In this document: positions 1 to 64,000 of the stretch, piece after piece
Layout of the letters: every line of letters begins with the position of its first letter
Position numbering within the stretch: the first letter of the stretch is position 1
Origin: a virus
Length of the DNA: 64,000 bases
IMG/VR virus record: IMGVR_UViG_3300027917_000019
Location: 32,001 to 96,000 of that record
Direction: 5' to 3' (one strand)
Position numbers and translations under genes: made by a program
Notes under the pieces: model-generated
The model's input: only the letters and a program-made list of their open reading frames with translations
Database searches by the model: none
What the model was told of the DNA's origin: nothing

Positions 1-193
1 AGCAGCCTTGTGTGATGAGGCTGAACGTCGCGGTATCAAGTTCTACGCTTTTCGAGAATCCGATCTAGATGATGCCTTGACAGCGGTCTGCTTCGAACCT
101 ACGTTAGAAACTCGCAAGCTCATGTCGGGTTTGCCTCTCGCATTTCGCGAGTTTGTGGGTGAAGCGACTTTACGAGTTCAAAGGCAGCCCTAA
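1..193 (+). CDS. PTH2-like (peptidyl-tRNA hydrolase II-like) phage protein, 5' partial
   Basis: Frame open from the window start; FRESDLDDALTAVCFEP...LPLA resembles the C-terminal half of phage PTH2-like proteins. Confidence 0.55.
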   Translation, partial: AALCDEAERRGIKFYAFRESDLDDALTAVCFEPTLETRKLMSGLPLAFREFVGEATLRVQRQP

Positions 194-245
194 ATGCGTT
201 TAGCAACTCGTCCTTTAGATTGTTGAAAATCTGCAATTTGGAGGA

Positions 246-317
246 GCCCTATTAGCTCAGTGGTAGAGCAGCGGCCTCTAAAACCGTGGTGGGTGGGTTC
301 GAATCCCTCATGGGGCG
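246..317 (+). tRNA. tRNA amber suppressor (anticodon CUA)
   Basis: Cloverleaf GCCCTAT/ATGGGGC, D GCTC/GAGC, anticodon stem GCGGC/ACCGT with loop CT-CTA-AA (278-280), T loop TTCGAAT, G73; no encoded CCA. Confidence 0.85.
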
Positions 318-336
318 CTAAAGATGATATACTAAT

Positions 337-411
337 GGACCCGTCGTCTAGTGGTGAGGGCATGCGTCTTATACGCGCAAGATGAAGGTTCGATTCCTTC
401 CGGGTCTACCA
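337..411 (+). tRNA. tRNA-Ile(UAU)
   Basis: GGACCCG/CGGGTCT-ACCA; anticodon stem TGCGT/GCGCA, loop CT-TAT-AC. Confidence 0.88.
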
Positions 412-412
412 T

Positions 413-492
413 GCTGGCGTAGCCCAATCCAGGCAGAGGCAGCCGCCTTAAAACCGGTAACAGTGTGGGTTCGACTCCCTCCGTCAGCACCA
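413..492 (+). tRNA. tRNA-Leu(UAA), short variable loop
   Basis: GCTGGCG/CGTCAGC-ACCA; loop CT-TAA-AA; C.C mismatch at 31-39. Confidence 0.85.
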
Positions 493-534
493 ACCGTTAT
501 AGCAAGAGGTATCTACATGTTTTAGGAGTCTACT

Positions 535-1071
535 ATGTCTGCGCACGCAACCCTACTTCTCAACTCAACTTACGAACCTCTCAAGATTATTCCTTGGCAG
601 AGGGCTATCACTATGTGGTGGTCAGACAAGGTTGAAATTGTTGAGGAGTATGATGATTTTGATCTAAAGTCAATGTCTATCACAATGAAGTGCCCGGCTG
701 TTGTGCGTTTGTTGAAGTACGTTAAGGGAAATCGTAACAAGGTAAAGTTCTCTCGTATCAACGTGTTTGCACGAGACAACTTCACCTGTCAGTACTGTGG
801 AACGCAGCCTGGCACGAGGAACTTGACGTATGACCACGTGCTTCCTAAGTCTCGTGGTGGTAAGACTATTTGGGATAACATCGTCACTTGTTGCTTATCT
901 TGTAACAGCAAGAAGGCTGACAGTACGCCACAAGAGGCTCACATGAAGCTAAAGAAGCTTCCTACAAAGCCTCGCCAGCGTCCGGAACTCAAGTTGACTT
1001 TCAACATCCCAAAGACTCCTGATGCCTGGAGGAGCTACCTCTACTGGAATCAGGAATTAGAGCATGACTGA
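535..1071 (+). CDS. HNH endonuclease (McrA/COG1403-like)
   Basis: LLLNSTYEPL, RDNFTCQYCG, LTYDHVLPKSRGG, NIVTCCLSCNSKK; SD AGGAG. Confidence 0.92.
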   Translation: MSAHATLLLNSTYEPLKIIPWQRAITMWWSDKVEIVEEYDDFDLKSMSITMKCPAVVRLLKYVKGNRNKVKFSRINVFARDNFTCQYCGTQPGTRNLTYDHVLPKSRGGKTIWDNIVTCCLSCNSKKADSTPQEAHMKLKKLPTKPRQRPELKLTFNIPKTPDAWRSYLYWNQELEHD

Positions 1072-1375
1072 TAAGACAGTATGGCTTGAGTGTAAGTGCA
1101 GCGTACCTGAGCATGCGGTTCGTGTTTCATTGGCCAAGTGGGGCGGCCGTGAAGATGACGTAGAGTTGTGGATTGAACCGCAGCTCAGGCTCGCTGACGT
1201 TGGATTTTTCAAGAGAGTTTGGTGGGCAATCAAGATTTTGTTCGGGTATGATCCTGCTTGTTTCACTGAGTGTATCGTTTCTGAGGAATCTCTTGACGAG
1301 TTGTCTACAATCATTGTATCTTACAGGTTGATTAGGAAGTTGAGAAAAGCCCGAGAAGGAAAGTCTAGCCGATAG
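1064..1375 (+). CDS. hypothetical protein; stop codon lies inside tRNA-Ser
   Basis: Start overlaps the HNH stop; CxC...H motif; TAG stop. Confidence 0.7.
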   Translation: MTDKTVWLECKCSVPEHAVRVSLAKWGGREDDVELWIEPQLRLADVGFFKRVWWAIKILFGYDPACFTECIVSEESLDELSTIIVSYRLIRKLRKAREGKSSR

Positions 1376-1450
1376 TTGGCGACGGCAACGGTTTGCTAAA
1401 CCGTCGAGGATGAAAGTCCCTTATGGGTTCGACCCCCATACTTTCCGCCA
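1358..1450 (+). tRNA. tRNA-Ser(GCU)
   Basis: GGAAAGT/ACTTTCC-GCCA; ACGGT-TT-GCT-AA-ACCGT; long variable arm. Confidence 0.9.
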
Positions 1451-1454
1451 TTCT

Positions 1455-1560
1455 GGAGGGGTAACTCAGTGAGCGTTTACGTAATCATGAGTGCGTTGCG
1501 CGTGGTAGAGTATCGGGTATTTAACCCGGAAGTCGCTGGTTCGACTCCAGCCCCCTCCCC
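1455..1560 (+). ncRNA. tRNA-like RNA with a 33-nt insertion in the D-loop
   Basis: Perfect acceptor GGAGGGG/CCCCTCC, D stem ACTC/GAGT, anticodon arm TCGGG-TATTTAA-CCCGG, T arm GCTGG-TTCGACT-CCAGC; insert 1471-1503. Confidence 0.8.
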
Positions 1561-1583
1561 TAACGTTTGATAGTGAGGGTGAT

Positions 1584-1934
1584 ATGATTAGTGATAAGAC
1601 CATTTCTGCCGTAGTGTCTAAGGCGATGGAGCAGCATGCAAAGAAGGTTGCAGCCTCAGCAGTAGAGGGTGCAATTGAGCGTAAGGTAAAGGGCCTCATC
1701 GACGAAGAAGTTGATAAGCAACTAAAGAATCTGCAAAAGACAATTGCAGCTGAGGTACCTAAGGCCCTCAAAGCGTATCTACACACGAAGACAGGCGATA
1801 GGTATAGTGGTAAGAAGACTCCCCTACAGCGAGCAATTGAGCGTAAGATTAGGGTAAAGGATCTTGACGCGGCTGTTGATGAATTCTTCAATGGATATGA
1901 ACTAGCGTTTGTAGAGTCAGAAGAAACTGAATAG
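1584..1934 (+). CDS. hypothetical helical protein
   Basis: 116 aa ORF with SD GAGGG; TAG stop. Confidence 0.7.
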   Translation: MISDKTISAVVSKAMEQHAKKVAASAVEGAIERKVKGLIDEEVDKQLKNLQKTIAAEVPKALKAYLHTKTGDRYSGKKTPLQRAIERKIRVKDLDAAVDEFFNGYELAFVESEETE

Positions 1935-1940
1935 TTTAAT

Positions 1941-2030
1941 GGTAGGTCAAGCAAATTGGCGATTGCACCCGGTTTGAACCCGGACGAGGTGTAGAAGCCC
2001 TTGGGGGTTCGACTCCCTCACCTACCGCCA
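1941..2030 (+). tRNA. tRNA-Ser(UGA)
   Basis: GGTAGGT/ACCTACC-GCCA; loop TT-TGA-AC; long variable arm. Confidence 0.9.
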
Positions 2031-2037
2031 GGTAAAT

Positions 2038-2256
2038 ATGAAGTGTCCAAGTTGTGGCTCACAGGGTGCAGAAGTATTGTTTACCAGTGTTTCTTGCCCA
2101 AATGAGGAATGCCAGTGGTATGACGAGTCAGTACTGAAGAGTATTGCTGAACGGGCACTTGTATTAGACGAGTTTATAAAGACACTATTGGATGTAGAGG
2201 AAGAGGATACGGACAAGACGCCAGTGTGGCACCCAACCCTTCCTTTTATCGACTAG
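2038..2256 (+). CDS. small zinc-ribbon protein
   Basis: CPSCG...CPNEEC; TAG stop. Confidence 0.7.
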   Translation: MKCPSCGSQGAEVLFTSVSCPNEECQWYDESVLKSIAERALVLDEFIKTLLDVEEEDTDKTPVWHPTLPFID

Positions 2257-2278
2257 GAGATACTGCCATGCTTTAATT

Positions 2279-2458
2279 ATGGCACGTACACATCACCACA
2301 ATCGTGGTTGGGCTAAACGTCGAATGAACAAGGATCACAAAGAAGATCGTCGTTTGTGTCAAAGACGTTTTCGTAGTATACAGAGAGGGATGATACATCA
2401 CGAACGTTGGGATGATATTCCAAGGTTCCGTAGAGACAGTGGGTGGTTGACATGGTAG
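2279..2458 (+). CDS. small basic protein, 59 aa (not in ORF track)
   Basis: MARTHHHNRGWAKRRMNKDHKEDRRLCQRRFR...RRDSGWLTW, TAG stop. Confidence 0.6.
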   Translation: MARTHHHNRGWAKRRMNKDHKEDRRLCQRRFRSIQRGMIHHERWDDIPRFRRDSGWLTW

Positions 2459-2578
2459 AAAGCATTTTGACCAGCGTCACGACTACGCAGTGAATCACAA
2501 GACCGGTAAGCAGATTTGCTACAAAGCCTATTGCAAGGGGCACGTTTCGGACTTATGGTGATGCGGAAGGAGACACGT

Positions 2579-2833
2579 ATGGACTTTGAGAAGGAAATTA
2601 CAAAGGCTCAGAAGACTGCAGCCCAAAAGGCTATGAAGGAAGCGGCTGCTCGAACACTCAACGATCTTGCAACGGATCTTGGTAAGAAAGTTGCTGCTAC
2701 ATGGTTTAAGACTCACCGCAAAGAACTGGAGCAAGAACTAGCAGAAGCTCTAGAAGAGCTTTGGCCGGGGATTCTTGAAAAGACTGCACAACGTTGGGCG
2801 AAGGAAGCTGAACTAACGGTGGATGGTTGGTGA
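2579..2833 (+). CDS. hypothetical helical protein
   Basis: SD AAGGAG precedes ATG 2579, so the start is shortened relative to the track. Confidence 0.7.
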   Translation: MDFEKEITKAQKTAAQKAMKEAAARTLNDLATDLGKKVAATWFKTHRKELEQELAEALEELWPGILEKTAQRWAKEAELTVDGW

Positions 2834-3063
2834 TGAAAATTGTAGCAACAAACGAACAGCTGTATCTGGTGGATATCTATGATCTCGGGGATATCGGTGA
2901 AGAAACACCAGATCAGCAGCGCTTCAACAGGGATATCACGGTCCCTAGTAACCTTTTGTTCATGGAGTATGCTGAGTACCTGCAGACTCTCTATTCACAG
3001 GCAGCTGGGGAACGAGAGTTTCAAGAAAGGCGTGATTCCATGAAGGTTGTGGTGTCTGGATGA
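2827..3063 (+). CDS. hypothetical protein
   Basis: Overlaps both neighbours, consistent with translational coupling. Confidence 0.65.
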   Translation: MVMKIVATNEQLYLVDIYDLGDIGEETPDQQRFNRDITVPSNLLFMEYAEYLQTLYSQAAGEREFQERRDSMKVVVSG

Positions 3064-3572
3064 CTGTTCGTTCCATCAGTGTGTGGCCTCACGAGGTTTT
3101 GCGTGAGGTAGCAGAAGCTGTAGAGGATGTGCATGCTGAAGAGGTTGTGCAACTGGTCAAAGACCTTCGTGACACGACAACGGCTTACAGGGCCCACGGT
3201 GTTGCTGCTCCACAGATAGGTGTGTCAAAGCGGGTCATTATCGTACGAGACGGTGAGATACATAGGGTCCTAATTAACCCAGAGTATCTCACCACCTCTG
3301 CAGTCCCCATTACTTCGTTTGAAGGTTGTTTGTCCTTTCCTGGCGTAAGAGTGAAGATTAAGCGTGCAGATTCTGTGCATATTTCGTACTTAGATGAACA
3401 TGGACACGCTCATTCTTGGGAAGCAGAAGGTTTGTCTGCGGTGGCGGTTCAACACGAGATTGATCACCTGAATGGCGTTGTCATGATAGATCATCTTTCA
3501 AAGTTGGAGCGCAACATAGCTCTACGGCGCCTCAAGAAGGTTAAGAAGAGGTTGGGAGCATACGCTGCATGA
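3060..3572 (+). CDS. def: peptide deformylase
   Basis: All three PDF motifs: GVAAPQIG, EGCLS, QHEIDHLNG. Confidence 0.96.
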   Translation: MTVRSISVWPHEVLREVAEAVEDVHAEEVVQLVKDLRDTTTAYRAHGVAAPQIGVSKRVIIVRDGEIHRVLINPEYLTTSAVPITSFEGCLSFPGVRVKIKRADSVHISYLDEHGHAHSWEAEGLSAVAVQHEIDHLNGVVMIDHLSKLERNIALRRLKKVKKRLGAYAA

Positions 3573-3769
3573 ACTTTGATATCGTGGCTATTACTCGACA
3601 GGCTGAATCTCGGGGGTGGAAAGTAAAGCCAACTAAGAGCGGTCATTACTGTTTCTTGGCTCCTGACAAGAGTATTCGGCCAATATATGTCTCATCTACT
3701 CCTAGTGATTGGAGAGCTATTCACAAGATTAAGGCACAGTTTCGGCGGGCAGGGTTGGAGTTGAGTTGA
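3569..3769 (+). CDS. HicA-like small RNase-fold protein
   Basis: AESRGWKV...KSGHYCF...STPSD.RA...FRRAGL pattern. Confidence 0.65.
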   Translation: MNFDIVAITRQAESRGWKVKPTKSGHYCFLAPDKSIRPIYVSSTPSDWRAIHKIKAQFRRAGLELS

Positions 3770-3939
3770 TGAACACCAAGGATGTTAAAAAACACGGGGA
3801 TCCGTTGCCATGTTGTAATGGTTACATCTACTATGACGGCCGCTGTGGTGATGGTCCGATACCAATCCACGAAAAAACGTGTCCTGTCGGCAAGCGCGAG
3901 GAGGCTGAGTGGGCATATTGGAGTCGCGAGCGCAGATAG
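3769..3939 (+). CDS. small Cys-rich protein, 56 aa (not in ORF track)
   Basis: TGATG overlap with the previous stop; MNTKDVKKHGDPLPCCNG...HEKTCPVG...; TAG stop. Confidence 0.55.
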   Translation: MNTKDVKKHGDPLPCCNGYIYYDGRCGDGPIPIHEKTCPVGKREEAEWAYWSRERR

Positions 3940-3948
3940 GATTAACAC

Positions 3949-3976
3949 TTGACAACACCGTAAAAGGTGTTACACT
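3949..3976 (+). promoter_or_regulatory. sigma70-type promoter for tRNA-Glu cluster
   Basis: TTGACA-16-TACACT with extended TG; inverted repeat in spacer. Confidence 0.7.
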
Positions 3977-3986
3977 GAGGCTCTTC

Positions 3987-4063
3987 GGCCCTATCGTCTA
4001 CGTTGGTTAGGACGCTAGCCTCTCACGCTGGAAAACCCGGATCGTCGCCGGGTAGGGTCACCA
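3987..4063 (+). tRNA. tRNA-Glu(CUC), atypical T loop
   Basis: GGCCCTA/TAGGGTC-ACCA; loop CT-CTC-AC; T loop ATCGTCG. Confidence 0.85.
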
Positions 4064-4072
4064 AGGGGTATC

Positions 4073-4678
4073 ATGCAAAAGATCAAGTATCTACTTTCAG
4101 TTTTGAAGCTTTTCTATAGGTATATACGTGCCTTTTCTACGGGTTGGACACCGTATGATTATCGTCAGGCTGGAAGGCTTCTTAAGGAACAATACTTGGG
4201 TACTGCTGTTGAGCTTTTTCATGACGGTAAGTTCTCTAGGTTGGATTTGTTGAAGCTGGATTCATGTTTGCCTATGAGTGATGAGGGAATTGCTGCGTTG
4301 AAGAATCCGGAAAAGGCGCCTCTTCTACCGGATCCTTATCGCAAACACAGCGGGACCGGAATTGCCGATCTACCCCTACCGCCGTATCCGATAGAACCAC
4401 CTGCTCCTGGAGTTGGTCCAAACTATTCAAATGTACCGAGGCGTTCAAAGGGCCTTTCTAAGGCAGCGTTTCAGCAACTAGCTGGAGGGTATGTTTCTCG
4501 AAGCGGTGGCGTCAATGAGCTTGAACGAGTTTCTTTTGAGTTAGAGAATGCTAAGAAGATCCTTGCAGTGGCACAAGAGCGTTATGATAAGGTACTAGAG
4601 CAACACATTCCCATAACTGTTGCTGAATATTACGAGCGCCTTGACAAGTCTGATACAGACCCACAGAATTCTCATTGA
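4073..4678 (+). CDS. hypothetical protein
   Basis: 201 aa ORF filling the gap between tRNAs. Confidence 0.65.
   Translation: MQKIKYLLSVLKLFYRYIRAFSTGWTPYDYRQAGRLLKEQYLGTAVELFHDGKFSRLDLLKLDSCLPMSDEGIAALKNPEKAPLLPDPYRKHSGTGIADLPLPPYPIEPPAPGVGPNYSNVPRRSKGLSKAAFQQLAGGYVSRSGGVNELERVSFELENAKKILAVAQERYDKVLEQHIPITVAEYYERLDKSDTDPQNSH
4641..4669 (+). promoter_or_regulatory. possible sigma70-type promoter for tRNA-fMet cluster
   Basis: TTGACA-17-CAGAAT, 14 nt upstream of the tRNA. Confidence 0.5.
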
Positions 4679-4683
4679 AATTT

Positions 4684-4763
4684 CGCGGGGTAGGGGAGTT
4701 AGGTCGTCCCCGCTAGGCTCATACCCTGGAGATCGCAGCGTTCGAATCCTGCCCCCGCAACCA
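4684..4763 (+). tRNA. initiator tRNA-fMet(CAU)
   Basis: CGCGGGG/CCCCGCA with C1.A72 mismatch; loop CT-CAT-AC; ACCA. Confidence 0.88.
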
Positions 4764-4764
4764 A

Positions 4765-4839
4765 GGCCCGGTCGTCTAGCGGCTAGGACAACAGCCTTTC
4801 AAGCTGTGAACCGGAGTTCGATTCTCCGTCGGGTCACCA
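4765..4839 (+). tRNA. tRNA-Glu(UUC)
   Basis: GGCCCGG/TCGGGTC-ACCA; loop CT-TTC-AA. Confidence 0.92.
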
Positions 4840-4840
4840 T

Positions 4841-4915
4841 GGCAACACACTCGGGATGAGTACGCGACTCTCATAAGGTCGTCGGCATAGAGTTCGAGTC
4901 TCTTCGTTGCTACCA
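4841..4915 (+). tRNA. tRNA with CAU anticodon (Met or Ile2), reduced D-arm
   Basis: CGACT-CT-CAT-AA-GGTCG; D arm ACTC-GGGAT-GAGT; T loop TTCGAGT; ACCA. Confidence 0.75.
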
Positions 4916-5052
4916 TGAATGTGCGTTGTGGTGAGATACACAAGTTCTTTGAGGAGCTTGCCAGAGTTTTTCCCTTCAAAGTCCTATACGTAACGAACCT
5001 CCTGGCAGAGGGGTGGCCGTTAGAATCGGCCCACATTCAGCAGTTTGTCTAG
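4915..5052 (+). CDS. small ORF, 45 aa; frame stays open past TAG to 5124
   Basis: ATG overlaps the tRNA CCA; MNVRCGEIHKFFEELARVFPFKVLYV... Confidence 0.4.
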   Translation: MNVRCGEIHKFFEELARVFPFKVLYVTNLLAEGWPLESAHIQQFV

Positions 5053-5159
5053 AACGAGTGTGGTCCTCCTACCATAATCGCTAGAGTGCTACAGTCCGCG
5101 CCTACCCGGCGTGGCGTCCTATGAGGGCACGGGACGAAAAAAAACAGAGGCCCTCATTT

Positions 5160-5234
5160 GCGGCTATAGTTCAGTGGTAGAACGTCACGTTGCCAACGTG
5201 AATGTCGCGGGTTCGAATCCCGCTTGCCGCTCCA
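5160..5234 (+). tRNA. tRNA-Gly(GCC)
   Basis: Loop TT-GCC-AA; U73-CCA. Confidence 0.93.
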
Positions 5235-5442
5235 ATACCCACAAACCTTTCGGATATGTGCCGGACCAGTTGAAGGCAGGGTATTTCTTCGGTCCAATCG
5301 CGGCTCTTATGACCTAAAAAGACTGAGTATGCGGTGTTGCTTTTTGACCCACTCAAGAAGATAAATCCTATGGCTCTGCAGAAGAGGAGTTGTAGGTGGA
5401 CTGCTTAGCGGTAGTCTTTGAGGGGCTTAGCGGCTCCTCTTT
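5235..5442 (+). ncRNA. unassigned multi-stem structured RNA candidate
   Basis: At least five stems rich in G.U pairs between two tRNA-Gly genes; no credible ORF. Confidence 0.5.
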
Positions 5443-5516
5443 GCGGGTGTGATGTAGTGGTAACATGGAAGCCTTCCAAGCTTTTCTCATGGGTTCGAAT
5501 CCCTTCACCCGCTCCA
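5443..5516 (+). tRNA. tRNA-Gly(UCC)
   Basis: GCGGGTG/CACCCGC-TCCA; loop CT-TCC-AA. Confidence 0.93.
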
Positions 5517-5517
5517 T

Positions 5518-5590
5518 GACACGGTCCATCTGGGATGGTGTTTGGTTGCAACCCAAATTGAGGTCGGTTCGATTCCGACTCGTGTCTCCA
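5518..5590 (+). tRNA. tRNA-Cys(GCA), minimal D-loop
   Basis: GACACGG/TCGTGTC-TCCA; loop TT-GCA-AC; D arm CCATC-TGG-GATGG. Confidence 0.85.
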
Positions 5591-5709
5591 TGTCCTTAGA
5601 AGCGCTTATAGTAGGTCCCGCTATTGTGGTTGGTTTTGTAGTTGGCACCGTGATTATTTACGGCGGGGCGTTTTTAATGGGAAGGTTGTTGTACAGATGG
5701 CTGTCCTGA
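5590..5709 (+). CDS. 39-aa single-pass membrane peptide
   Basis: MSLEALIVGPAIVVGFVVGTVIIYGGAFLMGRLLYRWLS; overlaps the next start. Confidence 0.5.
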   Translation: MSLEALIVGPAIVVGFVVGTVIIYGGAFLMGRLLYRWLS

Positions 5710-6293
5710 TTCCAGGAAAGTTTCTATATCTAGCAACACCACACACAGCCTCGGTCGCTACTACTCACGCTCTTGCACAACTCCCCGAAGCAAAGACTAC
5801 TCGTTTGGGTGGTTTGGAGAAGTTTGGGCATCTTCCTGTAGCACATCACGCAACTAGAAAAGATGTGGAACCCTACTTGACAGGTACTGAGGTAGTGGTT
5901 ACTACGATACGGAATCCACATGACTTAGTAGTAACGTGGTGGGTTCGTCAGCAAGGGGCCGTCAAGCATTACCTAGGTCCTGGTGCCACTTTCTTAGACT
6001 TTGTGAAAAACGTAGACAAAGTGATTGGCCCGTCGGGTCCTTTTCTACAGGATGGGCAGTTGTTTTGGCACGACGTAGATCGCGTGCTCAGATATGAAAA
6101 CTTAGAGACAGATTTGAACAGTCTTCTTGTAGAACTAAATCTACCTATTGTAACGTTAGAATTAAAGAACGTAACTAAAGACAAAGAACATTGGCGTTCT
6201 TACTACGATGAAGAGAGCTTTGAGGTAGTTAGGGCTCGCTTCGAAAAGGAACTAAAACATTTCGGGGGTGAACTGGTTTCGCCAAGGGAGTAG
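5697..6293 (+). CDS. sulfotransferase family 2-like protein
   Basis: FLYLATPHTAS, IRNPHDLVVTWW, LRYENLETDL, HWRSYYD motifs. Confidence 0.8.
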   Translation: MAVLIPGKFLYLATPHTASVATTHALAQLPEAKTTRLGGLEKFGHLPVAHHATRKDVEPYLTGTEVVVTTIRNPHDLVVTWWVRQQGAVKHYLGPGATFLDFVKNVDKVIGPSGPFLQDGQLFWHDVDRVLRYENLETDLNSLLVELNLPIVTLELKNVTKDKEHWRSYYDEESFEVVRARFEKELKHFGGELVSPRE

Positions 6294-6548
6294 ACGGTAA
6301 AGACTCGTGCCGGGGCGCCGCTGGCCCCGTAAAAAGCGGCAACCAATAACTGCAGATAACGCAGCCCTTCCTCTCGCGGCCTGATCGCGGAGGCGCTCTA
6401 TAGGTAACGTCTGTCAGTACCTAACCTAATTAGAGTGTCATTCAGAACTGACTTTGTCTTAATTTGAGCTTCTCTTAGTTATTCTACGCACGTCAACCCT
6501 TTACTTGAGCTTTTTTGTACCCGGGTTCGATTCCCGGCACCTCCACCA
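6264..6548 (+). ncRNA. ssrA: tmRNA, compact 285 nt, tag (A)ADNAALPLAA
   Basis: GGGGGTG/CACCTCC-ACCA with G3.U70; T arm CCGGG-TTCGATT-CCCGG; PK1 GGGGC/GCCCC plus GCCGCT/AGCGGC; ATAACT-GCA resume signal; tag frame 6352-6384. Confidence 0.95.
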
Positions 6549-6549
6549 A

Positions 6550-6624
6550 GCCTTAGTCGTATAATGGCAAATACTTCGCTTTCGTACTGCGAAAATGGGG
6601 GTTCGATTCCTCTCTAAGGCTCCA
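6550..6624 (+). tRNA. tRNA-Thr(CGU)
   Basis: GCCTTAG/CTAAGGC-TCCA; loop TT-CGT-AC. Confidence 0.88.
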
Positions 6625-6626
6625 CC

Positions 6627-6809
6627 ATGAAACTAACTGGTAGTAAGGCAATCTTTCGAGAGAAAGCTGGTGTGATCAGCGAAGGTCCCATATGGGTCTT
6701 TACCGACACTAAGGGTTGGCTATATCTACACGAGAGTTTCTTTGGACTGTTGTGGCAAGTACTAACTGAATGGCGACACGATCGCCACTTGGTTGGTTTT
6801 CTGCCTTGA
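6627..6809 (+). CDS. hypothetical protein
   Basis: 60 aa; ATG embedded in CCACCATG at the tRNA end. Confidence 0.6.
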   Translation: MKLTGSKAIFREKAGVISEGPIWVFTDTKGWLYLHESFFGLLWQVLTEWRHDRHLVGFLP

Positions 6810-6833
6810 CACACGTGAAATCGTAACTATACT
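6806..6833 (+). promoter_or_regulatory. sigma70-type promoter for Ro60 gene
   Basis: TTGACA-16-TATACT; SD AGGAG downstream. Confidence 0.7.
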
Positions 6834-6872
6834 GCACCCACTTGTCTCCCATGAAGGGAATAGGAGAATATC

Positions 6873-8483
6873 ATGGCAAATCAGCAGCTTTTCAGCAACA
6901 AGGGTAAGACCCCTAAGACCGATACCGTAAACCGTGCTGGCGGAAAGGCGTATGAGCTAGAGGCGAAGGCCGCTCTTGCGCAGTACGCTGCAACGGGAAT
7001 GTTGGGATCTACCTTCTACGCGAAGGCAGAGGACCATCTTGATGCTGTCTTGGAGCTTGCAAAGGCAGTTCCTCCGAAGTATCTTGCACAGGTGGCTGTG
7101 TACGCTCGCCGTACCGCTCACTTGAAGGATATGCCTGCACTGTTGCTTTCAGTGCTTGCAACTCGTGACACTGAACTTTTCAAGCAGGTTTTCCCGTTGG
7201 TTATCGACAACGGACGTATGGTGAGGAACTTCGTTCAGATCATGCGCTCTGGTGCCGTGGGTCGTACTTCTTTGGGCTCTGCTCCGAAGAAGGCTGTACA
7301 AACCTGGCTTCGCAACCAGTCTGATGAGTACATCTTCAAGGCATCTGTGGGTAATTCTCCGTCCCTTGCTGACGTGATTCGCCTTGTACACCCGCGTCCG
7401 AAGACGAAGTCTCGTGAGGCTCTTTATCGCTATCTTATTGGGCTTCCCATGAAGGGCTACAAGTCCAAGCTTCCGAAGATCGTCAAGGAATTTGAGAAGT
7501 TCAAGACTCAGAAGGCCGAGAAGCGCCAGATTCCTGACGTGCCTTTCCAGATGCTCACCGCTCTAGATCTTTCTGAGGCTGAGTGGTCTAAGATCGCTGA
7601 GAACGGTGCTTGGCAGTTTACGCGCATGAACCTCAACACGTTTGAGCGTCATGGTGTATTCAAGGACTCAAACATGGTGAAGATGATTGCCGATCGTCTT
7701 CAGGATGAGGGACTTGTACTGAAGTCTCGTAACTATCCTTACCAGATGTTTACGTCCTTCAAGGCTACTTCTTCCAAGATTCCTGCGAAGGTTCGTAACG
7801 CTTTGCAGACTGCTTTGGACCACTCTTTCAAGAACGTTCCCGACTACTCAACCATTCTTGACAAGCCGGACGTACATGTGCTTGTAGACGTGTCTGCGTC
7901 TATGGGTGGCCCGGTTTCTGGTCACGGGTACCACACCACTTCTGAGCAGGTAGCACACGTTGATGTGGGTGCTCTGTTCGCAGCGGCTATTCGCGTTCAG
8001 AACGACGAGGGTTTGGTTATTGCATTCAATAACCATGCTCAGGAAGTAGACCTAAACGCGCGTGACTCAATCATCACCAATGCAACAAAGGTTCGTGAGT
8101 GTCTCGGCGGTGGAACCGACTGCTCTGCTCCTCTGCGTTACTTGAATATCAAGAAGGCAACGGGGGATTTGGTGGTTATGATCAGTGACTATGAATCTTG
8201 GTACTCCGTTCAGTCAAAGCACCACAGCGGTCCTGGTTTCATGTCTGGGTCTACTGACATGATGCAGGAGTGGAAGAAGTACAAGAATCGCAACCCGAAG
8301 GCTGTTTTGGTTTGCATCGATACGATTCCTCAGTGCACGACTCAGGCTGTTGGAAAGGACGTACTACTTGTAGGCGGCTTCAACGACAAGGTCTTTGACG
8401 TAATCGCGACTTTCCTTGAGGCCGGTGGGGATGATACCCATTGGGTAAAGGAAATCGAGAAGACTTCTCTTAAGGTAAACTAA
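6873..8483 (+). CDS. Ro60/TROVE-domain RNA-binding protein (Rsr-like) with vWA domain
   Basis: N.AGG.AY, TFYA, YARR.AHLKDMPALL, FTRMNLNTFERHGV; vWA MIDAS DVSASM, GGGTDCS, ISDYESW, VGGFND.VF. Confidence 0.95.
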   Translation: MANQQLFSNKGKTPKTDTVNRAGGKAYELEAKAALAQYAATGMLGSTFYAKAEDHLDAVLELAKAVPPKYLAQVAVYARRTAHLKDMPALLLSVLATRDTELFKQVFPLVIDNGRMVRNFVQIMRSGAVGRTSLGSAPKKAVQTWLRNQSDEYIFKASVGNSPSLADVIRLVHPRPKTKSREALYRYLIGLPMKGYKSKLPKIVKEFEKFKTQKAEKRQIPDVPFQMLTALDLSEAEWSKIAENGAWQFTRMNLNTFERHGVFKDSNMVKMIADRLQDEGLVLKSRNYPYQMFTSFKATSSKIPAKVRNALQTALDHSFKNVPDYSTILDKPDVHVLVDVSASMGGPVSGHGYHTTSEQVAHVDVGALFAAAIRVQNDEGLVIAFNNHAQEVDLNARDSIITNATKVRECLGGGTDCSAPLRYLNIKKATGDLVVMISDYESWYSVQSKHHSGPGFMSGSTDMMQEWKKYKNRNPKAVLVCIDTIPQCTTQAVGKDVLLVGGFNDKVFDVIATFLEAGGDDTHWVKEIEKTSLKVN

Positions 8484-8519
8484 GAGGGGATGGTGACAGC
8501 CGGGAAAGACCGGCACTAA

Positions 8520-8595
8520 GCCTCAGTAGCTCAATGGCTAGAGCACCTGCCTTGTAAGCAGGGGGTTATGAGTTCGACTCTCATCTGAGGCTCCA
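8520..8595 (+). tRNA. tRNA-Thr(UGU)
   Basis: GCCTCAG/CTGAGGC-TCCA; loop CT-TGT-AA. Confidence 0.94.
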
Positions 8596-8660
8596 AAGCA
8601 CTCTAACTACTTGTGCTTTGACACTATACCTAAAGGTTACTTAATCGTTAAGTAAAGTGG

Positions 8661-8699
8661 ACCCCTGCTAGGCTATAAGCTTAGCGGGGGTTTTTATTT
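8661..8699 (+). terminator. intrinsic terminator closing the RNA island
   Basis: ACCCCTGCTAGGCT-ATA-AGCTTAGCGGGGGT followed by TTTTATTT. Confidence 0.8.
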
Positions 8700-8702
8700 A
8701 GG

Positions 8703-8731
8703 TTGCTACTATTGCCTATATTTGCTAAACT
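8703..8731 (+). promoter_or_regulatory. possible promoter
   Basis: TTGCTA-17-TAAACT with extended TG. Confidence 0.4.
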
Positions 8732-8737
8732 CACGGT

Positions 8738-9037
8738 GTGCTTACTGTGGCTTGGCCTAGTACGACAGACTGCAACGCTCAGGTCTGGAGGATTTTAGAC
8801 TTGAGCGGTATGACTAAAAGTGTGAGAGAATCCAAGAACTTTACCCGCGCAGGGTTTGTGTACTTGGATGGTGTGCGTGTATCTGGGTTTAAGACTACAG
8901 TTGCTACAGGTTCGTTGTTTGTCTTGGAAATTCGCTTTCCTAATGGTAAGATAGTATCTAGAGAAATTCGCTTGGTTACTTCAACGCCTCCGAGACAACA
9001 AAGAAACCCCAACCCTACCAACAACTACCGTGGCTGA
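8738..9037 (+). CDS. S4-like RNA-binding domain protein
   Basis: L.LSGMTKSVRESKNFTRAGFVYLDGVRV resembles the S4 motif. Confidence 0.6.
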   Translation: MLTVAWPSTTDCNAQVWRILDLSGMTKSVRESKNFTRAGFVYLDGVRVSGFKTTVATGSLFVLEIRFPNGKIVSREIRLVTSTPPRQQRNPNPTNNYRG

Positions 9038-9225
9038 TGTATAAACCACACGTTATATGCCCTTACTGTGGGACAACCATAGAAGCTAAGGTAAGTGGTA
9101 CTACCTTGGATGGCCTTGCACACGGCTATCAGCCGGCTTGTTCCTGTGCTGAAAGTCAGCGTGCGTGGGAACTAGAACATCGTGCGCGCATAGAAGCCCG
9201 TAAACGAGCTAAGAGAGGCAAATGA
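9037..9225 (+). CDS. small zinc-binding protein
   Basis: CPYCG...CSC. Confidence 0.65.
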   Translation: MYKPHVICPYCGTTIEAKVSGTTLDGLAHGYQPACSCAESQRAWELEHRARIEARKRAKRGK

Positions 9226-9758
9226 AAATAGGAAAGTATATAACTTACCTATGGACGTGGCCATTTGATGTTTTTGTATGGCTCGTGTGGGTGCTACCGT
9301 TTCGCGCGTTGTGGGGTGAGAACTTGCGTTGGGAGGAGGGGTCTCTTGTATTCAATCTTACTGAAGACAGTTGGCCGTCCAGAACGTGGTATAAGGATTG
9401 GCTGGGTACGTCTATTTGTCATGCAATAATGTACTCACACAACACACCACAGGATCAAATTCCACCACACAGAATAGTTGTACATGAGCAACACCATGTG
9501 AAGTGGTTTGAGGGGATAGTGCTTTCGGCACTAGTTTTGGCGCTTGTGGTTCTTGGTGTTCTAGGGGCAGCTGGTTTGTGGACCTACGCTCTTGTTTGTG
9601 GTTTTCTTATATATAGTTTGAGCTACCCACTACAGTTTCTAGGAAATTTCTTTGTGGCGTGGTTGCTTACTGGAAGACCATATCGTGACAGCTTTCATGA
9701 ACAAGCAGCCTATGCAGTAGACTTTAAGTACCAACGTACTGGAAAGAGGGACACATGA
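9222..9758 (+). CDS. membrane protein with HExxH metallopeptidase-like motif
   Basis: VHEQHHV, downstream FHEQAAY, several hydrophobic helices. Confidence 0.6.
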   Translation: MKIGKYITYLWTWPFDVFVWLVWVLPFRALWGENLRWEEGSLVFNLTEDSWPSRTWYKDWLGTSICHAIMYSHNTPQDQIPPHRIVVHEQHHVKWFEGIVLSALVLALVVLGVLGAAGLWTYALVCGFLIYSLSYPLQFLGNFFVAWLLTGRPYRDSFHEQAAYAVDFKYQRTGKRDT

Positions 9759-10441
9759 GATCAGTTTCAAAGAAGAGACCGTCAGTTAATCCTAGAGCGC
9801 TCCCGAAGGTTTCTAGAAGTCGTCGAAAGTACCAAGACTCTGTTGAGGTAGCAGGCAACCGTGAGCGCACTAACCAAGGCTATCGTATTGCGGGAACCAC
9901 TTGTGCTGATTATGAAACATTCTTTGAGTACGTCAGTGAAGGACAAGTTACGGATAAGGTTGTTAGTAAGGACAAAATTAGAACGTACCGAATAATGAGT
10001 GGGCAGGGTTTTGCTATTCTAGAGAAGAATGGTGTGCAGAAGTCCGTTGTTCTTGTTGCGGGGCAGGAACTTACTGTAGAAGCCGGTATTGCTCACCAAC
10101 TGATTACCACATCAACAAACGAGTTGGAGATTGTTGTAATCCAATCTTCTAAGTATGAAGACAGCATTACTGTTCTTGAGAAGTCTTCAACAACTGCTCA
10201 GCTGGCCGCAAAATTGATGAAGTCTACGTCTAACGAGGAGGCTGTTCAAAAGACAGTCAACTCAGTGCGTCGTAGTAGATCAAAGGCTGCAGAGCAACAA
10301 GCTCAACTTGCTGCAGAGCGTGGACGTCGTGCCCCGACGCCGCCTCCAGATGTTCAAACCGCTGCAGCAGCTGGAGACCCCACCTTTTCTGTGAATTTGC
10401 CTCCTTCATTTGGACGTGATCTAAGAGGAGCAGACGGCTGA
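9755..10441 (+). CDS. cupin-like domain protein
   Basis: YRIMSGQG...LVAGQELTVEAGIAHQL...LEIVVI. Confidence 0.6.
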   Translation: MRSVSKKRPSVNPRALPKVSRSRRKYQDSVEVAGNRERTNQGYRIAGTTCADYETFFEYVSEGQVTDKVVSKDKIRTYRIMSGQGFAILEKNGVQKSVVLVAGQELTVEAGIAHQLITTSTNELEIVVIQSSKYEDSITVLEKSSTTAQLAAKLMKSTSNEEAVQKTVNSVRRSRSKAAEQQAQLAAERGRRAPTPPPDVQTAAAAGDPTFSVNLPPSFGRDLRGADG

Positions 10442-10443
10442 TA

Positions 10444-13400
10444 ATGAACCGATTGTACATTTCCACAGATCTGGTCAAGGCAGTGGGTGCTCGCTACGGT
10501 AAGACTGTCCCTCCCAAGGGTGCTCCTACTGATGCACCCGCTGTTCCTAAGGCTCCTGCTCCAGGTGCCGGCCAGGAAGTGGATTACGTACAATCAGACA
10601 AGCCACCCCCCGGTAACCTCGGAAGGACTGAGGGAGGCTATTGGCGTGTTCCTAAGGGGGCGGTGAGTCCCAAGTCTGGAAAGGTTGAAGACGAGAAGGT
10701 CAAGCGAGAGGCTGCCAAGGAGGAGATGTCCAAGGACCCTCTGAAGACAGATGAGGACCCTCCCAAGGAGGCAGATGTTGAAGGCGCTGCAAAGATCCAG
10801 GAGCAGGCTACACAGCCTGACGTAGATCCTCTCAAGGAGGGTGCTCCTGAGGGAGAGGATGGCCCTGCTCAAATGCAGGCTATGATTACTAGGGACATGC
10901 GGCAGCAGCTTGCTGACCTTGGTCACGATAAAGACGCTGTGGGACGTATGACTCCACAAGAAGCAGCGGACCACATAGCCTCTGGAAAGACTGTAGGTAA
11001 GGAGCCTGGTGGGGGTGCTCCTACCATCGCAGAGCCTGATAAGCCTTTTCCTGGAAAGGAACCGCTAACCCTCAAGGACCCGCAGGCTACGTTTGCTACT
11101 ATGGACCCCGAGGCACATGCCAGCACAGACCCCATGGGGCATTATGTCCACGCTGGAATTGCAGAGAAGCTTGGAGACAAGAAGCTTGCACACTTCCATC
11201 GTGAACAGGCTCGCTCAAAGGTTGGAGCGGAGGAAGAAGATCCTAACCGCCGTGGTATTTACCACCACGAGTTGGCTACTAAGCTTCAAGCTGCTGGAAT
11301 GCACGAGGAAGCTGCACACCACAGAGATGCTGCGGCACGTGCAGTCGAGGCTCGCGTGGCTGCTGAAGCTGCTACCCAAAAAGACGCATCTAAGGTTACA
11401 GATGTTGAAGGAATAGCTTCTAAGCGTCAAGCTGAGAAAATGAGGCAAGAGGCTGAGCTTGGTGTTGCGGATACTATGCTGAAGCCCCCTGCTGAAGGTG
11501 CGCCTAAGGCAGCAGAGGCTAAGGCTGAGCCACCTAGTGGTGCTGAGCCCCCTGCTCCTAAAGGATCAGCTACAACGACACAACAAGACAAGGGGCAAAC
11601 TCAGCCTGGTGTTGATACGCTTAGACAACAACAAATGGCCGCTCAGAAGCGCGCTATTGAGGAATTCCATGAGGCAGGCCAGAAGCATGAAAAGGCTTCC
11701 GCTGACTATAAGAAGAAAGTTTCTGAGTATGAGGCTAAGCTCAAGGAACATGCGGATGCTAGAAAGGAGCACGCTGCTGACTTGAAGAAGGTTAGCCAGA
11801 AGCTGAAGGATGTTCGTGATAACAAGCCTGTAAAGGACGACAGTGAGCTTAACAAGTTGAAGAAGAAAATGAAGGCTGTTCGTATGGAGGCGGCTCGTCA
11901 TAAGGACGAGCTGTCTCCTCAGCATGAGAAGCATGCGAAGGCTATTGAGAAGGTTAAGCAGAGTATTGCTAGTCACCAAAAGAAGCTCAGCGCTGCTGAA
12001 AAGAAGTTGAAGGCCCACCAAAAGAAGAAGCTAGTTCGTGGTGAGATGTCAAAGGATGCTTTTGAAACTGCGTCTAAGAATCACCACGCGGCAGGTGTTA
12101 AACTACAAGATAAGTACGATAAGCTAAAGCAGAAGGGCGCAGATCTGTCTGCTCAACACAAGGTCATTAAGCAAGCCAGCGACTCTTACAAGGCAGACCA
12201 CAAGAAGCAGCAAGTTACCTATCGTGAGAAGCTTCGTAAGATGCAGGAGAAGCACGACAAGTTGAAGGAAACTATCGGCGCCAAGCACGCCAAGGCTGTA
12301 GAAGCACACAAGAAGAAGCTAAAGACCGCTCAAGCCGCTGTGGACAAGCATAAGGCTAAGAAGGATAAGCTCCCTGAGAAGCCCAAGAAGGTTTCAGGAA
12401 AGCCTCCGGAAGCTCCGGCTGGTAAGCCTAAGTCTGATGAAGAGAAGATGGCACACAGCGAGCACCAGGCAAGTGCTCGTAAGATGCGAGAGAATATCGA
12501 ATCTCACCTGCGGGATAACCCGGATCTGGACCCGGCTGCTAAGAGTAAGTTGATGAAGCTTCATGAGATGGCAGCACGGCATGAACATATCCAAAATGTT
12601 CCCACCTCAGACCAGAAGAAGGAGATGAGAGACTTGAGTTCTCGTGCTAAGGAGCACGGAGCCGATCGTCATCACTCAGAGGTCAAGGCTGAGCAGGATG
12701 CAAAGGCTGCTAAGGAGCAAGAAAAGGCTGACAAGCAGAAGGCTCGTGAAGATAAGGAATTCGCGCGCAAGCGTGCTGACGCTGAAAAGCGTGTACAAGC
12801 AGAGCATGCTAACACCCCCAGACCTCCTGAGAATGAGTTTGAACAGGCAGAGGTACTACAACACGCAGGAGCAGCCGAAACGGCTCTTGAAAATATACAG
12901 TCACATCTCGATGATGGAGATCTCGATGACGAGACTAGGGCTAACCTAGAAGAGATGGTTTCTAAGCTGGAAGAACATTCAAAGCTTGATACGGTTCCCA
13001 CAGAAGACCAAAAGGCAGAACTGAAGAAGATTCAGAGTCTTACAAAGCAACACGGTAGTAAGCACTTCCACGATACCGCTGAAGGCAAGCAGGCTGTTGC
13101 CGGGGCTGCTCCTATTAAGAAGGAGTCTGCACCTTCGCGTGTCGCGACGACTGGAAGGCGTGGTACTGGTTTGTCTAGCATCTATCGCAGGGCCTCTGCG
13201 TTTGGAAGTAAGATGGGAGCGGCAGCTGCATCCCCGTACGGCGGTGCCGGTTCGTTTGCAGACACTCTAGACTATGCCGGCCAAGGTGCAGCTACAGGCG
13301 GTCATTATCTCCTGAACAGTGGGAAGAAAAAGCCCACCAGTAAGCCAGTAGGAAAGCCTGCAGGAGATACAAAGGTGTCTCCTTCGGAAGAAAAAGACAT

Positions 13401-13494
13401 GGCCAGGTTGTCTAGTAAGCGTGCAAAGGCGAAAGACCAGTCCAAGACTCAGAAGAGTATAAACAGCAATCCTAGTCTTTGGGTAAGAAAGTAA
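10444..13494 (+). CDS. large K/A/H-rich coiled-coil protein, putative internal head protein
   Basis: 1016 aa; long coiled coil, duplicated ~85-aa domain, terminal LYI/LWV motifs. Confidence 0.8.
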   Translation: MNRLYISTDLVKAVGARYGKTVPPKGAPTDAPAVPKAPAPGAGQEVDYVQSDKPPPGNLGRTEGGYWRVPKGAVSPKSGKVEDEKVKREAAKEEMSKDPLKTDEDPPKEADVEGAAKIQEQATQPDVDPLKEGAPEGEDGPAQMQAMITRDMRQQLADLGHDKDAVGRMTPQEAADHIASGKTVGKEPGGGAPTIAEPDKPFPGKEPLTLKDPQATFATMDPEAHASTDPMGHYVHAGIAEKLGDKKLAHFHREQARSKVGAEEEDPNRRGIYHHELATKLQAAGMHEEAAHHRDAAARAVEARVAAEAATQKDASKVTDVEGIASKRQAEKMRQEAELGVADTMLKPPAEGAPKAAEAKAEPPSGAEPPAPKGSATTTQQDKGQTQPGVDTLRQQQMAAQKRAIEEFHEAGQKHEKASADYKKKVSEYEAKLKEHADARKEHAADLKKVSQKLKDVRDNKPVKDDSELNKLKKKMKAVRMEAARHKDELSPQHEKHAKAIEKVKQSIASHQKKLSAAEKKLKAHQKKKLVRGEMSKDAFETASKNHHAAGVKLQDKYDKLKQKGADLSAQHKVIKQASDSYKADHKKQQVTYREKLRKMQEKHDKLKETIGAKHAKAVEAHKKKLKTAQAAVDKHKAKKDKLPEKPKKVSGKPPEAPAGKPKSDEEKMAHSEHQASARKMRENIESHLRDNPDLDPAAKSKLMKLHEMAARHEHIQNVPTSDQKKEMRDLSSRAKEHGADRHHSEVKAEQDAKAAKEQEKADKQKAREDKEFARKRADAEKRVQAEHANTPRPPENEFEQAEVLQHAGAAETALENIQSHLDDGDLDDETRANLEEMVSKLEEHSKLDTVPTEDQKAELKKIQSLTKQHGSKHFHDTAEGKQAVAGAAPIKKESAPSRVATTGRRGTGLSSIYRRASAFGSKMGAAAASPYGGAGSFADTLDYAGQGAATGGHYLLNSGKKKPTSKPVGKPAGDTKVSPSEEKDMARLSSKRAKAKDQSKTQKSINSNPSLWVRK

Positions 13495-13497
13495 CCC

Positions 13498-14247
13498 ATG
13501 AAGCTATACATCGATTTGAATAAAGCAGTCAGTCAGACACCCAACACTGGGGTAGATACTCCGTTGGAAGACCAATCTGTTGAAGAGTATAAGACCTCCT
13601 TTGCTCGCCGCCCGGTAGGTGTAGCTGCTGGCGAAGAAAATGATCCTGATGATCCCAAGGTTGGTAAGCGTTGGAATCGCGCTTCTGACACTGAGGTATC
13701 CGAGCGTAAGGCTAGACAGAAGAAGCGTACAGCAGACGCAGCAGCGGAAGGGTTGATTAAGCCTCCAATTAAGAAGGCACAACCTTTTGATGGTGGGTTT
13801 ACAAGAGAAGAAGCTGAGCGTGCTGCCGACAGTTTGAAGGTTGATTTTAGTGAAGAGAAGTTTGGTCTTAGTGAATTTGTCGCAGGAATTAACGTAGAGC
13901 GCGAGCATGCTGACGTTAGTAAGGATGCTTCAACACTAGGTAAGATTACTCTTGCACACCTTCGTGAAACTCCAGACTACTACAAGAAACTCAAGCAAGT
14001 AGAGAAGAGTGTTGATATTCTAAAGAGTATTAACAACAAGCTTGCTACCGAAAAAGCTAGGCGAATGCCTAACATACGAGAGCAAGAGTTTTTGATGGAT
14101 GTCCTTGGGTATTCTCAGGAAGACATCACCAAGGGTGTTGCTGTCATTACCGGACGTAATAGGCGTTTGTTCAATAGGTGGTTGTGTGATAGACTAGCTA
14201 ATTCCACCTCTGACCTGCTAAAGTCCGTAGGAGCTGACATTGGCTAA
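13498..14247 (+). CDS. DUF5661-like head-associated protein
   Basis: EFVAGINVEREHAD...KITLAHLRETPDYYKKL. Confidence 0.7.
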   Translation: MKLYIDLNKAVSQTPNTGVDTPLEDQSVEEYKTSFARRPVGVAAGEENDPDDPKVGKRWNRASDTEVSERKARQKKRTADAAAEGLIKPPIKKAQPFDGGFTREEAERAADSLKVDFSEEKFGLSEFVAGINVEREHADVSKDASTLGKITLAHLRETPDYYKKLKQVEKSVDILKSINNKLATEKARRMPNIREQEFLMDVLGYSQEDITKGVAVITGRNRRLFNRWLCDRLANSTSDLLKSVGADIG

Positions 14248-15973
14248 CGACTACGAAAGTTGGAATGACCATATCAAGCAGTGGCGCGATGCAACTGCAA
14301 ACGTACCCGTATTGGTTCGTGAAGACATTCTGAAGGGGAAATATCGTCCTAGTAAGCCTACAGAGGGTATTCGTGCCCTCATGGAAGATCCGCTTTCCAT
14401 TCAATACTCTCTGGGGTATAAGGATCGCAAATATTCTCTTACGTACGATGTACTAAAGCAGACGGTCCAGAATCTAGCAATTTTGTCTGCAATCGTACAG
14501 ACGCGCACTCATCAGGTAGCTTCGTTTGCAGTACCGTTTAGATCTTCAAAGAGCCTTGGGTATGTTATCAAGCACAAGGATTCAACCAGAGAGACCACTA
14601 AGAGTGAGCGCCAGATGATCCAGGATATGGAGAAGTTCATCTATAATTGCGGCGCAGCAGAGCCAAATCCACACAACAAAGGCTTTGTAAGAGATGATTT
14701 TGAAACATTCCTGAAGAAGATTGTAAGAGACTCTCTTGTTTACGACCAGTGTTGTTTTGAAATTGTTCCAGACCGCTCTGGACAGCCATATGAGTTCATG
14801 GCTGTAGATGCCAGCACTATTAGGTTGGCTGCACAGAATCAGGTATTCGGTCCCAATAATACATGGTTTGACCGTCCACCTGTGGCAAATAACAAAGCCC
14901 GCCATACGAATCTCTCTAATCCGTACACTACCTTGCGTATGTATGGTAAGGATGCGCGAAAGAAGGCGGCGTTCGTACAGCTTATAAATGGGCAGATTGA
15001 GAACGTTTTCGCTAGAGATGAGCTTGCTTTTGGTGTGCGTAATCCACGTTCTGACATCTACATCCAAGGGTACGGATACGGTGAGATTGAGCAGCTGATT
15101 ACCATTATCACTGCACATCTGTATGCTGAAGAATACAACAGACGTTTCTTCATGCAGGGCAGCGCTCCCAAGGGTTTGTTGAATTTGAAGGGTGATGCTA
15201 TGACGCCGGACCAGCTTGAAGGTTTCCGACGTCAGTGGCGTGCTAATCTTGAAGGTGTTGAAAACGCTTGGCGCACTCCCATTCTTCAGGCCGAACAGGG
15301 TATTGATTGGATTAACCTCAACCCCACTAACCGTGAAATGGAATACGGGCAGTGGATGGAATATCTAATTAAGATTACTTGTGGAGTGTTTCTTATCGAC
15401 CCTGCTGAGTTGAACTTTGACCTTGCCGGAGGAGTTCAACAGACCCCCTTGTTTGAGTCCAGTTCTGAGTGGAAACTCAAGGCATCTCGTGACAGGGGTC
15501 TTCGTCCGCTTCTTCGCTTCATTGCGAAGATGATCAATGATAATATCATCGCAAAGATTGATGACCACTTTGTCTTTGATTTTGTAGGACTTGATGAGCT
15601 TACTGAGCAAGAAAAACACGAGCTTCGCAAGGAGCAGGTCGCTTCCTACATGACTCTTAATGAGATTCGTGATGCAGAAGATCTGCCGCGCGTGCTGGGT
15701 GGAGATATGATTCTCAACCCAACATATACTCAAGCACTTCAGGTCATGCAGCAGATGCAGCAGGCTGAGCAGGCACAACAAGGTCAAGAGCAGCCTGGAC
15801 AAGCACCACAGCAAGCTGCCCCTGCCGGTGGAGAAGAAGAGAGCGCTCCTGAGCCTTCTCCAGACTACTCCGACAACTTTACGAAGTCTTTGTCTAGAGA
15901 TAGGCCCATTCTGGAGATTTCTGTAGGGGAAGATTATGACGAGTGGCTAGAGGTATGGCGTGATGACTCGTAA
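14240..15973 (+). CDS. portal protein
   Basis: FLKKIVRDSLVYDQ, VDASTIR, GVRNPRSD..GYGYGEIE, RRFFMQGSAPKG, MEY..W..YLIK..CGVFLIDPAE (Twort/SPO1-like portal). Confidence 0.95.
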   Translation: MANDYESWNDHIKQWRDATANVPVLVREDILKGKYRPSKPTEGIRALMEDPLSIQYSLGYKDRKYSLTYDVLKQTVQNLAILSAIVQTRTHQVASFAVPFRSSKSLGYVIKHKDSTRETTKSERQMIQDMEKFIYNCGAAEPNPHNKGFVRDDFETFLKKIVRDSLVYDQCCFEIVPDRSGQPYEFMAVDASTIRLAAQNQVFGPNNTWFDRPPVANNKARHTNLSNPYTTLRMYGKDARKKAAFVQLINGQIENVFARDELAFGVRNPRSDIYIQGYGYGEIEQLITIITAHLYAEEYNRRFFMQGSAPKGLLNLKGDAMTPDQLEGFRRQWRANLEGVENAWRTPILQAEQGIDWINLNPTNREMEYGQWMEYLIKITCGVFLIDPAELNFDLAGGVQQTPLFESSSEWKLKASRDRGLRPLLRFIAKMINDNIIAKIDDHFVFDFVGLDELTEQEKHELRKEQVASYMTLNEIRDAEDLPRVLGGDMILNPTYTQALQVMQQMQQAEQAQQGQEQPGQAPQQAAPAGGEEESAPEPSPDYSDNFTKSLSRDRPILEISVGEDYDEWLEVWRDDS

Positions 15974-16823
15974 CGTATTACCCATAAGGCTATTGATAGC
16001 TCTTGATACTTCTGCTAGAATTCCTAACACCACTAGTGTATCTAAGAGTGTTGACTCCGCTATGGAAAAGGTTCCTGAAAAGGACAAGATTTCGAAGCCA
16101 TTCCAGTCTGAAGCTCAGCGGGGTAAATTCTATGCCATGGCAGAACAGGGTAAGATCTCTGAGGAAACTGTGGAAGAGTGGGAGCATGCAACTCCAAAAG
16201 GTAAGAAGCTCCCAAGGAAGAAAAAGATGAATAAGGCTCTAACAGACGCGATTGAGATTTTGAAGGCAGTTGCCTGTATGCCAGTTTCTGGCGACAAGCT
16301 AGAGAAGGACGCTACTGAGAAGGGCGTTTCTAAGGCGGCAGGGGCTCCTCCAGTGGGCGGTGAAGAGCGCAGGGTGTCTAAGCCTGTAGCTCCAAAGGTG
16401 GCCCCGGGAGCGTCTCCTGTGGGCGGCGAAGCTAAGAGAACGCCTGGTGCTTCAAGTTATGGTTCAAAGGGGACTAGCTACAACCCCATGAATAAGAGTG
16501 CTGAAGATGAGGATGTTGACAAGGCTCTTAAGTCTTCGGCAATTGTAGGCATTGCCCGCCGCATGCGGCTGCACGACTATTCTGCCGGCGTTGCTGGTGA
16601 TCAGCCCGTTATCGGTACAAACCGTGTGAGGAACGATCATGAACCTCCGGTAGTTCCTGTTCGTAGGGTTGAGACTCCAGAGCCTACGAAGGTTGTTGTA
16701 GACACATTTGTAGATTGTGAGCAGTGTGGTTGCGTATATAAGAGTTTAGGCAAGTGCCCTAAGTGTTCTAAAATTTCAGAATTGGGCGGCGAAGCGATTC
16801 CGTTTCATTTCCGAGGTCGTTGA
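15960..16823 (+). CDS. putative head protein with PFxSxAQR domain and C-terminal zinc ribbon
   Basis: PFQSEAQRGKF...EWEHATPKGKKLP; CEQCG...CPKC. Confidence 0.7.
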   Translation: MMTRNVLPIRLLIALDTSARIPNTTSVSKSVDSAMEKVPEKDKISKPFQSEAQRGKFYAMAEQGKISEETVEEWEHATPKGKKLPRKKKMNKALTDAIEILKAVACMPVSGDKLEKDATEKGVSKAAGAPPVGGEERRVSKPVAPKVAPGASPVGGEAKRTPGASSYGSKGTSYNPMNKSAEDEDVDKALKSSAIVGIARRMRLHDYSAGVAGDQPVIGTNRVRNDHEPPVVPVRRVETPEPTKVVVDTFVDCEQCGCVYKSLGKCPKCSKISELGGEAIPFHFRGR

Positions 16824-17233
16824 TGTTGTACCTGCGTCACGATCTCATAAAGGGTGACTCTTCCACCAAGCCTGAGAAGGCTAAGAAAGAAGGAGGAGCC
16901 TCATCCAAAACCGGTGAGCAGCGTGGAGGCAAGTATGTTGCCCGCGTTCAAACTGGTTATGAGAAGGACGGTAGTCCTCGATATAAGTACTTTGATACTC
17001 TAGAAGAAAGAGATAAGTACTTACAGAGTCGTGGTACTAGTGGTGACGGAAAGAAGCGTCTTAAGGACAAGCTCACTGATGAGCAAAAAGAAGCAAAGCA
17101 AAAACAGAAAGTTAGCCATGGTAAGGTAGAGTCCGGCAAGCTTTTTGTAGCCAAGGACAAAAAAGAAAAGAAGGAATCGGAGGAAGATACTAAGAAGAGT
17201 ATTTCCGTTTTCATCTGGAGGCTAGAAGAATGA
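16823..17233 (+). CDS. putative internal head protein
   Basis: MLYLRHDLIKG; GGKYVAR...RYKYF. Confidence 0.75.
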   Translation: MLYLRHDLIKGDSSTKPEKAKKEGGASSKTGEQRGGKYVARVQTGYEKDGSPRYKYFDTLEERDKYLQSRGTSGDGKKRLKDKLTDEQKEAKQKQKVSHGKVESGKLFVAKDKKEKKESEEDTKKSISVFIWRLEE

Positions 17234-17703
17234 GTCATTTCCCGCGTAAGCCTGTTCGTTTCATTGAGGCGAATGATGAGCTATTGGACATACAAAAGGC
17301 CGTAGCCTCAGATATGCGTACTTCCACAGATTATGGTGGGCCTACTGAAACTGCATACCCTGCACAGTCAGAACCGCAGTATCGTACGCCCCATGATCGT
17401 GTTAGCGGTAACGAGATGTTTCGTAGGTACCCAGACGGAAGCCTTGATTATGCATATGCTAAAGACAAGGTAGTAGAAGCTGTACATAAGGTGCGTGATG
17501 GGGGTGTCTTGACGTCCGTGGAGCGTGTAGCTCTTAGTTGCATGTTTCCTCACATGTTTTCTGGTGTAGACTCTGGTGTATCTGCAGCAGTTCGCGCTGT
17601 AAATCTACGCCTTTCTGCAGAAGAGTCTATGAAGGTTGCCTTGTTGGTTGCTAAGCATCTCAGCCAGGAAATGTCCTTCATGCACTCTAGCCACGCACGA
17701 TGA
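17230..17703 (+). CDS. hypothetical head-region protein
   Basis: Coupled overlaps; IQKA motif. Confidence 0.75.
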   Translation: MSHFPRKPVRFIEANDELLDIQKAVASDMRTSTDYGGPTETAYPAQSEPQYRTPHDRVSGNEMFRRYPDGSLDYAYAKDKVVEAVHKVRDGGVLTSVERVALSCMFPHMFSGVDSGVSAAVRAVNLRLSAEESMKVALLVAKHLSQEMSFMHSSHAR

Positions 17704-17915
17704 AGATTAGGACAAACCTATCTCCTGAACAGTTGGAGAATATTGCTAAAGGCATTAAGGTCGCTGCTGATAAACAGCGCGTTAGACCGTATGTTCCGGA
17801 AAACAACGCAGAGTCTGAGTTGCTTAGAAAAGCAGACAGTGCCCTTGATCTAATGCTAGACAGTTTACAAGAAGAAGTAGCAAACATATTGCTAGATAAG
17901 GAACACAATGAGTGA
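17700..17915 (+). CDS. hypothetical head-region protein
   Basis: Coupled overlaps; IAKG, LRKA. Confidence 0.7.
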   Translation: MKIRTNLSPEQLENIAKGIKVAADKQRVRPYVPENNAESELLRKADSALDLMLDSLQEEVANILLDKEHNE

Positions 17916-18366
17916 ATGGTGGAGTCCGAAGCCTCGCCGCGAATTGAACAAGTCCGGCCTCTTTTCCTACGATGAGGGAGAAGTGAAGATCGAAAAGAGT
18001 CAACCTAATCGCTGGAAGCAGCAACGTGACGCTGACGGAACTCCGCACACTCGTGGTGGTCCCAGCGCGCTTGCGCCTCCTCTTGCAGGCCCTGCGTTGT
18101 TCATTGCTGACATGGAGAAGGCCACCTCTGGAGATGATGGTCCACAGCCGAGGATAGAAGACGCGGAAAAGGTCGTTAAGGCATACTTGGAACTTTCCCA
18201 AGATCTTATCGCTAAGGGATTTGGGGATACTGTTAGAGCCGCAGGAAAGCAAATCAGTGCTGGTGCTAAGGAAGGTGCTAGTGCTGTCAATAAGCTGACA
18301 AATGTCGTTTCAAAGGTAAGTCCTGGAGCAAAGTCTTGCTCCGCAGATGACGACGACGACGAATAA
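17908..18366 (+). CDS. hypothetical head-region protein
   Basis: LNKS, IEKS, LFIADMEKA, VVKA, IAKG. Confidence 0.75.
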   Translation: MSEWWSPKPRRELNKSGLFSYDEGEVKIEKSQPNRWKQQRDADGTPHTRGGPSALAPPLAGPALFIADMEKATSGDDGPQPRIEDAEKVVKAYLELSQDLIAKGFGDTVRAAGKQISAGAKEGASAVNKLTNVVSKVSPGAKSCSADDDDDE

Positions 18367-18373
18367 GGGTTGA

Positions 18374-21055
18374 ATGCCGCTAACGAAGGGTAAACTGGAG
18401 AAGCTACGCCAGGCGGTAAAGCTTCATGTGAACTGGTTTGTCGCGGCTATCTTAGGAGAGGACGCGCTTACAGCACAGGAGCGTGCTGAGCTTGAGAAGT
18501 TTAAGAAGCTTCCTAAGCAGGCTCTAAGCTTAATTGAGCGTGGATTTGTCCTTGGGCGTCTTAAGTCCATCTTCAAAAAGAAAGAATGGAAGGGCCTTTC
18601 TTGGGAAGACTTTATAGATTTAGCCAAGCGTCAATCTCTTTCACCTCTAGAGAAGCTCGTATTGCAGCAGGCTAAGCTGTCAGCGGCTCAGCACATCAAA
18701 GGTCTCGCCGACGACATCGCCGCTGGCGTTTTCAACCAGCTAGCAAAGACTACCAATCAGGTCGTCAGCGAGGCGTCTCTCAAACAAATCATCAGTGATG
18801 AAGTTCAGCTTGCAGTTCTAGAGAAGAAGTCCTACACACAACTCGCTTCAAGTCTAGCGGCAAAGACAAAGACGCAGTATGGGTACAAGTGGGAACAAAT
18901 CTCTAGGACAGAACTCCACTCTGCTAAGACTCACGGACTTGCTCAGGCGATTATCAACAAGGTAGATGTCTACAAGCACAGTAAGGGCATCGATTCCATG
19001 GTTTCCCTCGTTCCAAAGCCTGGAACTTGTCCAGACTGTGCAAGGCACTATCTAGATAAGAGCGGAAATCCTAGGGTATTCTCACTGAGACAGTTGATGG
19101 GGGCAGGGTCTAACGCTGATCCTGGTGTTGTTCATAAGAAGACAAAGGGTGTGCATTTGCAATGGAAGACTACACTTCCGCCGTTGCACCCAAACTGTCG
19201 TTGTGAGTTGGTGTTCATTCCTCCTGGGTATACGTGGGTGAACGCACAGCTTACACTGACCAATCCAAGCGTACTAAAGAAGGCCATCGGGGATTCTAAG
19301 CTTAGTGGAACAGTAAAGCCGCAAGGGCCTGCGAGTGCAAAGGCATCTGGACCTGTCAATCCTCCAACTATCCCCGGTATCAAGAGTCCTGGGCAGGCTG
19401 ACAACGGTGGCCGTCCTGCGGCTCCTAAGTCTGCTTGGGCAGGCATGGAAGTTGACTACATTCCTAAAGCAGGGACAGCAGAGAAGCCTGAGGGTGCTGT
19501 TGGAGACACTGAGTCTAGTTGGGTTGTCCCGAAGGGCTTTAGACCGGGTAAGGCTCTCACCCCTGAGCAGGAAGCTCAGAAGAAGCAATTGGAGAAGCAA
19601 GCAGCCATTGAGTATGGTAAGGCAGACAATCCGCACGCTGAGATTCTAAGCCACCTAAGCAAGGGTGAGTTTACCGATATGCGCCAGCTTTCTGGGGATG
19701 AAGCTGGGCTATCAGGGATGGCTACATATCTTGTGCAGTTTAAGGATGGCCCCCGAGGGCTGTTGAAGGCGACTACTAAGAAGCTATATGCCAACTCTGG
19801 AGACCCTGAGCTGCTTCAAATTGGTGAGGGAACAACTATTCCTGGAACAGGCCCACAACGCGAAGCAGCTGCATACAACATGCATATGCAGTTTGGTTTG
19901 AAAGACCATGTTCCTCCTACAACAACGCGAATACACAATGGGGCTAATCACTCCATTCAAAGTTGGGCAGAAGGATTTGGACCTGCCAGAAGCATGCTCA
20001 GTTCTGCAGAAAAAGAAGAATCTGGCGTGGTGGTTGCTGGAGAAGGGGCTAAGAAGTCCACAGCAACTAATGAAGTAAAGAGCTTGTTGGAGAGGTGCCC
20101 TGCAGATAAGAAGGAGGCTCTAAAGCAGAAGCTCTTCGAAGGGGCTACTATGAACATCGTCTGCAACAACGGAGACGGGCATAACGGTAATATTCTCGTC
20201 AAAGAAGACTTCAGTGATGTTCGCTTCATAGACAACTCCGCTAGTTTTGGGCACGGCATGGTAGGTGTGTCTAGTGAAATCCACGGAGACATGCACAACG
20301 CTGGAATGAAGCTGAAAGTTCCGGACCACCTCATGGAGAAGTTCTCAAAGACTTCTTACGGAGATATACAAAAGGCTACAAAGGGACTTGACGATAGAGA
20401 ATCTGCTCAGACGTTTCTTCGTATGCGTTACGTTCAGCATTTGATGGATACTGAGGGACATCTTGATTTTGAAAAGTTTCGTCCAGAAGTCATGGGTCCC
20501 GGTGGTGGTGGTCCCCGTATTGGTATGTGGAATGGCTCAGGCTTTGAACAAGTTCTTGATTATGCAAAGAGGCGTGAGAAGGGAGAGCTTGCGCACGATC
20601 AGTTTGTTGCGTTTGCCAAGGATTTCATATCCTCTGCACAAGATGAGAACCACCCCGACAACAAGTCTGTTAGTGCTATGTTTGCTAAACAGTCTCCGCA
20701 AGATGTTCTTATTAGTGGGGAGGAGTTTTACGACAAGCATGTGGTTCCTAACTCTGAGGCAGGAGAACACCCTTCTGTAGCTGCTGAGCGTAAGAAGATG
20801 GAGCGCGCACATACACTACAAGACGCTCCCGGCTCTTCGGCTCCTTCTGGAAAGAAGTCTGAGTTTGAACCAAAACGCACACAAGTCTCTACCAAAGAGT
20901 GGATGGCTGCTTCAAAACCAGTGAGCACTAAAGCACAGAGCCCTAAAGCACACAAGACTTCTGCAGAACCAATTGGCACTAAAGCAGCCAAGCCTTCACG
21001 CATTAAGAAGTCACTATCTCTCTACATTGACGACCCAGGTCGACCTTGGTCTTGA
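18374..21055 (+). CDS. MuF (SPP1 gp7-like) minor head protein fused to a PI3K/PI4K/HipA-like kinase domain
   Basis: ISRTELH, CPDC, LPPLHPNCRCEL; then GLLK, REAAAY...VPPT, SIQSW, NGDGHNGNILV, FIDNSASF. Confidence 0.85.
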   Translation: MPLTKGKLEKLRQAVKLHVNWFVAAILGEDALTAQERAELEKFKKLPKQALSLIERGFVLGRLKSIFKKKEWKGLSWEDFIDLAKRQSLSPLEKLVLQQAKLSAAQHIKGLADDIAAGVFNQLAKTTNQVVSEASLKQIISDEVQLAVLEKKSYTQLASSLAAKTKTQYGYKWEQISRTELHSAKTHGLAQAIINKVDVYKHSKGIDSMVSLVPKPGTCPDCARHYLDKSGNPRVFSLRQLMGAGSNADPGVVHKKTKGVHLQWKTTLPPLHPNCRCELVFIPPGYTWVNAQLTLTNPSVLKKAIGDSKLSGTVKPQGPASAKASGPVNPPTIPGIKSPGQADNGGRPAAPKSAWAGMEVDYIPKAGTAEKPEGAVGDTESSWVVPKGFRPGKALTPEQEAQKKQLEKQAAIEYGKADNPHAEILSHLSKGEFTDMRQLSGDEAGLSGMATYLVQFKDGPRGLLKATTKKLYANSGDPELLQIGEGTTIPGTGPQREAAAYNMHMQFGLKDHVPPTTTRIHNGANHSIQSWAEGFGPARSMLSSAEKEESGVVVAGEGAKKSTATNEVKSLLERCPADKKEALKQKLFEGATMNIVCNNGDGHNGNILVKEDFSDVRFIDNSASFGHGMVGVSSEIHGDMHNAGMKLKVPDHLMEKFSKTSYGDIQKATKGLDDRESAQTFLRMRYVQHLMDTEGHLDFEKFRPEVMGPGGGGPRIGMWNGSGFEQVLDYAKRREKGELAHDQFVAFAKDFISSAQDENHPDNKSVSAMFAKQSPQDVLISGEEFYDKHVVPNSEAGEHPSVAAERKKMERAHTLQDAPGSSAPSGKKSEFEPKRTQVSTKEWMAASKPVSTKAQSPKAHKTSAEPIGTKAAKPSRIKKSLSLYIDDPGRPWS

Positions 21056-21079
21056 CTCCTCCCACATAGGTGATATCAT
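21052..21079 (+). promoter_or_regulatory. possible promoter
   Basis: TTGACT-16-TATCAT with extended TG, 6 nt before ATG 21086. Confidence 0.4.
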
Positions 21080-21085
21080 ACTACC

Positions 21086-21310
21086 ATGCCACGAGAACAC
21101 GAACACGAACTCTTCGACAATACAAAAGGTAAGTCTTTAGGCAAAGCCTGGTGGAATCCTGACACTGAGAAGATTGAGTGCAGCAACCACACTGTGTTGA
21201 AGATGATTTTCAACAACCACTCTCTTGCTTCTAAATCTGACAAAGCTTTGATTAGCAATCTAGCTCGGGCCTTCAAGTCAGGTTACATAACTGCGAGGTT
21301 GGTCAAGTGA
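21086..21310 (+). CDS. small protein after MuF-kinase (immunity candidate)
   Basis: 74 aa ORF immediately downstream. Confidence 0.65.
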   Translation: MPREHEHELFDNTKGKSLGKAWWNPDTEKIECSNHTVLKMIFNNHSLASKSDKALISNLARAFKSGYITARLVK

Positions 21311-21825
21311 GTGACTATATTCGTGTGTTTGAACTGAAGGGATTGGATGAGAACTTTGATGACGATCTGTCAAAGTCAATTCTAGAAATTCACCTAGATA
21401 AAGCATTGCACCCACAAGAAGCTGTTGAGAAGTCTCTGTACAACTTCGATTTAGATACGCCAGACGGCGTAGATCGCCTGTTAGAGCTTCTCCCAATACT
21501 AGACCCCGAGATTATAAACGAGGTTTATCAAGAGATTTTTCCTGGGTATCCTGTGGATACCCTCGCTCCGCGTATGGCTCGTTTAGAGTTGCGGGGTTAT
21601 TTAATGGACTACTTGGCGAATAATGGAACACAAGAAGGACAAGGAGCTGGAGAAGAAGCGGCAACTGCAGGAGGACCTGGATCGCCTGGCGAAGAGCCGC
21701 GATCTGAGGTACCAGGAGCCCAGCCTTCTGAGGAAGCTGGGGCAGCGGGTGTTCCTCCAGAACCTGAGCCTGGTGCCCAAGCTGACGAAGCTGAAGTTGT
21801 TGAGCCTGGGGCTGCACCCAGCTGA
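21307..21825 (+). CDS. hypothetical head-region protein with acidic tail
   Basis: LSKS, LDKA, VEKS motifs. Confidence 0.7.
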   Translation: MSDYIRVFELKGLDENFDDDLSKSILEIHLDKALHPQEAVEKSLYNFDLDTPDGVDRLLELLPILDPEIINEVYQEIFPGYPVDTLAPRMARLELRGYLMDYLANNGTQEGQGAGEEAATAGGPGSPGEEPRSEVPGAQPSEEAGAAGVPPEPEPGAQADEAEVVEPGAAPS

Positions 21826-21925
21826 TATAGATTATCTCCTCAACAAGAAACATCTTGTTGAGGTTCGTGACCCTGTCACCAAAATATGCTACTATTCAGT
21901 CAATATTGATCCAGTAGGTGAGTGA
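21623..21925 (+). CDS. hypothetical protein overlapping the previous gene in +1 frame
   Basis: ATG start, protein-like composition, stop overlaps the next start. Confidence 0.6.
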   Translation: MEHKKDKELEKKRQLQEDLDRLAKSRDLRYQEPSLLRKLGQRVFLQNLSLVPKLTKLKLLSLGLHPADIDYLLNKKHLVEVRDPVTKICYYSVNIDPVGE

Positions 21926-23273
21926 TACGTTGCCTGTAGAGGATAACATCAACAAGGCGTTTGGCCTACCTGAAGGAATAGACGCGGACCACGAGTATGT
22001 TTACCGCTCGGGGGAACGTGGTATCTATGATTTCTGGTACAAGGACCGCGCAGGAAACTACTGGAAATATACTAACGCACCGGAGGGCCATCAGGATTAC
22101 GATCCGTATGGTGGCGCTGCGATGCTAATAGCCGACCAGCCCATGCCTCATACCGCTCCTCAGTTTTATTCCGAGGATGGTAGAAAGCTCCATGTGGCTG
22201 TCCCGCAAGGGATGGAACTTACAAGAAACGAAGCATACGACCCTGAGAACCCGCGTAGTGTTTGGTACGGCGTGTACCAATCTGAGGACGGCGAGCCTCG
22301 CTTTGTCTACTACGACGCCGACGTGCGAGAGAATCTAGACCTCTGGGTTCAATATATGCTTCGTGTAACCGACGCTGGCCTAGTGTCTTATCGTAAGTAT
22401 GCATCTAAACTCTTTGAGTCTCCACACCCTAAGGACCGTATTATCGGTGTGATGCTCATGCTGGTCGACCAGGGTTTCTACGATGCATTTGAACTTGCGC
22501 AGGCTAGAGTTGAAGACGTGGAGTATGTCGACAACACCATAAAGTTGTTGAGCCGTAAGTTGGTATGTGACATTGGGCTGGTCGACTTTTTCACGTCAAT
22601 AACGAGTAAGCGCATTCCCAGCGATCCTCTGTTTGTACTAGACACGGTACACGGTAAAGAGCCGCTTGGCGAGCGTCATTTCTACAGCATTTTCAAGGCT
22701 TTGAAGGTGTCTCCACATGTTCTTTTGTACTGGCATGCGTCACAAATGTTTAGTCGTATTGTGCACAGACTTGCTGCCAATCATACACCTCTTGAAGAGG
22801 TAGAAGAGCGTGCATACGCAGAACTTGCTTTGGCATTGAACACGGTAGAAGACGTCACCCACCTTGTTGACTACAAGGTGAAGGAGGCGTTGTTGCGCAA
22901 TTATGAACCAATTGAGGAGCCTGAAGTAAGTGGTGAATCAACCCCTGCGCAAGACGTGGCAGAACAAGAGCCCGTTGCAAAAAGCATTCTTCGTACTGGT
23001 GGTGATAGCTTCGGCGTTGCTACCGTTTGGTCTGATCTTGTTGCTCGTAGACCCGATGAGCAGGAATTCAGTGTCTGGCTTCATGCTACGCCTTTGCACG
23101 ATACTACGGAGGAAGAGCAGGCAGAGATTGAAGAACAGCTAGTCGCTCAGCAGGAAGAAGCAGATCAGGAGGCTCCTCCTGAAGGGGGTGGTGGAGGTCC
23201 TGAAGCGCCCAATATGGGTACGTCTCCTACTCCTTCCGAAGGAAAGTTGCCGGCAGGAGAAGCTAGCGAATGA
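21918..23273 (+). CDS. topoisomerase IB-like protein, apparently inactive
   Basis: TopIB-like order of motifs with catalytic positions substituted. Confidence 0.6.
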   Translation: MSDTLPVEDNINKAFGLPEGIDADHEYVYRSGERGIYDFWYKDRAGNYWKYTNAPEGHQDYDPYGGAAMLIADQPMPHTAPQFYSEDGRKLHVAVPQGMELTRNEAYDPENPRSVWYGVYQSEDGEPRFVYYDADVRENLDLWVQYMLRVTDAGLVSYRKYASKLFESPHPKDRIIGVMLMLVDQGFYDAFELAQARVEDVEYVDNTIKLLSRKLVCDIGLVDFFTSITSKRIPSDPLFVLDTVHGKEPLGERHFYSIFKALKVSPHVLLYWHASQMFSRIVHRLAANHTPLEEVEERAYAELALALNTVEDVTHLVDYKVKEALLRNYEPIEEPEVSGESTPAQDVAEQEPVAKSILRTGGDSFGVATVWSDLVARRPDEQEFSVWLHATPLHDTTEEEQAEIEEQLVAQQEEADQEAPPEGGGGGPEAPNMGTSPTPSEGKLPAGEASE

Positions 23274-24235
23274 TTTTCGACGCACTAGAAGACATAGTCA
23301 AGGCTCGCAAGGCTAAGGGGCTGGATAGTTGGAAGAAGCTAGATCACCTGAAGGACAAGCTTCAAGGTAAGCAAGCTTCTCACATCACATTCACCACCTG
23401 CTATCCTGGACAGGAGGGAACTAAGAAACACCTCGGTTCTGCTTCTGGAAACCTTCATTTTGTGCTTGGGTACGTTAGCCCTGGTTTTCATGTTGCTCCC
23501 TATCATTGGCAACTAGTCGACCCGAACCTAACTGACCAAGAAGCAGCGGCAAAGAAGCACCCCACAAACCCCAGATACTGGAAAGACTCAGGACTACCGA
23601 TTGAAGATGAGGGAGACTTTGACCTCGGTAAGCCTCACAAGTTGTCACAGAATAGTGCCAACTCAGTGGCAAGAGCTTCTGTTAGAAAGACAGGGGCTAT
23701 GCAGGTCAAGTCTGGGTATGGAAAGTATGTTGCTGTCCCTGGAGAGGGGGCTGTCTACTCTCTTTCTAACGGGCATGTTTACAAGTGGGACGTTATCAAG
23801 GAATCTTTCTTTGCAGCAACTCAGCCTGATGTCACAGAGGCTATGAACGAGTCTGAGGAGGCTCCTGAGGTAGAAAAGAGTCTTAGAGGTCCCAGGGAGC
23901 CTTTCAGTGACTTTGTCTATCCTCTTGTGCGTAGACACTTCCCGAAGCCTGGATCTGTCTTTGACGCCGGTTCTGTAAAAGTACTGGTGAAATCAGACCG
24001 CGTAGTATTTTTCGATGAAAACAAGGACCCTACATACATTAAGGTGTTTGACCGTGTGTATGACCACTTTGATTTGAAAAAAGGTGGTGACATCCACCCA
24101 TCTATCCTGCTACAATTCGCAGTACACTATCTAGGCGTAAATCAACAAGAACTTGCTCAATTTGTTCACAATGAGGAAACTACAACTGGTGACGATTCTT
24201 CTCCTAATGTAATACAGAGGAACTCTAGTGGATAA
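23270..24235 (+). CDS. hypothetical head-region protein
   Basis: 321 aa; IVKA, VEKS, LVKS. Confidence 0.75.
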   Translation: MIFDALEDIVKARKAKGLDSWKKLDHLKDKLQGKQASHITFTTCYPGQEGTKKHLGSASGNLHFVLGYVSPGFHVAPYHWQLVDPNLTDQEAAAKKHPTNPRYWKDSGLPIEDEGDFDLGKPHKLSQNSANSVARASVRKTGAMQVKSGYGKYVAVPGEGAVYSLSNGHVYKWDVIKESFFAATQPDVTEAMNESEEAPEVEKSLRGPREPFSDFVYPLVRRHFPKPGSVFDAGSVKVLVKSDRVVFFDENKDPTYIKVFDRVYDHFDLKKGGDIHPSILLQFAVHYLGVNQQELAQFVHNEETTTGDDSSPNVIQRNSSG

Positions 24236-24449
24236 TGCACTCTGTTGCACGAAATGTGGTGAAGTCGTCATTAAGTCGATGGGTACTTCAACGAAAATCC
24301 GTGCTAAAGTATTAGTGGTTAGAGATAACCAAACATTTGCTGTATGTAAAGGGTGTGACAGCGAGATACCTGTACCGCTCGTAATGAATGAAACTATGGC
24401 AAAGGCTTTAGGAAAAACTGCCAAGCTAAGACTTTACGTTAGAAAATAG
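24228..24449 (+). CDS. zinc-ribbon protein
   Basis: CTKCG...CKGC; ends LRLYVRK. Confidence 0.75.
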   Translation: MDNALCCTKCGEVVIKSMGTSTKIRAKVLVVRDNQTFAVCKGCDSEIPVPLVMNETMAKALGKTAKLRLYVRK

Positions 24450-24452
24450 TGC

Positions 24453-24481
24453 TTGACAACCTGTTTAGCCTAGACTAAACT
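24453..24481 (+). promoter_or_regulatory. sigma70-type promoter
   Basis: TTGACA-17-TAAACT. Confidence 0.65.
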
Positions 24482-24508
24482 TATCAAACGGTTGAATGAA
24501 CTCCAAAT

Positions 24509-24544
24509 AGGGAGATCACCTTCGGGTGGTTTCCCTTTTTTTTT
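24509..24544 (+). terminator. intrinsic terminator
   Basis: AGGGAGATCACC-TTCG-GGTGGTTTCCCT followed by 8 T. Confidence 0.9.
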
Positions 24545-24551
24545 AGGTTTT

Positions 24552-25295
24552 ATGGGCTGGATCGATAACGATACTTTTGAATTCTGGATGCCGGCGCAAG
24601 CTATTTCTTTGACGAAGTCTAAGAAAAACGGTGCTGACGCAGAAGGACGACGTTGGGTTCAGGGAATTGCTTCTACTAGCTCTAGAGACCTACAAGGCGA
24701 GATCATTGAACAGCAGGGGATTGATTTCTCTTATTTTGTAAAGCACGGCTTTTTCAACTGGGACCACAAAGAAGGTCCTGATAATAAGGTTGGAGAGCCT
24801 ACTGAGTGTAAACTCACCAAGAACGGGCTTTGGGTCAAGGGTTTTCTTTGGAAGAATAAGGCGAGAGCAGACGACATCTGGGAACAGATGAACTCTATGG
24901 CTTCTTCAGGTTCTTCCCGCAGAATGGGATTCTCCATTCAAGGAAAAGTCAAGAGACGCTCAGGGAACGTTATTAAAGAGTGTTGGATTCAAGACATAGC
25001 AATTACGGCTTGTCCTGTGAATACCTCCACTTGGGCTGAAATCGCCAAGAGCCTGTCTGCACAGACCTGGGATCTCAGCAAGTCCCTAGAGGAAGATGAG
25101 GAAAAGGCGCTTAGCGCGGGCGGTTCTCCGCTGGTTCCTGAATCTCTCGAAGGGAAACAAAAGGACGTCAAGACATTGGATAAGAGTCTTACGTTCGAAG
25201 AATCTGTGGCATGGATTAGTTCCACCACTGGTATGCCTGACGACGCAGCAGAAGCAGCGGCTAGGGTAATTTTCTCAGTACTCACTAAGGAGTGA
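24552..25295 (+). CDS. prohead (maturation) protease
   Basis: GIAST..RDLQGE, FNWDH, GLWVKG, RMGFSIQG, IAITACPVN..TW; start moved past the terminator. Confidence 0.93.
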   Translation: MGWIDNDTFEFWMPAQAISLTKSKKNGADAEGRRWVQGIASTSSRDLQGEIIEQQGIDFSYFVKHGFFNWDHKEGPDNKVGEPTECKLTKNGLWVKGFLWKNKARADDIWEQMNSMASSGSSRRMGFSIQGKVKRRSGNVIKECWIQDIAITACPVNTSTWAEIAKSLSAQTWDLSKSLEEDEEKALSAGGSPLVPESLEGKQKDVKTLDKSLTFEESVAWISSTTGMPDDAAEAAARVIFSVLTKE

Positions 25296-25302
25296 AACCG
25301 AC

Positions 25303-26274
25303 ATGAGCGATCAGACTGTAAAGCAGGACGACCTCGCGAAGGCACTCGCTGGACTTCAGGAAATTGCAAAGGGTCATTCTTCTCGTGGTACCGCTACCAC
25401 GAAGGTAGAATCCATGCGCGATTCTGGGGCTGGCGCAGGTTCTGATGCGGGATCTACTCAGGTCTATCACACGCCGTCAAACTCTGAACCCGGAAGCTGG
25501 GCTGGTTCTACTGCTAGAACCGTCCCGGAAGACGGTGCTACCGATTCTGTTGGTCCTGATGGAACAGACTATGTAGCTCAGGGTAAGGTGATGAAGTCCA
25601 TCATCGAAAAGATGGCTAAGGGCCTTCCACTTACTGCGGACGAAGCTTCCTTCTACGCAGCTATTGCTAAGGGCGGCATGCCCGACTTCTTGAAGAAGGA
25701 CGACAAGAAGGACAAGGACGACGCTGAAAAGTCCGTTAAGAAGTCAGATGATGACGACGCGGACGACAAGGATGACAAGATGGGTAAGTCTTTGTCTGAC
25801 CACGCAGCGGAAGACGACACAGTTTCTAAGGGTCTTGAAGTCTCTGAGTTCTTGGCTGGATTCGCATCAGTCATTCACAAGAGCCTCCAGTCTACTGAAG
25901 AGCGTGTTGTTGCTCGCGTTCTCAAGGCACTCGCTAGCGATGCTGAAGGTACGGGCGAGTTCAACAAGTCTCTTGCAGAGGCGGTTGGTCGTCTTGCAGA
26001 GTCCGTGGCGGCAGTTTCTCAGCGTGTAGATCAGGTTGAGTCTCAGCCTGCGCATGCTCCGCGCGCTGCTCACAATGTACAGGTCCTCGAAAAGGGCTCG
26101 TATGATGGTCCTGCGGGGGGAGAACCCCTCAGCAAGGCTCTAGTAGCTGCAACACTTGTCGAACTAGTACAGCGCGGTGAAGCTACCACGCAAGACGTTC
26201 TAAAGTTCGACTCATCCCAGACTCTTTCACCTCGACTTGAGCAGAAGGTTCGTGCTGCTCTCGGCGGGCGCTGA
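25303..26274 (+). CDS. putative scaffold protein
   Basis: Between protease and capsid; acidic, coiled coil, more than 10 K|[SAG] motifs. Confidence 0.8.
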   Translation: MSDQTVKQDDLAKALAGLQEIAKGHSSRGTATTKVESMRDSGAGAGSDAGSTQVYHTPSNSEPGSWAGSTARTVPEDGATDSVGPDGTDYVAQGKVMKSIIEKMAKGLPLTADEASFYAAIAKGGMPDFLKKDDKKDKDDAEKSVKKSDDDDADDKDDKMGKSLSDHAAEDDTVSKGLEVSEFLAGFASVIHKSLQSTEERVVARVLKALASDAEGTGEFNKSLAEAVGRLAESVAAVSQRVDQVESQPAHAPRAAHNVQVLEKGSYDGPAGGEPLSKALVAATLVELVQRGEATTQDVLKFDSSQTLSPRLEQKVRAALGGR

Positions 26275-26294
26275 TAGAATAGGAGTAATCAGAG

Positions 26295-27746
26295 ATGATT
26301 GGACTTCAGGCGTTCTCTAAGAACAATGGCTATAACGGTCCTGGTACCGCTACTGCTGGCGAGATTGAAGAGCTTGCAAAGGCTCTTGAAGCTGGCTATC
26401 AGGTAGGTGCAGGAAAGACCGGAGGAAGTGCCCTCCGCGTCGAGTCCCTTGAGGCTTCCCTTAAGGTACTTACCTTCACTTCTTCCCATATAAAGCTTTG
26501 GAAGAAGATTCCCAAGTCTCCGGCATATTCAACTGTCGAAGAGTATAACCAGCTTACTGATTACGGTGGACAGGCTACTCCGTGGGTACAGGAAGGTGAA
26601 CTTCCCCAGGCCAGCGATAGCTCCTACGTTCGTCGTACTCAGCTCGTAAAGTTCCTCGGAACAGTTCGAGAGGTAACGCACCAGGCTTCACTTGTGCACC
26701 CTGCACACGGTGACTTGATTGCGCTAGAGAATCACAACGGAATTCTCTACTTGCTTGAGCAGGTAGAAAAGTTCCTCTTCGCTGGTGATTCCTCTCTTGC
26801 TGCTGACGGCGAAGCTGAGCAGTGGGATGGTCTTGACGCCCTTATCGATAGCACGGCAGTGCTCGATCTTGAAGGTAATAGCCTTCAGGAGGCAGATATC
26901 GAAGAGGCTTCTAACCTCATCATTGAGTCTTACGGATTCCCCACGGACATGTTCCTTGGAAACCGTACGCACTCTGACCTTACGAAGACGTTCTATCCGC
27001 GTCAGCGCATTCAGATGCCTGCTCCGGTGAACGGCAAGGTTGGTCTCACTGTTTCTTCCATTGCTACGCAGGGTGGAGACATCGAGTTCAATCCTGACAT
27101 CTTCATTAAGCAGACCCCGCCGCCTCCGTCCGCTGCGTCTTCAGTAAACGCTCCGGCAACTCCGGCATCTATTGCATCCGCATTGAATGCTGGTGCATCT
27201 AATGGTGACCACGAGAAGGGCGCTCCTGCTGGTGATACGGACGTTGCTTATGTCGTTACGGCAGCAAACCGCTTCGGCGAGTCTGCTCCTACGGCGGTGC
27301 AGGGTGCTACCACTCAGCTTACGGCAGCTCAGAAGGCGGCTGGAAACACCATTACTCTTACGGTTACAAACCCTGGAACTATTGGTGCATTCCCTCCGGA
27401 ATACTTCAAGATTTATCGTTCCCGTGCACAGGTAGGAACCACCGTCCCGACGGCGCTCTCATCCTACGCTCTTATCGCAACTGTGCCGGCATCTTCCCAG
27501 CTTGCTTCTGGCACGACTGTGGTTGAGGACGTAAACCTTCAGCTTCCGTTTACTTCCACGGCTTATCTTGGTGAGATGAACCCCAACGTGTTGACCTTCC
27601 GTCAGCTTATGCCCATGATGAAGATGGACCTAGCAGTCCTCTCCCCGGCATTCCGTTGGATGATCCTCCTCTACGGAACGCCCATCATGTTCGCTCCGAA
27701 GAAGTGGCTCCGTCTTATCAACATCGGACAGCTTGACACCCGCTGA
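26295..27746 (+). CDS. major capsid protein
   Basis: ELAKAL.AG, GSALRVESLE, AYSTVEEY, EGELP, QLMPMMKMDLA, LYGTP...PKKW (A511/Twort-like). Confidence 0.95.
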   Translation: MIGLQAFSKNNGYNGPGTATAGEIEELAKALEAGYQVGAGKTGGSALRVESLEASLKVLTFTSSHIKLWKKIPKSPAYSTVEEYNQLTDYGGQATPWVQEGELPQASDSSYVRRTQLVKFLGTVREVTHQASLVHPAHGDLIALENHNGILYLLEQVEKFLFAGDSSLAADGEAEQWDGLDALIDSTAVLDLEGNSLQEADIEEASNLIIESYGFPTDMFLGNRTHSDLTKTFYPRQRIQMPAPVNGKVGLTVSSIATQGGDIEFNPDIFIKQTPPPPSAASSVNAPATPASIASALNAGASNGDHEKGAPAGDTDVAYVVTAANRFGESAPTAVQGATTQLTAAQKAAGNTITLTVTNPGTIGAFPPEYFKIYRSRAQVGTTVPTALSSYALIATVPASSQLASGTTVVEDVNLQLPFTSTAYLGEMNPNVLTFRQLMPMMKMDLAVLSPAFRWMILLYGTPIMFAPKKWLRLINIGQLDTR

Positions 27747-27753
27747 GTTGTGT

Positions 27754-27782
27754 AGGTGAGGGGGAGTAACTCCCCCTCACCT
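27754..27782 (+). terminator. perfect 13-bp hairpin after capsid gene
   Basis: AGGTGAGGGGGAG-TAA-CTCCCCCTCACCT; weak U tract. Confidence 0.6.
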
Positions 27783-27792
27783 TCCACTTATT

Positions 27793-28365
27793 ATGTCTCA
27801 AAACGGCGCAATTAAGGGCACTAGCGATCTAGTTCTTGCTATGCAAGATAAGGCTGAAGTTGCTAAGCGGCGTGCCGGAAGGCGTTCCATTCAGCAATTG
27901 CAAGCGCGTTTGTATGAGAAGTCTAGAGAAGGTCTGTCCACAAGTTCAGGAAACGACCAAATGAAGAGTTTGAAGGTAAGAAGTAATTTTGCACGAGATC
28001 GTGTTATCGTTCTTGGAAATGGAGAACTTGTTCTCCACTTCGACGGTTCTGGTCTCGCAACATTCCCGGAACACCTTCTTCCTCTTTTGCAAGCAGAAAT
28101 GCGCTCTAGGCCGGGACGCTATAGGCTTGAAGAAATTCCGGTACCCTCTCCTGAGCCTAAGGTAGTTGCACCTGTCAAGGTTGAGGCTAAGGTTGCTGAA
28201 CAAGTACAGGAGCAAGTCAAGGAATTGCTTTCCTCTTTGAAAGCCTCGGAAGAAACAGGAGATGCGGAACCTGTTTCTGAAGAAGTTGAAAAGGCTCCTG
28301 AAGTTAAGAAACAACGTCGCCCTAAGCGTCGTCGAACCCGCAAGAAAGAATCTACGGAGGAATAA
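27793..28365 (+). CDS. hypothetical virion-region protein
   Basis: 190 aa, basic C-terminus. Confidence 0.7.
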   Translation: MSQNGAIKGTSDLVLAMQDKAEVAKRRAGRRSIQQLQARLYEKSREGLSTSSGNDQMKSLKVRSNFARDRVIVLGNGELVLHFDGSGLATFPEHLLPLLQAEMRSRPGRYRLEEIPVPSPEPKVVAPVKVEAKVAEQVQEQVKELLSSLKASEETGDAEPVSEEVEKAPEVKKQRRPKRRRTRKKESTEE

Positions 28366-28367
28366 TA

Positions 28368-28685
28368 ATGGCTTTTGTACGTCTTATACAAGGCGACCAG
28401 TCTAGTGCTGAATTCGATCAGCTTCGTAGGACCAGTAACGCATTGCTCCTAGTTCTTGAAAATCTGGCAGGTACTACATTCACTACCTTGGCAGACCTTC
28501 AAGAGGCGTTGGCTAATACGCTAAGCACCGGTACAGATAGTGATTTCACTACAGGTACTAGCGCTGATTCGTATGTCGGCACTGGAGTAGAGCTAGTAGG
28601 ACTGCGTCCGATGAACCGCCATCCGGCGCGACCCGGTAGTGTTGGTCAAACGAAGGCAATGGTAACGGACGACGGCGCCAAGTAA
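28368..28685 (+). CDS. hypothetical virion protein
   Basis: SD GGAGG; 105 aa. Confidence 0.75.
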   Translation: MAFVRLIQGDQSSAEFDQLRRTSNALLLVLENLAGTTFTTLADLQEALANTLSTGTDSDFTTGTSADSYVGTGVELVGLRPMNRHPARPGSVGQTKAMVTDDGAK

Positions 28686-28783
28686 TCGTTTGAATCTAGC
28701 TTTACGCTCGTTCAAGAGGAGTATACTATTGTCCGACTGCAATCGGCATGGTATACTCCTTTTGTTGTTATACGGAGACCAAC

Positions 28784-29719
28784 GTGACCCCTCTACTTAT
28801 TCAGAATTCGGCAGGGAGCGTAGTAGTATCTCTTGAGACCACGGGTGGATCTTCCGCACTGGGTCTTAGCACTACGGACGTTCAGGTAGACTTGAAGAAA
28901 GATACTGATGCTTTCTTCTCTAACAAGGCTCTTACCGCTCCTGTAGACGCTACCGCAGCTATCGGCTCCGGTGCAGATGGTACGGTTAACTTGGCTGTGC
29001 CTGGATCTGCAGGAAACTCATATACTGTAGAAGTTACAGTTCCTGGTGGTACTTCTGGACTGGTTGCTGCGAAGACCGGGACGGCTGTGACGGTTGCCCT
29101 TGCAGTTACAGCCGGCGTACCGGCCCCAGCACAAAACACGGCAACACTTGTCGCTGCCGCTATTACCGCGCTAGGTACCGAAGTAACGGCCACCGCCTCT
29201 GGAACAGGGGCAGATGCACTTACAGCTGCAGAAGGTCCTACTGCTTTTACTGGTGGTGTAGATGGCGACTTTACTGCGTTAGGTAGCGGAAGCTACGAAC
29301 TTGACTTGGTTGCGGCCGACACTGACATACTTGGGCAGCTTTTCATTCGCTTCAGTGGTCCGACGATTAGGACTATCGTTATTTCTGCTACTGTTGCAGT
29401 AGCTACTGCTAATCCGCCCACACCAGATCTTACTATTCCAACTACCACAATCTTTGGGTATGTTAGAGATGTTAGTGGTGGTGCTGTGGCTGGTGCTTCG
29501 GTCGGTATTCGTGTTTTGAGTACCCCCACATTGTTGCATCCAACCACTGATGGTGTTTTGGTAACTAGTTCTCTTCTAACCACCACTACAGACTCTACAG
29601 GGTTTTTTACCATAGATTTGGTTACAGGATCACAGGTGGATGTTTTCATACCAAGTGCTTCTTATAGGCGCACTTTCACAGTACCGGCTGTTTCAACCAA
29701 CCTCTTTGATATCCCTTGA
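28784..29719 (+). CDS. virion decoration-like beta-rich protein
   Basis: SD GGAG before GTG 28784; IGSGADGTV module; transthyretin/carboxypeptidase-regulatory-like C-terminus. Confidence 0.7.
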   Translation: MTPLLIQNSAGSVVVSLETTGGSSALGLSTTDVQVDLKKDTDAFFSNKALTAPVDATAAIGSGADGTVNLAVPGSAGNSYTVEVTVPGGTSGLVAAKTGTAVTVALAVTAGVPAPAQNTATLVAAAITALGTEVTATASGTGADALTAAEGPTAFTGGVDGDFTALGSGSYELDLVAADTDILGQLFIRFSGPTIRTIVISATVAVATANPPTPDLTIPTTTIFGYVRDVSGGAVAGASVGIRVLSTPTLLHPTTDGVLVTSSLLTTTTDSTGFFTIDLVTGSQVDVFIPSASYRRTFTVPAVSTNLFDIP

Positions 29720-29734
29720 TAAGGAGCGCTCTAA

Positions 29735-31873
29735 GTGGCTGCACCTACTACTGTCAGCGTATCAATAGATGATACTGAATATTCTCGTTATGAAGAGGCA
29801 AAGAACACGATTACAGCTACAGTTGTAATTAGTGGTGGGGCTCCTTATACTCTTGAACCTATTGTAGTGGAGCTTAGAAAGGCTCGTAGATCTCGTGACG
29901 CTGTAGTAGCCACAGCAGTGCTGTACTATAGCGGGTCTACGGATCCTCAAGAAGCTACTACAACGTTTTACCTACCAGATCTTGTAGATCAAGACCTAAT
30001 CAGTTTGATACGTCATGGTAAGTACTTTATACGTGCTGAGCATGAAACCACGTCTGCTAGTGCAGATATAGGAGGCGGCGTTGACGGAACAGTCACTCTC
30101 ATTGCAGATGAAGGAGCAATTGGAAACACATATTCAGTCGAAGTCGTTGTACCTGCCGGAACATCTCCTCTGTCGGTATCCCGTATCGGTAACGCTATTA
30201 CAGTTGACCTCGCTGTGTCTTCTGGAGTTCCTGTCGCCGGATCAAACAGAGCCATCGATATCAGGAATGCAATTATTGCTGCCTATACGGATGTAACTCC
30301 TGTTGTATCAGGAACGGGGCTAGACCCGTTGACTGCTGCAGAGGGTCCTACCTCATTCACAGGCGGGACAGACGCTATCGTCGCTGAGAGTGGTGACTTT
30401 GATATTCGTATCGTAACTGTAGAGAGGCTAAAGAAGGACTACCTGTTTGGTATTCCTTTGAAGTCCACTAACGTTAAGTTGCCTAAGTTTGATCCTGCGT
30501 CTATAACAGGGGTGACGGTAACAGAAGTCTCTGCAACGCACCCTATTGGGTTTGGAGAGCTTTCGTACAATTACTCTACAAACGATACGGCTAATGCTAC
30601 TGCGACAATAGGCTCCGGCGCTGACGGTACTGTTACAGTGACCGCAGACGAAACTGGAACTACGGCTGGGTCTGCTGGAAACTCTCTCTTTGTAGAGGTG
30701 GTGGTTCCTGCAGGAACAAGCGCGTTGAGTGCTGCTTTGGTTGGAAATGTATTGACCATTTCACTCGACGTAACTGGAGGCGTACCTAACGGAGCTGCTA
30801 ACACAGCAACGCTAGTTGCTGCAGCCATCACCGCCCTTGACGAGTTCTCTGCAACAGCTTCTGGCACAGGAGCTACGTCCTTGTCTGTTGCTGAAGGCCC
30901 CACGCAGCTTACTGGTGGGTTAACTGATACTATCCGCATGTTGAGTTGGAAGGGTGGTCCTCTTGTTTCTATACCAACTGCGGGCACATATATCCTTCGT
31001 TCTGGTTTGACGGGGCCTGCCAAGAAGCTCTCTTGCGATACTGCTGGGTCTAACGACTACATCTGTGTTAGAGTAAGGTCTACAGCCTTACTACCTTCCA
31101 ATAACGTTGCTGAAGAGCTTCTCATTGAAACACAAGAGCTAAACGACGATGCCCTTGGAAAGTACCTAGAACAAGCTATTTGTTGGTTGGAGCAGGACCT
31201 GCTAGCCGTTTATTTGGAACCTACCAACGTAGTAACAGACAGAGACCCAACTACCATTCAGTATTCAGCGGGCGTTAACTCACCGACCCCCATCTTTACA
31301 GATACGGATTACGATTTCATTGTTTCTCCGTTGACGTACTTCGTTCCTCGCTCGTCCGGTTCTTGGGTACAGATTTGGACCCCATACCGTCAGATACTTC
31401 GTGTAGACTCTTTGTTTGGGTCTATCGCCAACACCCGAGTGATTGATATTGATCTAGAGTGGATTGAGCACTCTATCCAAGGCGGGCTGATTCAGTTGGT
31501 TCCGTTTAACCAGGAAGTGGCTTTCAACTTCGTAGGTCTTATTTGGGTGAACGCGATTCGCGGTGCTGCCGAGCTTCCAAACTTCTGGCACTTCAACATG
31601 ATCGTTGGTATCCGAGACCTGTGTGGAGACATCATCGAGATCATAGCGAAGAAGGCTGCTATCGAGGCGCTGACGGCTGCAGCGTTGGCTTTCCGTCCTG
31701 GACTAGGGTCTCTTAGCCTAAGCAGAGACGGCATCTCTGAGAGCGTTTCTTACATGACCTCCCAACAGTATGGTATCTATACTGGTACTATTAATTCATA
31801 CAAGGAATGGATTACTGAAAACCAGAAACTCCTTAGAGCTAAGTATCGTGGTCTTGATTGGATGGTTGTCTAA
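29735..31873 (+). CDS. head-tail adaptor/neck protein with inserted repeat modules
   Basis: TVERLKKDYLFGIPL, GLIQLVP, LGSLSLSRDGISES; position after capsid. Confidence 0.75.
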   Translation: MAAPTTVSVSIDDTEYSRYEEAKNTITATVVISGGAPYTLEPIVVELRKARRSRDAVVATAVLYYSGSTDPQEATTTFYLPDLVDQDLISLIRHGKYFIRAEHETTSASADIGGGVDGTVTLIADEGAIGNTYSVEVVVPAGTSPLSVSRIGNAITVDLAVSSGVPVAGSNRAIDIRNAIIAAYTDVTPVVSGTGLDPLTAAEGPTSFTGGTDAIVAESGDFDIRIVTVERLKKDYLFGIPLKSTNVKLPKFDPASITGVTVTEVSATHPIGFGELSYNYSTNDTANATATIGSGADGTVTVTADETGTTAGSAGNSLFVEVVVPAGTSALSAALVGNVLTISLDVTGGVPNGAANTATLVAAAITALDEFSATASGTGATSLSVAEGPTQLTGGLTDTIRMLSWKGGPLVSIPTAGTYILRSGLTGPAKKLSCDTAGSNDYICVRVRSTALLPSNNVAEELLIETQELNDDALGKYLEQAICWLEQDLLAVYLEPTNVVTDRDPTTIQYSAGVNSPTPIFTDTDYDFIVSPLTYFVPRSSGSWVQIWTPYRQILRVDSLFGSIANTRVIDIDLEWIEHSIQGGLIQLVPFNQEVAFNFVGLIWVNAIRGAAELPNFWHFNMIVGIRDLCGDIIEIIAKKAAIEALTAAALAFRPGLGSLSLSRDGISESVSYMTSQQYGIYTGTINSYKEWITENQKLLRAKYRGLDWMVV

Positions 31874-32667
31874 TGTCTAAAGTATTTGACGTAGACTGGG
31901 ACTTTGCCCTACTTGAAGAGGTAATCCAAAGCCGTGGCGACGATGTCATTCACGAAACGGGAGTTTCGTGTCCGTGTCGTAGGGAGGATGCTTATGCGTC
32001 CACCATTATTCAAGACAATAAGCCCGCTACGCAACGCCGTCTGGATTGTGAACAGTGTGGCGGTGTTGGCTGGCTTTGGAGAGACGCTAAGATTGTAAAA
32101 GGATTGGTTACTAGTGTAGAGGCTGGTCGTAATCGTCAACTGCTGGAAATGGGGTACGCAGTACCAGGAGATGCTACGTTTTCTCCGTCTCTAAATGCGG
32201 GGCAACTACACGACTTCGATAAGATCACTTTCCTTTATGCGGCCCCTGTGGGGGATGGCCAAATCATTATGCGCAACAGTGCAAACCTAGAGGACAACGG
32301 TTTGCTCAAGCTAGGGTTGGAAGACAATGAAGACCGTCTGTGGTATGAGGCGGGCTGTGTGTTTTGGTGTGAAGATGAAAACGGTCGTGTATATCAACAG
32401 AACACAGATTTCACTGTCAGCGGAAAAACCCTAAGTTGGGTCGGGGCTAAGCCCAGTGATGGGGTCTTCTATACTGTGAAGTATAATGCATACCTTGAGT
32501 GGATTATCTACGCTACACCTATGACACGTTTTGATAGGAATCGTAAGCTGGGCCAGCGCGTACTTCTCAGGAAGGTTCATGTCGCCTATCAGAATGATTT
32601 CGATTTCGACACCGCTGCAAAGAGACAAGCCCAAGAGGTTTCCTTCACAACCAAGACGACTATCTGA
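31873..32667 (+). CDS. neck/head closure protein
   Basis: CPC...CEQCGGVGW motif as in SPO1/Twort-like neck genes. Confidence 0.75.
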   Translation: MSKVFDVDWDFALLEEVIQSRGDDVIHETGVSCPCRREDAYASTIIQDNKPATQRRLDCEQCGGVGWLWRDAKIVKGLVTSVEAGRNRQLLEMGYAVPGDATFSPSLNAGQLHDFDKITFLYAAPVGDGQIIMRNSANLEDNGLLKLGLEDNEDRLWYEAGCVFWCEDENGRVYQQNTDFTVSGKTLSWVGAKPSDGVFYTVKYNAYLEWIIYATPMTRFDRNRKLGQRVLLRKVHVAYQNDFDFDTAAKRQAQEVSFTTKTTI

Positions 32668-33278
32668 TGTCATTTGTTAGTTACAATGCAGGTCCTCAAC
32701 CTTCTATTGAGGTAAGTGTTCCTGCCAAGCTTCTCAATATCGATAACTTCGATGCGAAGATGGAAGAGGCTATTTTTGAAGCAGCTATCGAGGCTAGGAA
32801 TTTCTGGGAAACTACAGCAGGGCAGCGCCTCAACTCTAGTAGAACTAGGTATCAAGAAGCCATTGGTATGGAGCAGGTAAGTGACACGGAAGTGCACTTG
32901 AAGCTTACTACTCCCTTTGCTGTGGCAATCGAAAATGGCTGGACGCAAGGAGACCAGAAGCCCGGCTTTTTGGCGTCCAGCAAGATTAAGGCGGGACCGG
33001 TTAGGAAGATTCCCCGAGCCATTGCCGCTAAGTTTCAGCATAATCGGCCTGCGTGTACAAAGTGGATGATCATCCCGTTGAACACACAACGAAAGTTTCC
33101 CATGGGACGTCCTGGAGCCTTCCGAACTTTTACAGACAAGCAGACGGGCATGTGGCCTACTAATGCCAAGACGCGCAAGGGTGTCTTCATCGCTAAGGAT
33201 GTCGCAGACGAGTTGGGAACCAACATTCTCCCTAAGCATATTGAGAAGGTTATCGATGAGTTGGTGAGTCAAAAATGA
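32667..33278 (+). CDS. neck/tail completion protein
   Basis: LNSSRTRY..AI, IENGW...DQKPGFL, IIPL, FRT. Confidence 0.65.
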   Translation: MSFVSYNAGPQPSIEVSVPAKLLNIDNFDAKMEEAIFEAAIEARNFWETTAGQRLNSSRTRYQEAIGMEQVSDTEVHLKLTTPFAVAIENGWTQGDQKPGFLASSKIKAGPVRKIPRAIAAKFQHNRPACTKWMIIPLNTQRKFPMGRPGAFRTFTDKQTGMWPTNAKTRKGVFIAKDVADELGTNILPKHIEKVIDELVSQK

Positions 33279-34330
33279 GTGTCATCCCTGAAATCATTCT
33301 ACATCGTGTCATTGTGCAAGGTTTGCGAGAAATCCGTCAGGATCCTCGTAGACTTGATACGTTGTTTAAGAACTTGGATCAGCGCACGCTCCAAGCGATG
33401 AAGGATACTATCCTCAAACAGAGCATCAACTTCACGATTAACTACCCCAGAAGTGACCTAAAGACCCCAACAATCGCTCTGCTTCTCAAGAGTGAACAGG
33501 AAGCGCAGACCTTTTTGGGAGACCTCATGGGGGCAGGTACGAACTACGGGATGCCCGATCAAGACCTTACGATTGACACGTTAGGGTCTCACGGGGCGTC
33601 CGAGTCTGGTTTGAGTGGGCTCCCATTCAAGGTAGCAGGCGGTCTGCAGTTTTCTGCACTTGAGTATGATCCGGTTAATGATATTACAACGGCAATCTTC
33701 ATTGAAGAACAACAAGAAGATTTAGCTGCTATTCTGGAACAATTCCCTGTGATTCCTAGCTTCGATGCCTACGTATCTGGAGGAACAGGCGCCGGTCAAG
33801 TTCATCGTATTTTAGAAATCGACAGTAATTCTCTTGACATAGAGGGGCAGTTCGATCCACAATTGGATAGTTCCAGCATAGTGGACGTTCGATCTACGGA
33901 TACCACAAGTCTGGCGGTTGGTGAGCCCTCTCGTGTTTACCCCGCTGGTGCCGTCAACTTGCTCCGTAAGGGAGCAAATTATGACACACAGTACCAGCTA
34001 TCGGTAATCGCTGGTCACCAAGACGAGGTCTTATACCTCTATTCAGTTCTGAAGGCCATCCTTTTCTCCCAGAAGATGTTCATGGAGGACCAAGGATTAA
34101 TGGCTTTGAAGATATCGGGCTCTGATTATGCCCCTCGTACGGAGTATCTTCCTACGGAGGTTTTTCAGAGAACGATGATTCTTCGCTTCACCTATCCCTT
34201 CAGTTTCTTGGAAGAGATTGATCTTCCGACAAGTATGGAAGTTACTGTCAATCCTAGGGACCCTAATACTCTTGAAGAGTGTGGGTCTGTATTGATTGAC
34301 ATCGAGTTTGACGAGGTTACTACAATCTAA
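33275..34330 (+). CDS. putative tail terminator
   Basis: Position before sheath; INYPR...PTIALLL. Confidence 0.6.
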   Translation: MSVIPEIILHRVIVQGLREIRQDPRRLDTLFKNLDQRTLQAMKDTILKQSINFTINYPRSDLKTPTIALLLKSEQEAQTFLGDLMGAGTNYGMPDQDLTIDTLGSHGASESGLSGLPFKVAGGLQFSALEYDPVNDITTAIFIEEQQEDLAAILEQFPVIPSFDAYVSGGTGAGQVHRILEIDSNSLDIEGQFDPQLDSSSIVDVRSTDTTSLAVGEPSRVYPAGAVNLLRKGANYDTQYQLSVIAGHQDEVLYLYSVLKAILFSQKMFMEDQGLMALKISGSDYAPRTEYLPTEVFQRTMILRFTYPFSFLEEIDLPTSMEVTVNPRDPNTLEECGSVLIDIEFDEVTTI

Positions 34331-34338
34331 GGGACGAT

Positions 34339-34563
34339 ATGTCTAAACGCACAAAGAACTACAACACTACAGAAGAAGTTACAGAAGAAGTTAAAGTACC
34401 CGTCAAGGTAGTACGTCGTCGCCACCGCAAGGTGAGCTTTGAACAGTGGGCACGCGCTCGTGGAGTAAAACAACACCACAAGGGGGGGCTAAAGGCGCAT
34501 GTTTCAAATCCCAACATTCCCAGATCTTATGAAGACTGGGACCTAGTTTTCGCTGACTACTGA
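34339..34563 (+). CDS. small hypothetical protein
   Basis: 74 aa immediately before sheath. Confidence 0.7.
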   Translation: MSKRTKNYNTTEEVTEEVKVPVKVVRRRHRKVSFEQWARARGVKQHHKGGLKAHVSNPNIPRSYEDWDLVFADY

Positions 34564-34580
34564 TGCCAGGAGTCCAATAA

Positions 34581-36947
34581 ATGAGTCGCTCAGTCACTTT
34601 TAACGGTATTACAAGGTTCCGTCCTGGTGGAATTACCAAGGTCAATGCGGACGCATTGAACCAAGTTGGTATTTCAGCAGCTAGCGTTGTTGGACTTATT
34701 GGTGAGTCTGACGGCGGGGCCCCTGGTTCTGTCAGTGGTCTCATCTCCCTTCGCGATCCTTCTGAAGCTGCCAGCTTGTTCCGTGCGGGGCCGCTAGTAG
34801 ACGCTATCCGTTTGGCTTTCCAATCTTCTGGAGATCCAGACATCCCGGGTGGTGCAGCAGAAGTTGTTATCTATAAGGCTAATGCTTCTACACAAAGCTC
34901 TATTCATGTTCCGGACCCTGCAGGTACCCTTCTTTCAGACACCGCAGCGGGTACTGGATCTACTACAGTTATCGACTTGGTTACCAGTAGTGCACTTGTA
35001 GTAGATTCTCTTGCCGGCCGTTGGGTAGACGTTACTCTCGCAGGTCTCCCCGGATCCCCCACTGTTCGTAGACGAATTGTTTCTAACACAGTTGACTCTC
35101 TTACAGTCACTCCGGCAATGCCTGCAACTGCTACAGCTGCCGACGTAGTAATTGTCCGTCCAACCCTCTTTGAGCTAACCTCTGTTGATTATGGTGCTCA
35201 CACAGAAGGGCTTGAAGTAGACGTTACACGCAACGACACTTCTGGAGCGTATCAGGTTACGGTTTCTTTTGAGGGAGAAGATCAAGTTTCTGAAAGCCTC
35301 GGTGGTCAGAACTTCCTCCAGCTTTACTATCGTGGTGGTCCAAACGACGTTGCTCAGACGACTATCACAACTCCAGGTACTATTACCGCTACGTTCTTTG
35401 ATGTAGCTGCAACACTCATTGCTGCGGCCCATGATGATATGAGTGTCATTGTCACCAACCCTGCTACTGGGAACTTTGAACAGCATAGGATTTCTACCAA
35501 CGGCGTAGGAGATGTGACCTTGGCTGCCCCGGGGTTCTCTGCAGACTTCCTAGCAGAAATTCAGGCAGCTACCGGGGCTACTGTCACAGTAGACATCATC
35601 TCAGTGACTGATGCAACGGCTCAGATTACCGGCGCAAGTGGTGTGGCTACTGCACTAGTCAGCACAATTACTGGAGTAGCTGGAGACAACCTTTCCCTTA
35701 CCATTTCTGCAACGGAGACCGTGCAGTCTCTAGTTGATCGAATCAACCAGAACAGTAACTATCTTGCTGTAGTTCCTAGTGGTATCAATGCTCAGACTTC
35801 GCTAGCTTCGGCGTTTGACTTCGGAGTTGCTGCAATCAACATCCAGAGAAGTATCGCTGTGAACGGCGGCCTCGGATTTAGACAAGACCTCGCACAAGTT
35901 GTTGCTTGGTTTAACGACTACTCAGAGAAGCTCGACGCTGTTAGGTATACAGTAGACACCACAGATGGTGCTTTCCTGCCCGCTACGGCTGCGCTCATCG
36001 ATGCTCTTTTCCTTGAGCCGTTCTCTCTTGTAGGTGGTGCGCGAGGAGCGTCTTCTAACTCTTCGTGGCAGAGCGGGTTTGACGCCATGCTCTTGCGTAG
36101 AGTGGATAATGTCGTTCCTCTAATCGATGAAGACCTTGTTAATGAGGGTCTTGGTTCTACTGCAACATGGGCTTCCGTAGCTGCACAGCTTGCAGACCAT
36201 GTATCCCTTGGACGCGGCGCCGCTGGCCTTGAGCGTGGTGGTTATGTTGGGTTCCAGGGCACTAAGTCTGAGATTATTGCTGCAGCCAACTCTATCAACG
36301 ACCAGGATGTTCAGCTAGTTGCACAGAACCCCACAGTCCTTGACGCCACTGGTACTCTTGTGGAGCAGGGACCCAGGCAGCTTGCTGTTATGGCTGCATC
36401 TATGAGGTCTGGAGTTCAGGAGATTGGTGAGCCTCTTACTTTCAAGTTCTTGAGAGTATCTGGTCTTACTCAGGATGCTTCATGGGATCCTCGTGATCTA
36501 ACAGACTCAGCAGACTTGATCATCGCTGGTGTTCTCTTTGCAGAAACAGTTCCTGGTCAGGGTACACGCTGGGTCAGAGACCTCACCACTTGGGTAAAGG
36601 ACGACAACCTCGCATACTCAGAGGGCTCTGTTCGTTCTGTAGTTCGCGCTGTAACGTATCAGCTTCGCACACTTCTTGAAGAGCGTTTCACTGGTAAGAA
36701 GGCAGTGCCTGCAACTATTAATGCTGTAAAGGATACAGCTACTACACTTTTGGAGTCTTTTAGACAAGACAACGTCATTGTAGATAGTAAGGATCCTACG
36801 ACGGGTGCGACTATTCGTGCTTATCACAATATGAAAGTGTATACTTCTGGAGATGTCCTCAAGCTGAATGTTGGCATCTTCCCTGTACCTGGAATCAACT
36901 TCCAGCTTTCCGAGATTTTCCTCCAGCTCCCGACTCAGTCGGCATAA
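34581..36947 (+). CDS. tail sheath protein
   Basis: FNG....PG, GLIGESDGGAPG, GEPLTFK, RWVRDLTT, ERFTG, PVPGINF. Confidence 0.93.
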   Translation: MSRSVTFNGITRFRPGGITKVNADALNQVGISAASVVGLIGESDGGAPGSVSGLISLRDPSEAASLFRAGPLVDAIRLAFQSSGDPDIPGGAAEVVIYKANASTQSSIHVPDPAGTLLSDTAAGTGSTTVIDLVTSSALVVDSLAGRWVDVTLAGLPGSPTVRRRIVSNTVDSLTVTPAMPATATAADVVIVRPTLFELTSVDYGAHTEGLEVDVTRNDTSGAYQVTVSFEGEDQVSESLGGQNFLQLYYRGGPNDVAQTTITTPGTITATFFDVAATLIAAAHDDMSVIVTNPATGNFEQHRISTNGVGDVTLAAPGFSADFLAEIQAATGATVTVDIISVTDATAQITGASGVATALVSTITGVAGDNLSLTISATETVQSLVDRINQNSNYLAVVPSGINAQTSLASAFDFGVAAINIQRSIAVNGGLGFRQDLAQVVAWFNDYSEKLDAVRYTVDTTDGAFLPATAALIDALFLEPFSLVGGARGASSNSSWQSGFDAMLLRRVDNVVPLIDEDLVNEGLGSTATWASVAAQLADHVSLGRGAAGLERGGYVGFQGTKSEIIAAANSINDQDVQLVAQNPTVLDATGTLVEQGPRQLAVMAASMRSGVQEIGEPLTFKFLRVSGLTQDASWDPRDLTDSADLIIAGVLFAETVPGQGTRWVRDLTTWVKDDNLAYSEGSVRSVVRAVTYQLRTLLEERFTGKKAVPATINAVKDTATTLLESFRQDNVIVDSKDPTTGATIRAYHNMKVYTSGDVLKLNVGIFPVPGINFQLSEIFLQLPTQSA

Positions 36948-36969
36948 GTGATTTTCTAAGGAGAAATTG

Positions 36970-38601
36970 ATGCCTGCCCTTCCTTCCGTTGTTACTACAT
37001 TCTTGACAAGACTCAAGAGTTCTCTAAGTCAGGGATCTGATCTTGGCTCGAACGTTCGTGGAGCCGCTCAGAATTACCTCCTTGCGCAGGACCTTGCTGC
37101 TGCTTTGGACCTTCTTCAGGATGCCATGGATCAGTCTACTCCCCTAACGGTAGTAGACGGAACCACCTCATCCCTACAGGATGGTGTACAGGCGACCGGG
37201 TCTCTCACCTTTACTGGTTTGGCAATCGATGGTCAAACAGTGACCATCGGCACCAAGGTATATACTTGGCAGAATACTCTCACAGACGTGGATGGTAATG
37301 TTCTGGTTGGTGGAACCGCTGCTGCTTGTGTTACCAACCTTGTAAATGCCATTAACTTGGGTGCAGGTGCCGGTACAACATACGCTGCATCTATGACGGC
37401 TCACCCGTCTGTTACAGCAATCGACGACACTGGTGATGTAGTAACCGTTACAGCTATCACTTCAGGTGTTGCTGGTAATGCTATTGCGACCACTGAAAAT
37501 GGTACGAACATGTCTTGGGGCGCAGCAACCTTGACAGGCGGTGTTGACGCCTTCGGTCCTGAGGAGCTTGCTGGGCACGTAGTGGTCTTTGGAGCCGCTA
37601 CTACCACAGTTGCTCTTCGTGGAGTTGAAGCACGCATTAAGACCAGCACCCCTGCAGGACTCACCTTTGAGAGTGCACTTCCGGCTACGCCTGTAGCTGG
37701 TGATACTTACACCATTCGTGGTGGTTGGTTCGACTCTCATCTGGCCGAGTTGCGTCAGGGTCAGGGAGTTGCAGACGCACCGCGTGGCAGTGTCTACGGC
37801 ACTTATAGAGTTGCTGTAGATGCCCTCGTTACGGCTCTCCGCAGGCGCGGTACTCACGCCAGCCAGACTCTCACGTTCTCAGGACTCGCTGTTGACACAC
37901 AGACTGTGGTAATCGGGTCTAAGACCTACACTTGGCAGGATACTCTTACCGACTCGGATGGTAACGTCCTAATTGGCGGAACTGCAGAAGCGTGCATTGA
38001 TAACCTTGTAGCAGCTATTACCCTCGGCGCGGGTGCTGGTACAGTGTATGCCGCATCTATGACGTTGCATCCAACAGCAACGGCAGAAAAGACTTCTGCA
38101 ACTACGATGCTTGCCCGTGCAAAGTTGGTAGGACCGAACGGTGATGACATCGCTACTACCGAAACGGGTACTAACACAGCTTGGGGCGCAGCAACCATGG
38201 CTGGCGGCGCAGCCGGCGGTTCTGGTGTAGTTGCTGAGCGTACGATTAGTCGTCCTGGATTGCAGACTGCTGCTGGGTCTACCACTACTGTTGTGGTTTT
38301 GGACCAGCAGGGTGGCGGCGATTTCCGCATCGATCAGTTCCGAGGAATGAAGATTGTTGTGGGCGCAGAAGCTCCGCGCATCATCTCTTCCAGTAACGAG
38401 ACCTCTGTTACTGTAGCTCCTCCCCTTTCTGGAGCACCTGCAGCTTCTACAGCAGTTACTATTACTGTTCCTGTAGACGATGTTGGCAGTTCCTCTCACC
38501 TTCGTGTTCACCCTGGCGCACAACCGGGCGAAAACGCAGTACTCTCAGATTTGCTTGATCAGCTGGAAACCATTGTGGAATCCTACGTTCTTCCGGTCTG
38601 A
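36970..38601 (+). CDS. tail-associated protein with a duplicated ~100-aa domain
   Basis: Two copies of LTF.GLA.D.QTV.IG.K.YTWQ.TLTD.DGNVL.GGTA.AC..NLV.AI.LGAGAGT.YAASMT.HP. Confidence 0.8.
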   Translation: MPALPSVVTTFLTRLKSSLSQGSDLGSNVRGAAQNYLLAQDLAAALDLLQDAMDQSTPLTVVDGTTSSLQDGVQATGSLTFTGLAIDGQTVTIGTKVYTWQNTLTDVDGNVLVGGTAAACVTNLVNAINLGAGAGTTYAASMTAHPSVTAIDDTGDVVTVTAITSGVAGNAIATTENGTNMSWGAATLTGGVDAFGPEELAGHVVVFGAATTTVALRGVEARIKTSTPAGLTFESALPATPVAGDTYTIRGGWFDSHLAELRQGQGVADAPRGSVYGTYRVAVDALVTALRRRGTHASQTLTFSGLAVDTQTVVIGSKTYTWQDTLTDSDGNVLIGGTAEACIDNLVAAITLGAGAGTVYAASMTLHPTATAEKTSATTMLARAKLVGPNGDDIATTETGTNTAWGAATMAGGAAGGSGVVAERTISRPGLQTAAGSTTTVVVLDQQGGGDFRIDQFRGMKIVVGAEAPRIISSSNETSVTVAPPLSGAPAASTAVTITVPVDDVGSSSHLRVHPGAQPGENAVLSDLLDQLETIVESYVLPV

Positions 38602-38696
38602 GTGATTATGGACAGGGGAGGGGCGTAGTGTCGTCCCCTCCACTAGCCCCTTTCCCTGTCCCCCTAATTACGCTATAATCCTCTCAGGAGTATTTG

Positions 38697-39128
38697 ATGG
38701 CTTCCAAAACCTTTAGTGGCGCAAGAGCGATTTTCCTAATCGACGCGGTTCCGATTGCATTCGCAGGCGGGGTTAGTGGCGAAGAGATGATCGACTATGA
38801 GCCGATCGACGTCCTGAATCTCCTTGAGGTGAAGGAATTTGTACCCACCTCTTATAGAGCGTCTCTAAATGCACAGATTTTCCGCGTGGTTGGAGAATCT
38901 CTCAAGAAGCTTGGCATCTTGCCGAGACAAGAAGACATCATCTCCTCAGGTGATCTTGAGGCGGCGATTCAAGATGATGCCCGTGTAGCTACGGGAAATA
39001 CTGTTGCGTTGTTCCAGGGCGTTCGTTGCTCCGGACACACGTTCGATGTTACTGCTCGTGGTATTGTTCAGGACAATGTAAGCTTCGTTGCTATCCGCGT
39101 CCTTGACGAATTTGAAAACCCGGTCTGA
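38697..39128 (+). CDS. tail tube protein
   Basis: Size, position, TFSGARA, YEPIDVL. Confidence 0.85.
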   Translation: MASKTFSGARAIFLIDAVPIAFAGGVSGEEMIDYEPIDVLNLLEVKEFVPTSYRASLNAQIFRVVGESLKKLGILPRQEDIISSGDLEAAIQDDARVATGNTVALFQGVRCSGHTFDVTARGIVQDNVSFVAIRVLDEFENPV

Positions 39129-39146
39129 TAGATTGGGAGGGGATTT

Positions 39147-39686
39147 ATGACACAACCTAAAAAGCTTCCTGTAAAGAATGGTATAACTGCTCGTCAAAAG
39201 TTGCTTAAGACTTTTTCTATAGACTACACATCTCCTATTGATGATGTGCGTTATGTAGGAAAGTTTACTACGCGAAAGTTGACTATTGCCGACATGGCCA
39301 CCCTTGGAGTGCGTAAGGCTCAACTCAATGGTGGTATGCATCACGACAGCTCAAATCCGGGTATGGGAGTAGATAGTAGCACTGATGATTTCAATGCGAT
39401 GATCTCTCATCTTGATCTAGCTCTAGAAGAAACTCCCGTATGGTGGGATTTGGAGAAGATCACAGACTCTGATTTGGTTGCGCTGATCTTTGAGGAGGTG
39501 GTCGCTCACGAGAACTCCTTTTTTAGACCCAGAAGGGAACGAAGTGAATCTGGCGTCGTCGGAGAACAAAATGACGATGTGGGAGTTGGCGAAGGAGTGG
39601 GCGAGGGTGATCAAGCGCAAGCCGGAGCCGGTGGAAGCGCTGGCTCGGTGGTGGACGAAGAAGTTCAAGCTGCCTTGGAACCATGA
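39147..39686 (+). CDS. tail assembly chaperone (gpG-like)
   Basis: Between tube and tape measure; GKFT.RKLTI.D, PVWW, NSFFR. Confidence 0.8.
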   Translation: MTQPKKLPVKNGITARQKLLKTFSIDYTSPIDDVRYVGKFTTRKLTIADMATLGVRKAQLNGGMHHDSSNPGMGVDSSTDDFNAMISHLDLALEETPVWWDLEKITDSDLVALIFEEVVAHENSFFRPRRERSESGVVGEQNDDVGVGEGVGEGDQAQAGAGGSAGSVVDEEVQAALEP

Positions 39687-40068
39687 TCTATTTCAAGAGA
39701 GAAATATGCTCGACCTCATGGTTGAGTATTGGCTCGACAGGTTCGATGAGTCTCCTCTTGAAGTACACCGCAACGCAGACGGCTTCATTCAGTTGAAGGA
39801 TACTGGCGATCCTCTCATCGATAAATGGGAAGAGAAGATTGCTCAGGGTGATGAACCGGATCTTTGGGAAGCTTTCAGTCCTGAAGCGAGGGAACAACTG
39901 AACCGTGCACGTGCGAGAGCTTCTAAAATACAAGCTCAAGGTGGGTATACAATTGCCGACGCTATGGAGCGCGTTGGGCGTGAGGCTCGCGCACAAGGTC
40001 TCGACGATCCCTCAAGACACACTCAGCGCCCCTATAGGTTGGATACCTTTGGAGATGGCACAGATTAA
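39520..40068 (+). CDS. tail assembly chaperone frameshift extension (gpGT-like)
   Basis: +1 frame open across TCC TTT TTT AGA; RWW.KKFKLP.NH, TGDPLIDKWE. Confidence 0.75.
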   Translation, partial: FLDPEGNEVNLASSENKMTMWELAKEWARVIKRKPEPVEALARWWTKKFKLPWNHDLFQERNMLDLMVEYWLDRFDESPLEVHRNADGFIQLKDTGDPLIDKWEEKIAQGDEPDLWEAFSPEAREQLNRARARASKIQAQGGYTIADAMERVGREARAQGLDDPSRHTQRPYRLDTFGDGTD

Positions 40069-42410
40069 TGGCTGATGACACTACTCAAGAAGTAACTATC
40101 AAAATTCTCGGTGAAGCTGAGTCGTTTAAGAAGTCAGTAAAACAAGCGACTAAGCTCACCACGGATTTGGAAAAGCTGTCTTCTCGATACCGCAAGAGCG
40201 GTATGGGGCAAGCTAAAGCTTTAGATAAGATTACTGGGAAGCATAACAAGTCTCAGCGAGATGCAGGTAAGAAAGCCTTCGAAATGGAGAAGAAACTCCA
40301 GAAGGTTATCAAAGACAACATCAAAGAAATTCAGAAGCAGCAGAAGGCATTCAAGGGAAATGCTCTTGCAGTAAAAGAAGAGTTGAAGGCCCTCAAGGAG
40401 TTGGAGAAGCAGCATCGAAAAATTGCTGCATTCCGTAAGAAGACTGGATACCGCAGCATGGGTGAACGCTTTGGGGGTGGTGCTCGTGCTGTAGGGCGTG
40501 GTTTGGGTAGTGGTGTGCGGGGGGTAGGCCAAGGAGTTATGGCCCTTGGCGGCATGATCATGGGTGCCGTAACCGCAATTGTCGGAACCCTCATTTCAAC
40601 TGTCACCAGTCAAATCCGACAAGGATATGCGTCCTACATTAACTACGGTAGGGCTAGAGCGGGTCTTGGAGGCATGGGGGCATTCAGGGGTAACGGCCGT
40701 CGTGCATTTGGCACTGCCATGAAGTTGGGGTTCTCTAAGACAGAGACCGTCCAACAGATGCGCAATGTTGGTAGAGTTACAGGTAACATCAACGCAGTGA
40801 CACAAGCCCAGGCGGCTGCACGCTCCTTTGGTGGAGATGTGGGAGAAGTCGCTGGGTTCATGGGAACCCTTACCCGAGGTGGTCAAGGCTTTGGTGGACT
40901 CGCTGGTAAGGGTGGTGAGCGTACTCTTCGCCGTGTCATGTCTCACGCCTTCTCCTCCGGGTTGGATCACTCTCGTGCTGGAGAACACTTGGCTGCTGTT
41001 GCTTCTGGTGTTAAGGCAGCACAAACCGTAACTGGCGGAAGAGTCAACGCAGACCAGATTTCTGCTATGCTCTCGTTCTTTGGACGAAGTGGCATGCCTG
41101 GTCTTCAAGGTGCTGCTGGTATGGCGCAGCTTGGTAAGCTTGACCAAACAATCAAGAAGGCCGGATTTGGTGGAGGCGGTGACCCTACATCTGCTCTAAT
41201 CTATCAGGCTTTGGGATTTGGTCAGGCAGGTGGTACTGCTAGTTTCTATGAGGCCACTAAGCAGGCACAGCGTGGAATCTTCGGCGAGGGAGGCGCTGGT
41301 AACCTTATGAAGGTTTGGGAGCGTTTTGGTCAAACAGGTGGAGGCATAGGAACTCAGAAGACCAACATAGAGCTTTCCAACGCAACGGGGATGTCTTTGG
41401 ATGTCATTGAGTCGATAAACGACGTGATCCTAAAGAGCGGCGGCACGATTGAGGCGCAGAAGAAGATCGCAGAGATAACAAAACAACAGCTTCCAGTGCA
41501 GAAGCAGATTCTATTGGCTACCCAAGAAGGACATTTGAAGGTTGCTGAGCGTGTTGCTTTCTTGGAAAACCGTTTGGTTACTATAGGTGAAGCTACTGCC
41601 GAGTCTATTGAGAAACTTCAGGACATTTTCAACGATGTTGTTGATACGTTTTTGCCGACCGCAGTAGTTGCTCTCAAAGTCATTGCTGAAGTGGTTTCTA
41701 ACATTTGGTTCTGGTTGAAGGACTTTGGTCGTAGCTACAACGAGTCTGCAATAGAGAAGAAGAAGCTTGCAGGGATCAGTGCTGAGCGCGAGAACATTCT
41801 CAAGAAGTACGCTTCTGGTGAATATGATCGAGCAAAGGCTGCTGAAATGATGAGACAAAATGCAGCTAAGGCAGGAGCTGCCAGAGCAGCACTACAAGAT
41901 GATGTAGATCCCATCCTCGATGCATATGATGCACTAGTAGATGTTGGCCACCGTACTGGACAGGCTGTTGGAGCTATTGCTCCTGACGTTAAATCCAGGT
42001 GGCAACAAAGACAAGCTGTAGAAGCGGCAGCTGTTCGTTTGAAGCAGAGGTCGCTAATAGACGCGACAAACATTGCCGGTACTGCCTATAGAGGACGTGC
42101 TTTGGAATTTCAGAGTCGTATTGGGCAAGATGTTGCTAGGATAGGAGAGCTTTCTGGTATTTCTGAACCCACGGAAGCTCAGCGACATGAGTTGGAAACA
42201 CTGCGTGCGCGTAAGAGAGATCTTGAGCGTCGTCGTGATGAGGCTGTAAGAGAACAGGTCCAAGAAGAAGCCCAAGAATCAGGAGTGGGCGCAGGACTGA
42301 CTTCAGGGTCTCCAATCGCTTCTCGTGATGACCCCGCTTCTTTCCGCGCTAGTGGATCAATGCAAGCACCTACTACATACGTAGGTAGGGGCAGAACGGC
42401 ATACGGGTAA
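40068..42410 (+). CDS. tape measure protein
   Basis: 780 aa helical, G/A-rich, follows chaperones. Confidence 0.85.
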   Translation: MADDTTQEVTIKILGEAESFKKSVKQATKLTTDLEKLSSRYRKSGMGQAKALDKITGKHNKSQRDAGKKAFEMEKKLQKVIKDNIKEIQKQQKAFKGNALAVKEELKALKELEKQHRKIAAFRKKTGYRSMGERFGGGARAVGRGLGSGVRGVGQGVMALGGMIMGAVTAIVGTLISTVTSQIRQGYASYINYGRARAGLGGMGAFRGNGRRAFGTAMKLGFSKTETVQQMRNVGRVTGNINAVTQAQAAARSFGGDVGEVAGFMGTLTRGGQGFGGLAGKGGERTLRRVMSHAFSSGLDHSRAGEHLAAVASGVKAAQTVTGGRVNADQISAMLSFFGRSGMPGLQGAAGMAQLGKLDQTIKKAGFGGGGDPTSALIYQALGFGQAGGTASFYEATKQAQRGIFGEGGAGNLMKVWERFGQTGGGIGTQKTNIELSNATGMSLDVIESINDVILKSGGTIEAQKKIAEITKQQLPVQKQILLATQEGHLKVAERVAFLENRLVTIGEATAESIEKLQDIFNDVVDTFLPTAVVALKVIAEVVSNIWFWLKDFGRSYNESAIEKKKLAGISAERENILKKYASGEYDRAKAAEMMRQNAAKAGAARAALQDDVDPILDAYDALVDVGHRTGQAVGAIAPDVKSRWQQRQAVEAAAVRLKQRSLIDATNIAGTAYRGRALEFQSRIGQDVARIGELSGISEPTEAQRHELETLRARKRDLERRRDEAVREQVQEEAQESGVGAGLTSGSPIASRDDPASFRASGSMQAPTTYVGRGRTAYG

Positions 42411-42413
42411 TAG

Positions 42414-45400
42414 ATGTCAGCAATTGACTCTGGGGCGCCCGAATCAGGGGCAGATAGTGTAGATGGGTTGCGTAGGTACACTACGCGCATCAAAGTACTA
42501 GTTCATTCGCATAATCATGCCGATGGCCCTATAAATCTTTCCGACGATGTAATGTCCTGTCAACTCGGTAAGAATATCAAGGGAGTTGGCAGAGCTAATA
42601 TTGCGGTAGTAGCTAGAAATAGCTACTTGAACATGCTTTATCCAAACGACTACATCAACATCTATTTCGATGTGGGTGATGGTAAGGGGTGGGTGCGTAC
42701 TTTCTTTGGGCTGATAGACCGCGTAGAAGAGGACATCACCGTTGCTGAAAACGGAGTACCTACCACGCTCTACCACATCATCGCTACAGACTTCCAGAAG
42801 ATCTTCCAGAAGACTAACATCTACTTCAACCCCCACCTGTTCGACAGACCCGACATGTCTGGTGAGGACTTCAACGCATTCAACATCGGTGGTGTTGTGT
42901 TGATGACGCGCGGTATTCGTGTACAGGGTAGTCCTGCGGACATGGTTACCAACCAGATTTTGTTGCAGATTGGATTTGGAAGTCAATGGAAACTCCCAGA
43001 TAGTTATCCTGCTGCTGTTGAAGACCGCTTTGCAAATCAACGTGCACAATATGCACAAGACAGGTTGTTTGAGTCTGTTAGCAATTTGATGACTCCAGAA
43101 GAGTCAGATCGCTTGCGTACAATTCTACAAGAGCGTGGCCTCAATGCGTACGCGCTCGACACAGAGGATGAGGTCACTTCTGCACTTACAAGCAATGCAG
43201 GAGATAGTTTGTCTTCTGGGGATGCTTCAGAACGCACTGCAGCAGCTATACAAGCTGTTGGATTAGACCGCGCTGACGTTGAGGCAGGGGAACTGACAGC
43301 CCTCACATCTACTACAGATGTTGGGAGCATGGCTAGAATCCTTTCAGACGCGCGCATTAGGCAACAACTCTTTGGCAGTGGGTTGTCAAACGAGAGCCAA
43401 CAGATAGCGCGAGAAGCTATCAACAGCTACATAGGCACGGAGTTGGTTTCTAGGAATGCTACTAACATCGTAGACATTATGAATGTCTTTGACTTCGTAG
43501 AACGTAGAGCCATCGACGGTTATGCTTTTGACCTTGCTATCTGGGAGAAGCAAGGGCCTCTTGAGAGTATCCTTCGTTCTGTGTCTAACGAAGCTATCAA
43601 TGAGTTGTTTTTTGACCTTCGCCCGCTTACGACAATTCCTGAGGGGGGAGAAGACCCTAACGTATTCCACAAGGCAGGAACCGATTGGGATTACCGTCCT
43701 GATGAAATTGGTGGAAACAAACCAGACGTTACAAACCGCGCTAGCGGTGTTCGATACATGCCTTCTGTGGTTATGCGTGAATACCCGTGGGCTACCACAC
43801 ACAGAATCGACGCTAGCGGTGTAGACGTCAGCGTTGGTAACAATGACGGCCAGTCAGGGAACTTGGGTATCATCTACTTTGGTGGTATATTCTCCAACCG
43901 TCCTAATGAACCGGGTCGACACCTTGTTGGAATACCGGTCTTGAATCTTGAAGAACAGGTAAACGGATTCCGAGGACCTAATCGTACTTACAAGCATTTG
44001 GATGTAGCTGTAATCTCTGAAACGGAAATACGACAGACACGTCTTGGGCGTTCAGATGCTGAGCACTTCAACCTCTTTGAGATGTGGACTGAGGGCGTTT
44101 CTGGTCCAGAGATGCGCTACTACATGTACGACTTCCTGCCTATTATCACCCCTATTCACATTCAGAGGCACGGACTGCGTACTCGTACGGTAACCACTAG
44201 ATTCTCTAGGTATCCGCCTGCGTTGTCTAGAAATCTTCGACCGCAAGCAGAAACACCTGCGGAGGAGGAAGTAGAAGAGGCAGAAGTAACTGCAGCGGAG
44301 GCGCCAAGGGAGGAGAGAGAATTAGTTCCTCCCGTGGGAGCACACCCCTCATTACATTTCAGAAATATAAACCAGATGGCATATGGTTATCGTCCGCGTG
44401 ATGGAGGTTGGACTTTCCATAACGGCATCGATATTTACGGAGACGGTCCAGATCTTTCTGTGTATCCTTTCAGTGTACAAAAGGAAGGAAAGTCTCAAGG
44501 GCAGGTAGATGTAGTAGCTATTGCTGATGGTTTGATTGTAGGGTCAATGGCACAAGGAACTATGTCTAAGTATGGAAATGCAGTTGCTATTTACCACCCG
44601 CAATATGATGTAATTTCTTGGTATGCTCACCTCGCTCATCGTGAAGAGCTTACAGGGAATGTAGATGCAAGTAGACGTAGAGCGGATGCTTTCAACAGGG
44701 AGTATACTACTATCGGTAGCAGTAGTAGGTTTACTCCCATCCCTGTTCGAAGAGGACAAAAGATAGGATCAGTAGGGGTTACGCAGGGGGTTAGTGATGG
44801 AGATCCTAATGCAATCTTTCGCACAGACCGTGCTCACCTGCACTTTGAAATTATGCATAGGGTACCGTCTAGAAATCACGACGCTACTCCAATTATTCCC
44901 TACACCACGCTTGCCCGCACCAGTCCTAAGCCGCCCGGATCGAACCCATACGGCGAAGATCCTGTTGAATGGTTTGCCTCTCATGGAGTAGATTTAGAAG
45001 CTGAAATTAGAGCGCTTGGAGACACCCCCACAGCCTCAGACTTCGATGAAGAAACCAGTATTGATGACACTGATGAAGTAGCTCCTACCGCAGAATCTCG
45101 AATAGCTTCTGGAATAGAGGATGAGGTATCAACAACCCTTACTACAACCCGCCAGCAAACCATGCGTGGTGTGGTGGATTCAATAGACCAGAGAAAGCAA
45201 ATTGGTCGTTGGGCGTTGTTGCAGGACCATTGGTATCAGCACAACCTTGAGTATCTTTCTGGGTCTGTTGTTATGCGTGGTGCTCCTGAGATTCGTATAG
45301 GGTACCGCCTGGACATCAAAGAACGCCGTACTAGTTTCTATGTAGAAGGTGTGCAGCATTCTTGGCAGTACCCCAACGAGATGCAGACTACCCTTCAGGT

Positions 45401-45917
45401 AACTCGTGGACAGCCTAATAACCCGTATCCGGCGTATGCTCTTCCGCCAACGCAAGGCTTCAATAGTCCTCCTGAGGCACGACGCGGGGCTTCAAGGTTG
45501 GCTCACTTCTTCGTCGTGCCAGATCCCATAGCTATTCGCAGAGCCATTGCTTTGCGAGACAACTCTGCGGGTAATGTAGTTTCCCATGAAAGGGCTAACA
45601 AGAACTTCTTGAATATAATCGACGATAGTAGATATTTCACAGAGTTTGGCTATGGAGAAGGACCTCGTGGATTGCTTTTGCCCACCAGTCAAGAGTTTGA
45701 TTCTCCTGCTGCAGCTCTTGCAGAGATTGCGGCGGCTTCTGACATCAGTGAGGAGGAAGCTAGGGAACAACTACGTGCGGCTGGACTAGAGGTTGGAGAG
45801 AATGGTGTTGTGCGTACAGACATAGACCCAGAAGGTGTGAGTACTCCGCTTTCTGGAGCTACTGAAGGTGCAACCAGCTTTGATGGTGTTCCTGTTCCTG
45901 GGTTAGACCAGTGGTGA
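42414..45917 (+). CDS. baseplate hub with inserted M23 peptidase
   Basis: FFGLIDRV, NELFFD, GAPEIRIG, FYVEGVQH..TTLQVTRG; M23 HNGID, YGN, YAHL, HLHFEI. Confidence 0.88.
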   Translation: MSAIDSGAPESGADSVDGLRRYTTRIKVLVHSHNHADGPINLSDDVMSCQLGKNIKGVGRANIAVVARNSYLNMLYPNDYINIYFDVGDGKGWVRTFFGLIDRVEEDITVAENGVPTTLYHIIATDFQKIFQKTNIYFNPHLFDRPDMSGEDFNAFNIGGVVLMTRGIRVQGSPADMVTNQILLQIGFGSQWKLPDSYPAAVEDRFANQRAQYAQDRLFESVSNLMTPEESDRLRTILQERGLNAYALDTEDEVTSALTSNAGDSLSSGDASERTAAAIQAVGLDRADVEAGELTALTSTTDVGSMARILSDARIRQQLFGSGLSNESQQIAREAINSYIGTELVSRNATNIVDIMNVFDFVERRAIDGYAFDLAIWEKQGPLESILRSVSNEAINELFFDLRPLTTIPEGGEDPNVFHKAGTDWDYRPDEIGGNKPDVTNRASGVRYMPSVVMREYPWATTHRIDASGVDVSVGNNDGQSGNLGIIYFGGIFSNRPNEPGRHLVGIPVLNLEEQVNGFRGPNRTYKHLDVAVISETEIRQTRLGRSDAEHFNLFEMWTEGVSGPEMRYYMYDFLPIITPIHIQRHGLRTRTVTTRFSRYPPALSRNLRPQAETPAEEEVEEAEVTAAEAPREERELVPPVGAHPSLHFRNINQMAYGYRPRDGGWTFHNGIDIYGDGPDLSVYPFSVQKEGKSQGQVDVVAIADGLIVGSMAQGTMSKYGNAVAIYHPQYDVISWYAHLAHREELTGNVDASRRRADAFNREYTTIGSSSRFTPIPVRRGQKIGSVGVTQGVSDGDPNAIFRTDRAHLHFEIMHRVPSRNHDATPIIPYTTLARTSPKPPGSNPYGEDPVEWFASHGVDLEAEIRALGDTPTASDFDEETSIDDTDEVAPTAESRIASGIEDEVSTTLTTTRQQTMRGVVDSIDQRKQIGRWALLQDHWYQHNLEYLSGSVVMRGAPEIRIGYRLDIKERRTSFYVEGVQHSWQYPNEMQTTLQVTRGQPNNPYPAYALPPTQGFNSPPEARRGASRLAHFFVVPDPIAIRRAIALRDNSAGNVVSHERANKNFLNIIDDSRYFTEFGYGEGPRGLLLPTSQEFDSPAAALAEIAAASDISEEEAREQLRAAGLEVGENGVVRTDIDPEGVSTPLSGATEGATSFDGVPVPGLDQW

Positions 45918-45923
45918 TAAACG

Positions 45924-47336
45924 ATGAGTAATGACTGGCGTCCTATAGTTGGTATCGATAGAGGCCCTGTTCAGCAAGGTTTGGTAACAGATCCTGCTGA
46001 TTATGAGCACTATCAAATGAACAGCCTTATGTTGGGTGTCATTCTTGAGGTGTATCCTTCCGACTCCGAACTTAACCGAACAGCCCACATCTCTGAACAG
46101 CGTCGAGGATTTTACCACGAAGCTAAAGTGCTATTGGTAAACACCAACTCTTCTTCTAACCTTCTTGTCGACCACGCGGTTATTTGCCCATCTGTTCACA
46201 CAGGATTAGACGACTACTATGAACATCTTCCTCGTGGAAGTTCTAACCGCGTAGATGGTGAACGTTACGTTGTTGGTGGTGCTAACGTAGACCCGTACGA
46301 TCTAGATGGTGATTGGTGTGTTGTAGGCTTTATGGGGGGAAGTTTGGACCAACCCTTCATAGTCGCGTGGTGGCCTCATCCTAGGAATGTTTACGACGCT
46401 GCTACCAGCGGGAACGCTAATGCGAATAGGACTGGGGTACCCCAGTCGTTAGACCAGAAGAACAGATACTTTCGTAGAATAAATGGAGTTGAGCATGTTG
46501 TTACTGGACGCGGAGATATCTACCTATCCACAACGTATGCCAACTCAGACCTTCGCTTCGGCACTGACATTCCTGCAACCAAAGGGCGCTTCCCTCGCAG
46601 CCTGAAGGCAGAAGAGGGAGGGTCTATTCTACTTGAAGTTAAGCCTACACAGACTTTAGAACTATCTTGGGACGAACAAATAGATGGTGCTGGGATACGC
46701 CGTGGAAGTGAGGCTGAGCTTCCTCAAACTAACCCTCCTCCAACAACGAGGCAAAACGCTTCAGCTACCCCACGTACAAAAACGTACGTGAAAATTGACC
46801 AAGAAGAGTTTCGTGTAGATGTTCCTGAGGATGTCAAAGTCACTAGTGGCAAGCGTGTTCGAATCTTCTGCGAGGATACAACTACCCTTTTTGCTACCAA
46901 CCTGCTAGAATTGGAAGCAGCACAGGTATCACTCGCAGGAACTTCGGGTATTACGCTTGACAGTGATACAGGTAACATTTCCCTCAGTGCAGCTACTCTA
47001 GTAGACTTGATATCACAAGCTGCAATGAATCTCACAGCTTCCGGTGCTATTACCATTGGTGGGTCTTCGGTGACCATTGGCCCATCTACTCCTGGCGCTG
47101 GAACAATAAGCTCTACAGATACAGGCGTTGCACTAGGAACAGGTGCAGTGGATGCTATTGTTAGGGGAACGGCATTGGACACGGCGTGGGCACCTGTCAG
47201 TACAACGTTAACAGCTGTTCCGGCTGCTGCCGACTTGGCATCAGCTATAACCTTGGCAAACGCAAATAAGGCAGCTATTCTAGCATTGATAGCGGCCCTT
47301 GCTGGCAGTCTTTCAACTACAAATACTACGGGATAA
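45924..47336 (+). CDS. baseplate spike (gpV/gp5-like)
   Basis: GDWCVVGFMGG...PFIV OB-fold end; beta-repeat C-terminus. Confidence 0.75.
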   Translation: MSNDWRPIVGIDRGPVQQGLVTDPADYEHYQMNSLMLGVILEVYPSDSELNRTAHISEQRRGFYHEAKVLLVNTNSSSNLLVDHAVICPSVHTGLDDYYEHLPRGSSNRVDGERYVVGGANVDPYDLDGDWCVVGFMGGSLDQPFIVAWWPHPRNVYDAATSGNANANRTGVPQSLDQKNRYFRRINGVEHVVTGRGDIYLSTTYANSDLRFGTDIPATKGRFPRSLKAEEGGSILLEVKPTQTLELSWDEQIDGAGIRRGSEAELPQTNPPPTTRQNASATPRTKTYVKIDQEEFRVDVPEDVKVTSGKRVRIFCEDTTTLFATNLLELEAAQVSLAGTSGITLDSDTGNISLSAATLVDLISQAAMNLTASGAITIGGSSVTIGPSTPGAGTISSTDTGVALGTGAVDAIVRGTALDTAWAPVSTTLTAVPAAADLASAITLANANKAAILALIAALAGSLSTTNTTG

Positions 47337-49282
47337 TGGCAACAGGAAACTCTCCCATTCTTTTGCGCGGTTCTACTGTCTCTCGTTTTACAGACGAGCA
47401 GCGTACAGAGCGTGTGAATTTGGGTGCACAAATCACACCCACGATTCAGAGACTGTATAGCATCTTCTTGTGGGATTTGGATGCTGGTGAGATTCTAGTA
47501 TCTCGTCCTTCTTTGGACCCTGCAGAGCGCACTGACAGGGCTGAGTATTTCTTCACGACGCCCCCCAAGGTTCACGATATGACTGAACCGTTTGCTACTC
47601 GCATTATTGCCACACAAAACGGTGGTAAGTACATTGAGTCACACGGTTCTATTTTCAAAGAGATTCGTGTGTCGGGAAACACGGGGTTGCGCCCGCGTAA
47701 GAAGCTTCCGAACGTCATCCCTCTATTGCCTACTTCTTCATTCTTGGGCGTAGCTGAAGCGTTTACAGCAACGGGGTTTGGTAACGAGATTCGTAAGATC
47801 CCCTCAGAAGAGAAGACTGGCTTTGACGATATCCACTTTCTGCGAAACATCTTTCGTAGGTACTCAGACTCCAAGGGCCGTAATGAGCGCCTGATTATGG
47901 TGTGGAGAAATGTCAAGGATGATGATTACTGGGTTGTAGAGCCACGTTCATTCAAACTCCTTCAGAATTCATCTTCACCGCTTACGTACGGGTATCAACT
48001 GGATATGCAGGGGTTGTCCAAGTTCGACCCTTCATTGGCTGTAGTTACTGCTGTAGCAGATCCTCTTGAAGCTCTGAGAAACATTTCGAGGTTCTTCTCT
48101 CGTATTCAAGAGTTCAAGCAGAACTTGTTGTCTTCTTTCTTGGTTGTTGCCACACAGATTAAGCGAATTCAGGGAGCTGGCCACTTCCTGATGAATAACT
48201 CACTAGGGTCTTTGACTGCTGTGATTCAAGGACTTACGGCGATTACCTCTGCAACTTCAGACGTGGCCCCTGGTCTACAGAGAACAGTTAGAGAAGCTAA
48301 GGACAACTTCAACGCGGCGCTTGCTGATCTCACTGCACCTCTAGAGCTTGCAACTCCGAGCGCTTCTTTTACTCCTGAACAAGAGAAGCACCTAAACAAC
48401 TTTGGGACACTAATCAATACTGTGCGTAAAGTCTTGCGCATACTTGACTTCATTCAGATTGAGCCGACCCTGCAAGACAACATCTCTACGAGCGAGGATG
48501 GCGTCAGGCGTCGAGCACGTGGCACCTATCGTACGCCGGGGGGAGGCACAGGGTCTCCGACGTCTCCACGCACTGCAGGGGATCCTACGTACATTGGAAG
48601 TTCAAGCTCTCCCTCTGCCGTAGCTGAGGCTAGAGTTGGGGTTGGAGAGACAATCCGAGACCTTTCTATGCGTTTGTTGGGAGACTTCAGGCGTTGGCAC
48701 GAGCTAGTTCTTTTGAACGATCTCAGAGCACCCTTTGTTTCTGATGGGGCACTCACTCCAGGAGTTCTAGCGCCTGGGGACGTTATTCTTTATCCCACAC
48801 CGATTGGCGTTACTGATCCTTCTAGAATTTCTCCCAGGATGCTTACAGACGCGGAAACTGAGAACCAAGACCAGAACGTATCTGGAATCATTTCTCAGAC
48901 GTATGGACGTGACCTGCGTTTGAAGTCTGTGGAAACAGATCTTACAGACCTGGCAGTGAACCAACGGGGAGACATTTCCACTATAGTTGGTATTCCCAAC
49001 GTCAAGCAGGCAATTCTTATCAAGTTTGCTACAGAGCAAGGGACGCTTCCTGCACACCCAGGGTTTGGTGCTCGCTTCCCTATCGGTTCTAAAGCAGACG
49101 TGGTGTCTTTCAATGAGTTCCGTATAAACACACTTTCTACTTTACAAAGCGATCCCCGTATTACAGACGTGTCCAGACTAGAGTTCAAGTCTCTTGCTGA
49201 CGTTTTGGTTGTAAGTGCTGAAGTCATCTTGCAGGACGGGGCAGATTTCCTAAACACTGACTTCGCTCTCCGTAGGTTCTAA
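47336..49282 (+). CDS. baseplate protein with LysM-like and gp25/GPW-like domains
   Basis: GETIRDLS.RLLGD..RW.ELV.LN; NVKQAI...TEQGTL.AHP.FG...DPRI. Confidence 0.8.
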   Translation: MATGNSPILLRGSTVSRFTDEQRTERVNLGAQITPTIQRLYSIFLWDLDAGEILVSRPSLDPAERTDRAEYFFTTPPKVHDMTEPFATRIIATQNGGKYIESHGSIFKEIRVSGNTGLRPRKKLPNVIPLLPTSSFLGVAEAFTATGFGNEIRKIPSEEKTGFDDIHFLRNIFRRYSDSKGRNERLIMVWRNVKDDDYWVVEPRSFKLLQNSSSPLTYGYQLDMQGLSKFDPSLAVVTAVADPLEALRNISRFFSRIQEFKQNLLSSFLVVATQIKRIQGAGHFLMNNSLGSLTAVIQGLTAITSATSDVAPGLQRTVREAKDNFNAALADLTAPLELATPSASFTPEQEKHLNNFGTLINTVRKVLRILDFIQIEPTLQDNISTSEDGVRRRARGTYRTPGGGTGSPTSPRTAGDPTYIGSSSSPSAVAEARVGVGETIRDLSMRLLGDFRRWHELVLLNDLRAPFVSDGALTPGVLAPGDVILYPTPIGVTDPSRISPRMLTDAETENQDQNVSGIISQTYGRDLRLKSVETDLTDLAVNQRGDISTIVGIPNVKQAILIKFATEQGTLPAHPGFGARFPIGSKADVVSFNEFRINTLSTLQSDPRITDVSRLEFKSLADVLVVSAEVILQDGADFLNTDFALRRF

Positions 49283-49283
49283 T

Positions 49284-51122
49284 ATGCCTTTCGTCCCTCG
49301 CACTTACGAGCAAATTCTTGAAAGCATGATTGCTCACGTTCAAGCTAACACGATCATCTCCGATTGGACGGTAGGTTCTGTTGCTAGAACTATCCTTGAA
49401 GCATCGGCATTAGAAGATGACGAGCAGTATTTCCAGATGGTACAGTTGTTGGATGCATTCCGCATCACAACGGCCAGAGGGGAAGACCTAGACAGACGTT
49501 TGGCTGATTTCGGAATTGTTCGTAGAGACGCACAAACAGCTACTTGTCGTGTTCGTTTCTTTGATGCAAACCTAATCACAGAACAACTTGCGCAAGAAGA
49601 GGCTGTTGGCGCTTCATCTATAGTTCTGTTTGACTCTTCTGCGTTCCCTACCTCTGGATATCCATATGTAGTTCGTATTGCGGAGGGAACTACTCGTGTT
49701 CAAAATTTGACAGTGACGGCGAACGTTATTTCAACAAACACTCTTACACTATCTACTACCTTGGACAATAACATGGTAGTAGGTGACAGGGTGTCTTTGG
49801 TGACGGGGGCGTCTTCTCACACCATAAATACTGGAACAAGTGTGCAGGCACCTCCAACCGTTTCTGAAGCCCCGAGGCTCTTTGTTACACAGGAGCCTGG
49901 TTTCATCGCTGCTGGTAACTTCTTCTCCAACGAAGTCATCGTAAAGGCACAAGCTAGTGGAACCGCTGGTAATGTAGGTGCTGGGCGCATTACACAGTTC
50001 GCAAGTGGTCCTCCATTCCCTGGTGGTGGTGTAATCAATCAAGTAGCCGGCTCTGGTGGTGAGCTGCGTGAGAGTGACTTCGATTTTAGACAACGCGCCC
50101 TAGACCAACTGCAGGCACTATCAAGAGGAACCCCTCTAGCACTTCGTACAGCAGCGATTGGTGTTACTGACGAAAACACTGGACAAACTTCCGTCAGCGC
50201 TAACATTATTGAAGATTTTGCAGCAGACGAGGTCATCGTATACATTGACGACGGTACTGGATTGGTGCCAGATGTAATTGCCTTGGCTAGTGATTCTTTG
50301 GGGAGTGCTGTTAGTATTGGTGCGGGCGTTATCACTTTGGTAGATTCATCGCAGTTCCCGAGTTCTGGAACAGTGTTGATTGAGACAGATGCATCTTTGA
50401 ACCCTTCGGAGTTGTTGGACTACGTGTCAAAAGATGATACACTCAACACCCTAACGCTTTCAGGAACCGCAGCCAGCGCACACGACATAAGCTCTACAGT
50501 GTTGTTTGTTGATGAGGTAACGAGTAGTGCAGAGTCTGGGCAACGAAGGTTTGAGCTACAGAATCCTCCAGTAGTGCGAGGAACAGACCGTATTTTTGTC
50601 AACCCAGGGTCTGGTTGGATTGAACAAACACCTGATACTGATTATCGTTTGAATCGCGGTACCGGGGAATTTCAGTTCGTATCTTTAGGTGGTGTAGCTA
50701 CCGGTACGGCTATTGTGGGACACTATTCATATTACACCAACCTCATCAGAACGGTTCAACGAGTGCTTGAAGGAGATTTGGACAGCTCCAGCGCATATCC
50801 TGGTGTGAAGGCGGCAGGAATTTTCTTGAGCGTTGAGGCTCCGAATATCAAGCGTGTCACAGTTGTTGCTTCCATTTCTGCTTCTATTGGGTTTGTCGAA
50901 AGCGACCTTGCTCCTCAAGTACAATCCCAAATAGAGACCTACATCAACTCCCTTAAGATTGGTGAAGATGTAATTCGCTCTAAGCTCATTGACGTGGCTT
51001 ATAGAGTTCGAGGTCTGCAGGACATCACAATTGCGTTGCCTACCAGCAACATTACTATTCTAGAAAATCAGCTGCCCGTACCTTTTGCAGCTGATGGGAC
51101 ATCTCTAGTAACCATTCTATGA
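49284..51122 (+). CDS. baseplate J-like wedge protein
   Basis: DWTVGSVARTILEA, ARGEDLD, G..GNV, ESD.DFRQR, VYIDDGTG, VKAAG. Confidence 0.9.
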   Translation: MPFVPRTYEQILESMIAHVQANTIISDWTVGSVARTILEASALEDDEQYFQMVQLLDAFRITTARGEDLDRRLADFGIVRRDAQTATCRVRFFDANLITEQLAQEEAVGASSIVLFDSSAFPTSGYPYVVRIAEGTTRVQNLTVTANVISTNTLTLSTTLDNNMVVGDRVSLVTGASSHTINTGTSVQAPPTVSEAPRLFVTQEPGFIAAGNFFSNEVIVKAQASGTAGNVGAGRITQFASGPPFPGGGVINQVAGSGGELRESDFDFRQRALDQLQALSRGTPLALRTAAIGVTDENTGQTSVSANIIEDFAADEVIVYIDDGTGLVPDVIALASDSLGSAVSIGAGVITLVDSSQFPSSGTVLIETDASLNPSELLDYVSKDDTLNTLTLSGTAASAHDISSTVLFVDEVTSSAESGQRRFELQNPPVVRGTDRIFVNPGSGWIEQTPDTDYRLNRGTGEFQFVSLGGVATGTAIVGHYSYYTNLIRTVQRVLEGDLDSSSAYPGVKAAGIFLSVEAPNIKRVTVVASISASIGFVESDLAPQVQSQIETYINSLKIGEDVIRSKLIDVAYRVRGLQDITIALPTSNITILENQLPVPFAADGTSLVTIL

Positions 51123-54100
51123 CGACTGAAACCAACCAGAGCGCGATAGCTGAAGTACGTGATCAACTTTCAATTGATTACGCAGACGGAAAGTATCTAA
51201 ACAACGCTACAGCAAACTTGGGGCTTACACGTCCTGTGTTTGGTTTTAGTGACGACGCTTGGCGTGCTATTACCAAGGTGTTGGCCCTTCAGTTTAAGCA
51301 GGTTCGTAATAAGTTCCACGACGTTCTGTCAATAATCCTTGGCCCGCGCATTACCGAGACAGCTACACTTTCAACTGCCGTTGCTGTTGACGATCGTCAA
51401 CTAGTAGTCACGGATTCTAGTAGGCTACCACAAACAGGCACGTTGATTTTGGATGAGGGACAGGCTACTGAAGAAACTATTACCTACAGCTTCATTGATC
51501 GTAGAACACACACAATCTACCTTAACGACCTTGCTACGCAAACACACGCTGCATATCCTAGTGGTGATGTAGAGACTCCGTTGATTTGGCCTGGGGTTGC
51601 AACAGACGCAACGCTGTATGTTCATGTAACTGATGCGCGAAATATTGCCACTGTTCCTGTGACTGCCGTAATAGGTCGTGGAACGTCAGCTGAAGAAGTG
51701 GTTACTATTACAGCTGTAGATACGGATACTGGCGCGTTGACTATCTCTCCAGCGTTGTCTAATACACACGCAAGTTACGTACCCTCTCCTGTGCAGAATG
51801 CGCTTGCGCAGGATTACCAAGCCAGTGCTGAGTTCTTGGTATTGAACAGCTCCCTACAGTTTCCTGACGAAGGTTTTGTGCTTCTAGGGGCAAGCTCTTC
51901 TTCCTTTACAGTGACGGGAGGTTCTGCAGCATCTATAACGGTTGCTGCCTCTACATTCACTGCAGATAGGCACGTTGGAAACTTGCTAGTATTTGATGGG
52001 AATATCACGGCAGCGTTGGCAGGAGTAGAGGCACAAGTATCTGCTAACACTGCTAGCAGCGTTACATTCAAGGTTTCTCTTCCTACCAATCCAGTAGCTG
52101 GAGACACTTTTTCTATTCGTGTCGCAGAGAAATTTACTAGAAATGTATTTGCAGATAACGCCCTTCAACTATCTAGAGATATCGTTGATGTAGCTCTTTC
52201 TAGTGGAACTGAAGTAGAATTGCTTAGAGAGAAGGCGACAGTAACGCTGGCACCCGTGAAGGTTGTGGGAACGGGCTGGGACGTCATTCAGACAGACCCA
52301 AAGAACATTGAGATTCTAATTCCTGCGACCCTGGCGGACATCAACACGGTTCGCAGCGCGTCCTATCTACACCCGGCCCCTATTACGCCATTTTCTACTA
52401 CTTTAGCTTCATTAGCCTCTATCGGAGATACAACACTAACGTTGACCTCTGTTTCAGGATTGCCCGCTGCCGGACAGTTGATCATAGACTCTGGGGGTGC
52501 TAATGAAGAGTTCTTGGGCTACGCTAGACAGCGTATTGTAGATGTGGCACTGCCGGCTCCTGCGTCTACAGTAAACGTAATTACAGTAGCAACTGGAGGT
52601 CTCACCGCTGCGGCACACGTAGGCGCAACGGTATATATTGGTGGTGAAGATTTTGCTGTAAATACTTCTCGTACAGTCATTGCTAACACCGCCACAACAA
52701 TTACGGTGTATTCTGCAGGTTCTGGAGAACCTCTCACAAACGAGCAAGTTGATGCTTTGGTAGCTGGGGATGTAGAAGTTTGGCTGTACCATGAGGATAC
52801 TGTAGACGTTCAAAACCAAACAGTTGGTATTGCTCACGCGGCGTTAGAAACAGTTGATTACGACCAGACTGTTGATTCTACAACTCTTCCTGGGGGCGGA
52901 ACAGGGACTAACCAAAGCGGAGATGTTTGGGCAGACGATAATACTTTCCCCGGTGGTTACTTGTATGATATTTCACGCGATGCCCCTGCAGTGGCCGCAG
53001 ACATAACTACCCTGTCTGAACCTCTGGCTGGGCCCACAACGCTGGTTGTGGACACGCACGTGACCCGTACAGCCTTGGAAGTCGCAGATGCGTCCCTGTT
53101 CCCGTTGGGGGCAGTATCGCCGTTCACGGCCGTCCTGGGCCGTGGAAGCGGCAACCGAGAGATTATCACCGTCTCAGACGTCAACTTGAAACAACGTGTT
53201 AGTACTACAGTAGCTGCCCCAGGGTCTTCTGCTACAGATACCATCGTTCCAGTAACACTTCTAACAGGTGCAGGGGTAGCCGATGACCTTCCCAACGTAA
53301 AGGGATATCGCGTTTTGTTGGACAAGGGCGGTGCTAACGAGGAAGTAATATACGTAACAGGAACATTGACTTCTCCAAACAGGCTTGTGTGTGACCCAAC
53401 TACGGAGCCCCACGTTGCTGGAGAAACTGTAGAATTGCTTGCGGACGTTCTCAGTGTAAACCCCTTAGATGATGAGCATGTAGGGGCCTTGAAACTCAAC
53501 CAAAGGACGGATCGCTGGCCTGGTGGCCCTGTGGTTACTTTGACTGCCGCTGCTTCTGTAGGGGATGTTGTCGTTACTTTGAGCAGTAACGCTGAGTTCC
53601 CTACATTTGGTAGGTGTCGTATTGAAGCTGAGGATTACAACTACAGCGTAGGTACTGGAAACACTCTCAACATTTTGGATCCGGGAGGGATTCGCAGAGC
53701 TTCTAGCATTTCTGACGCGGTAGTTCTTTTGGCTACTAAGCAAACTGCAGAGCTAGTAGAAGTTCAGTATGATTCTATCGAAGTGGCCTCTACAACAGGT
53801 TTCCCAACGGCAGGTGGTGACGTAATTTTGAACTTCGGTAAGGGAGTTCCTAATGCCGAAAGCACGTTGGACTTGGCAGTTTCTCCCCCAATAGCTACTA
53901 TTGACCTAGTAGACACGTCACTTTTTCCTACAGGATCTTATCCGTATGAGGTTATAATCAACCCAGGAGCCGGAGAGTCAGAGGAGCGTGTATTAGTTAC
54001 AAACAATAATACAACTCTAGATAGACTTACTCTCGATTCTAACGTCAACATCGCCCATCCCATCGGTACAGTGGTCACCTTTACCTCTGGTGACCAAGAG

Positions 54101-54340
54101 ACACTTTCCTACACCAGCGTGGATGGTGCAACAACCCTTCGATTTTCTACTCCGGTTGTGCTACAATCTAATCACTCGACTACCGAGACAGTGATTCAAT
54201 CTCCTGGACGTAGTACCCCCGGCACAGACGGCTATTCTTTCCCCTTCCGCATGCCGACAGACCTACTCTTCCGTATCCAGTTTTTGTTTGACTTGATTAG
54301 GGCAGCCGGCGTACAAGTCACTGTCATTGAGCAAAGATAA
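51119..54340 (+). CDS. large baseplate protein with repeated beta modules
   Basis: ADGKYL..LG..RP...SDD..R N-terminus; IRAAGV C-terminus; many FP.G...EE...H repeats. Confidence 0.8.
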   Translation: MTTETNQSAIAEVRDQLSIDYADGKYLNNATANLGLTRPVFGFSDDAWRAITKVLALQFKQVRNKFHDVLSIILGPRITETATLSTAVAVDDRQLVVTDSSRLPQTGTLILDEGQATEETITYSFIDRRTHTIYLNDLATQTHAAYPSGDVETPLIWPGVATDATLYVHVTDARNIATVPVTAVIGRGTSAEEVVTITAVDTDTGALTISPALSNTHASYVPSPVQNALAQDYQASAEFLVLNSSLQFPDEGFVLLGASSSSFTVTGGSAASITVAASTFTADRHVGNLLVFDGNITAALAGVEAQVSANTASSVTFKVSLPTNPVAGDTFSIRVAEKFTRNVFADNALQLSRDIVDVALSSGTEVELLREKATVTLAPVKVVGTGWDVIQTDPKNIEILIPATLADINTVRSASYLHPAPITPFSTTLASLASIGDTTLTLTSVSGLPAAGQLIIDSGGANEEFLGYARQRIVDVALPAPASTVNVITVATGGLTAAAHVGATVYIGGEDFAVNTSRTVIANTATTITVYSAGSGEPLTNEQVDALVAGDVEVWLYHEDTVDVQNQTVGIAHAALETVDYDQTVDSTTLPGGGTGTNQSGDVWADDNTFPGGYLYDISRDAPAVAADITTLSEPLAGPTTLVVDTHVTRTALEVADASLFPLGAVSPFTAVLGRGSGNREIITVSDVNLKQRVSTTVAAPGSSATDTIVPVTLLTGAGVADDLPNVKGYRVLLDKGGANEEVIYVTGTLTSPNRLVCDPTTEPHVAGETVELLADVLSVNPLDDEHVGALKLNQRTDRWPGGPVVTLTAAASVGDVVVTLSSNAEFPTFGRCRIEAEDYNYSVGTGNTLNILDPGGIRRASSISDAVVLLATKQTAELVEVQYDSIEVASTTGFPTAGGDVILNFGKGVPNAESTLDLAVSPPIATIDLVDTSLFPTGSYPYEVIINPGAGESEERVLVTNNNTTLDRLTLDSNVNIAHPIGTVVTFTSGDQETLSYTSVDGATTLRFSTPVVLQSNHSTTETVIQSPGRSTPGTDGYSFPFRMPTDLLFRIQFLFDLIRAAGVQVTVIEQR

Positions 54341-54343
54341 TCT

Positions 54344-57300
54344 ATGCCTAAGTCTCTAAAAGTACATGCCAACGAGCGTGTTGATATCCCGGATTTTGAA
54401 CGCGCCGCAAATGACTACACCAATGAGCGTGCAGCATTTGAAGAAGAGCGTCTCGTTCTAGACAGACGATCTCGTGTTCTAGAAGGATTTCGTGTCAAGA
54501 TTGAGGATCAAACCGCCACACCTGGTGCCATTACTGTGTTTAACGGAACGGCGTTGGATCGTGATGGATACTCGCTACACGATGAAGAGCAGGCAGATGC
54601 TAGTGTAACCCTAACCCTTTCGGGGGCGGCAACTACGTTTTATCTAGAAGTAGAGCTTGCAACGGCAGATACGGACACGGATGCTCGCGAATTCTGGGAT
54701 CCTACGTTTGATAACGGAGCACCGCCTGCAGTTGACGGCGCAGAATTTGCAATTCCTGTAGCTACTAGAGTCACTCCTACATGGCGAATCGTACAGCCTG
54801 TTTCTACTACAGCTTTTGCTTCAACAGCAGACCCTGGCAGTACAAAGATTCCTCTGGCGATCTTGACTACTGACGGCTCTAACGTAATCAACGGTACGTC
54901 TACCGTAGGGCTTGTCCAGGTGGATGCCGCGTCTGTAACAGAGTCTTCCATTACCGCTGGAGGTACTTTGTTGAGAGTTTTCGATTCTAGACTGTTGGGT
55001 AACGTTGGAGACGACGTAATTCTTGGGTTTGGTCTTGGTACTTCAGAGACAGCAACCCTTACAGCAAACGACAAGGATAACGGAATTATCCAGTTTGCTG
55101 CATCTACTAATGCCCACGGTGTTGGTGAAATTGTACAGGCGGCTGGTACTGGGCGCCTCATGCAAGAGAAGCAAGACCCAAACAACTCCTCAGCCCATCC
55201 CGATAACACAAGACGTTTGTGGCAGGGAGATGAAGTTCGCGGTGGTGCTCTTACTCAGTCTAAGGACGCAGTTGCTGATCGAGATGATCTAAACGTTCGT
55301 ACTCTCAAAGACAAGCTGGATATGTATGATGGCTTGATTAGAGAGTTGAAGTGGGGAGCGTTTGATCCTGCAACAACAAGCGTTACTCCTCCCACAGTGT
55401 TTGCCTCACGGCCTAGGTATTTCCACAATGCAGGATCTGTTGCGGGTTCTCGCGCCGTTACTCTTACCATTGGTAACGGCACTTCAACGTTTGGAGACTA
55501 CAACGGTACGGATGAGAATGTTTTCCTAAATGCTTTGAACGCGCTGCCTAACACAGGCGGGGCTATTCACGTGAAGGCAGGAACTTATCAGATCGGTAAT
55601 CAGGTGGGGTTTGCAACTGCCGGAAAAGATGTAGTCTTTACGGCTGAATATGGTACAGTTGTTGTTGAACAACGTAATAGCGGTGGTGCTGCGTTCTTGA
55701 TAAACCAGTCTGGAGATCTCATCGGTTTCCATGGGTTTATTTTCAACGTTGCCGGAACGGGTACACAAGATATCTTCGAAGCCAGCGCAGGACGCTGGGA
55801 GATGCGCAACTGCGACATCAACGGAAGTGTGTTGGCGTCTGGTGCTTCTACCTCATTAGTACTAGATTGGCATGGAGTAAACATCGTTTCCGCTACAGGT
55901 AATGAGGCGTTCTACACCACCAAGACAGGTACGGGTGTTAGTGGTCTAGTAACCAAGTGTGAGTTTAGAACCACGACAGACACGTCTGTAGATGATGTGA
56001 GTCTTCGTGGCTTGTTCACTAGTTGTCGTTTTAACGCCTGCAGATTCCAGGGAGCAACAACGTATGCTTACCGCTGTGTTGAATTGGCTGCCGGTTTGGA
56101 CGTGCAGTTTACCAACTGCTTTTTCCAAGGACGTCGTGCGGTTGAAGTAGACACAACAGTAAATGCAACGTTTACTGGTTGCTTTTTCCTTACACAGGCT
56201 AACACACTAGATGCAGGTATCCTTCTAACGGCTACAGATAGCGCACTTTTCAACGGTTGTCATATCCACCATCAGGAGAGCAGCGCTCCCGATACCTCGT
56301 CTACCCCTATGATTGCTATGTTTCTTGACGGTGCTAGTGAAGGTACAACCATTTCTGGTTGTACTTTTGAAGGAGAGTCGGGGGCAACAATCTATACAGT
56401 GGGAATTGCTTGTGGAGCAACTACTACACGTGCTGCGCAGGTGCGAATCACTGGGTGTGATTTCAAGTGGATGTATGTGGGGGTTTACCTCGACACAACC
56501 ACAGCTGGTGTAGCTCCTCCTGGGTCTACATTCAACGTTTCAAACTGTACGGTTGATTTTGACGCTTTGGCATATTCCGAGGTTTACGGAATTGTTGCAG
56601 CAGGGGGGCCTGAGGTTGAACTAAATGTCAGCAACTGTACTGTTTCTAACGGACACAACGCGGACAGTTGTATTGGTATCGGTTTCGTAGACATGGAGAC
56701 CGATTCTCGACTTATTGTAGACGGTTGTACGGTAGAAGGTTTGGGAACAGTCTCAGGGTCTGGATCTGTGTTTGGGATTTTGTGCACCGGTACTGCAGCT
56801 GTAGACGAGGGTAGTGCGATTATTTCTAACAACCACGTTAGAACACTAGCTACAAGTTCAACGCAGTGTGCTGGTATTTTTGTGAACGGTATCGAACGTG
56901 CTGTCATAACGGGTAACGTAGTAGAAGGACTCACCACCGTCACTGGTACGATCAGTGCTGTAGGTACTGGTCCTGGTTTGGGCGCTGGACACGAAGCACT
57001 AGTCATTTCAGACAACATCATTCAGAATATGACCGCTGCAACGTCAGGAACTATTAAGGCTGTTGAAGTTCTCTCTTTCCCGCAGACGGTTGTAAAGGGG
57101 AACATCATTCACGGTATCGCAACAGCTACTACTACAGGCAGTAGGGCAATTGAAATCACTGCTGCAACGCAGAGCGTGATTGTAGGCAGTAACAACATCT
57201 TCATGGAAGCGGGCGCTTCTCCGGCTGGTGATGACGTTCAGTATTGTGTTTACGTTGACGTACCTAGTCTTGGTATGGCTATCATTGAGAACAACGCGAT

Positions 57301-57943
57301 CAAGATGGGAGACGTAGCGTCTCGTGGGATCAAGGTAGACCCCAATAGCCCTGGCGTAGCGTATGGAGGAGTATCTATTGCTGGCAATACCATCTCTGAC
57401 ATGACAGCGGCTGGTGCTAAGGGTATAGAAGTTACAGGGCCGAGTAACTTTGACACTTCTGGGCCTGTGAGCGTTACAGGAAACACCATTCAAGTTAGCG
57501 CATATAATGCAACTCATGGAGGTATCATCATAGTAGGTAACTCAGGGTTCGAGCTTGAAGGCGTGGCCATTACCGGTAACAATATTTGGGCAACTAACAC
57601 CACCAATACAAGAACTGCTGGTTACGCAAACGCAGGTATTGGACTAACATACTGTGACTACGTATCAGTTTCCGGCAACACGGTTCGTTGGAATCAGGCT
57701 GGTACTTCAAGTGGAGAAGGTATAGTTGCTGATAACTGTCAGCAGGGGGCCATTGCTGGGAACATCGTCACTCCTGCCTCTACTGGTGGAAACGAAATCT
57801 CACATACGGGTGGAGATTTTGCTATCGTCGGAAACTGTGTTGGTGGTGGCGGACAAGCCGGTACTGTTGGTGGAGTCGGTTCTACTTACACAGTTGATCC
57901 AACCGCTGGCACACCTGAGCCTCTTAACCACCTCGGCCCGTGA
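54344..57943 (+). CDS. tailspike/tail fibre with right-handed beta-helix (pectin lyase-like)
   Basis: GGAIHVKAGTY followed by many I.GN.I and F..C.F repeats. Confidence 0.85.
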   Translation: MPKSLKVHANERVDIPDFERAANDYTNERAAFEEERLVLDRRSRVLEGFRVKIEDQTATPGAITVFNGTALDRDGYSLHDEEQADASVTLTLSGAATTFYLEVELATADTDTDAREFWDPTFDNGAPPAVDGAEFAIPVATRVTPTWRIVQPVSTTAFASTADPGSTKIPLAILTTDGSNVINGTSTVGLVQVDAASVTESSITAGGTLLRVFDSRLLGNVGDDVILGFGLGTSETATLTANDKDNGIIQFAASTNAHGVGEIVQAAGTGRLMQEKQDPNNSSAHPDNTRRLWQGDEVRGGALTQSKDAVADRDDLNVRTLKDKLDMYDGLIRELKWGAFDPATTSVTPPTVFASRPRYFHNAGSVAGSRAVTLTIGNGTSTFGDYNGTDENVFLNALNALPNTGGAIHVKAGTYQIGNQVGFATAGKDVVFTAEYGTVVVEQRNSGGAAFLINQSGDLIGFHGFIFNVAGTGTQDIFEASAGRWEMRNCDINGSVLASGASTSLVLDWHGVNIVSATGNEAFYTTKTGTGVSGLVTKCEFRTTTDTSVDDVSLRGLFTSCRFNACRFQGATTYAYRCVELAAGLDVQFTNCFFQGRRAVEVDTTVNATFTGCFFLTQANTLDAGILLTATDSALFNGCHIHHQESSAPDTSSTPMIAMFLDGASEGTTISGCTFEGESGATIYTVGIACGATTTRAAQVRITGCDFKWMYVGVYLDTTTAGVAPPGSTFNVSNCTVDFDALAYSEVYGIVAAGGPEVELNVSNCTVSNGHNADSCIGIGFVDMETDSRLIVDGCTVEGLGTVSGSGSVFGILCTGTAAVDEGSAIISNNHVRTLATSSTQCAGIFVNGIERAVITGNVVEGLTTVTGTISAVGTGPGLGAGHEALVISDNIIQNMTAATSGTIKAVEVLSFPQTVVKGNIIHGIATATTTGSRAIEITAATQSVIVGSNNIFMEAGASPAGDDVQYCVYVDVPSLGMAIIENNAIKMGDVASRGIKVDPNSPGVAYGGVSIAGNTISDMTAAGAKGIEVTGPSNFDTSGPVSVTGNTIQVSAYNATHGGIIIVGNSGFELEGVAITGNNIWATNTTNTRTAGYANAGIGLTYCDYVSVSGNTVRWNQAGTSSGEGIVADNCQQGAIAGNIVTPASTGGNEISHTGGDFAIVGNCVGGGGQAGTVGGVGSTYTVDPTAGTPEPLNHLGP

Positions 57944-57988
57944 TCTCTTTCACCCACATAAGTGGGTCTATTTGGAAAAGGTAATTTC

Positions 57989-58429
57989 ATGCGTAAGCTA
58001 TTTGCACTTGTTACATTCGCTATTGTTGGGTTCTTCCCGCTATTGGCGCTCGCACAGGATCCGGCTGCCGCACCTGAGGGGCTGGAAACACTCGCTCCCC
58101 TCATTGATGCTGCACAGGGTGGCCGTTGGAGCCTCTTTGCGTCTCTCCTAATCATGCTTCTTGTTTGGGTAGCTACAAAGGCTCCTGTTGTCAAGGACTG
58201 GATTAAGGGTGAAGCCCGTATCTGGACGGCCGCAGTTGCTGGTATGTTGGCTGCATTTGCAGCATCTGTGTATGTAGGTTCTACTGAAGGCGCTGTTGAT
58301 TGGCTTGCTGCTATTCTTGAAGGTCTTTCAGTAGGTCTTGCAGCTGGTGGTTTGTGGTCGCTTATTGGTAGGAAGATTGCCAAGAAGCCGATCGATGCTG
58401 ACGGTGACGGTGTTCTAGACGCGGAGTGA
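57989..58429 (+). CDS. holin-like membrane protein
   Basis: Signal-like N-terminus, 3 further hydrophobic helices, AAGGLWS; C-terminal DADGDG. Confidence 0.55.
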   Translation: MRKLFALVTFAIVGFFPLLALAQDPAAAPEGLETLAPLIDAAQGGRWSLFASLLIMLLVWVATKAPVVKDWIKGEARIWTAAVAGMLAAFAASVYVGSTEGAVDWLAAILEGLSVGLAAGGLWSLIGRKIAKKPIDADGDGVLDAE

Positions 58430-58432
58430 GCT

Positions 58433-59425
58433 TTGGCTTTTACGATCACACAAGAGTTCCCGCTTAGTGACCACGAAGCGTGGTGGCTTCTCAAAGAGAA
58501 GTTAGTTGCTGCTGGCGCGTCTGTAAAGTCGTCTAGTGATGCAACAACATATGGTGCTGGTGATAACTTGTCGGCAGGTGGCCCATACCCTCAATCAGGG
58601 GCTGGGTCATTTGCCAACACCAATGCGTGGATGGTGATTCAATTCCCTGCTGTTGGTGGTGTGACTCGTGAAGTTTGCTTTCAAAAAACGGCATCCGTAG
58701 GTCGCATCGTATTCTACTACTCGTCTGATGGCACAGGCTTTAGTGGAGGAACTGCTACCGTGCGCCCAACTGCAACTGATGAGCAGTTTCTACAGAACAA
58801 TGGAGACAACGTTCACGAAGTAGCTAATCCACAAGAAACAGAAGTGACTTTTTGGGTCGGTGACGCTACCGAAGGTTACTCTTGGATGATGCAGGTTCGT
58901 CAGCAAGGTTTTAAGTGGATTTTGTCTCTTTCGTTCATGGATGTCGTTACTTCGCCAGTAACAGGGGACACAGATCCTTGTGTGATGTGTTGCCACACAG
59001 ATAACTCCAACTCTCCCTTCTCTTCTTCAGGTGGGGTCTTTAGCGCAACTGCAGTCAACAATGCAACTTCAACTAACATTGCCGGTTGGCTTGACAAGGG
59101 TGGATTAGATGAGTGGGTGGCATGGCCTCTGTGTTATCCGGGGATGACTGCAGGTACTGGGGGTGCTGTACAAATTTGGCACAGGGGCGTTAATGCTTGG
59201 CAGGGTCCTAACGATGCTGGCAACTACGACATGATGCCTGCAGTGTATTCACGAGGAGAACAAACGTTCACAAGTAACTCTAAAGGCTTTAAGGGGATTT
59301 CTAGGCTGTTTAGAATCATTCCCTCCTTGTATGAGCACGCTAGAGTTAGTGCTGATGGATTGCTTGTGGCTAATGAGGGTATTGTAAGACCTTGGTCAGC
59401 TGCCCTACCTAAGGTGTGGTATTGA
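58433..59425 (+). CDS. putative tail-associated protein
   Basis: 330 aa; similar to the next gene. Confidence 0.7.
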   Translation: MAFTITQEFPLSDHEAWWLLKEKLVAAGASVKSSSDATTYGAGDNLSAGGPYPQSGAGSFANTNAWMVIQFPAVGGVTREVCFQKTASVGRIVFYYSSDGTGFSGGTATVRPTATDEQFLQNNGDNVHEVANPQETEVTFWVGDATEGYSWMMQVRQQGFKWILSLSFMDVVTSPVTGDTDPCVMCCHTDNSNSPFSSSGGVFSATAVNNATSTNIAGWLDKGGLDEWVAWPLCYPGMTAGTGGAVQIWHRGVNAWQGPNDAGNYDMMPAVYSRGEQTFTSNSKGFKGISRLFRIIPSLYEHARVSADGLLVANEGIVRPWSAALPKVWY

Positions 59426-59426
59426 T

Positions 59427-60611
59427 ATGGCGTGGACGGCAGAGTTTAACGTAGAGTGTGCCAATGTTGCTGAAGCCTTTCTGGCTTGGAAGGATTCTGC
59501 GGTTACTTATGGTGGCATGACTGTCATCTCTTCGGGAGACGGTTCAGGCGGTAATTTTTCCGGACTTGCTGGAGGAGACATCCTTACCGTCGCATCTATG
59601 ACAGATGCTGTGCAGAACAACATCCACAATAATGATGCGTGGTTTCGCGGACAGTGGCCTAACGGACGAGAAATTGTGGTTAGGATGGCGGGGGCATCTA
59701 CTAGCCAGGTATGTATCGCATACTCAGCAGCGGCCGGCTTTACAGGAGCCCAGTACGGGTCTACTGCAGGCGGTAGCGGAACAGACGCAACGGTGGGTGC
59801 ATCTACTCCTCCTAGCGCGGATGATGGGGTTGTTATTCACGTATCTACGGGAGACTTCATAACTTCCACCGGAGTATTGATGTTTCCACGATTTGCTAAT
59901 GGCGGTATTTCTGGTGTAGCAGTAGGGCGTCAAGTTCTCCACATGTTGTGGGGTGGGGCTGATGAAGACTATGCGTGGTATGCATTGTCCTGGCAACATG
60001 GAGAGACCCACCTAGGGCCCATCGGCGGAATGTTTATGGACGCTGTAACCAATGCACCCACTGCGCGTCCAGATGCTATGGTTATTGGTACGTTTGCCGG
60101 TTCCGGTACTAATCCGTTTTCTCATGAATCAAAGATGTTCAATGAGCAGGGCTACCACACAGGCTATAGTGGGGCTAGCGGCGGTCGTGCGTATTCTTGG
60201 CTTACTGGTGTAAGAACGGCTGCCGGAGGGTTTGGAGCAGGGCCTCCAGACCCCACAAGCACTAAAGACACAGAGATGCAGTCTGTGCATGTTATGCAAT
60301 TTGGGTCTGTAGGAGCCCCTCAGTATAACTTGTGGGATCCTAATGGAATTGTAGTTCCTGCTGACGGCATTGTTCACGGAACAGATGCAACGAGCGGTCT
60401 TTACAACACGTTTGGCCCAGCACAGTGGTGGGCTTGTAGATACCCGTACCTTGGAGAGCCTGCACGTCAGGGATATATAGGCTCTAGCCGCCTTTTCCGT
60501 TTTGGAAATACTGGAGATGGTATGCGAGACTTGAGTACTGATCTCAACTGGCGCTGTATTGGTGGCGTTTGGTGTCGTTGGGACGGTGTTACTGGAACGG
60601 TGCTTGTCTAA
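59427..60611 (+). CDS. putative tail-associated protein, paralogue of previous
   Basis: Shared V.SS.D, N.AW, RE, YS....F.G, P.A.D, FMD.VT, G..G.SRLFR. Confidence 0.7.
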   Translation: MAWTAEFNVECANVAEAFLAWKDSAVTYGGMTVISSGDGSGGNFSGLAGGDILTVASMTDAVQNNIHNNDAWFRGQWPNGREIVVRMAGASTSQVCIAYSAAAGFTGAQYGSTAGGSGTDATVGASTPPSADDGVVIHVSTGDFITSTGVLMFPRFANGGISGVAVGRQVLHMLWGGADEDYAWYALSWQHGETHLGPIGGMFMDAVTNAPTARPDAMVIGTFAGSGTNPFSHESKMFNEQGYHTGYSGASGGRAYSWLTGVRTAAGGFGAGPPDPTSTKDTEMQSVHVMQFGSVGAPQYNLWDPNGIVVPADGIVHGTDATSGLYNTFGPAQWWACRYPYLGEPARQGYIGSSRLFRFGNTGDGMRDLSTDLNWRCIGGVWCRWDGVTGTVLV

Positions 60612-61717
60612 TGGCCAGTTGGAACTATGAAACAGAAGTAGCTGCAGATACTCCGCTACATTGGTGGAAACTTAGTGATCCTTCAGGTACGGCGGCTAAA
60701 GATGACGGTAGTGCTGCTGAAGATGGTACGTATACTGGAACAGCCGGCGAGCGCCTCATAAACCAAGACCCTATTATTTGGGGAGCAAATCCAGGTCCTC
60801 AGGGGCGTGCAGTAAAGTGGAATGAAGATGCAGGCGCATTGGATGACGGCTACATGGTGCGTACTGAACCCACACTCCCTACGACTGCGATTGCTTGTGA
60901 ATTTTGGATTGAGAATCCCTCAGACGTCGTAACAACCTGGCCACTTTCCTACGTTATCACTGGCCCTGTACTGGAGTTTGCGGTAGAGTTTGTCTCAACA
61001 TCAACAATCAGAACACACATTAAGGGTACTGCGACTTCACAAACTCTTATCAGCCCACTCAACTCTATCGCAGACGGTAGAGCACATCATATTTACGTAG
61101 ATTGGCGTAATAGTGACGGGCGTTTGCGTTTGTTCCTTGACGGTGTACAACACGATGAGAACACTGCCATTCAGACAAGCGCTACGTTGACCGCAGGAGG
61201 AACGCTCATGCTGGCACAGAACCAGAGCGCTCCGGGAACGCCAGGGGCAGCCGCAGATGCTTACGAAGGGCGTATGGACCAAGTAGCTATCTACTCAGCA
61301 CCCTTGTCGGACGCCCGTATTCGTGTTCACGCAAGTGCGGGACTTATCAGGTACGCAGGGATTGAAGACCACGCCGACGCACTAACTGTAGATGAGTTTG
61401 TTGTAATGGGCACAGCAGCCCCTAACTTTGTACTAGTAGCATTTGATCCTCTACGAGGAGATGTAACCGCTCAGACAGCAACAACTTTGACCTTTACCCT
61501 CACACAAGTAGCGGGTACGTTAGTCCCCGCAGACGTTACTGTACAAATACAAGGACAAACTATCTATACAGCAGGAACCTTCTATGGAGAGTATACTGGG
61601 TCTTCTGTTGCTGACTTAGGGGCGGGGGTGTTTCAGTTTAGCTTGGTTAAGGCCACAGATTGGTCTACAGCGTCTAGACAAGAAGTTACTGTTTATCTTC
61701 CGGGTGAAACTCCGTAA
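60611..61717 (+). CDS. LamG/concanavalin A-like domain protein
   Basis: PLHWWKL.D, DGRAHHI, LFLDG, GRMDQVAIYSAPLS. Confidence 0.85.
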   Translation: MASWNYETEVAADTPLHWWKLSDPSGTAAKDDGSAAEDGTYTGTAGERLINQDPIIWGANPGPQGRAVKWNEDAGALDDGYMVRTEPTLPTTAIACEFWIENPSDVVTTWPLSYVITGPVLEFAVEFVSTSTIRTHIKGTATSQTLISPLNSIADGRAHHIYVDWRNSDGRLRLFLDGVQHDENTAIQTSATLTAGGTLMLAQNQSAPGTPGAAADAYEGRMDQVAIYSAPLSDARIRVHASAGLIRYAGIEDHADALTVDEFVVMGTAAPNFVLVAFDPLRGDVTAQTATTLTFTLTQVAGTLVPADVTVQIQGQTIYTAGTFYGEYTGSSVADLGAGVFQFSLVKATDWSTASRQEVTVYLPGETP

Positions 61718-62208
61718 TGCCTGTTTCTCTCTACTTTACTGTTGAAGAACTACCTGCGGTAGACATACTGGCGCACGATACTATCATCATAACGTTTGAA
61801 CAACCGGTTGTGATAGACTCTGCTTTCTTTGACGTAACTAACTACGACATTGGTATTGTTGAAGGTGTGGGGCTGATTCAGGTAAAAGAGATTCTTTCTC
61901 CGATTGCAGATGCCGCAACATTGGAGGGTGGGCGCCCTCTAACAACCACTTATGTCATCCTACACACAGAACCTCCCACGGCAGGGACACATTACAGACT
62001 GACCGCTACAGGGCTTACAGGGACTACAGGAGGCACTGTAGCGGGCTCTAGTGAATTCATTGGGCGTAGGACTAAGACACAGTCTCTAATTCAATCTATG
62101 CCGGCACACTATGACACTCGCCCGCCTTCTGTGATACGAAACATTTTGACAGCTATAGGTATTTCTGACGAGATTATAGGCGGGTCCCGTTCTGATCGAA
62201 TACTGTAA
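61717..62208 (+). CDS. Ig-like virion protein
   Basis: ITFEQPV...NY, Y.LT..GL; MP.HYD...NILTAIG.SD. Confidence 0.6.
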   Translation: MPVSLYFTVEELPAVDILAHDTIIITFEQPVVIDSAFFDVTNYDIGIVEGVGLIQVKEILSPIADAATLEGGRPLTTTYVILHTEPPTAGTHYRLTATGLTGTTGGTVAGSSEFIGRRTKTQSLIQSMPAHYDTRPPSVIRNILTAIGISDEIIGGSRSDRIL

Positions 62209-62218
62209 GTGAGGGAAC

Positions 62219-62626
62219 ATGAGCGTAATGGATGATGTTCTTGCTGCCATTCAGCGAGACAAGGAAAAGACACAGACAGGGGATGGCGGCTGGATTGGCG
62301 CTCTTGTAGCTGGTATAATCGTCATAATTGTGACTGCTGTTTTTGCCTTCATCGCTTGGAAGAAGGGTAAAGAAGTATCTAGGATACTTCACGAGCAAGC
62401 TGTTCAGGAAGAGGATGCACACCAAGCGCGCATTGATATCATCCTCTCTGAAGGTGAAGAAGCAGCCCAGAAAGCTCTGCAGGAGGCTGAGGCTGCGCGC
62501 GTGTCTATAGAAGCGTTGGAAGAAAAACGACAACGCCTAGAGGAGGAACATCGTGAGATACGTAAGAAGATTGATGCTATCACTAGTTGGGATGACGTTG
62601 ATAGCTTCCTTGGCGGGAACCGCTGA
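62219..62626 (+). CDS. N-terminal TM plus coiled-coil protein (i-spanin-like)
   Basis: TM WIGALVAGIIVIIVTAVFAFIAW then coiled coil. Confidence 0.6.
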   Translation: MSVMDDVLAAIQRDKEKTQTGDGGWIGALVAGIIVIIVTAVFAFIAWKKGKEVSRILHEQAVQEEDAHQARIDIILSEGEEAAQKALQEAEAARVSIEALEEKRQRLEEEHREIRKKIDAITSWDDVDSFLGGNR

Positions 62627-63020
62627 GGCTCAACCCTCTATTAGATTCCCCGATCACACCACTATAGTTGTGGATGGGGTACGTTATGAGGGCTTTGATT
62701 TAGAAGGTTTCAGACAGCTTCTATTGATAGATGCTGACTTGTTGTACGCCACTAGATTTATCGTTCTTCTTCAAGAGGAAATTGCCACTCTTGTTGAAGA
62801 GGGAGATCTTCTAAGAGAAGTCATAGCTGAGTCGCAACTACAGATTGAGACACTACAGGCTGAGAGAGACCGTCTTCGTGCTAAGTGGGAAGAAGAGAAT
62901 CGTCTTCGTTTAGATTGTGAGAATTCTCCTGACTTCCTTAGCTGGGCTGGTTGGGGGTTGGCAGGAGCCTTTTCCGTGGCTACATTGGTGCTTGGCCTTG
63001 TCGTAGGCTTTGCTTTGTAA
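62553..63020 (+). CDS. signal peptide, coiled coil and C-terminal TM protein (spanin partner candidate)
   Basis: AEA signal cleavage-like site; overlaps previous gene by 74 nt. Confidence 0.6.
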   Translation: MRYVRRLMLSLVGMTLIASLAGTAEAQPSIRFPDHTTIVVDGVRYEGFDLEGFRQLLLIDADLLYATRFIVLLQEEIATLVEEGDLLREVIAESQLQIETLQAERDRLRAKWEEENRLRLDCENSPDFLSWAGWGLAGAFSVATLVLGLVVGFAL

Positions 63021-63031
63021 TTGAGGTAGAC

Positions 63032-63874
63032 ATGAGAAGACAACCGGATCCTTACAGAGGACCCACTACGCTAGGTATAGATGTCTCTTCTTGGCAAGGG
63101 CACATCCTCTGGGACACCTTAATTAAGGTTGACAGGAATAATGTTTCTTTTGCAATTTGCAGAACTGGGGATGGAATAACCCCAGATAAGAACTTCATTA
63201 GAAACTGGACAGAGTCTAAGAAGGTAGGATTGATTAGAGGATCCTATCACTACTTCCGTGCTGATAGAGACGGTAAGGCTCAAGCCGACCTCATCCTCAA
63301 GCTTCTAAAGGATGCAGGAGGGCTCACAGTGGAAGACCTTCCTCCCGCCATTGACATAGAAGCGGGTGCAGCTACAAACCTGCCCGGAGGAGTTGTTTCA
63401 GGGACTGATAAACTCTCTGCAGATGTTGTAGTAGAGGAGAGTCTAGAGTTTTTGGAGACTCTTGAAAAAGCGCTAGGAGTTACGCCAATTGTCTACACAG
63501 GTCAGGCATTCCATTGGTGGTTGAGTCAAGCTCGTCCTGAACTAGCTGTGAAGTTTACCAAGTATCCGCTTTGGGTTCCGTCCTACACTAGCATTCCTAT
63601 CATTCCTGCAGATACAGAAGGTAACCTGTTCCCCTGGCCTCAGTGGCATATTTGGCAATTTACCAAGTCTGGAACTGTACCTGGAATCAGAGGGTCTGTA
63701 GACCTAAATAAGTTCCGAGGCACCTTAGAAGAGTTTCAAGCATTCGTCGCATCTTTGCATCTCAAAGCCGAGACTAATTTGGTTGTAGATCCGAAGGACC
63801 TCATTCGCGACGAAATGAAGAAGCTCATTGAGCGCTTGGCGTTCCTTCAGATGCAGTTGGACACCAGTGCCTGA
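63032..63874 (+). CDS. GH25 lysozyme (endolysin)
   Basis: GIDVSSWQG, GSYHYF, LPPAIDIE, PIVYT, PLWV, WQFT, VDLN; SD GAGGT. Confidence 0.95.
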   Translation: MRRQPDPYRGPTTLGIDVSSWQGHILWDTLIKVDRNNVSFAICRTGDGITPDKNFIRNWTESKKVGLIRGSYHYFRADRDGKAQADLILKLLKDAGGLTVEDLPPAIDIEAGAATNLPGGVVSGTDKLSADVVVEESLEFLETLEKALGVTPIVYTGQAFHWWLSQARPELAVKFTKYPLWVPSYTSIPIIPADTEGNLFPWPQWHIWQFTKSGTVPGIRGSVDLNKFRGTLEEFQAFVASLHLKAETNLVVDPKDLIRDEMKKLIERLAFLQMQLDTSA

Positions 63875-64000
63875 CCCTATTTTCTATTTCATGACGCCCT
63901 GGCGTCCGAGCATGCGTGATCGTGTCGATGTAATGACTGACGGTCAACGCACCGTATTCATACCCCTGAAGTATCTATATCCTGAGTGTTTGGTTCTCAT
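63867..64000 (+). CDS. hypothetical protein, 3' partial
   Basis: GTG overlapping the lysozyme end; frame open to window end. Confidence 0.45.
   Translation, partial: MPDPIFYFMTPWRPSMRDRVDVMTDGQRTVFIPLKYLYPECLVL

Follow-up and report, generated by a model that had tools for sequence, protein, structure and literature searches.

The genome of an uncultured phage carries, directly behind a tRNA gene, a sequence that can be folded into a tRNA cloverleaf and that has a strongly enlarged D loop together with an unusual anticodon loop. This raises the question whether the encoded RNA still works as an adaptor in translation, whether it is a tRNA gene on its way to decay or whether it is kept for its tRNA shape. 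The window, i.e., the whole stretch of DNA that was analysed, comprises 64,000 nucleotides; positions refer to the window unless they are given as genome positions or as positions on another contig.

The locus and its genomic setting

The phage genome is 165,819 bp long (~166 kb) and has a G+C content of 49%. According to ARAGORN it encodes 38 tRNAs for all 20 amino acids and a tmRNA. The CCA end is encoded by 35 of the 38 tRNA genes, and three bona fide tRNAs are without an encoded CCA. The peptide deformylase gene that is present besides the tmRNA points, like the latter, to a bacterial host of the phage. An ordinary tRNA-Lys(UUU) is located at genome positions 30124-30200 and a tRNA-Lys(CUU) is also encoded; with these two and with all 20 amino acids covered, a further gene of the tRNA-Lys(UUU) type is redundant.

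The element is located within the tRNA array, just downstream of tRNA-Ser(GCU) (Table 1), with which it is probably co-transcribed, and a promoter-like site is found 5′ of the tRNA-Ser(GCU) gene at 1293-1322. The called ORF 1064-1375 overlaps tRNA-Ser(GCU) (1358-1450) with its last 18 nt. The insert in the D loop of the element was also considered as a promoter or terminator and rejected as such, because it has no such look. The 116 amino acid ORF on its 3′ side is an orphan, for which a search of 5.8 billion proteins revealed no relatives outside the phage. Judged by the Ro60 protein encoded further downstream, the nearest cultured relative is Myxococcus phage Mx1 (43% identity); the relatives of the phage Ro60 are mostly bacterial, with approximately 50% identity. 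No phage synteny was obtained around these Ro60 relatives and a search of Ro60-based loci in viral contigs yielded no homologue of the element.

Table 1. Positions of the element, its parts, the neighbouring genes and further tRNA-like or Y-RNA-like sequences.
Feature	Sequence	Positions	Strand	Remarks
tRNA-Ser(GCU)	window	1358-1450	+	ends 4 nt 5′ of the element
tRNA-Lys(UUU)-derived tRNA-shaped RNA gene (the element)	window	1455-1559	+	105 nt up to the discriminator C73; cloverleaf
33-nt insert	window	1471-1503	+	separates D-loop positions 16/17 from G18; GTG repeat at either end
Anticodon loop UAUUUAA	window	1518-1524	+	A33 instead of U33; UUU in register; A37, A38
CUA in place of CCA	window	1560-1562	+	follows C73; single substitution away from CCA
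116 amino acid ORF	window	1584-1934	+	3′ of the element
Phage Ro60 (TROVE + vWA)	window	6873-8483	+	5.3 kb downstream of the element
Three tRNA shapes	L002	1763-1833, 1838-1921, 2376-2442		genome 27763-27833, 27838-27921, 28376-28442
Four Y-RNA-like elements	L002	1927-2590		genome 27927-28590; ~5 kb upstream of the element, interleaved with tRNAs
Viral tRNA-like family with a D-loop hairpin	L245	1645-1737	-	further members on L258, L255, L282, L243, L247, L267 and ~18 more contigs

The element is a complete cloverleaf with an insert in the D loop

Direct reading confirmed the four intact stems of the original prediction, with 21 of 21 stem pairs present: 7/7 Watson-Crick pairs in the acceptor stem (1455-1461 with 1552-1558), 4/4 pairs in the D stem (1464-1467 with 1508-1511), 5/5 in the anticodon stem, including one U-G (1513-1517 with 1525-1529), and 5/5 in the T stem (1535-1539 with 1547-1551). 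The tertiary nucleotides U8, A14, G15-C48, G18 G19 and A58 are in place, as is the T loop UUCGACU. The element keeps all that the body of an L-shaped tRNA requires, namely the minihelix of acceptor and T arm, the elbow of G18 G19 with the T loop, and U8, A14 and G15-C48. Its lesions are confined to the D loop, the anticodon turn and the CCA end, and the stems are spared.

The D loop comprises 40 nt, compared to the canonical 7-11 nt; the D loops of 350 strict tRNAs used for comparison have 6-11 nt. The GTG repeats that flank the insert are located at 1469-1471 and 1502-1504. The insert itself is predicted to form a hairpin of 4 + 5 bp with an 8-nt loop (pair probabilities about 0.7). Its removal results in the standard D loop AGUGGUA, as had been claimed, and makes ARAGORN recognise a 73-nt tRNA-Lys(UUU). 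The intact element is not called by ARAGORN and is below the Rfam gathering threshold: the tRNA model RF00005 reaches 21.2 bits (threshold 29) and aligns only to 1489-1558 in a shifted register.

The anticodon loop with A33, the discriminator C73 and the missing CCA were all read from the sequence as predicted. T33 is present in 135 of 135 ARAGORN tRNAs of the phage and its relatives, and in 675 of the 692 strict cloverleaves whose D loop is normal. In addition, a U32-A38 pair is predicted within the anticodon loop at 0.95. The 5′ strand of the acceptor stem, GGAGGGG, consists of purines only, a feature found in only 33 of 1,479 tRNAs, nearly all of which are tRNA-Tyr or tRNA-Ser; lysine tRNAs usually have another discriminator than C73. 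The nearest paralogue of the element is the tRNA-Asn at genome position 28966. The differences between the stems of the two are compensatory, which argues for a long past of the element as a structured RNA.

Comparison of the scaffold and the insert hairpin with chance

The fold of the whole element is the cloverleaf plus the hairpin, with −43.2 kcal/mol and a z-score of −3.56 (0 of 200 shuffles were as good). A strict search that required a 7-bp acceptor stem, U8 and a T arm found 25 sites in the genome, compared to 0.1 per simulated genome; the cloverleaf scaffold of the element is far beyond chance. Two of the 25 sites are missed by ARAGORN, the element and a tRNA body at genome positions 150165-150334. 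The insert hairpin alone is ordinary when compared to dinucleotide shuffles, of which 57-66 in 200 were equally good (z = −0.3 to −0.6); its fold hence does not speak for a function. The proposed alternative pairing of UGAGU in the insert with ACUCA in the D stem does exist; it accounts for approximately 25% of the predicted ensemble and lies 1.1 kcal/mol above the minimum. No further copies of the insert were found in the phage genome, and its interpretation as a repeated element was rejected on account of this single occurrence. The element is 100% identical in three independent metagenome assemblies of other samples (L003, L004 and L005), and it is thus not an assembly artefact.

Search for relatives of the element

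Diverged homologues of the element were found neither in Mx1, nor in 31 IMG/VR relatives that were picked by their capsid protein (60-78% identity), nor in pattern scans of the viral collection. A covariance model (R1) run on Mx1 and the 31 relatives identified only ordinary tRNAs of 71-76 nt, and megablast and blastn searches against cultured phages matched the neighbouring tRNAs and not the element. Patterns composed of the exact anticodon and T arm, or including the element's own D arm, yielded no homologue in viral contigs. A pattern combining the 3′ half of the D arm, the A33 loop and the T loop had 0 matches in 2.9 million viral contigs; the U33 version of the D-arm/T-loop pattern had at least 113 in the same contigs. 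In metagenome contigs the A33 pattern matched nine loci. A covariation search had been suggested in the original prediction; only identical copies of the element and no diverged ones were found, and an insert structure kept among homologues was not seen. As a consequence there is no covariation, and conservation and covariation of the element are unproven.

Lys-type tRNAs of normal length with the A33 loop UAUUUAA were observed on L229, L231, L232/L233, L235, L236 and L237, mostly in virus-like tRNA arrays. Most of them have one acceptor mismatch (6/7), which in two is located at pair 1-72.

Other cloverleaves with an insert in the D loop

A 152-nt tRNA shape on contig L234 (3277-3428, minus strand) carries an insert of approximately 78 nt at the D-loop site used in the element and has the same anticodon loop, UAUUUAA. 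All of its stems are intact, CCA is encoded and ARAGORN does not call it. It lies 6 nt 3′ of a tRNA-Gly in a phage-like tRNA array, on a contig with genes for a dNMP kinase, thioredoxin and PTH2. Proteins common to this contig and the source phage were not detectable, and the Pth2-like proteins encoded near the two tRNA shapes have no detectable relation. This locus was recovered by a pattern that required the A33 loop. In a second, unconditioned scan the anticodon loop was left free, and only the common D arm, split by 12-42 nt, and the T loop were required. It matched 58 viral contigs and at least 120 genome contigs, for which we estimate about 0.3 and about 2 matches by chance, respectively. 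In many matches a whole tRNA is preceded by a 5′ tRNA fragment, and a filter for intact stems was then applied. A scan for longer gaps (43-73 nt) found only such 5′ fragments followed by a full tRNA, and no true inserts.

As a side observation, tRNA genes with duplicated 5′ starts were found on L349, L394, L398, L389, L397, L391, L441, L465, L450 and other contigs. In these genes the first ~15 nt, from the 5′ acceptor strand to the AG of the D loop, are repeated in tandem one to three extra times just ahead of the remaining tRNA sequence. Such genes are many; they come from bacterial MAGs and from viruses, and the repeats could be due to slippage, recombination scars or assembly artefacts.

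Nine tRNAs with a D-loop insert are archaeal and belong to DPANN lineages, Nitrososphaerales and unclassified archaeal MAGs. Their inserts are 22-43 nt long and located at the site of the element's insert, and all nine have normal U33 loops. Non-canonical introns in the D loop of archaeal tRNAs are known, for example from the pre-tRNAs of Aeropyrum pernix (PMC3241643), and the nine inserts fit such introns.

Among the viral cases, L270 and L248 have 34-nt D-loop inserts and anticodon loops with A33 (UAGGUAA and UAUGCUC, respectively), and L289 is an imperfect case. The only bacterial case found is L361 (7274-7379, minus strand), from a Parcubacteria (CPR) MAG. This tRNA-Glu(UUC)-like gene has a 35-nt D-loop insert and G33, and it is located between the 23S and 5S rRNA genes, where it may be a processing spacer. 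The same genome encodes a normal tRNA-Glu(UUC) elsewhere, and all of its 40 tRNAs have U33. A counter-example to a link between D-loop insert and loss of U33 is the viral tRNA-Lys(UUU) on L253 (about 3694-3780, plus strand), the 22-nt D loop of which contains a GGC-GAAA-GCC mini-hairpin and the anticodon loop of which is normal. A viral tRNA-like family of approximately 25 contigs has a D-loop hairpin of 17-22 nt, the stem of which shows compensatory substitutions (Table 1). Its members have UGAA in the anticodon loop, often C37 and an extra base before U8; 6/7 acceptor positions are paired, some have a CCA end, and the match to the Rfam tRNA model is weak. This family is apparently uncurated.

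U33 is absent in about three of the six non-archaeal families from the unconditioned scan, compared to a background of ~2% of the 692 strict cloverleaves, which by our arithmetic corresponds to a binomial probability of roughly 2e-4. Because of the few cases and the post hoc filtering for intact stems this enrichment is only suggestive of a link between D-loop insert and U33 loss that would hold in viruses and bacteria and not in archaea. The element, L234 and L270 have in common an all-purine 5′ acceptor strand and CGG at positions 28-30, and these shared features suggest that the three may be related to one another. For a provisional viral and bacterial class we consider four intact stems and 14 nt or more inserted between AG and GGUA of the D loop, as seen in the element. 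As further features of this class we consider an anticodon loop without U33 or with a pyrimidine at 37, and redundancy. U33 is replaced by A33 in the element, L234, L270 and L248 and by G33 in L361; the element and L361 are redundant, since their genomes also encode a standard tRNA that has their anticodon.

Further tRNA shapes and Y-RNA-like genes in the phage genome

Three tRNA shapes located upstream of the element (Table 1) have acceptor stems of 7 bp without any mismatch and encode CCA, and their anticodon arms are 5-nt, oversized or collapsed. The tRNA body at genome positions 150165-150334 has an anticodon insert of 104 nt. Besides the element the genome holds at least four anticodon-defective tRNA shapes, and the phage keeps several tRNA bodies that are unable to decode.

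Four Y-RNA-like elements are present in the same upstream region. They have in common a terminal stem of the type GGUGA...UCACC and the motifs GATTACATC and TTTTGYC, and they align weakly but over the full length to YrlA/YrlB (17-19 bits). In the tRNA array of Mx1 a YrlA-like match of 32 bits was observed (L001 3255-3383). The Mx1 sequence furthermore contains a 66-nt CCA-ended set of mini tRNA-like hairpins that overlaps a small annotated CDS (L001 3718-3783) and an unannotated tmRNA (L001 4732-5109).

Discussion

Tentatively, and with a confidence that stays slightly below even, we regard the element as a supernumerary gene of the tRNA-Lys(UUU) type that has been turned into a retained tRNA mimic which does not decode or barely decodes. 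A second tRNA-Lys(UUU)-type copy would have gained the 33-nt piece at D-loop position 16/17, A33 and CUA for CCA. These three changes strike sites that are required for a working adaptor, U33 being the nucleotide on which the U-turn of the anticodon loop normally depends. The RNA is probably cut out by the RNase P and 3′-end processing that acts on its neighbours, and would then most likely be a competitor or decoy for a host factor that recognises tRNA-Lys-like bodies, for instance a tRNA-cleaving defence nuclease. Alternatively, it could serve as a carrier, as a stable RNA with the shape of a tRNA. U33 has been lost repeatedly in independent cloverleaves that have a D-loop insert and are perfect otherwise; random decay is unlikely to be the reason, as it would not pick position 33 repeatedly. 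If on the other hand these cases are homologous, their features have been kept across great divergence. Independent recurrence and deep homology thus both point to a retained mimic. A tRNA decoy for host anticodon nucleases was already among the original proposals; of these, the reading as a decoy or mimic survives on account of the recurrent U33 loss and of the redundancy with tRNA-Lys(UUU), and the decoy part is what we infer beyond this.

A decoy or competitor is the most concrete mechanism because of three published results. Recognition of tRNA-Lys(UUU) by the PARIS nuclease AriB involves both the anticodon stem and U16-U17 in the D loop, and the same paper suggests that viral tRNAs could be inhibitors (PMC12409363). 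Loop changes allow phage tRNAs to evade anticodon nucleases (PMC10264068), and an insertion between D-loop positions 16 and 18 rendered the E. coli tRNA-Tyr undetectable or unstable in cells (PMC5397188). In comparison with the tRNA-Lys(UUU) of phage T5 and its interplay with AriB (PMC11464382, PMC12409363), the element is altered at the very surfaces that AriB reads, the anticodon arm and D-loop position 16/17. However, the nuclease-evading tRNAs of T5 are standard 76-nt decoders with U33, and the element carries a 33-nt insert and A33. A33 is no general shield against nucleases, since the yeast gamma-toxin cuts an anticodon stem-loop with A33 better and not worse (PMC2275089). Against a mimic count the failure to find diverged homologues in Mx1, the 31 relatives and the viral pattern scans, the ordinary insert hairpin and the lack of the encoded CCA that the other mimics of the phage keep; one insertion plus two point changes are also what is expected of a young pseudogene. 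The tRNA cluster of phage T4 includes the genes of two stable RNAs without a decoding role, species 1 and 2 (rnaC and rnaD), which are processed together with the tRNAs; as a parallel to the element they are a lead only.

The main rival, a serious one that we nevertheless consider rather unlikely, is such a pseudogene: an extra tRNA-Lys(UUU) copy with a 33-bp insertion between copies of a 3-bp GTG repeat, a U33A change and CUA for CCA would be drifting without function. It is in line with the redundancy of the element, with an insert hairpin that is not special among shuffles and with a 3′ end only one substitution away from CCA. No conserved homologue was found in Mx1, the 31 relatives or the viral pattern scans, several metagenomic Lys-type tRNAs with A33 have 6/7 acceptor pairs, and phage arrays often contain tRNA fragments that are partial or duplicated. 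What speaks for a retained mimic instead are the 21 of 21 intact stem pairs, the recurrence of U33 loss in independent and otherwise perfect D-loop-insert cloverleaves, and the other non-decoding tRNA shapes that the same genome keeps. Next comes the possibility, to which we give distinctly less weight, that the RNA is an attenuated adaptor. It would be processed, receive CCA from the host, be charged and read AAA/AAG poorly, and could be a nuclease-resistant spare tRNA-Lys or a weak mistranslating tRNA. The anticodon register reads UUU and is followed by A37 and A38, the three bona fide phage tRNAs also do without an encoded CCA, and the Tyr/Ser-like acceptor GGAGGGG together with C73 hints at a mixed identity. 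Natural tRNAs without U33, the bacterial tRNA-ProX (A33) and the Candida tRNA-Ser(CAG) (G33), decode with reduced efficiency (PMC11415595). Like the element they are otherwise intact tRNAs in which A or G at position 33 is tied to weakened decoding, but their D loops are normal, and A34, A15-A48 and G21 of tRNA-ProX are absent from the element. Against a charged adaptor stand the destabilisation in vivo of a tRNA with an insertion at D-loop position 16/18 (PMC5397188), the predicted U32-A38 pair, which would shrink the anticodon loop to 5 nt, and the lack of a CCA-adding enzyme in the phage.

The remaining explanations have far less to recommend them. Excision of the 33 nt by an endonuclease and a ligase, which would yield a 72-nt tRNA, had been proposed originally as a D-loop intron. 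Deletion of the insert indeed gives a standard D loop, and archaeal tRNAs carry inserts of 22-43 nt at exactly this site and have normal anticodon loops; like the element, the archaeal D-loop-intron tRNAs show a full cloverleaf with 20-45 nt between the 5′ AG and GGUA of the D loop. However, they have U33 and reside in cells with a splicing endonuclease, whereas the element has A33, no CCA and belongs to a phage of bacteria. Splicing endonuclease (PF01974), RtcB (PF01139), for which a search of the rest of the genome had been suggested, RNA ligase (PF09414) and CCA-adding enzyme are all absent from the phage, 33 nt are too short for self-splicing, and A33 and the missing CCA would persist in the spliced product, which makes an intron very improbable. 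A script for bulge-helix-bulge motifs found none spanning the junctions, although the same strict script missed most of the archaeal positive controls. The original prediction had also considered the element as a non-standard, Y-RNA-like partner of the phage Ro60, the gene of which is located 5.3 kb downstream. Bacterial Y RNAs (Rfam YrlA) include a tRNA-like module, and a tRNA mimic in a genome that encodes Ro60 would resemble YrlA (RF02553) in this respect. Yet YrlA and YrlB covariance models found no match in 1300-1700 at E-values up to 10, and the two ends of the element pair as a plain 7-bp acceptor stem and not as a Ro-binding helix. With their terminal stem, their YrlA/YrlB alignments and their motifs, which are absent from the element, the four upstream Y-like genes are better candidates for Ro60 partners, and there is hardly any likelihood left for this proposal. 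Least credible of all is a cis-regulation of the ORF 1584-1934 through pairing of the insert loop with its start region. UAAUCAU in the insert is complementary over 7 nt to AUGAUUA at the start codon, but nothing sets this duplex apart by its energy: 34.5% of the shuffled inserts were as good, and the site ranked 2294 among 4,000 windows; this regulation was rejected on statistical grounds.

In a wider sense, there might be a distinct class of tRNA mimics, with an arm at D-loop position 16/17 and no U33 turn, that bacterial viruses and at least one member of the CPR keep, a generalisation that we put forward as a doubtful one. Such RNAs would be recognised by every tRNA-processing and tRNA-binding protein and be useless to the ribosome, and their role in phages would be that of a decoy or an inhibitor against the defence nucleases that cleave tRNAs; the element would be the member of the tRNA-Lys(UUU) type. 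Phage tRNA arrays are now mainly read as replacing host tRNAs that are cut by defence nucleases. A tRNA-shaped RNA built not to decode would, if true, add a second phage tactic, mimicry or competition. RNAs of this kind escape the standard tRNA finders. The combination of D-loop insert and U33 loss, seen in viruses and bacteria and not in archaea, where the insert is an intron, may offer a simple rule by which they could be recognised in sequences. If the element is only a dying gene, it would call for caution in the annotation of tRNA arrays.

Follow-up and report, generated by a model that had tools for sequence, protein, structure and literature searches.

What lets many unrelated proteins of one phage head module share the same short peptide at one end or the other, each time beside a lysine motif that resembles a protease site? 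We analyzed a window of 64,000 nucleotides (positions 32,001 to 96,000 of IMG/VR record IMGVR_UViG_3300027917_000019) whose initial annotation had proposed a cargo-loading code, in which a β-strand tag docks proteins onto the prohead core and is then clipped off, making 10–24 kb a block of injected effectors. Our analysis bears out a two-element code that is usable at either terminus, restricted to the head module, and portable, whereas the block of injected effectors exceeds the evidence.

The source genome is that of an uncultured SPO1-like phage of 165.8 kb, and the locus is the head-assembly module of a myovirus distantly related to the SPO1-type phages (Herelleviridae). A cultured close relative was not found; the top capsid match in the phage collection reached 45% identity. 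Genes for accessory head proteins lie near the portal gene and occupy an 8.5-kb block that separates it from the protease gene (Table 1). In Herelleviridae the protease gene lies directly 3' of the portal gene, whereas in this clade the 8.5-kb block places ~13 extra genes between them, and two further tagged genes lie 5' of the portal gene.

Table 1. Features of the head module in window coordinates (↓, putative scissile bond)
Feature	Position	Strand	Basis
N-tag and cut site MNRLYISTDLVK↓A of 1016-aa protein (gene 10444-13494)	10444..10479	+	translation; orthologues
C-tail after TQK↓, SINSNPSLWVRK to stop, of 1016-aa protein	13456..13491	+	translation; orthologues
N-tag and cut site MKLYIDLNK↓A of 249-aa DUF5661 protein (gene 13498-14247)	13498..13524	+	translation; orthologues
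Portal protein	14240..15973	+	phrog_12 at 5e-59; Pfam Phage_portal
Portal C-tail after FTK549, FTK↓SLSRDRPILEIS.., carrying ILEI	15887-15970	+	translation
N-tag and cut site MLYLRHDLIK↓G of small basic protein (gene 16823-17233)	16823..16852	+	translation; orthologues
C-tail SISVFIWRLEE to stop, after TKK↓, of small basic protein (gene 16823-17233)	17198..17230	+	orthologues
Putative N-terminal propeptide MSHFPRKPVRFIEANDELLDIQK↓ of 157-aa protein (tag variant absent from the initial list)	17230..17298	+	orthologues
71-aa conserved N-module ending in internal tag and site PALFIADMEK↓A (18097), gene 17908-18366	17908..18120	+	orthologues
893-aa MuF-like minor head protein with large C-terminal extension	18374..21055	+	weak MuF / minor-head matches
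C-tail SLSLYIDDPGRPWS to stop, after IKK↓, of 893-aa MuF-like protein	21011-21052	+	translation; orthologues
Putative N-terminal propeptide of 172-aa acidic protein, to AVEK42↓SLY	21307..21432	+	orthologues
Putative N-terminal propeptide of 451-aa protein, to NINK13↓AFGLP	21918..21956	+	orthologues
N-tag variant MIFDALEDIVK↓ of 321-aa protein	23270..23302	+	orthologues
C-tail ALGKTAKLRLYVRK to stop, after MAK↓, of 73-aa zinc-ribbon protein (gene 24228-24449)	24405..24446	+	translation; orthologues; AlphaFold2
Prohead maturation protease	24552..25295	+	phrog_1028 at 4e-53; AlphaFold2 model vs PDB 5jbl
Scaffolding protein, 13 hydrophobic-x-K↓[SAG] sites	25303..26274	+	phrog_15087
Major capsid protein leader, 29 residues, ending ELAK29↓AL (gene 26295-27746)	26295..26381	+	orthologues; alignment

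The composite motif joins a tag with the consensus L-[YFW]-[ILV], at the extreme terminus of each accessory head protein, to a separate K-[SAG] site. Its usual N-terminal form is M-x-LYL-(D)-L-x-K↓A and its usual C-terminal form hydrophobic-x-K↓S-L...(P/R)-LY[ILV]-(R/K). Because a spacer of 0–16 residues separates tag from site, the tag always falls on the side that would be discarded. The cut motif beside the tags spans 4–5 residues, with a hydrophobic residue at P3 and Leu at P2', and is shared with the scaffold and the capsid site.

Matches to this motif were confined to the head module. Across the entire genome, with its 258 candidate genes, three N-composite and three C-composite matches fell within only five head-block proteins (Fisher p = 7e-7); the 882 non-gene ORFs gave two and three. 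With the capsid gene as anchor, 75 loci of relatives (~80 relatives in all) gave 86 coding-strand matches upstream of it and none downstream, among the tail genes, as against 13 and 8 on the antisense strand (p = 5e-23). None of ~700 orthologues of tail and other genes carried the composite motif, and [LIVMF]xK[SAG] occurred within the first 40 residues of 16/17 head-block proteins vs. 7/43 others (p = 2e-8).

Sequence comparison further points to purifying selection that bears on the tag rather than on the flanking sequence: Orthologues of only 23–50% identity retain the tag, while spacer length and sequence vary. Codons differ among the three N-tags, which places the selection at the protein level. 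The 127 tagged proteins, 60 aa to 3793 aa long, group into 29 clusters, of which at least 10 have more than one member; many tagged orthologues are mutually related, so that raw counts overstate independent events. The tag occurs in at least 10 unrelated families, N-terminally, C-terminally, at both ends, or, in one case, internally, and this breadth argues for a portable tag.

All peptides quoted in the initial annotation are present where it placed them, and most are conserved. The N-tag of the 1016-aa protein recurs in 6/6 orthologues that are elsewhere only 23–32% identical, that of the DUF5661 protein in 8/10 (as M-x-LYLDL-x-K↓[AS]), and that of the small basic protein in 11/13; the C-tag of the latter is found in 13/13, in the form K↓S-L-x(0-5)-L[YF][IV]. 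In the 17908 family, ~10/12 orthologues keep L-[FYV]-[ILV] and, beyond a spacer, hydrophobic-x-K↓[SAG]; the N-module that these elements close is followed by differing C-parts, with >400 extra residues after the site in two relatives (L086 and L088). The zinc-ribbon protein retains its C-tag in 38/49 orthologues, and the tag Leu is invariant in 44 sequences. In an independent library of 1.8 billion proteins, 33 of its top 50 relatives were tag-ended, and more distant relatives ended in P-x-L-[ILV]-[ILV] in 24, 20, and 9 per 50 (shuffles, ~1.2). A possible TAG read-through fusion of this gene to the protease was considered and is not conserved.

Conservation is partial at three of the quoted termini. 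The C-tag of the 1016-aa protein occurs in just 2/6 orthologues, weaker support than for its N-tag; that of the MuF-like protein, K↓[SG]L[YWF][IL], occurs in roughly half of the listed long orthologues and, by regular expression, in 7/32 orthologous ORFs overall. Portals of close relatives keep F-x-K↓S followed by [VFY]LEI, and distant portals end in K↓S..DLWL. Two of the 11 quoted examples are absent from orthologues: LLI..VSK↓S at 15960 and the pair LSK↓S-ILEI-HLDK↓A at 21307, where a different site, VEK↓SLY, is kept in 96% of 23 orthologues behind a segment of ~40 to ~130 residues.

Variant termini extend the set. The 157-aa protein keeps P-V-R-F-[IL]...E-L-L-K↓S in ~15/22 orthologues, and the 321-aa protein [ILMF]-F-D-[AS]-W-E-x-hydrophobic-x-K↓A in 92% of 26. 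The NINK↓A site of the 451-aa protein is kept in 93% of 30 orthologues; canonical LYL/LWI tags precede the site in two relatives, and members of this family in other phages are untagged. This protein also gave a lead to the TopIB / tyrosine-recombinase fold.

We compared the lysine motif with the expected substrates of the head protease. The protease, for which the ATG at 24552 is the probable start codon, has in its AlphaFold2 model the fold of T4 gp21 and herpes assemblin (match to PDB 5jbl, E = 2e-5). It contains four [LIVMF]xK[SAG] sites, with K↓[SG] kept at K22, K166, and K211 (numbering from that ATG). The scaffold was said to repeat the motif more than 10 times; it holds 13 hydrophobic-x-K↓[SAG]-L sites, where shuffles predict 1.7, and most are kept in 34–40 of 40 orthologues. 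The LAK↓A of the capsid leader, likewise singled out early, is invariant in 40/40 orthologues. It aligns exactly with VVK24↓S25 of the Staphylococcus phage K/812 capsid protein, the point at which the deposited mature chain 9row_B (439 aa) starts, and also with LNK↓AL of SPO1 gp6.1. Judged by this alignment, the site is homologous to the experimentally known Lys↓Ser maturation site of Herelleviridae; the initial annotation had cited Lys-Ser maturation in A511-type capsid proteins.

Matches to the motif are not all cut sites: Two zinc modules likewise contain an invariant K-[SA], and cleavage within them seems improbable. Nor need all tag-like peptides be detachable: The N terminus of the protease carries F-x-F-[WF]-[VM]-P...K↓[GS], which in the AlphaFold2 model forms a strand integral to the fold (residues 8–17). 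For the zinc-ribbon protein, the model folds residues 1–50 (pLDDT 87–95) and leaves the isolated C-tail outside as coil (pLDDT ~70), with no β strand of the kind proposed.

The sequences show the motif, its position, its conservation, its restriction to the head module, and its portability, and they show that its cut element is identical in pattern to the sites of the capsid protein and the scaffold. The explanation that we hold to be rather likely is a capsid-targeting tag that is cut off by an assemblin-fold, lysine-cutting head protease. This enzyme would cut after Lys in hydrophobic-x-K↓[S/A/G]-(L), trimming the capsid leader, chopping the scaffold, and processing itself. Within the prohead under assembly, the tag would dock its protein to the scaffold core, to the inside of the capsid, or to the portal before being cut off by the protease; the mature protein would remain in the head, and some copies may exit with the DNA. 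Some tagged proteins may instead serve in the core or in assembly and be degraded or retained in the head. The LYx tag occurs on accessory proteins only and is missing from the major self-assembling substrates, capsid protein and scaffold, the pattern expected of a recruitment signal and not of protease substrate recognition.

That distribution also weighs against the idea that L-[YFW]-[ILV] serves as an exosite by which the protease recruits its substrates, with loading left to other parts of the protein. Every tag has a protease site as its partner, tag removal is predicted by exosite and loading alike, and the protease N terminus shows a similar aromatic-hydrophobic segment before K↓[GS] not only in this clade but also in phage K, CP-51, and a Chryseobacterium phage. 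However, no such element is present in the scaffold or the capsid leader, the substrates cut most heavily, the 21307 and 21918 families have conserved sites without an LYx tag, and the variable spacer, with tags on either side of the scissile bond, is hard to fit to one fixed geometry; we consider an exosite unlikely. Still doubtful, and somewhat more so, is that the terminal segments are retained structural elements, such as strands adding onto the portal, the core, or each other, with K-[SAG] compositional or structural and uncut. Cleavage is a prediction for every cargo protein, and the invariant K-[SA] of the folded zinc modules and the modelled protease N terminus both fit retention. Against it, the tag-adjacent motif is that of the scaffold and of the capsid site, whose homologue is a proven site of cleavage; the tag invariably lies distal to its own site; and the linker is variable and of low confidence in the model.

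The tags might also be degrons for host AAA+ proteases, such that unpackaged copies are destroyed and packaged copies lose the degron. They sit at extreme termini, basic residues follow the C-tags, and MKLYIDLNKAV fits the published ClpX "N-motif 2" pattern, its M-basic-hydrophobic x3 start resembling a ClpX N-terminal recognition motif. This is a resemblance only, and a degron leaves the strict head-module restriction unexplained, making it very improbable. Chance, amino-acid composition, or a DNA-level signal near start or stop codons has a negligible claim, even though short motifs are easily over-read and two of the early examples proved unconserved. The composite counts in the genome, the upstream and downstream counts in relatives, the first-40-residue enrichment, and the scaffold, protease, and capsid-leader sites exclude it: Non-gene ORFs and the antisense strand give a background that is lower by a factor of 5 to 20, tail genes have no matches, codon usage differs between tags, and the read-through fusion is not conserved. 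These controls already refute that reading.

For the capsid-targeting tag, a close parallel is the capsid targeting sequence (CTS) on the internal proteins IPI-III and on Alt of phage T4, a short, portable tag cut off by the prohead protease gp21 (PMC9024508, PMC10052503, and Mullaney and Black 1996, cited in both). By analogy, the principle here would be a variant of the T4 targeting sequence, with variants visible in SPO1 and CP-51. In T4 and in the present phage alike, accessory head proteins that otherwise have nothing in common bear a short peptide at a terminus. Directly beside it lies the consensus cleavage site of a prohead protease with the assemblin fold, which also cuts capsid and scaffold, a scheme of loading, then clipping that for the present phage is predicted. 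T4, however, cuts after Glu (L/I-x-E), and the cut predicted for this phage is after Lys; the T4 tag is N-terminal only, whereas the present tag is N-terminal, C-terminal, both, or internal, and its putative three-residue docking element is separable from the cut site by a variable spacer. The capsid of the present phage also belongs to the SPO1-type lineage and not to that of T4.

In phage P1, DarB has an N-terminal packaging signal whose first 30 residues suffice for loading (PMC9024508), and in SPN3US 13/14 mapped cuts take off N-terminal propeptides (PMC10052503). These too are terminal signals or propeptides on head-packed proteins, some of them delivered to the cell. Their sequences differ from those described here, with Glu-type sites; apart from the protease's own C-terminal propeptide they are N-terminal only, and they have no shared three-residue tag reusable at both ends.

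Encapsulin cargo-loading peptides are likewise short, terminal, movable between proteins, and dock cargo inside an HK97-fold shell. They have a Gly/Ser/Leu-rich consensus and stay on, with no protease, whereas the present L-[YFW]-[ILV] tag is predicted to be cut off; the likeness is one of analogy only.

Herelleviridae (K/812, SPO1) have a homologous capsid protein (27–45% identity), protease, and scaffold, the latter two also rich in hydrophobic-x-K↓[SAG]. In the literature searched, no description of a shared tag on their accessory head proteins was found. Look-alike termini occur in SPO1 gp5.3 and CampHawk gp71 (MDKDILLVIDIEK↓G), CP-51 gp27 (ELIIDISK↓A), CP-51 gp28 (..NK↓SLGLFVD..), and phage K gp177 (IFS..DFIK↓G), with aliphatic triplets (LLVI, LII) in contrast to the L-[YFW]-[ILV] of this clade.

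The virus record (165.8 kb, judged 98% complete; the window is its bases 32001-96000) carries an SPO1-type head module in which every gene of the region lies on one strand. Its capsid protein shares 42-45% identity with its homologues in Bacillus SPO1-type phages (SPO1 gp6.1 matching at 4e-112) and ~27% with its counterparts in Staphylococcus and Listeria Herelleviridae. As in the SPO1-type module, this homologous capsid protein has a predicted Lys-cut leader and is accompanied by an assemblin-fold prohead serine protease. Gene order differs: in SPO1, CampHawk, CP-51, and phage K the portal gene lies immediately 5' of the protease gene, followed by the scaffold and capsid genes, whereas in the window phage ~13 unannotated genes separate portal from protease and two further genes lie just 5' of the portal gene. 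The 17-kb block matched none of 50,697 phage records by megablast, and we found no cultured phage closer than the SPO1-type capsid relatives. A tblastn search with two cargo proteins returned one partial DUF5661 match and no other; most head-block cargo proteins had no match in PHROGs or Pfam, PDB sequence searches with them were empty, and the 1016-aa protein encoded from 10444 had none in Atlas. For the 451-aa protein, also without a PDB sequence match, Atlas structure and feature searches gave a weak TopIB/tyrosine recombinase fold lead (TM 0.44-0.56).

Features of the head region, in window coordinates
Feature	Coordinates	Strand	Basis
Two genes 5' of the portal gene	10444-14247	+	
Portal protein	14240-15973	+	profile search
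Unannotated genes between portal and protease (~13)	15960-24449	+	
287-aa protein	15960-16823	+	
451-aa protein	21918-23273	+	
73-aa zinc-ribbon protein	24228-24449	+	
Prohead protease	ORF 24492-25295, likely start ATG 24552	+	profile search
Scaffold	25303-26274	+	profile search
Major capsid protein	26295-27746	+	profile search; phrog_752 3e-107
Tail sheath	34581-36947	+	profile search

The initial annotation had proposed that many unrelated proteins of this region bear a terminal aromatic triplet (the tag) set off by a putative lysine cleavage site, and every peptide it quoted is present in the sequence. We formalized the composite of tag and site as two patterns: at the N terminus, M, up to 6 residues, [LMIF][YFW][ILV], 1-10 residues, and K[SAG]; at the C terminus, K[SAG], up to 16 residues, L[YFW][ILV], and up to 14 residues before the protein end. 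Among 258 non-overlapping whole-genome ORFs, each pattern matched 3, and the matches belong to five proteins (gene starts 10444, 13498, 16820, 18374, and 24228) that all lie in the head block (Fisher p = 7e-7); the other 882 ORFs of the genome gave 2 N-pattern and 3 C-pattern matches. The site motif [LIVMF]xK[SAG] lay near the N terminus (residues 1-40) in 16 of 17 head-block proteins vs. 7 of 43 others (p = 2e-8).

Comparison with relatives provided the strongest support for this localization. We assembled 105 loci (capsid identity 47-78%) from capsid- and portal-anchored viral-contig searches and from stretches of nine larger relatives. In the 75 loci anchored on the capsid gene, composite matches on the coding strand numbered 86 in the 494 kb upstream of that gene and 0 in the 404 kb downstream, against 13 and 8 on the antisense strand (p = 5e-23); this comparison is the head-versus-tail check named in the initial annotation. 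No composite tag occurred in ~700 orthologues of other families, all tail families included. A DNA-level origin of the N-terminal tags was rejected because the three tags use different codons.

Within families, tag and site are kept even where the rest of the protein has diverged, often to 23-50% identity, and across linkers that differ in length and sequence. The N-terminal tag is present in 6/6 orthologues of the 1016-aa protein (C-terminal tag in 2/6), in 8/10 of the DUF5661 protein (13498), and in 11/13 of the small basic protein (16820), all 13 of which also have the C-terminal tag. The C-terminal tag occurs in 38/49 orthologues of the zinc-ribbon protein (24228) and in 7/32 of the MuF-like fusion (18374), many of these last ORFs being truncated. 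Further peptides cited as examples in the initial annotation fared unevenly. Its internal LFI-AD-MEK|A is conserved and proves to be the end of a conserved 71-residue N-module of the 17908 family, whose C-terminal part differs between phages. Neither the LLI peptide of the 287-aa protein nor the LSK|S-ILEI-HLDK|A pair of the 172-aa acidic protein (21307) is conserved, and the portal tail is intermediate, with F-x-K|S and a subsequent [VFY]LEI retained in close relatives and a K|S..DLWL ending in distant portals.

Three families show variants absent from the initial list or incomplete in the window. The 17230 family has a conserved N-terminal site with the tag variant PVRF[IL]..ELLK|S, and the 23270 family conserves [ILMF]FD[AS]WE..K|A in 92% of members; neither had been listed. 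In the 21918 family, canonical LYL/LWI tags occur in two relatives, and the window copy has only the bare site NINK|AFGLP, 93% conserved. Some relatives also bear an extra Cys/His-rich N-terminal extension of 40-100 residues (e.g., C..GG..C.RQGGDGS..H) before the same K|[SAG] site, in orthologues of 21307 (L082, L029, L037, L004, L059, L007, L015, L030, and L028) and of 21918 (L007, L059, L028, L030, L037, and L018). Because these extensions vary before a conserved predicted site, very different propeptides could be shed by one and the same cut.

The tag recurs on proteins of widely different sequence and size. After tag removal, the 127 distinct tagged proteins of the relatives fell into 29 sequence clusters, at least 10 of which have two or more members; some of the singleton clusters are probably chance matches. 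Forty of the 127 have no homologue in the window, and sizes run from ~60 to 3793 residues. Two giant ORFs of relatives end in K|[SG]..L[YF][VI]—one of 3793 aa (L099, ending near 14890) and one of 1911 aa (L045, ending near 7480)—and their termini make them candidates for head cargo of very large size, on a par with P1 DarB.

Tags and sites share a consistent anatomy across 48 distinct N-terminal and 64 distinct C-terminal examples, whose ranges are bounded by the search patterns and whose distributions inside those bounds are informative. The commonest triplets are LYL, LYI, LYV, and LFI. N-terminal tags comprise 1-5 residues, the triplet, a spacer of 1-9 residues, and a site usually of the form L-x-K|A, P4 being Asp. 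C-terminal tags open with [LMV]-x-K|S, mostly with Leu at P2', followed by a 0-16-residue spacer and a triplet that usually stands after Pro or Arg and before Arg or Lys, 0-12 residues from the protein end. Every tag sits distal to its site, and the distance from triplet to scissile bond is variable on both sides, which speaks for the triplet as an element of its own, outside protease subsite recognition.

The zinc-ribbon family allowed the pattern to be followed over a broader range. A profile of this 73-residue family against 1.84 billion representative proteins retrieved 292 relatives (E <= 0.001). Among the 50 top-ranked of these, 33 have the aromatic tag at the C terminus. Remoter relatives end in P-x-L-[ILV]-[ILV]-basic, and a broadened pattern matched 24, 20, and 9 per successive group of 50, vs. 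~1.2 in shuffles.

The lysine site itself extends beyond the tagged proteins. Hydrophobic-x-K|[SAG]-L is common to the tag-adjoining sites, the scaffold, the capsid leader, and several protease positions. The scaffold contains 13 [LIVMF]xK[SAG] sites vs. 1.7 predicted by shuffling, most of them conserved in 34-40 of 40 orthologues. The capsid leader site, ELAK29|AL, is conserved in 40/40 and is in register, position by position, with EDVVK24|S25 of phage K/812 and with LNK|AL of SPO1 gp6.1. In phage 812, the deposited mature capsid chain (9row_B) has 439 residues and corresponds exactly to the 463-residue precursor minus its first 24, mature-chain position 14 aligning with precursor residue 38. 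Since the 812 chain thus starts at the aligned K|S, lysine specificity would be inherited from a lineage in which it is observed. The motif would provide a clean specificity rule for the protease family and would aid annotation of mature capsid, scaffold, portal, and protease.

The protease matched phrog_1028 (4e-53), and its AlphaFold2 model (mean pLDDT 72) retrieved T4 gp21 (5jbl, E = 2e-5), followed by herpesvirus assemblins/proteases; identity to gp21 is 6-7%, the fold alone being in common. His72 and Ser128, assumed to be catalytic, are invariant in 29 sequences. Its N-terminal F-x-F-W-M-P segment was not counted as a tag, being an integral strand in the model. Approximately residues 166-205 (from ATG 24552), just after a K|S site, resemble the capsid N-arm just after the cleavage site; the resemblance concerns L108:11428-12189 as well, CampHawk protease 158-214 matches SPO1 gp6.1 15-71 (E = 2e-6), and phrog_1028 matches both proteins. 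Mimicry of the capsid N-arm may be the protease's way into the prohead. In the cultured Chryseobacterium phage MA9V-3 (Bacteroidota host; capsid 32% identical), protease and scaffold are apparently fused in one 532-aa ORF (L110, 14336-15934) with 21 hydrophobic-x-K[SAG] motifs and the same N-terminal segment, F-N-F-F-V-P..K|G.

As read from these sequences, a capsid-targeting signal of the T4 kind would be the simplest account: the tag would dock its accessory protein inside the prohead during assembly, after which the prohead protease would cut the tag off. On this account, tagged proteins would be cleaved and located in the virion, and some may be ejected. A rival account makes the tag an exosite that recruits substrates to the protease; against it, and for the targeting signal, the scaffold and capsid—the two most heavily cut proteins—are without the tag, and the spacing between tag and site is not fixed. 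The tag might instead belong to each protein's own fold, but at least 10 unrelated families have it in common, and for the zinc-ribbon protein this explanation was rejected, as AlphaFold2 folds residues 1-50 confidently and leaves the tail as coil. Within the targeting-signal account, the predicted mature products differ in charge: the small basic protein (pI ~9.6), the MuF fusion (9.3), and the 1016-aa protein (9.2) are basic, and 21307, 21918, and the 17908 C-terminal part are acidic (pI 4.1-4.6). Not all products need be DNA-bound or injected, and the block of injected effectors proposed in the initial annotation is therefore one possibility only.

The principle is already established in T4 (targeting sequence with gp21), in P1 (N-terminal signal of DarB), and in phiKZ/SPN3US (N-terminal propeptides) (PMC9024508, PMC10052503). 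As in T4, the same short terminal peptide occurs on several unrelated head-associated proteins and is bounded by a protease consensus also used in capsid and scaffold. The T4 tag, however, is N-terminal and bounded by the Glu-specific L/I-x-E| of the gp21-family protease, whereas here the predicted cut follows Lys and both termini are used. Encapsulin cargo peptides are retained, shell-binding, and protease-free; in contrast, a protease-type site sets off each tag of the window phage, and the gene of a prohead protease lies beside those of the tagged proteins. A search for an earlier description of the tag in full-text literature, with most subscription journals outside its coverage, gave the T4, P1, and phiKZ-type cases only. 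New here are an SPO1-type capsid lineage with a predicted lysine-cutting protease, the use of either terminus for the tag, a putative three-residue address separate from the cut site, and a block of genes, specific to the clade, that separates portal from protease.

The SPO1/Herelleviridae-type lineage includes therapeutic Staphylococcus and Listeria phages. To our knowledge, detailed molecular accounts of how accessory or ejected proteins enter the head exist for only a handful of phages (T4 and, in part, P1, P22, and phiKZ-like phages), and we know of no such account for this lineage. If the tag acts as proposed, head cargo in a large uncultured clade could be predicted with no data beyond the genome sequence, concrete and cheap tests would be possible in laboratory phages such as SPO1 and CP-51, and a very small either-end tag could serve in the laboratory to bring proteins into phage capsids.

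The cultured Herelleviridae also have termini resembling the aliphatic tag version of the distant zinc-ribbon relatives: MDKDILLVIDIEK|G in SPO1 gp5.3 and CampHawk gp71, ELIIDISK|A in CP-51 gp27, ..NK|SLGLFVD.. in CP-51 gp28, and IFS..DFIK|G in phage K gp177. These similarities of sequence are leads, not demonstrations. Homology of the small basic protein to SPO1 gp5.3 found no support by BLASTP, and the two are treated as analogues. Taken as a whole, a wider reading is tentative and in our judgment rather doubtful: the three-residue either-end address and separable lysine site would form a general cargo-loading code of the SPO1-like, lysine-cutting lineage, cultured Herelleviridae such as SPO1 (gp5.3) and CP-51 (gp27, gp28, and gp30) included; the portal-protease block would be a swappable arsenal delivered with the DNA, comprising the MuF fusion, TopIB/recombinase-like, zinc-ribbon, and small basic proteins and, in relatives, giants of up to 3793 aa; and the tag would reveal which proteins thousands of uncultured phages inject, with nothing more than their sequences to go on.

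Several minor features of the region were also recorded. The zinc-ribbon gene stops at TAG, and its frame continues via two TAG codons into the protease ORF (window 24447-24552); amber read-through into the protease was rejected, as frame and stop codon are both unconserved in 60 relatives, and the arrangement is probably a coincidence. The portal gene is broken in frame in relatives G001 (L006/L100) and G003 (L022/L101), with open frames of 996 and 1380 aa vs. 577 aa in the window and the portal match in 2 and 3 pieces, respectively; these interruptions are probably inteins. Invariant K-[SA] pairs, which may be protected sites, regulated sites, or pairs that have nothing to do with the protease, occur in the zinc ribbon (K16; GEVVIK|S between Cys pairs) and in the C-terminal ~35 residues of the 287-aa protein (VYKSC..CG...KS..CP.C), inside two different zinc-binding modules.

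Follow-up and report, generated by a model that had tools for sequence, protein, structure and literature searches.

A phage MuF-like head protein fused to a conserved PI4KII/HipA-like kinase domain, a candidate capsid cargo

What does a kinase do at the end of a phage head protein? The window analyzed here, a 64,000-nt stretch of the IMG/VR virus record IMGVR_UViG_3300027917_000019 (positions 32,001 to 96,000), encodes, in one open frame (table 11), an 893-aa protein in which a head domain is followed by a kinase-like domain. An earlier note on this DNA had taken the gene for a MuF head protein with a releasable kinase-like effector, followed by an immunity-sized gene with its own promoter-like sequence. 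Every motif picked out in that note lies in the 893-aa frame where the note had placed it: the MuF signature, the L-K-K↓A site (an arrow marks a candidate cut), the Pro/Gly stretch, GLLK (with K465), REAAAY (E497), VPPT, DGHNGN, FIDN (D620), and IKK↓S-LS-LYI (aa 877–885). The features are collected in Table 1. Taken together, the evidence supports a fusion of a MuF-type minor head protein with a kinase of the PI 4-kinase type II/HipA kind that looks intact.

Table 1. Coordinates of the MuF-kinase gene, its parts, and neighboring genes in the window.
Feature	Position (nt)	Strand	Basis
MuF-kinase fusion gene, 893 aa	18374..21055	+	single ORF; homologues mostly 800–1000 aa with the same layout
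MuF-like minor head domain, aa 1–300	18374..19273	+	PHROG matches
MuF signature P-P-x-H-P-x-C-x-C, aa 268–279	19175..19210	+	invariant residues in alignment A2
Candidate maturation site L-K-K↓A, aa 301–304	19274..19285	+	conservation; cleavage inferred
Pro/Gly-rich variable linker, aa 305–400	19286..19573	+	low-complexity, indel-rich in alignment A2
Atypical kinase domain, aa 401–759	19574..20650	+	AF2 model, structural neighbors, profile matches
ATP-binding Lys K465	19766..19768	+	K in 78/81 homologues
Helix-C Glu E497	19862..19864	+	80/81 homologues
Catalytic loop D-G-H-N-G-N, aa 601–606	20174..20191	+	D 81/81, H 79/81, N 79/81
Metal-binding I-D-N, aa 619–621	20228..20236	+	D620 81/81
Lys/Ser/Pro/Ala-rich C-terminal tail, aa 760–876	20651..21001	+	weak conservation, length varies (alignment A2)
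Candidate site I-K-K↓S and terminal L-Y-I tag, aa 877–893	21002..21052	+	K879 and L883 nearly invariant in A2
Promoter-like hexamers	21052..21079	+	10/12 matches with TG; site count equals shuffle expectation
Conserved 74-aa partner gene	21086..21310	+	16-member alignment A3; linkage to kinase
Portal gene	14240–15973		head module
Prohead protease gene	24492–25295		head module

The first 300 residues matched PHROG head morphogenesis and minor head protein families 4728, 595, and 115 with E values of 4e-5 to 5e-4. Curated MuF models scored below their cut-offs (PF04233, Phage_Mu_F, 17.8 bits versus 29.6; TIGR01641, 15.7 bits versus 39.65), and such models reached E < 0.01 in 5 of 14 close homologues (best, 2e-4); the hhalign match to SPP1 gp7 was weak (E 0.006, probability 6%). 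The signature, which is the sole stretch aligned by both the Pfam and the TIGR MuF models, and an upstream T-E-x-H (aa 179–182) are both present and invariant in alignment A2, as are H272, P273, C275, and C277 individually. Residues 1–286 share 24 to 29% identity with stand-alone genes of SP-10/SPO1-like Bacillus phages, and within the head module the gene follows closely downstream of the portal gene, with synteny in >25 loci. These results support a divergent MuF-like head domain whose membership lies below the curated thresholds. In some homologues, a Hint/intein sits at the spot of the MuF signature.

A single-sequence AF2 prediction of the kinase region was unusable (pLDDT 39) and was replaced by an alignment-based model of aa 401–759 (pLDDT 93, pTM 0.92). 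The domain does model as a kinase fold (Foldseek E 2e-6, probability 1.00). Structure comparison returned 37 chains at Z ≥ 8, the top rows all being kinases; the closest solved structure was human PI4KII alpha (Z 19.1, 251 residues aligned, rmsd 3.8, 16% identity), followed by Fam20C (Z 14.8), CtkA (14.2), HipT (12.2), and CotH (10.1). At the level of sequence, phmmer with the kinase domain gave no match among PDB sequences, and only the family profile reached Fam20C (7e-5) and PI4K2B (3.5e-4). The window's protein scored 12.2 bits with PF00454 (PI3_PI4_kinase; cut-off, 27.1) and weakly matched Pfam HipA_C, while the homologues P0086 (36.8 bits) and P0029 (40.1 bits) exceed the PI3_PI4_kinase threshold. 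The C-terminal domain is thus, as modeled, a two-lobed atypical kinase fold of the PI4K type II/Fam20/HipA structural group, and the HipA/PI4K-like assignment made from the letters is borne out. The clear margin by which PI4KII alpha ranks best, together with weak matches of some homologues to aminoglycoside, choline, and glucosamine kinases, would fit an enzyme that phosphorylates a host membrane lipid, sugar, or metabolite at entry. However, fold neighbors do not fix the substrate, and those found here include protein kinases, namely CtkA, HipA/HipT, actin-fragmin kinase, and Fam20C; we consider a lipid or small-molecule kinase improbable.

Residue conservation was counted over 81 homologues with 20 to 58% identity. 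All six core catalytic residues (K465, E497, D601, H603, N606, and D620) are present in the window's copy and are 96 to 100% conserved, D601 and D620 being invariant and the other four standing at 96 to 99%. The second position of the catalytic loop is R in 50 homologues, G in 9, Q in 8, and A in 5, and the residue after D620 is H in 43 and N in 29. DGH in place of the usual DRH had been singled out earlier as unusual; the reading of the letters was correct, but with Arg kept in only 50 of 81 homologues it is an ordinary variant, and the counts support a tolerated change rather than a defect. Other departures are found in the Gly-rich loop, which reads D-G-P versus G-N-G in the family (position 460 is Gly in 76 of 81 homologues and Pro here), and in the change of the family's Lys-Pro to Lys-Ala. 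Along with the lost Arg, they would be expected if the family were enzymatic and the window's phage carried a drifted, inactive pseudokinase or structural cargo. Reduced activity is indeed possible, since Pro replaces a loop Gly and the Arg of DRH is absent. Yet 17 of the 18 positions conserved at ≥90% are kept, the six core residues included, DGH is common to nine relatives, and the nearest relative has DAH, which makes an inactive copy quite unlikely. We infer that the kinase is catalytically competent.

The fusion comprises ~90 unnamed clusters at 50% identity, all metagenomic and labeled hypothetical; among them, the close homologue P0004 shares 60% identity with the window's protein. No cultured phage was found to carry the kinase when the kinase domain and a DRH-type homologue were compared by tblastn (E ≤ 1) with 50,697 phage records, and 185,579 species genomes yielded a single match, on a 7.7-kb MAG contig. 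A scan for related loci with a single protein gave one locus; the neighborhood comparison drew on IMG/VR loci. PI3K/PI4K-like structural matches also occur in BFVD models, inside other phage virion proteins: "phage head morphogenesis domain" proteins, an HK97-type portal fusion, actinophage ART proteins of 1100 to 1500 aa, and haloarchaeal tailed-virus proteins. These BFVD proteins, which bear automatic names only, have no sequence similarity to this family detectable by tblastn.

Gene order is conserved as portal, small genes, MuF-kinase, small gene, TopIB-like gene, protease, scaffold, and capsid. All 27 loci with the MuF-kinase of this head module retain the same kinase; the fusion is passed down stably within the clade, and the kinase is not exchanged as a cassette. 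A sister clade has MuF alone, without the kinase, and the corresponding position there holds a giant polyvalent-type protein (TopoIB+InPase). This context bears on whether the enzyme acts in assembly, i.e., in the infected cell or prohead on scaffold, portal, or internal proteins, rather than as an injected effector. CotH phosphorylates spore-coat proteins and Fam20C phosphorylates secreted proteins; the presence of both among the structural neighbors and the position of the gene amid head-assembly genes would suit such a role. On the other hand, cultured relatives build heads with a kinase-less MuF protein, as does the sister clade. Since relatives assemble heads without it, the kinase is accessory and fits cargo better than core assembly, and we regard an assembly kinase as unlikely.

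Candidate cut sites flank the kinase. K303 and A304 of the first candidate site are invariant in the 14 close homologues of alignment A2, and a hydrophobic-x-K-[ASG] site lies 25 to 35 aa after HPxCxC in 54/54 full-length homologues. A C-terminal tag of the K-S-L-Y-I type is present in 25 of the 54 versus 1.2 expected, and a terminal L-[YWF]-[IVL] is found in 5/18 head-module proteins versus 4/209 proteins elsewhere (p 2e-4). Because they are conserved across homologues, the sites and tag, like the catalytic residues, stand above chance. Head-module proteins contain 82 hydrophobic-x-K-[SAG] motifs versus 40 expected, compared to 172 versus 163 expected elsewhere; 14 are in the scaffold, and the capsid protein has one, at about 29 aa. 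Since several such K↓[SAG] sites also occur inside the kinase fold, a motif match by itself is no predictor of cleavage. We found nothing usable in the literature on the prohead-protease specificity of SPO1/Twort-like phages; the capsid protein of A511 is cleaved at Lys↓Ser. The flanking Lys↓Ala and Lys↓Ser sites and the tag match a motif enriched in scaffold and head proteins, which makes it plausible that the prohead protease releases the kinase and that the kinase is then injected into the host.

The 74-aa frame downstream of the kinase is a real gene, as judged by conservation: matches to its profile lie directly 3′ of the kinase in 21/21 untruncated loci and were found in 0/28 kinase-less loci. 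The stop codon of the small gene overlaps the GTG with which the next gene begins. The promoter that had been assigned to it does exist as a sequence: TTGACT-16-TATCAT, its −10 hexamer preceded by TG, stops 6 nt short of the ATG. A promoter role is not supported: the match alone is not above chance, because six such sites were found in 7.5 kb versus 6.2 expected from shuffles, and only 4 to 30 nt separate the kinase stop from the small-gene start in relatives. An own promoter was thus rejected as unsupported. AGGTGA, 13 nt upstream of the ATG, may offer an alternative route for translating the gene from an operon transcript.

The 74-aa protein belongs to no PHROG, Pfam, PDB-sequence, PADLOC, or NCBIfam family and matches no known antitoxin, immunity, or defense protein in them. 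ESM Atlas gave weak structural rows only, one of them HipA N-terminal-like (TM 0.55); this lead found no support in sequence, as a search of the genome for PF13657 gave no signal at E ≤ 10. The mirror-tree distance correlation with the kinase was nonspecific (partial r of 0.49 for the small gene versus 0.45 for the next gene). The strict co-occurrence with the kinase makes an inhibitor or chaperone role possible. Most likely, the protein is a dedicated kinase partner (an inhibitor, chaperone, or loading factor) and not an immunity protein that protects a lysogen.

This bears on the toxin-immunity frame of the earlier note, in which a growth-arresting kinase would act against competitors or the host and the 74-aa protein would protect the phage-carrying cell. 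A MuF N terminus, a C-terminal enzyme, and a small downstream gene are the layout of MuF toxins (PMC5576092), the small gene never parts from the kinase, and HipA/HipT-like kinases (Z about 12) are toxins. However, MuF polymorphic toxins are a feature of temperate phages (PMC5576092, PMC12226406), and the 98%-complete, 165.8-kb genome had no Phage_integrase or Resolvase (tyrosine/serine recombinase) match in a search whose controls were positive. The portal is 42 to 44% identical to those of virulent-type SPO1/Twort-like myoviruses, and the C-terminal domain is unexchanged among the 27 related loci. The small gene, for its part, lacks any immunity, antitoxin, or defense family match or HipA N-domain signal and is translationally coupled into the head operon. 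The frame is thus not upheld, and we assign a MuF polymorphic toxin a low probability.

We somewhat favor, at slightly better than even chances, a head protein with a kinase that is packaged, trimmed, and injected to phosphorylate a host target early. The protein would be made late, alongside the other head proteins, and its MuF-like domain would place it in the procapsid near the portal; the short tag at its C terminus, K-S-L-x-L-Y-I, may aid its incorporation. Trimming by the prohead protease would come next, at Lys↓Ala after the MuF domain and at Lys↓Ser before the tag. The freed kinase of ~62 kDa would ride in the capsid, exit with the DNA, and phosphorylate its target as soon as the next infection begins. 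Such a mechanism would resemble T4 Alt in that the enzyme is delivered ready-made and T7 gp0.7 in its chemistry. A more specific version is offered tentatively, as it is appreciably less probable: a clade of large uncultured SPO1-like phages would load a PI4KII-like kinase via a removable address tag, K↓S-L-[YWF]-[ILV] followed by a D/N-P...F/W element, which the prohead protease would take off, and a 75- to 90-aa partner would silence the kinase until ejection. If true, this version would amount to a previously undescribed class of injected effector and a readable capsid-loading code.

Ready-made enzymes delivered by a phage can reprogram the host before phage gene expression, and to our knowledge, few of them have been characterized. 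A conserved, head-anchored, unnamed kinase family would bring protein (or lipid) phosphorylation into the known repertoire of injected activities. The family also lends itself to a clean test of how capsid cargo is addressed and released, because it combines a single anchor domain with two conserved candidate cut sites and a short tag.

In fold, the nearest known systems are PI4KII alpha and beta (4pla, 4hnd, and 4wtv). The IDN metal-binding form is common to both sides, the IDN of PI4K2B lining up with the phage triplet at aa 619–621; in the same alignment, the catalytic loop of PI4K2B is DRGNDN, whereas the phage kinase has D-x-H-x-x-N, as in PI3K, PI4KIII, and HipA. The phage enzyme also differs in its head-gene context. 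HipA/HipT and CtkA of H. pylori are bacterial members of the same structural group (Z 12 to 14). The partner of HipT is the small protein HipS; in HipBA and HipBST, the partner gene lies upstream, whereas here it is downstream of the kinase, and the genome has no HipA N-terminal domain, HipS-like sequence, or HTH antitoxin.

In delivery, the closest parallels are T4 Alt and the internal proteins and the SPN3US ejection proteins (PMC10052503), which are loaded into the prohead, trimmed by a protease at a short motif, and ejected, with a terminal address peptide outside the cut. The arrangement predicted here differs from T4-type targeting in its candidate motif, Lys↓Ser/Ala/Gly, and in a putative tag that can stand at the C terminus. 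MuF-fused effectors (Zhang et al. 2012, Jamet et al. 2017, Iyer et al. 2017) share the MuF head domain, the C-terminal enzyme, and the small downstream gene, and DNA-coupled delivery is presumed for them, with the host cell as the proposed destination of MuF-fused enzymes (PMC5512222). Those described include RelA/SpoT-like enzymes, nucleases, 2H, PBECR, ARTs, and zeta-toxin-like P-loop kinases (PMC3482391, PMC5576092, PMC5512222). The word "kinase" is absent from the text of Jamet et al. 2017 (PMC5576092). In contrast to MuF toxins, the phage here has no integrase, its C-terminal domain is not polymorphic in the clade, and its MuF domain scores below the Pfam threshold. The kinase is probably a capsid cargo carried by a MuF protein and delivered to the next host, a known strategy used here with an unstudied enzyme family.

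The ORF at 18374–21055 (+) encodes 893 amino acids (aa), and every MuF, linker, kinase, candidate cleavage-site and tag motif that an earlier note had described from the sequence lies within it, at the position given. That observation is confirmed; its interpretation as a MuF toxin with a releasable kinase and an immunity gene is partly supported.

Positions of the features considered (aa numbers are residues of MuF-kinase; other numbers are window coordinates)
Feature	Location	Details
tRNA/tmRNA region	246–8595	
tRNA with CUA anticodon	246–318	amber-reading
tmRNA gene	6264–6548	tag ADNAALPLAA
Portal gene	14240–15973	Pfam 2.8e-23, PHROG 5e-59
MuF signature	aa 268–279	
L-K-K/A site	aa 301–304	
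Pro/Gly-rich stretch	aa 305–400	
G-L-L-K	K465	
R-E-A-A-A-Y	E497	
D-G-H-N-G-N	aa 601–606	
I-D-N	aa 619–621	
I-K-K/S-L-S-L-Y-I	aa 877–885	
Promoter-like hexamers	21052–21079	
74-aa ORF	21086–21310	
Prohead protease gene	24492–25295	PHROG 4e-53
Scaffold gene	25303–26274	

Taken alone, aa 401–759 gave faint Pfam matches (HipA_C, 0.03; PI3_PI4_kinase, 0.17) and no match to PDB sequences. Among 1.84 billion representatives searched exhaustively, 92 clusters matched, 80 with E ≤ 1e-10; since most are 800–1000 aa long with the kinase domain at ~400–760, the MuF-kinase fusion itself is conserved. The family profile matched the PDB sequences of Fam20C (7e-5) and PI4K2B (3.5e-4), and some homologues passed the Pfam PI3_PI4_kinase threshold. 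AlphaFold2, run with an 81-sequence alignment, yielded a model with pLDDT 93 and pTM 0.92. In an exhaustive structural search, PI4K type II alpha led by a clear margin (Z 19.1, 251 residues, rmsd 3.8, 16% identity), followed by Fam20C (Z 14.8), Fam20 relatives, CtkA (14.2), HipT (12.2) and HipA (12.1) and, lower down, by actin-fragmin kinase (Z 11.3) and CotH (Z 10.1). Foldseek and the family profile agreed with this search, and we regard the kinase fold as settled, with hardly any room for doubt. A distant relative of 1553 aa (P0092) contains several kinase-like domains in one polypeptide: HipA_C, HipA_2, PI3_PI4_kinase (four matched stretches) and Fam20C.

In the 81-sequence alignment (20–58% identity), D601 and D620 are invariant, and K465, E497, H603 and N606 are kept in 78, 80, 79 and 79 sequences, respectively; I-D-N is common to 29. 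Such conservation at the catalytic positions speaks for enzymatic activity in the family, and MuF-kinase is likely to be a working enzyme. The D-G-H that had been remarked on in place of D-R-H is present and is an ordinary variant, since Arg occupies this position in only 50 of 81 sequences (Gly in 9, Gln in 8, Ala in 5). The sole notable deviation is Pro460 in the Gly-rich loop, where 76 of 81 sequences have Gly. The fold does not reveal the substrate.

Reviews cataloguing MuF fusions list RelA/SpoT, PBECR, 2H, ART and zeta-toxin-like P-loop kinases and, for polyvalent proteins, a truncated Ser/Thr-kinase domain. A PI4KII/HipA-type kinase is absent from these lists, and full-text literature searches turned up no paper on one. 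Database members of the family are all unnamed or “hypothetical.” In BFVD, structurally similar PI3K/PI4K-like domains occur inside “head morphogenesis” proteins and a portal fusion, and also in actinophage ART giants and haloarchaeal tailed-virus proteins.

Judged by motif, position and PHROG matches, aa 1–300 are MuF-like but divergent, although they score below the curated thresholds. Pfam Phage_Mu_F and TIGR01641 scored 17.8 and 15.7 bits (cut-offs of 29.6 and 39.65), with alignments limited to the signature motif; PHROG head-morphogenesis and minor-head families matched aa 127–284 (E 4e-5 to 5e-4). In tblastn, aa 1–286 were 24–29% identical to stand-alone genes of SP-10-like, SPO1-like and Lysinibacillus phages, including one that bears the annotation minor capsid protein. 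A profile comparison with SPP1 gp7 was weak (E 0.006, T-E-x-H motif only). Homologues P0005, P0106 and that at locus L027:6001–9771 (~1230–1260 aa) carry a ~300-aa Hint/intein insert (Pfam Hint, 2.8e-7) at about the H-P-x-C-x-C signature, which marks this motif as functionally critical.

The source record (IMG/VR virus, 165,819 bp, rated 98% complete), whose bases 32001–96000 form the window, has a head module in the order portal, five small genes, MuF-kinase, 74-aa gene, three genes, prohead protease, scaffold and capsid protein. The window portal shares 42–44% identity with its counterparts in SPO1-, Twort- and SP-10-like myoviruses of Firmicutes; tyrosine and serine recombinases were not found in the genome by searches that were both positive in control genomes; and 13 tRNA genes and one for tmRNA lie at the start of the window. 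The phage is therefore a large, uncultured and distant relative of the Herelleviridae, probably virulent. Among 185,579 species genomes, the only match was a 7.7-kb contig (JBEPXG010000062.1, locus L056) that encodes both the kinase and its small partner and was assigned to a Halanaerobiales MAG. This contig probably comes from a phage, so the binning gives only a weak hint of the host.

K303 and A304 are invariant in 14 close homologues, and a hydrophobic-x-K-[ASG] site lies 25–35 aa after H-P-x-C-x-C in 54 of 54 full-length homologues, even where the neighbouring sequence differs. Within the last 32 aa, 25 of the 54 carry K-[SGN] and, at most four residues later, L-[YWF]-[ILV] (1.2 expected from shuffled tails), often with a D/N-P...F/W element after it; this tag is absent from the most distant subfamilies. 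In head-module proteins, hydrophobic-x-K-[SAG] is about twice as frequent as shuffling predicts (82 versus 40), unlike elsewhere in this genome (172 versus 163); the scaffold protein alone accounts for 14 copies, and the capsid protein has a single one ~29 residues into its sequence. Terminal L-[YWF]-[IVL] occurs in 5 of 18 head-module proteins versus 4 of 209 other ORFs (Fisher p 2e-4), and in the former the string invariably lies outside a K/[SAG] site. Across the head module (10444–27746), it is seen at the N termini of genes at 10444, 13498 and 16820 and at the C termini of those ending at 13494, 21055 and 24449.

T4 and giant phages combine a prohead-protease recognition motif with a removable capsid-targeting peptide; SPN3US is a giant-phage example (PMC10052503). 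The arrangement found here is that expected for such a pair, and it favours the release of a ~62-kDa fragment (aa 304–879) without proving it, with cleavage at both candidate sites an even prospect. Several motif-like sites lie inside the folded kinase, one at K465 itself, so accessibility, not motif alone, must select the cut sites. At 19766–19771, the catalytic Lys is followed by Ala, where 62 of 81 relatives have Pro, so that the ATP-binding lysine itself sits in a sequence (L-L-K-A) resembling the protease motif.

The 74-aa gene is real. IMG/VR loci with the same head module have a 75–98-aa ORF directly after the kinase gene, sharing W-W-D-G and S-G-Y motifs, and a profile built from 16 of these matched 21 of 27 kinase-bearing loci (the 6 misses end inside the kinase gene) and 0 of 28 kinase-less loci, including a sister clade with the same head module. 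Gaps of 4–30 nt separate the two genes in relatives, and in the window the stop codon of the 74-aa gene and the GTG with which the following gene starts overlap; the 74-aa gene is thus part of the late head operon, not an independent unit. The promoter-like hexamers proposed for it do exist, but a 7.5-kb scan found 6 such sites versus 6.2 expected, so the element alone carries no weight. The strict gene linkage suggests that the 74-aa protein is a partner of the kinase. Its pairwise distances track those of the kinase best (r 0.67); this test is not specific, since the next gene reaches a similar partial correlation (0.45, against 0.49 for the 74-aa gene). Searches of PHROG, Pfam, NCBIfam, PADLOC and PDB sequences placed the protein in no family, and a HipA N-terminal-like reading, based on a weak ESM Atlas structural row, was rejected as lacking sequence support. 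The immunity role suggested for the gene is unsupported, and a classical immunity gene is improbable.

The presence of MuF-kinase in the virion is quite likely. The most likely mechanism, favoured at slightly better than even, is that the kinase would be loaded into the capsid as cargo, trimmed by the protease and ejected, accompanied by its dedicated small partner. The kinase is absent from cultured relatives and from the sister clade, where a stand-alone MuF precedes a polyvalent-type protein of 1430–1990 aa that contains TopoIB and InPase domains (PMC5512222). In the sister-clade loci (L030–L036, e.g., L030:5977–11689), portal and protease are as in the window, MuF is 300–400 aa, and the giant protein has Topoisom_I and InPase domains, its TopoIB part being homologous to the window's 451-aa gene (21918–23273).

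MuF polymorphic toxins, the frame adopted in the earlier note, were defined on temperate phages; their C-terminal toxins are exchangeable, and the immunity genes that they carry shield the lysogen (PMC5576092, PMC12226406). In contrast to these temperate, domain-swapping systems, the MuF-kinase genome has no integrase, its kinase domain is vertically stable across the clade, and cultured and sister-clade relatives simply lack the kinase. Overall, a head-packaged, ejected effector is a better frame than a polymorphic toxin.
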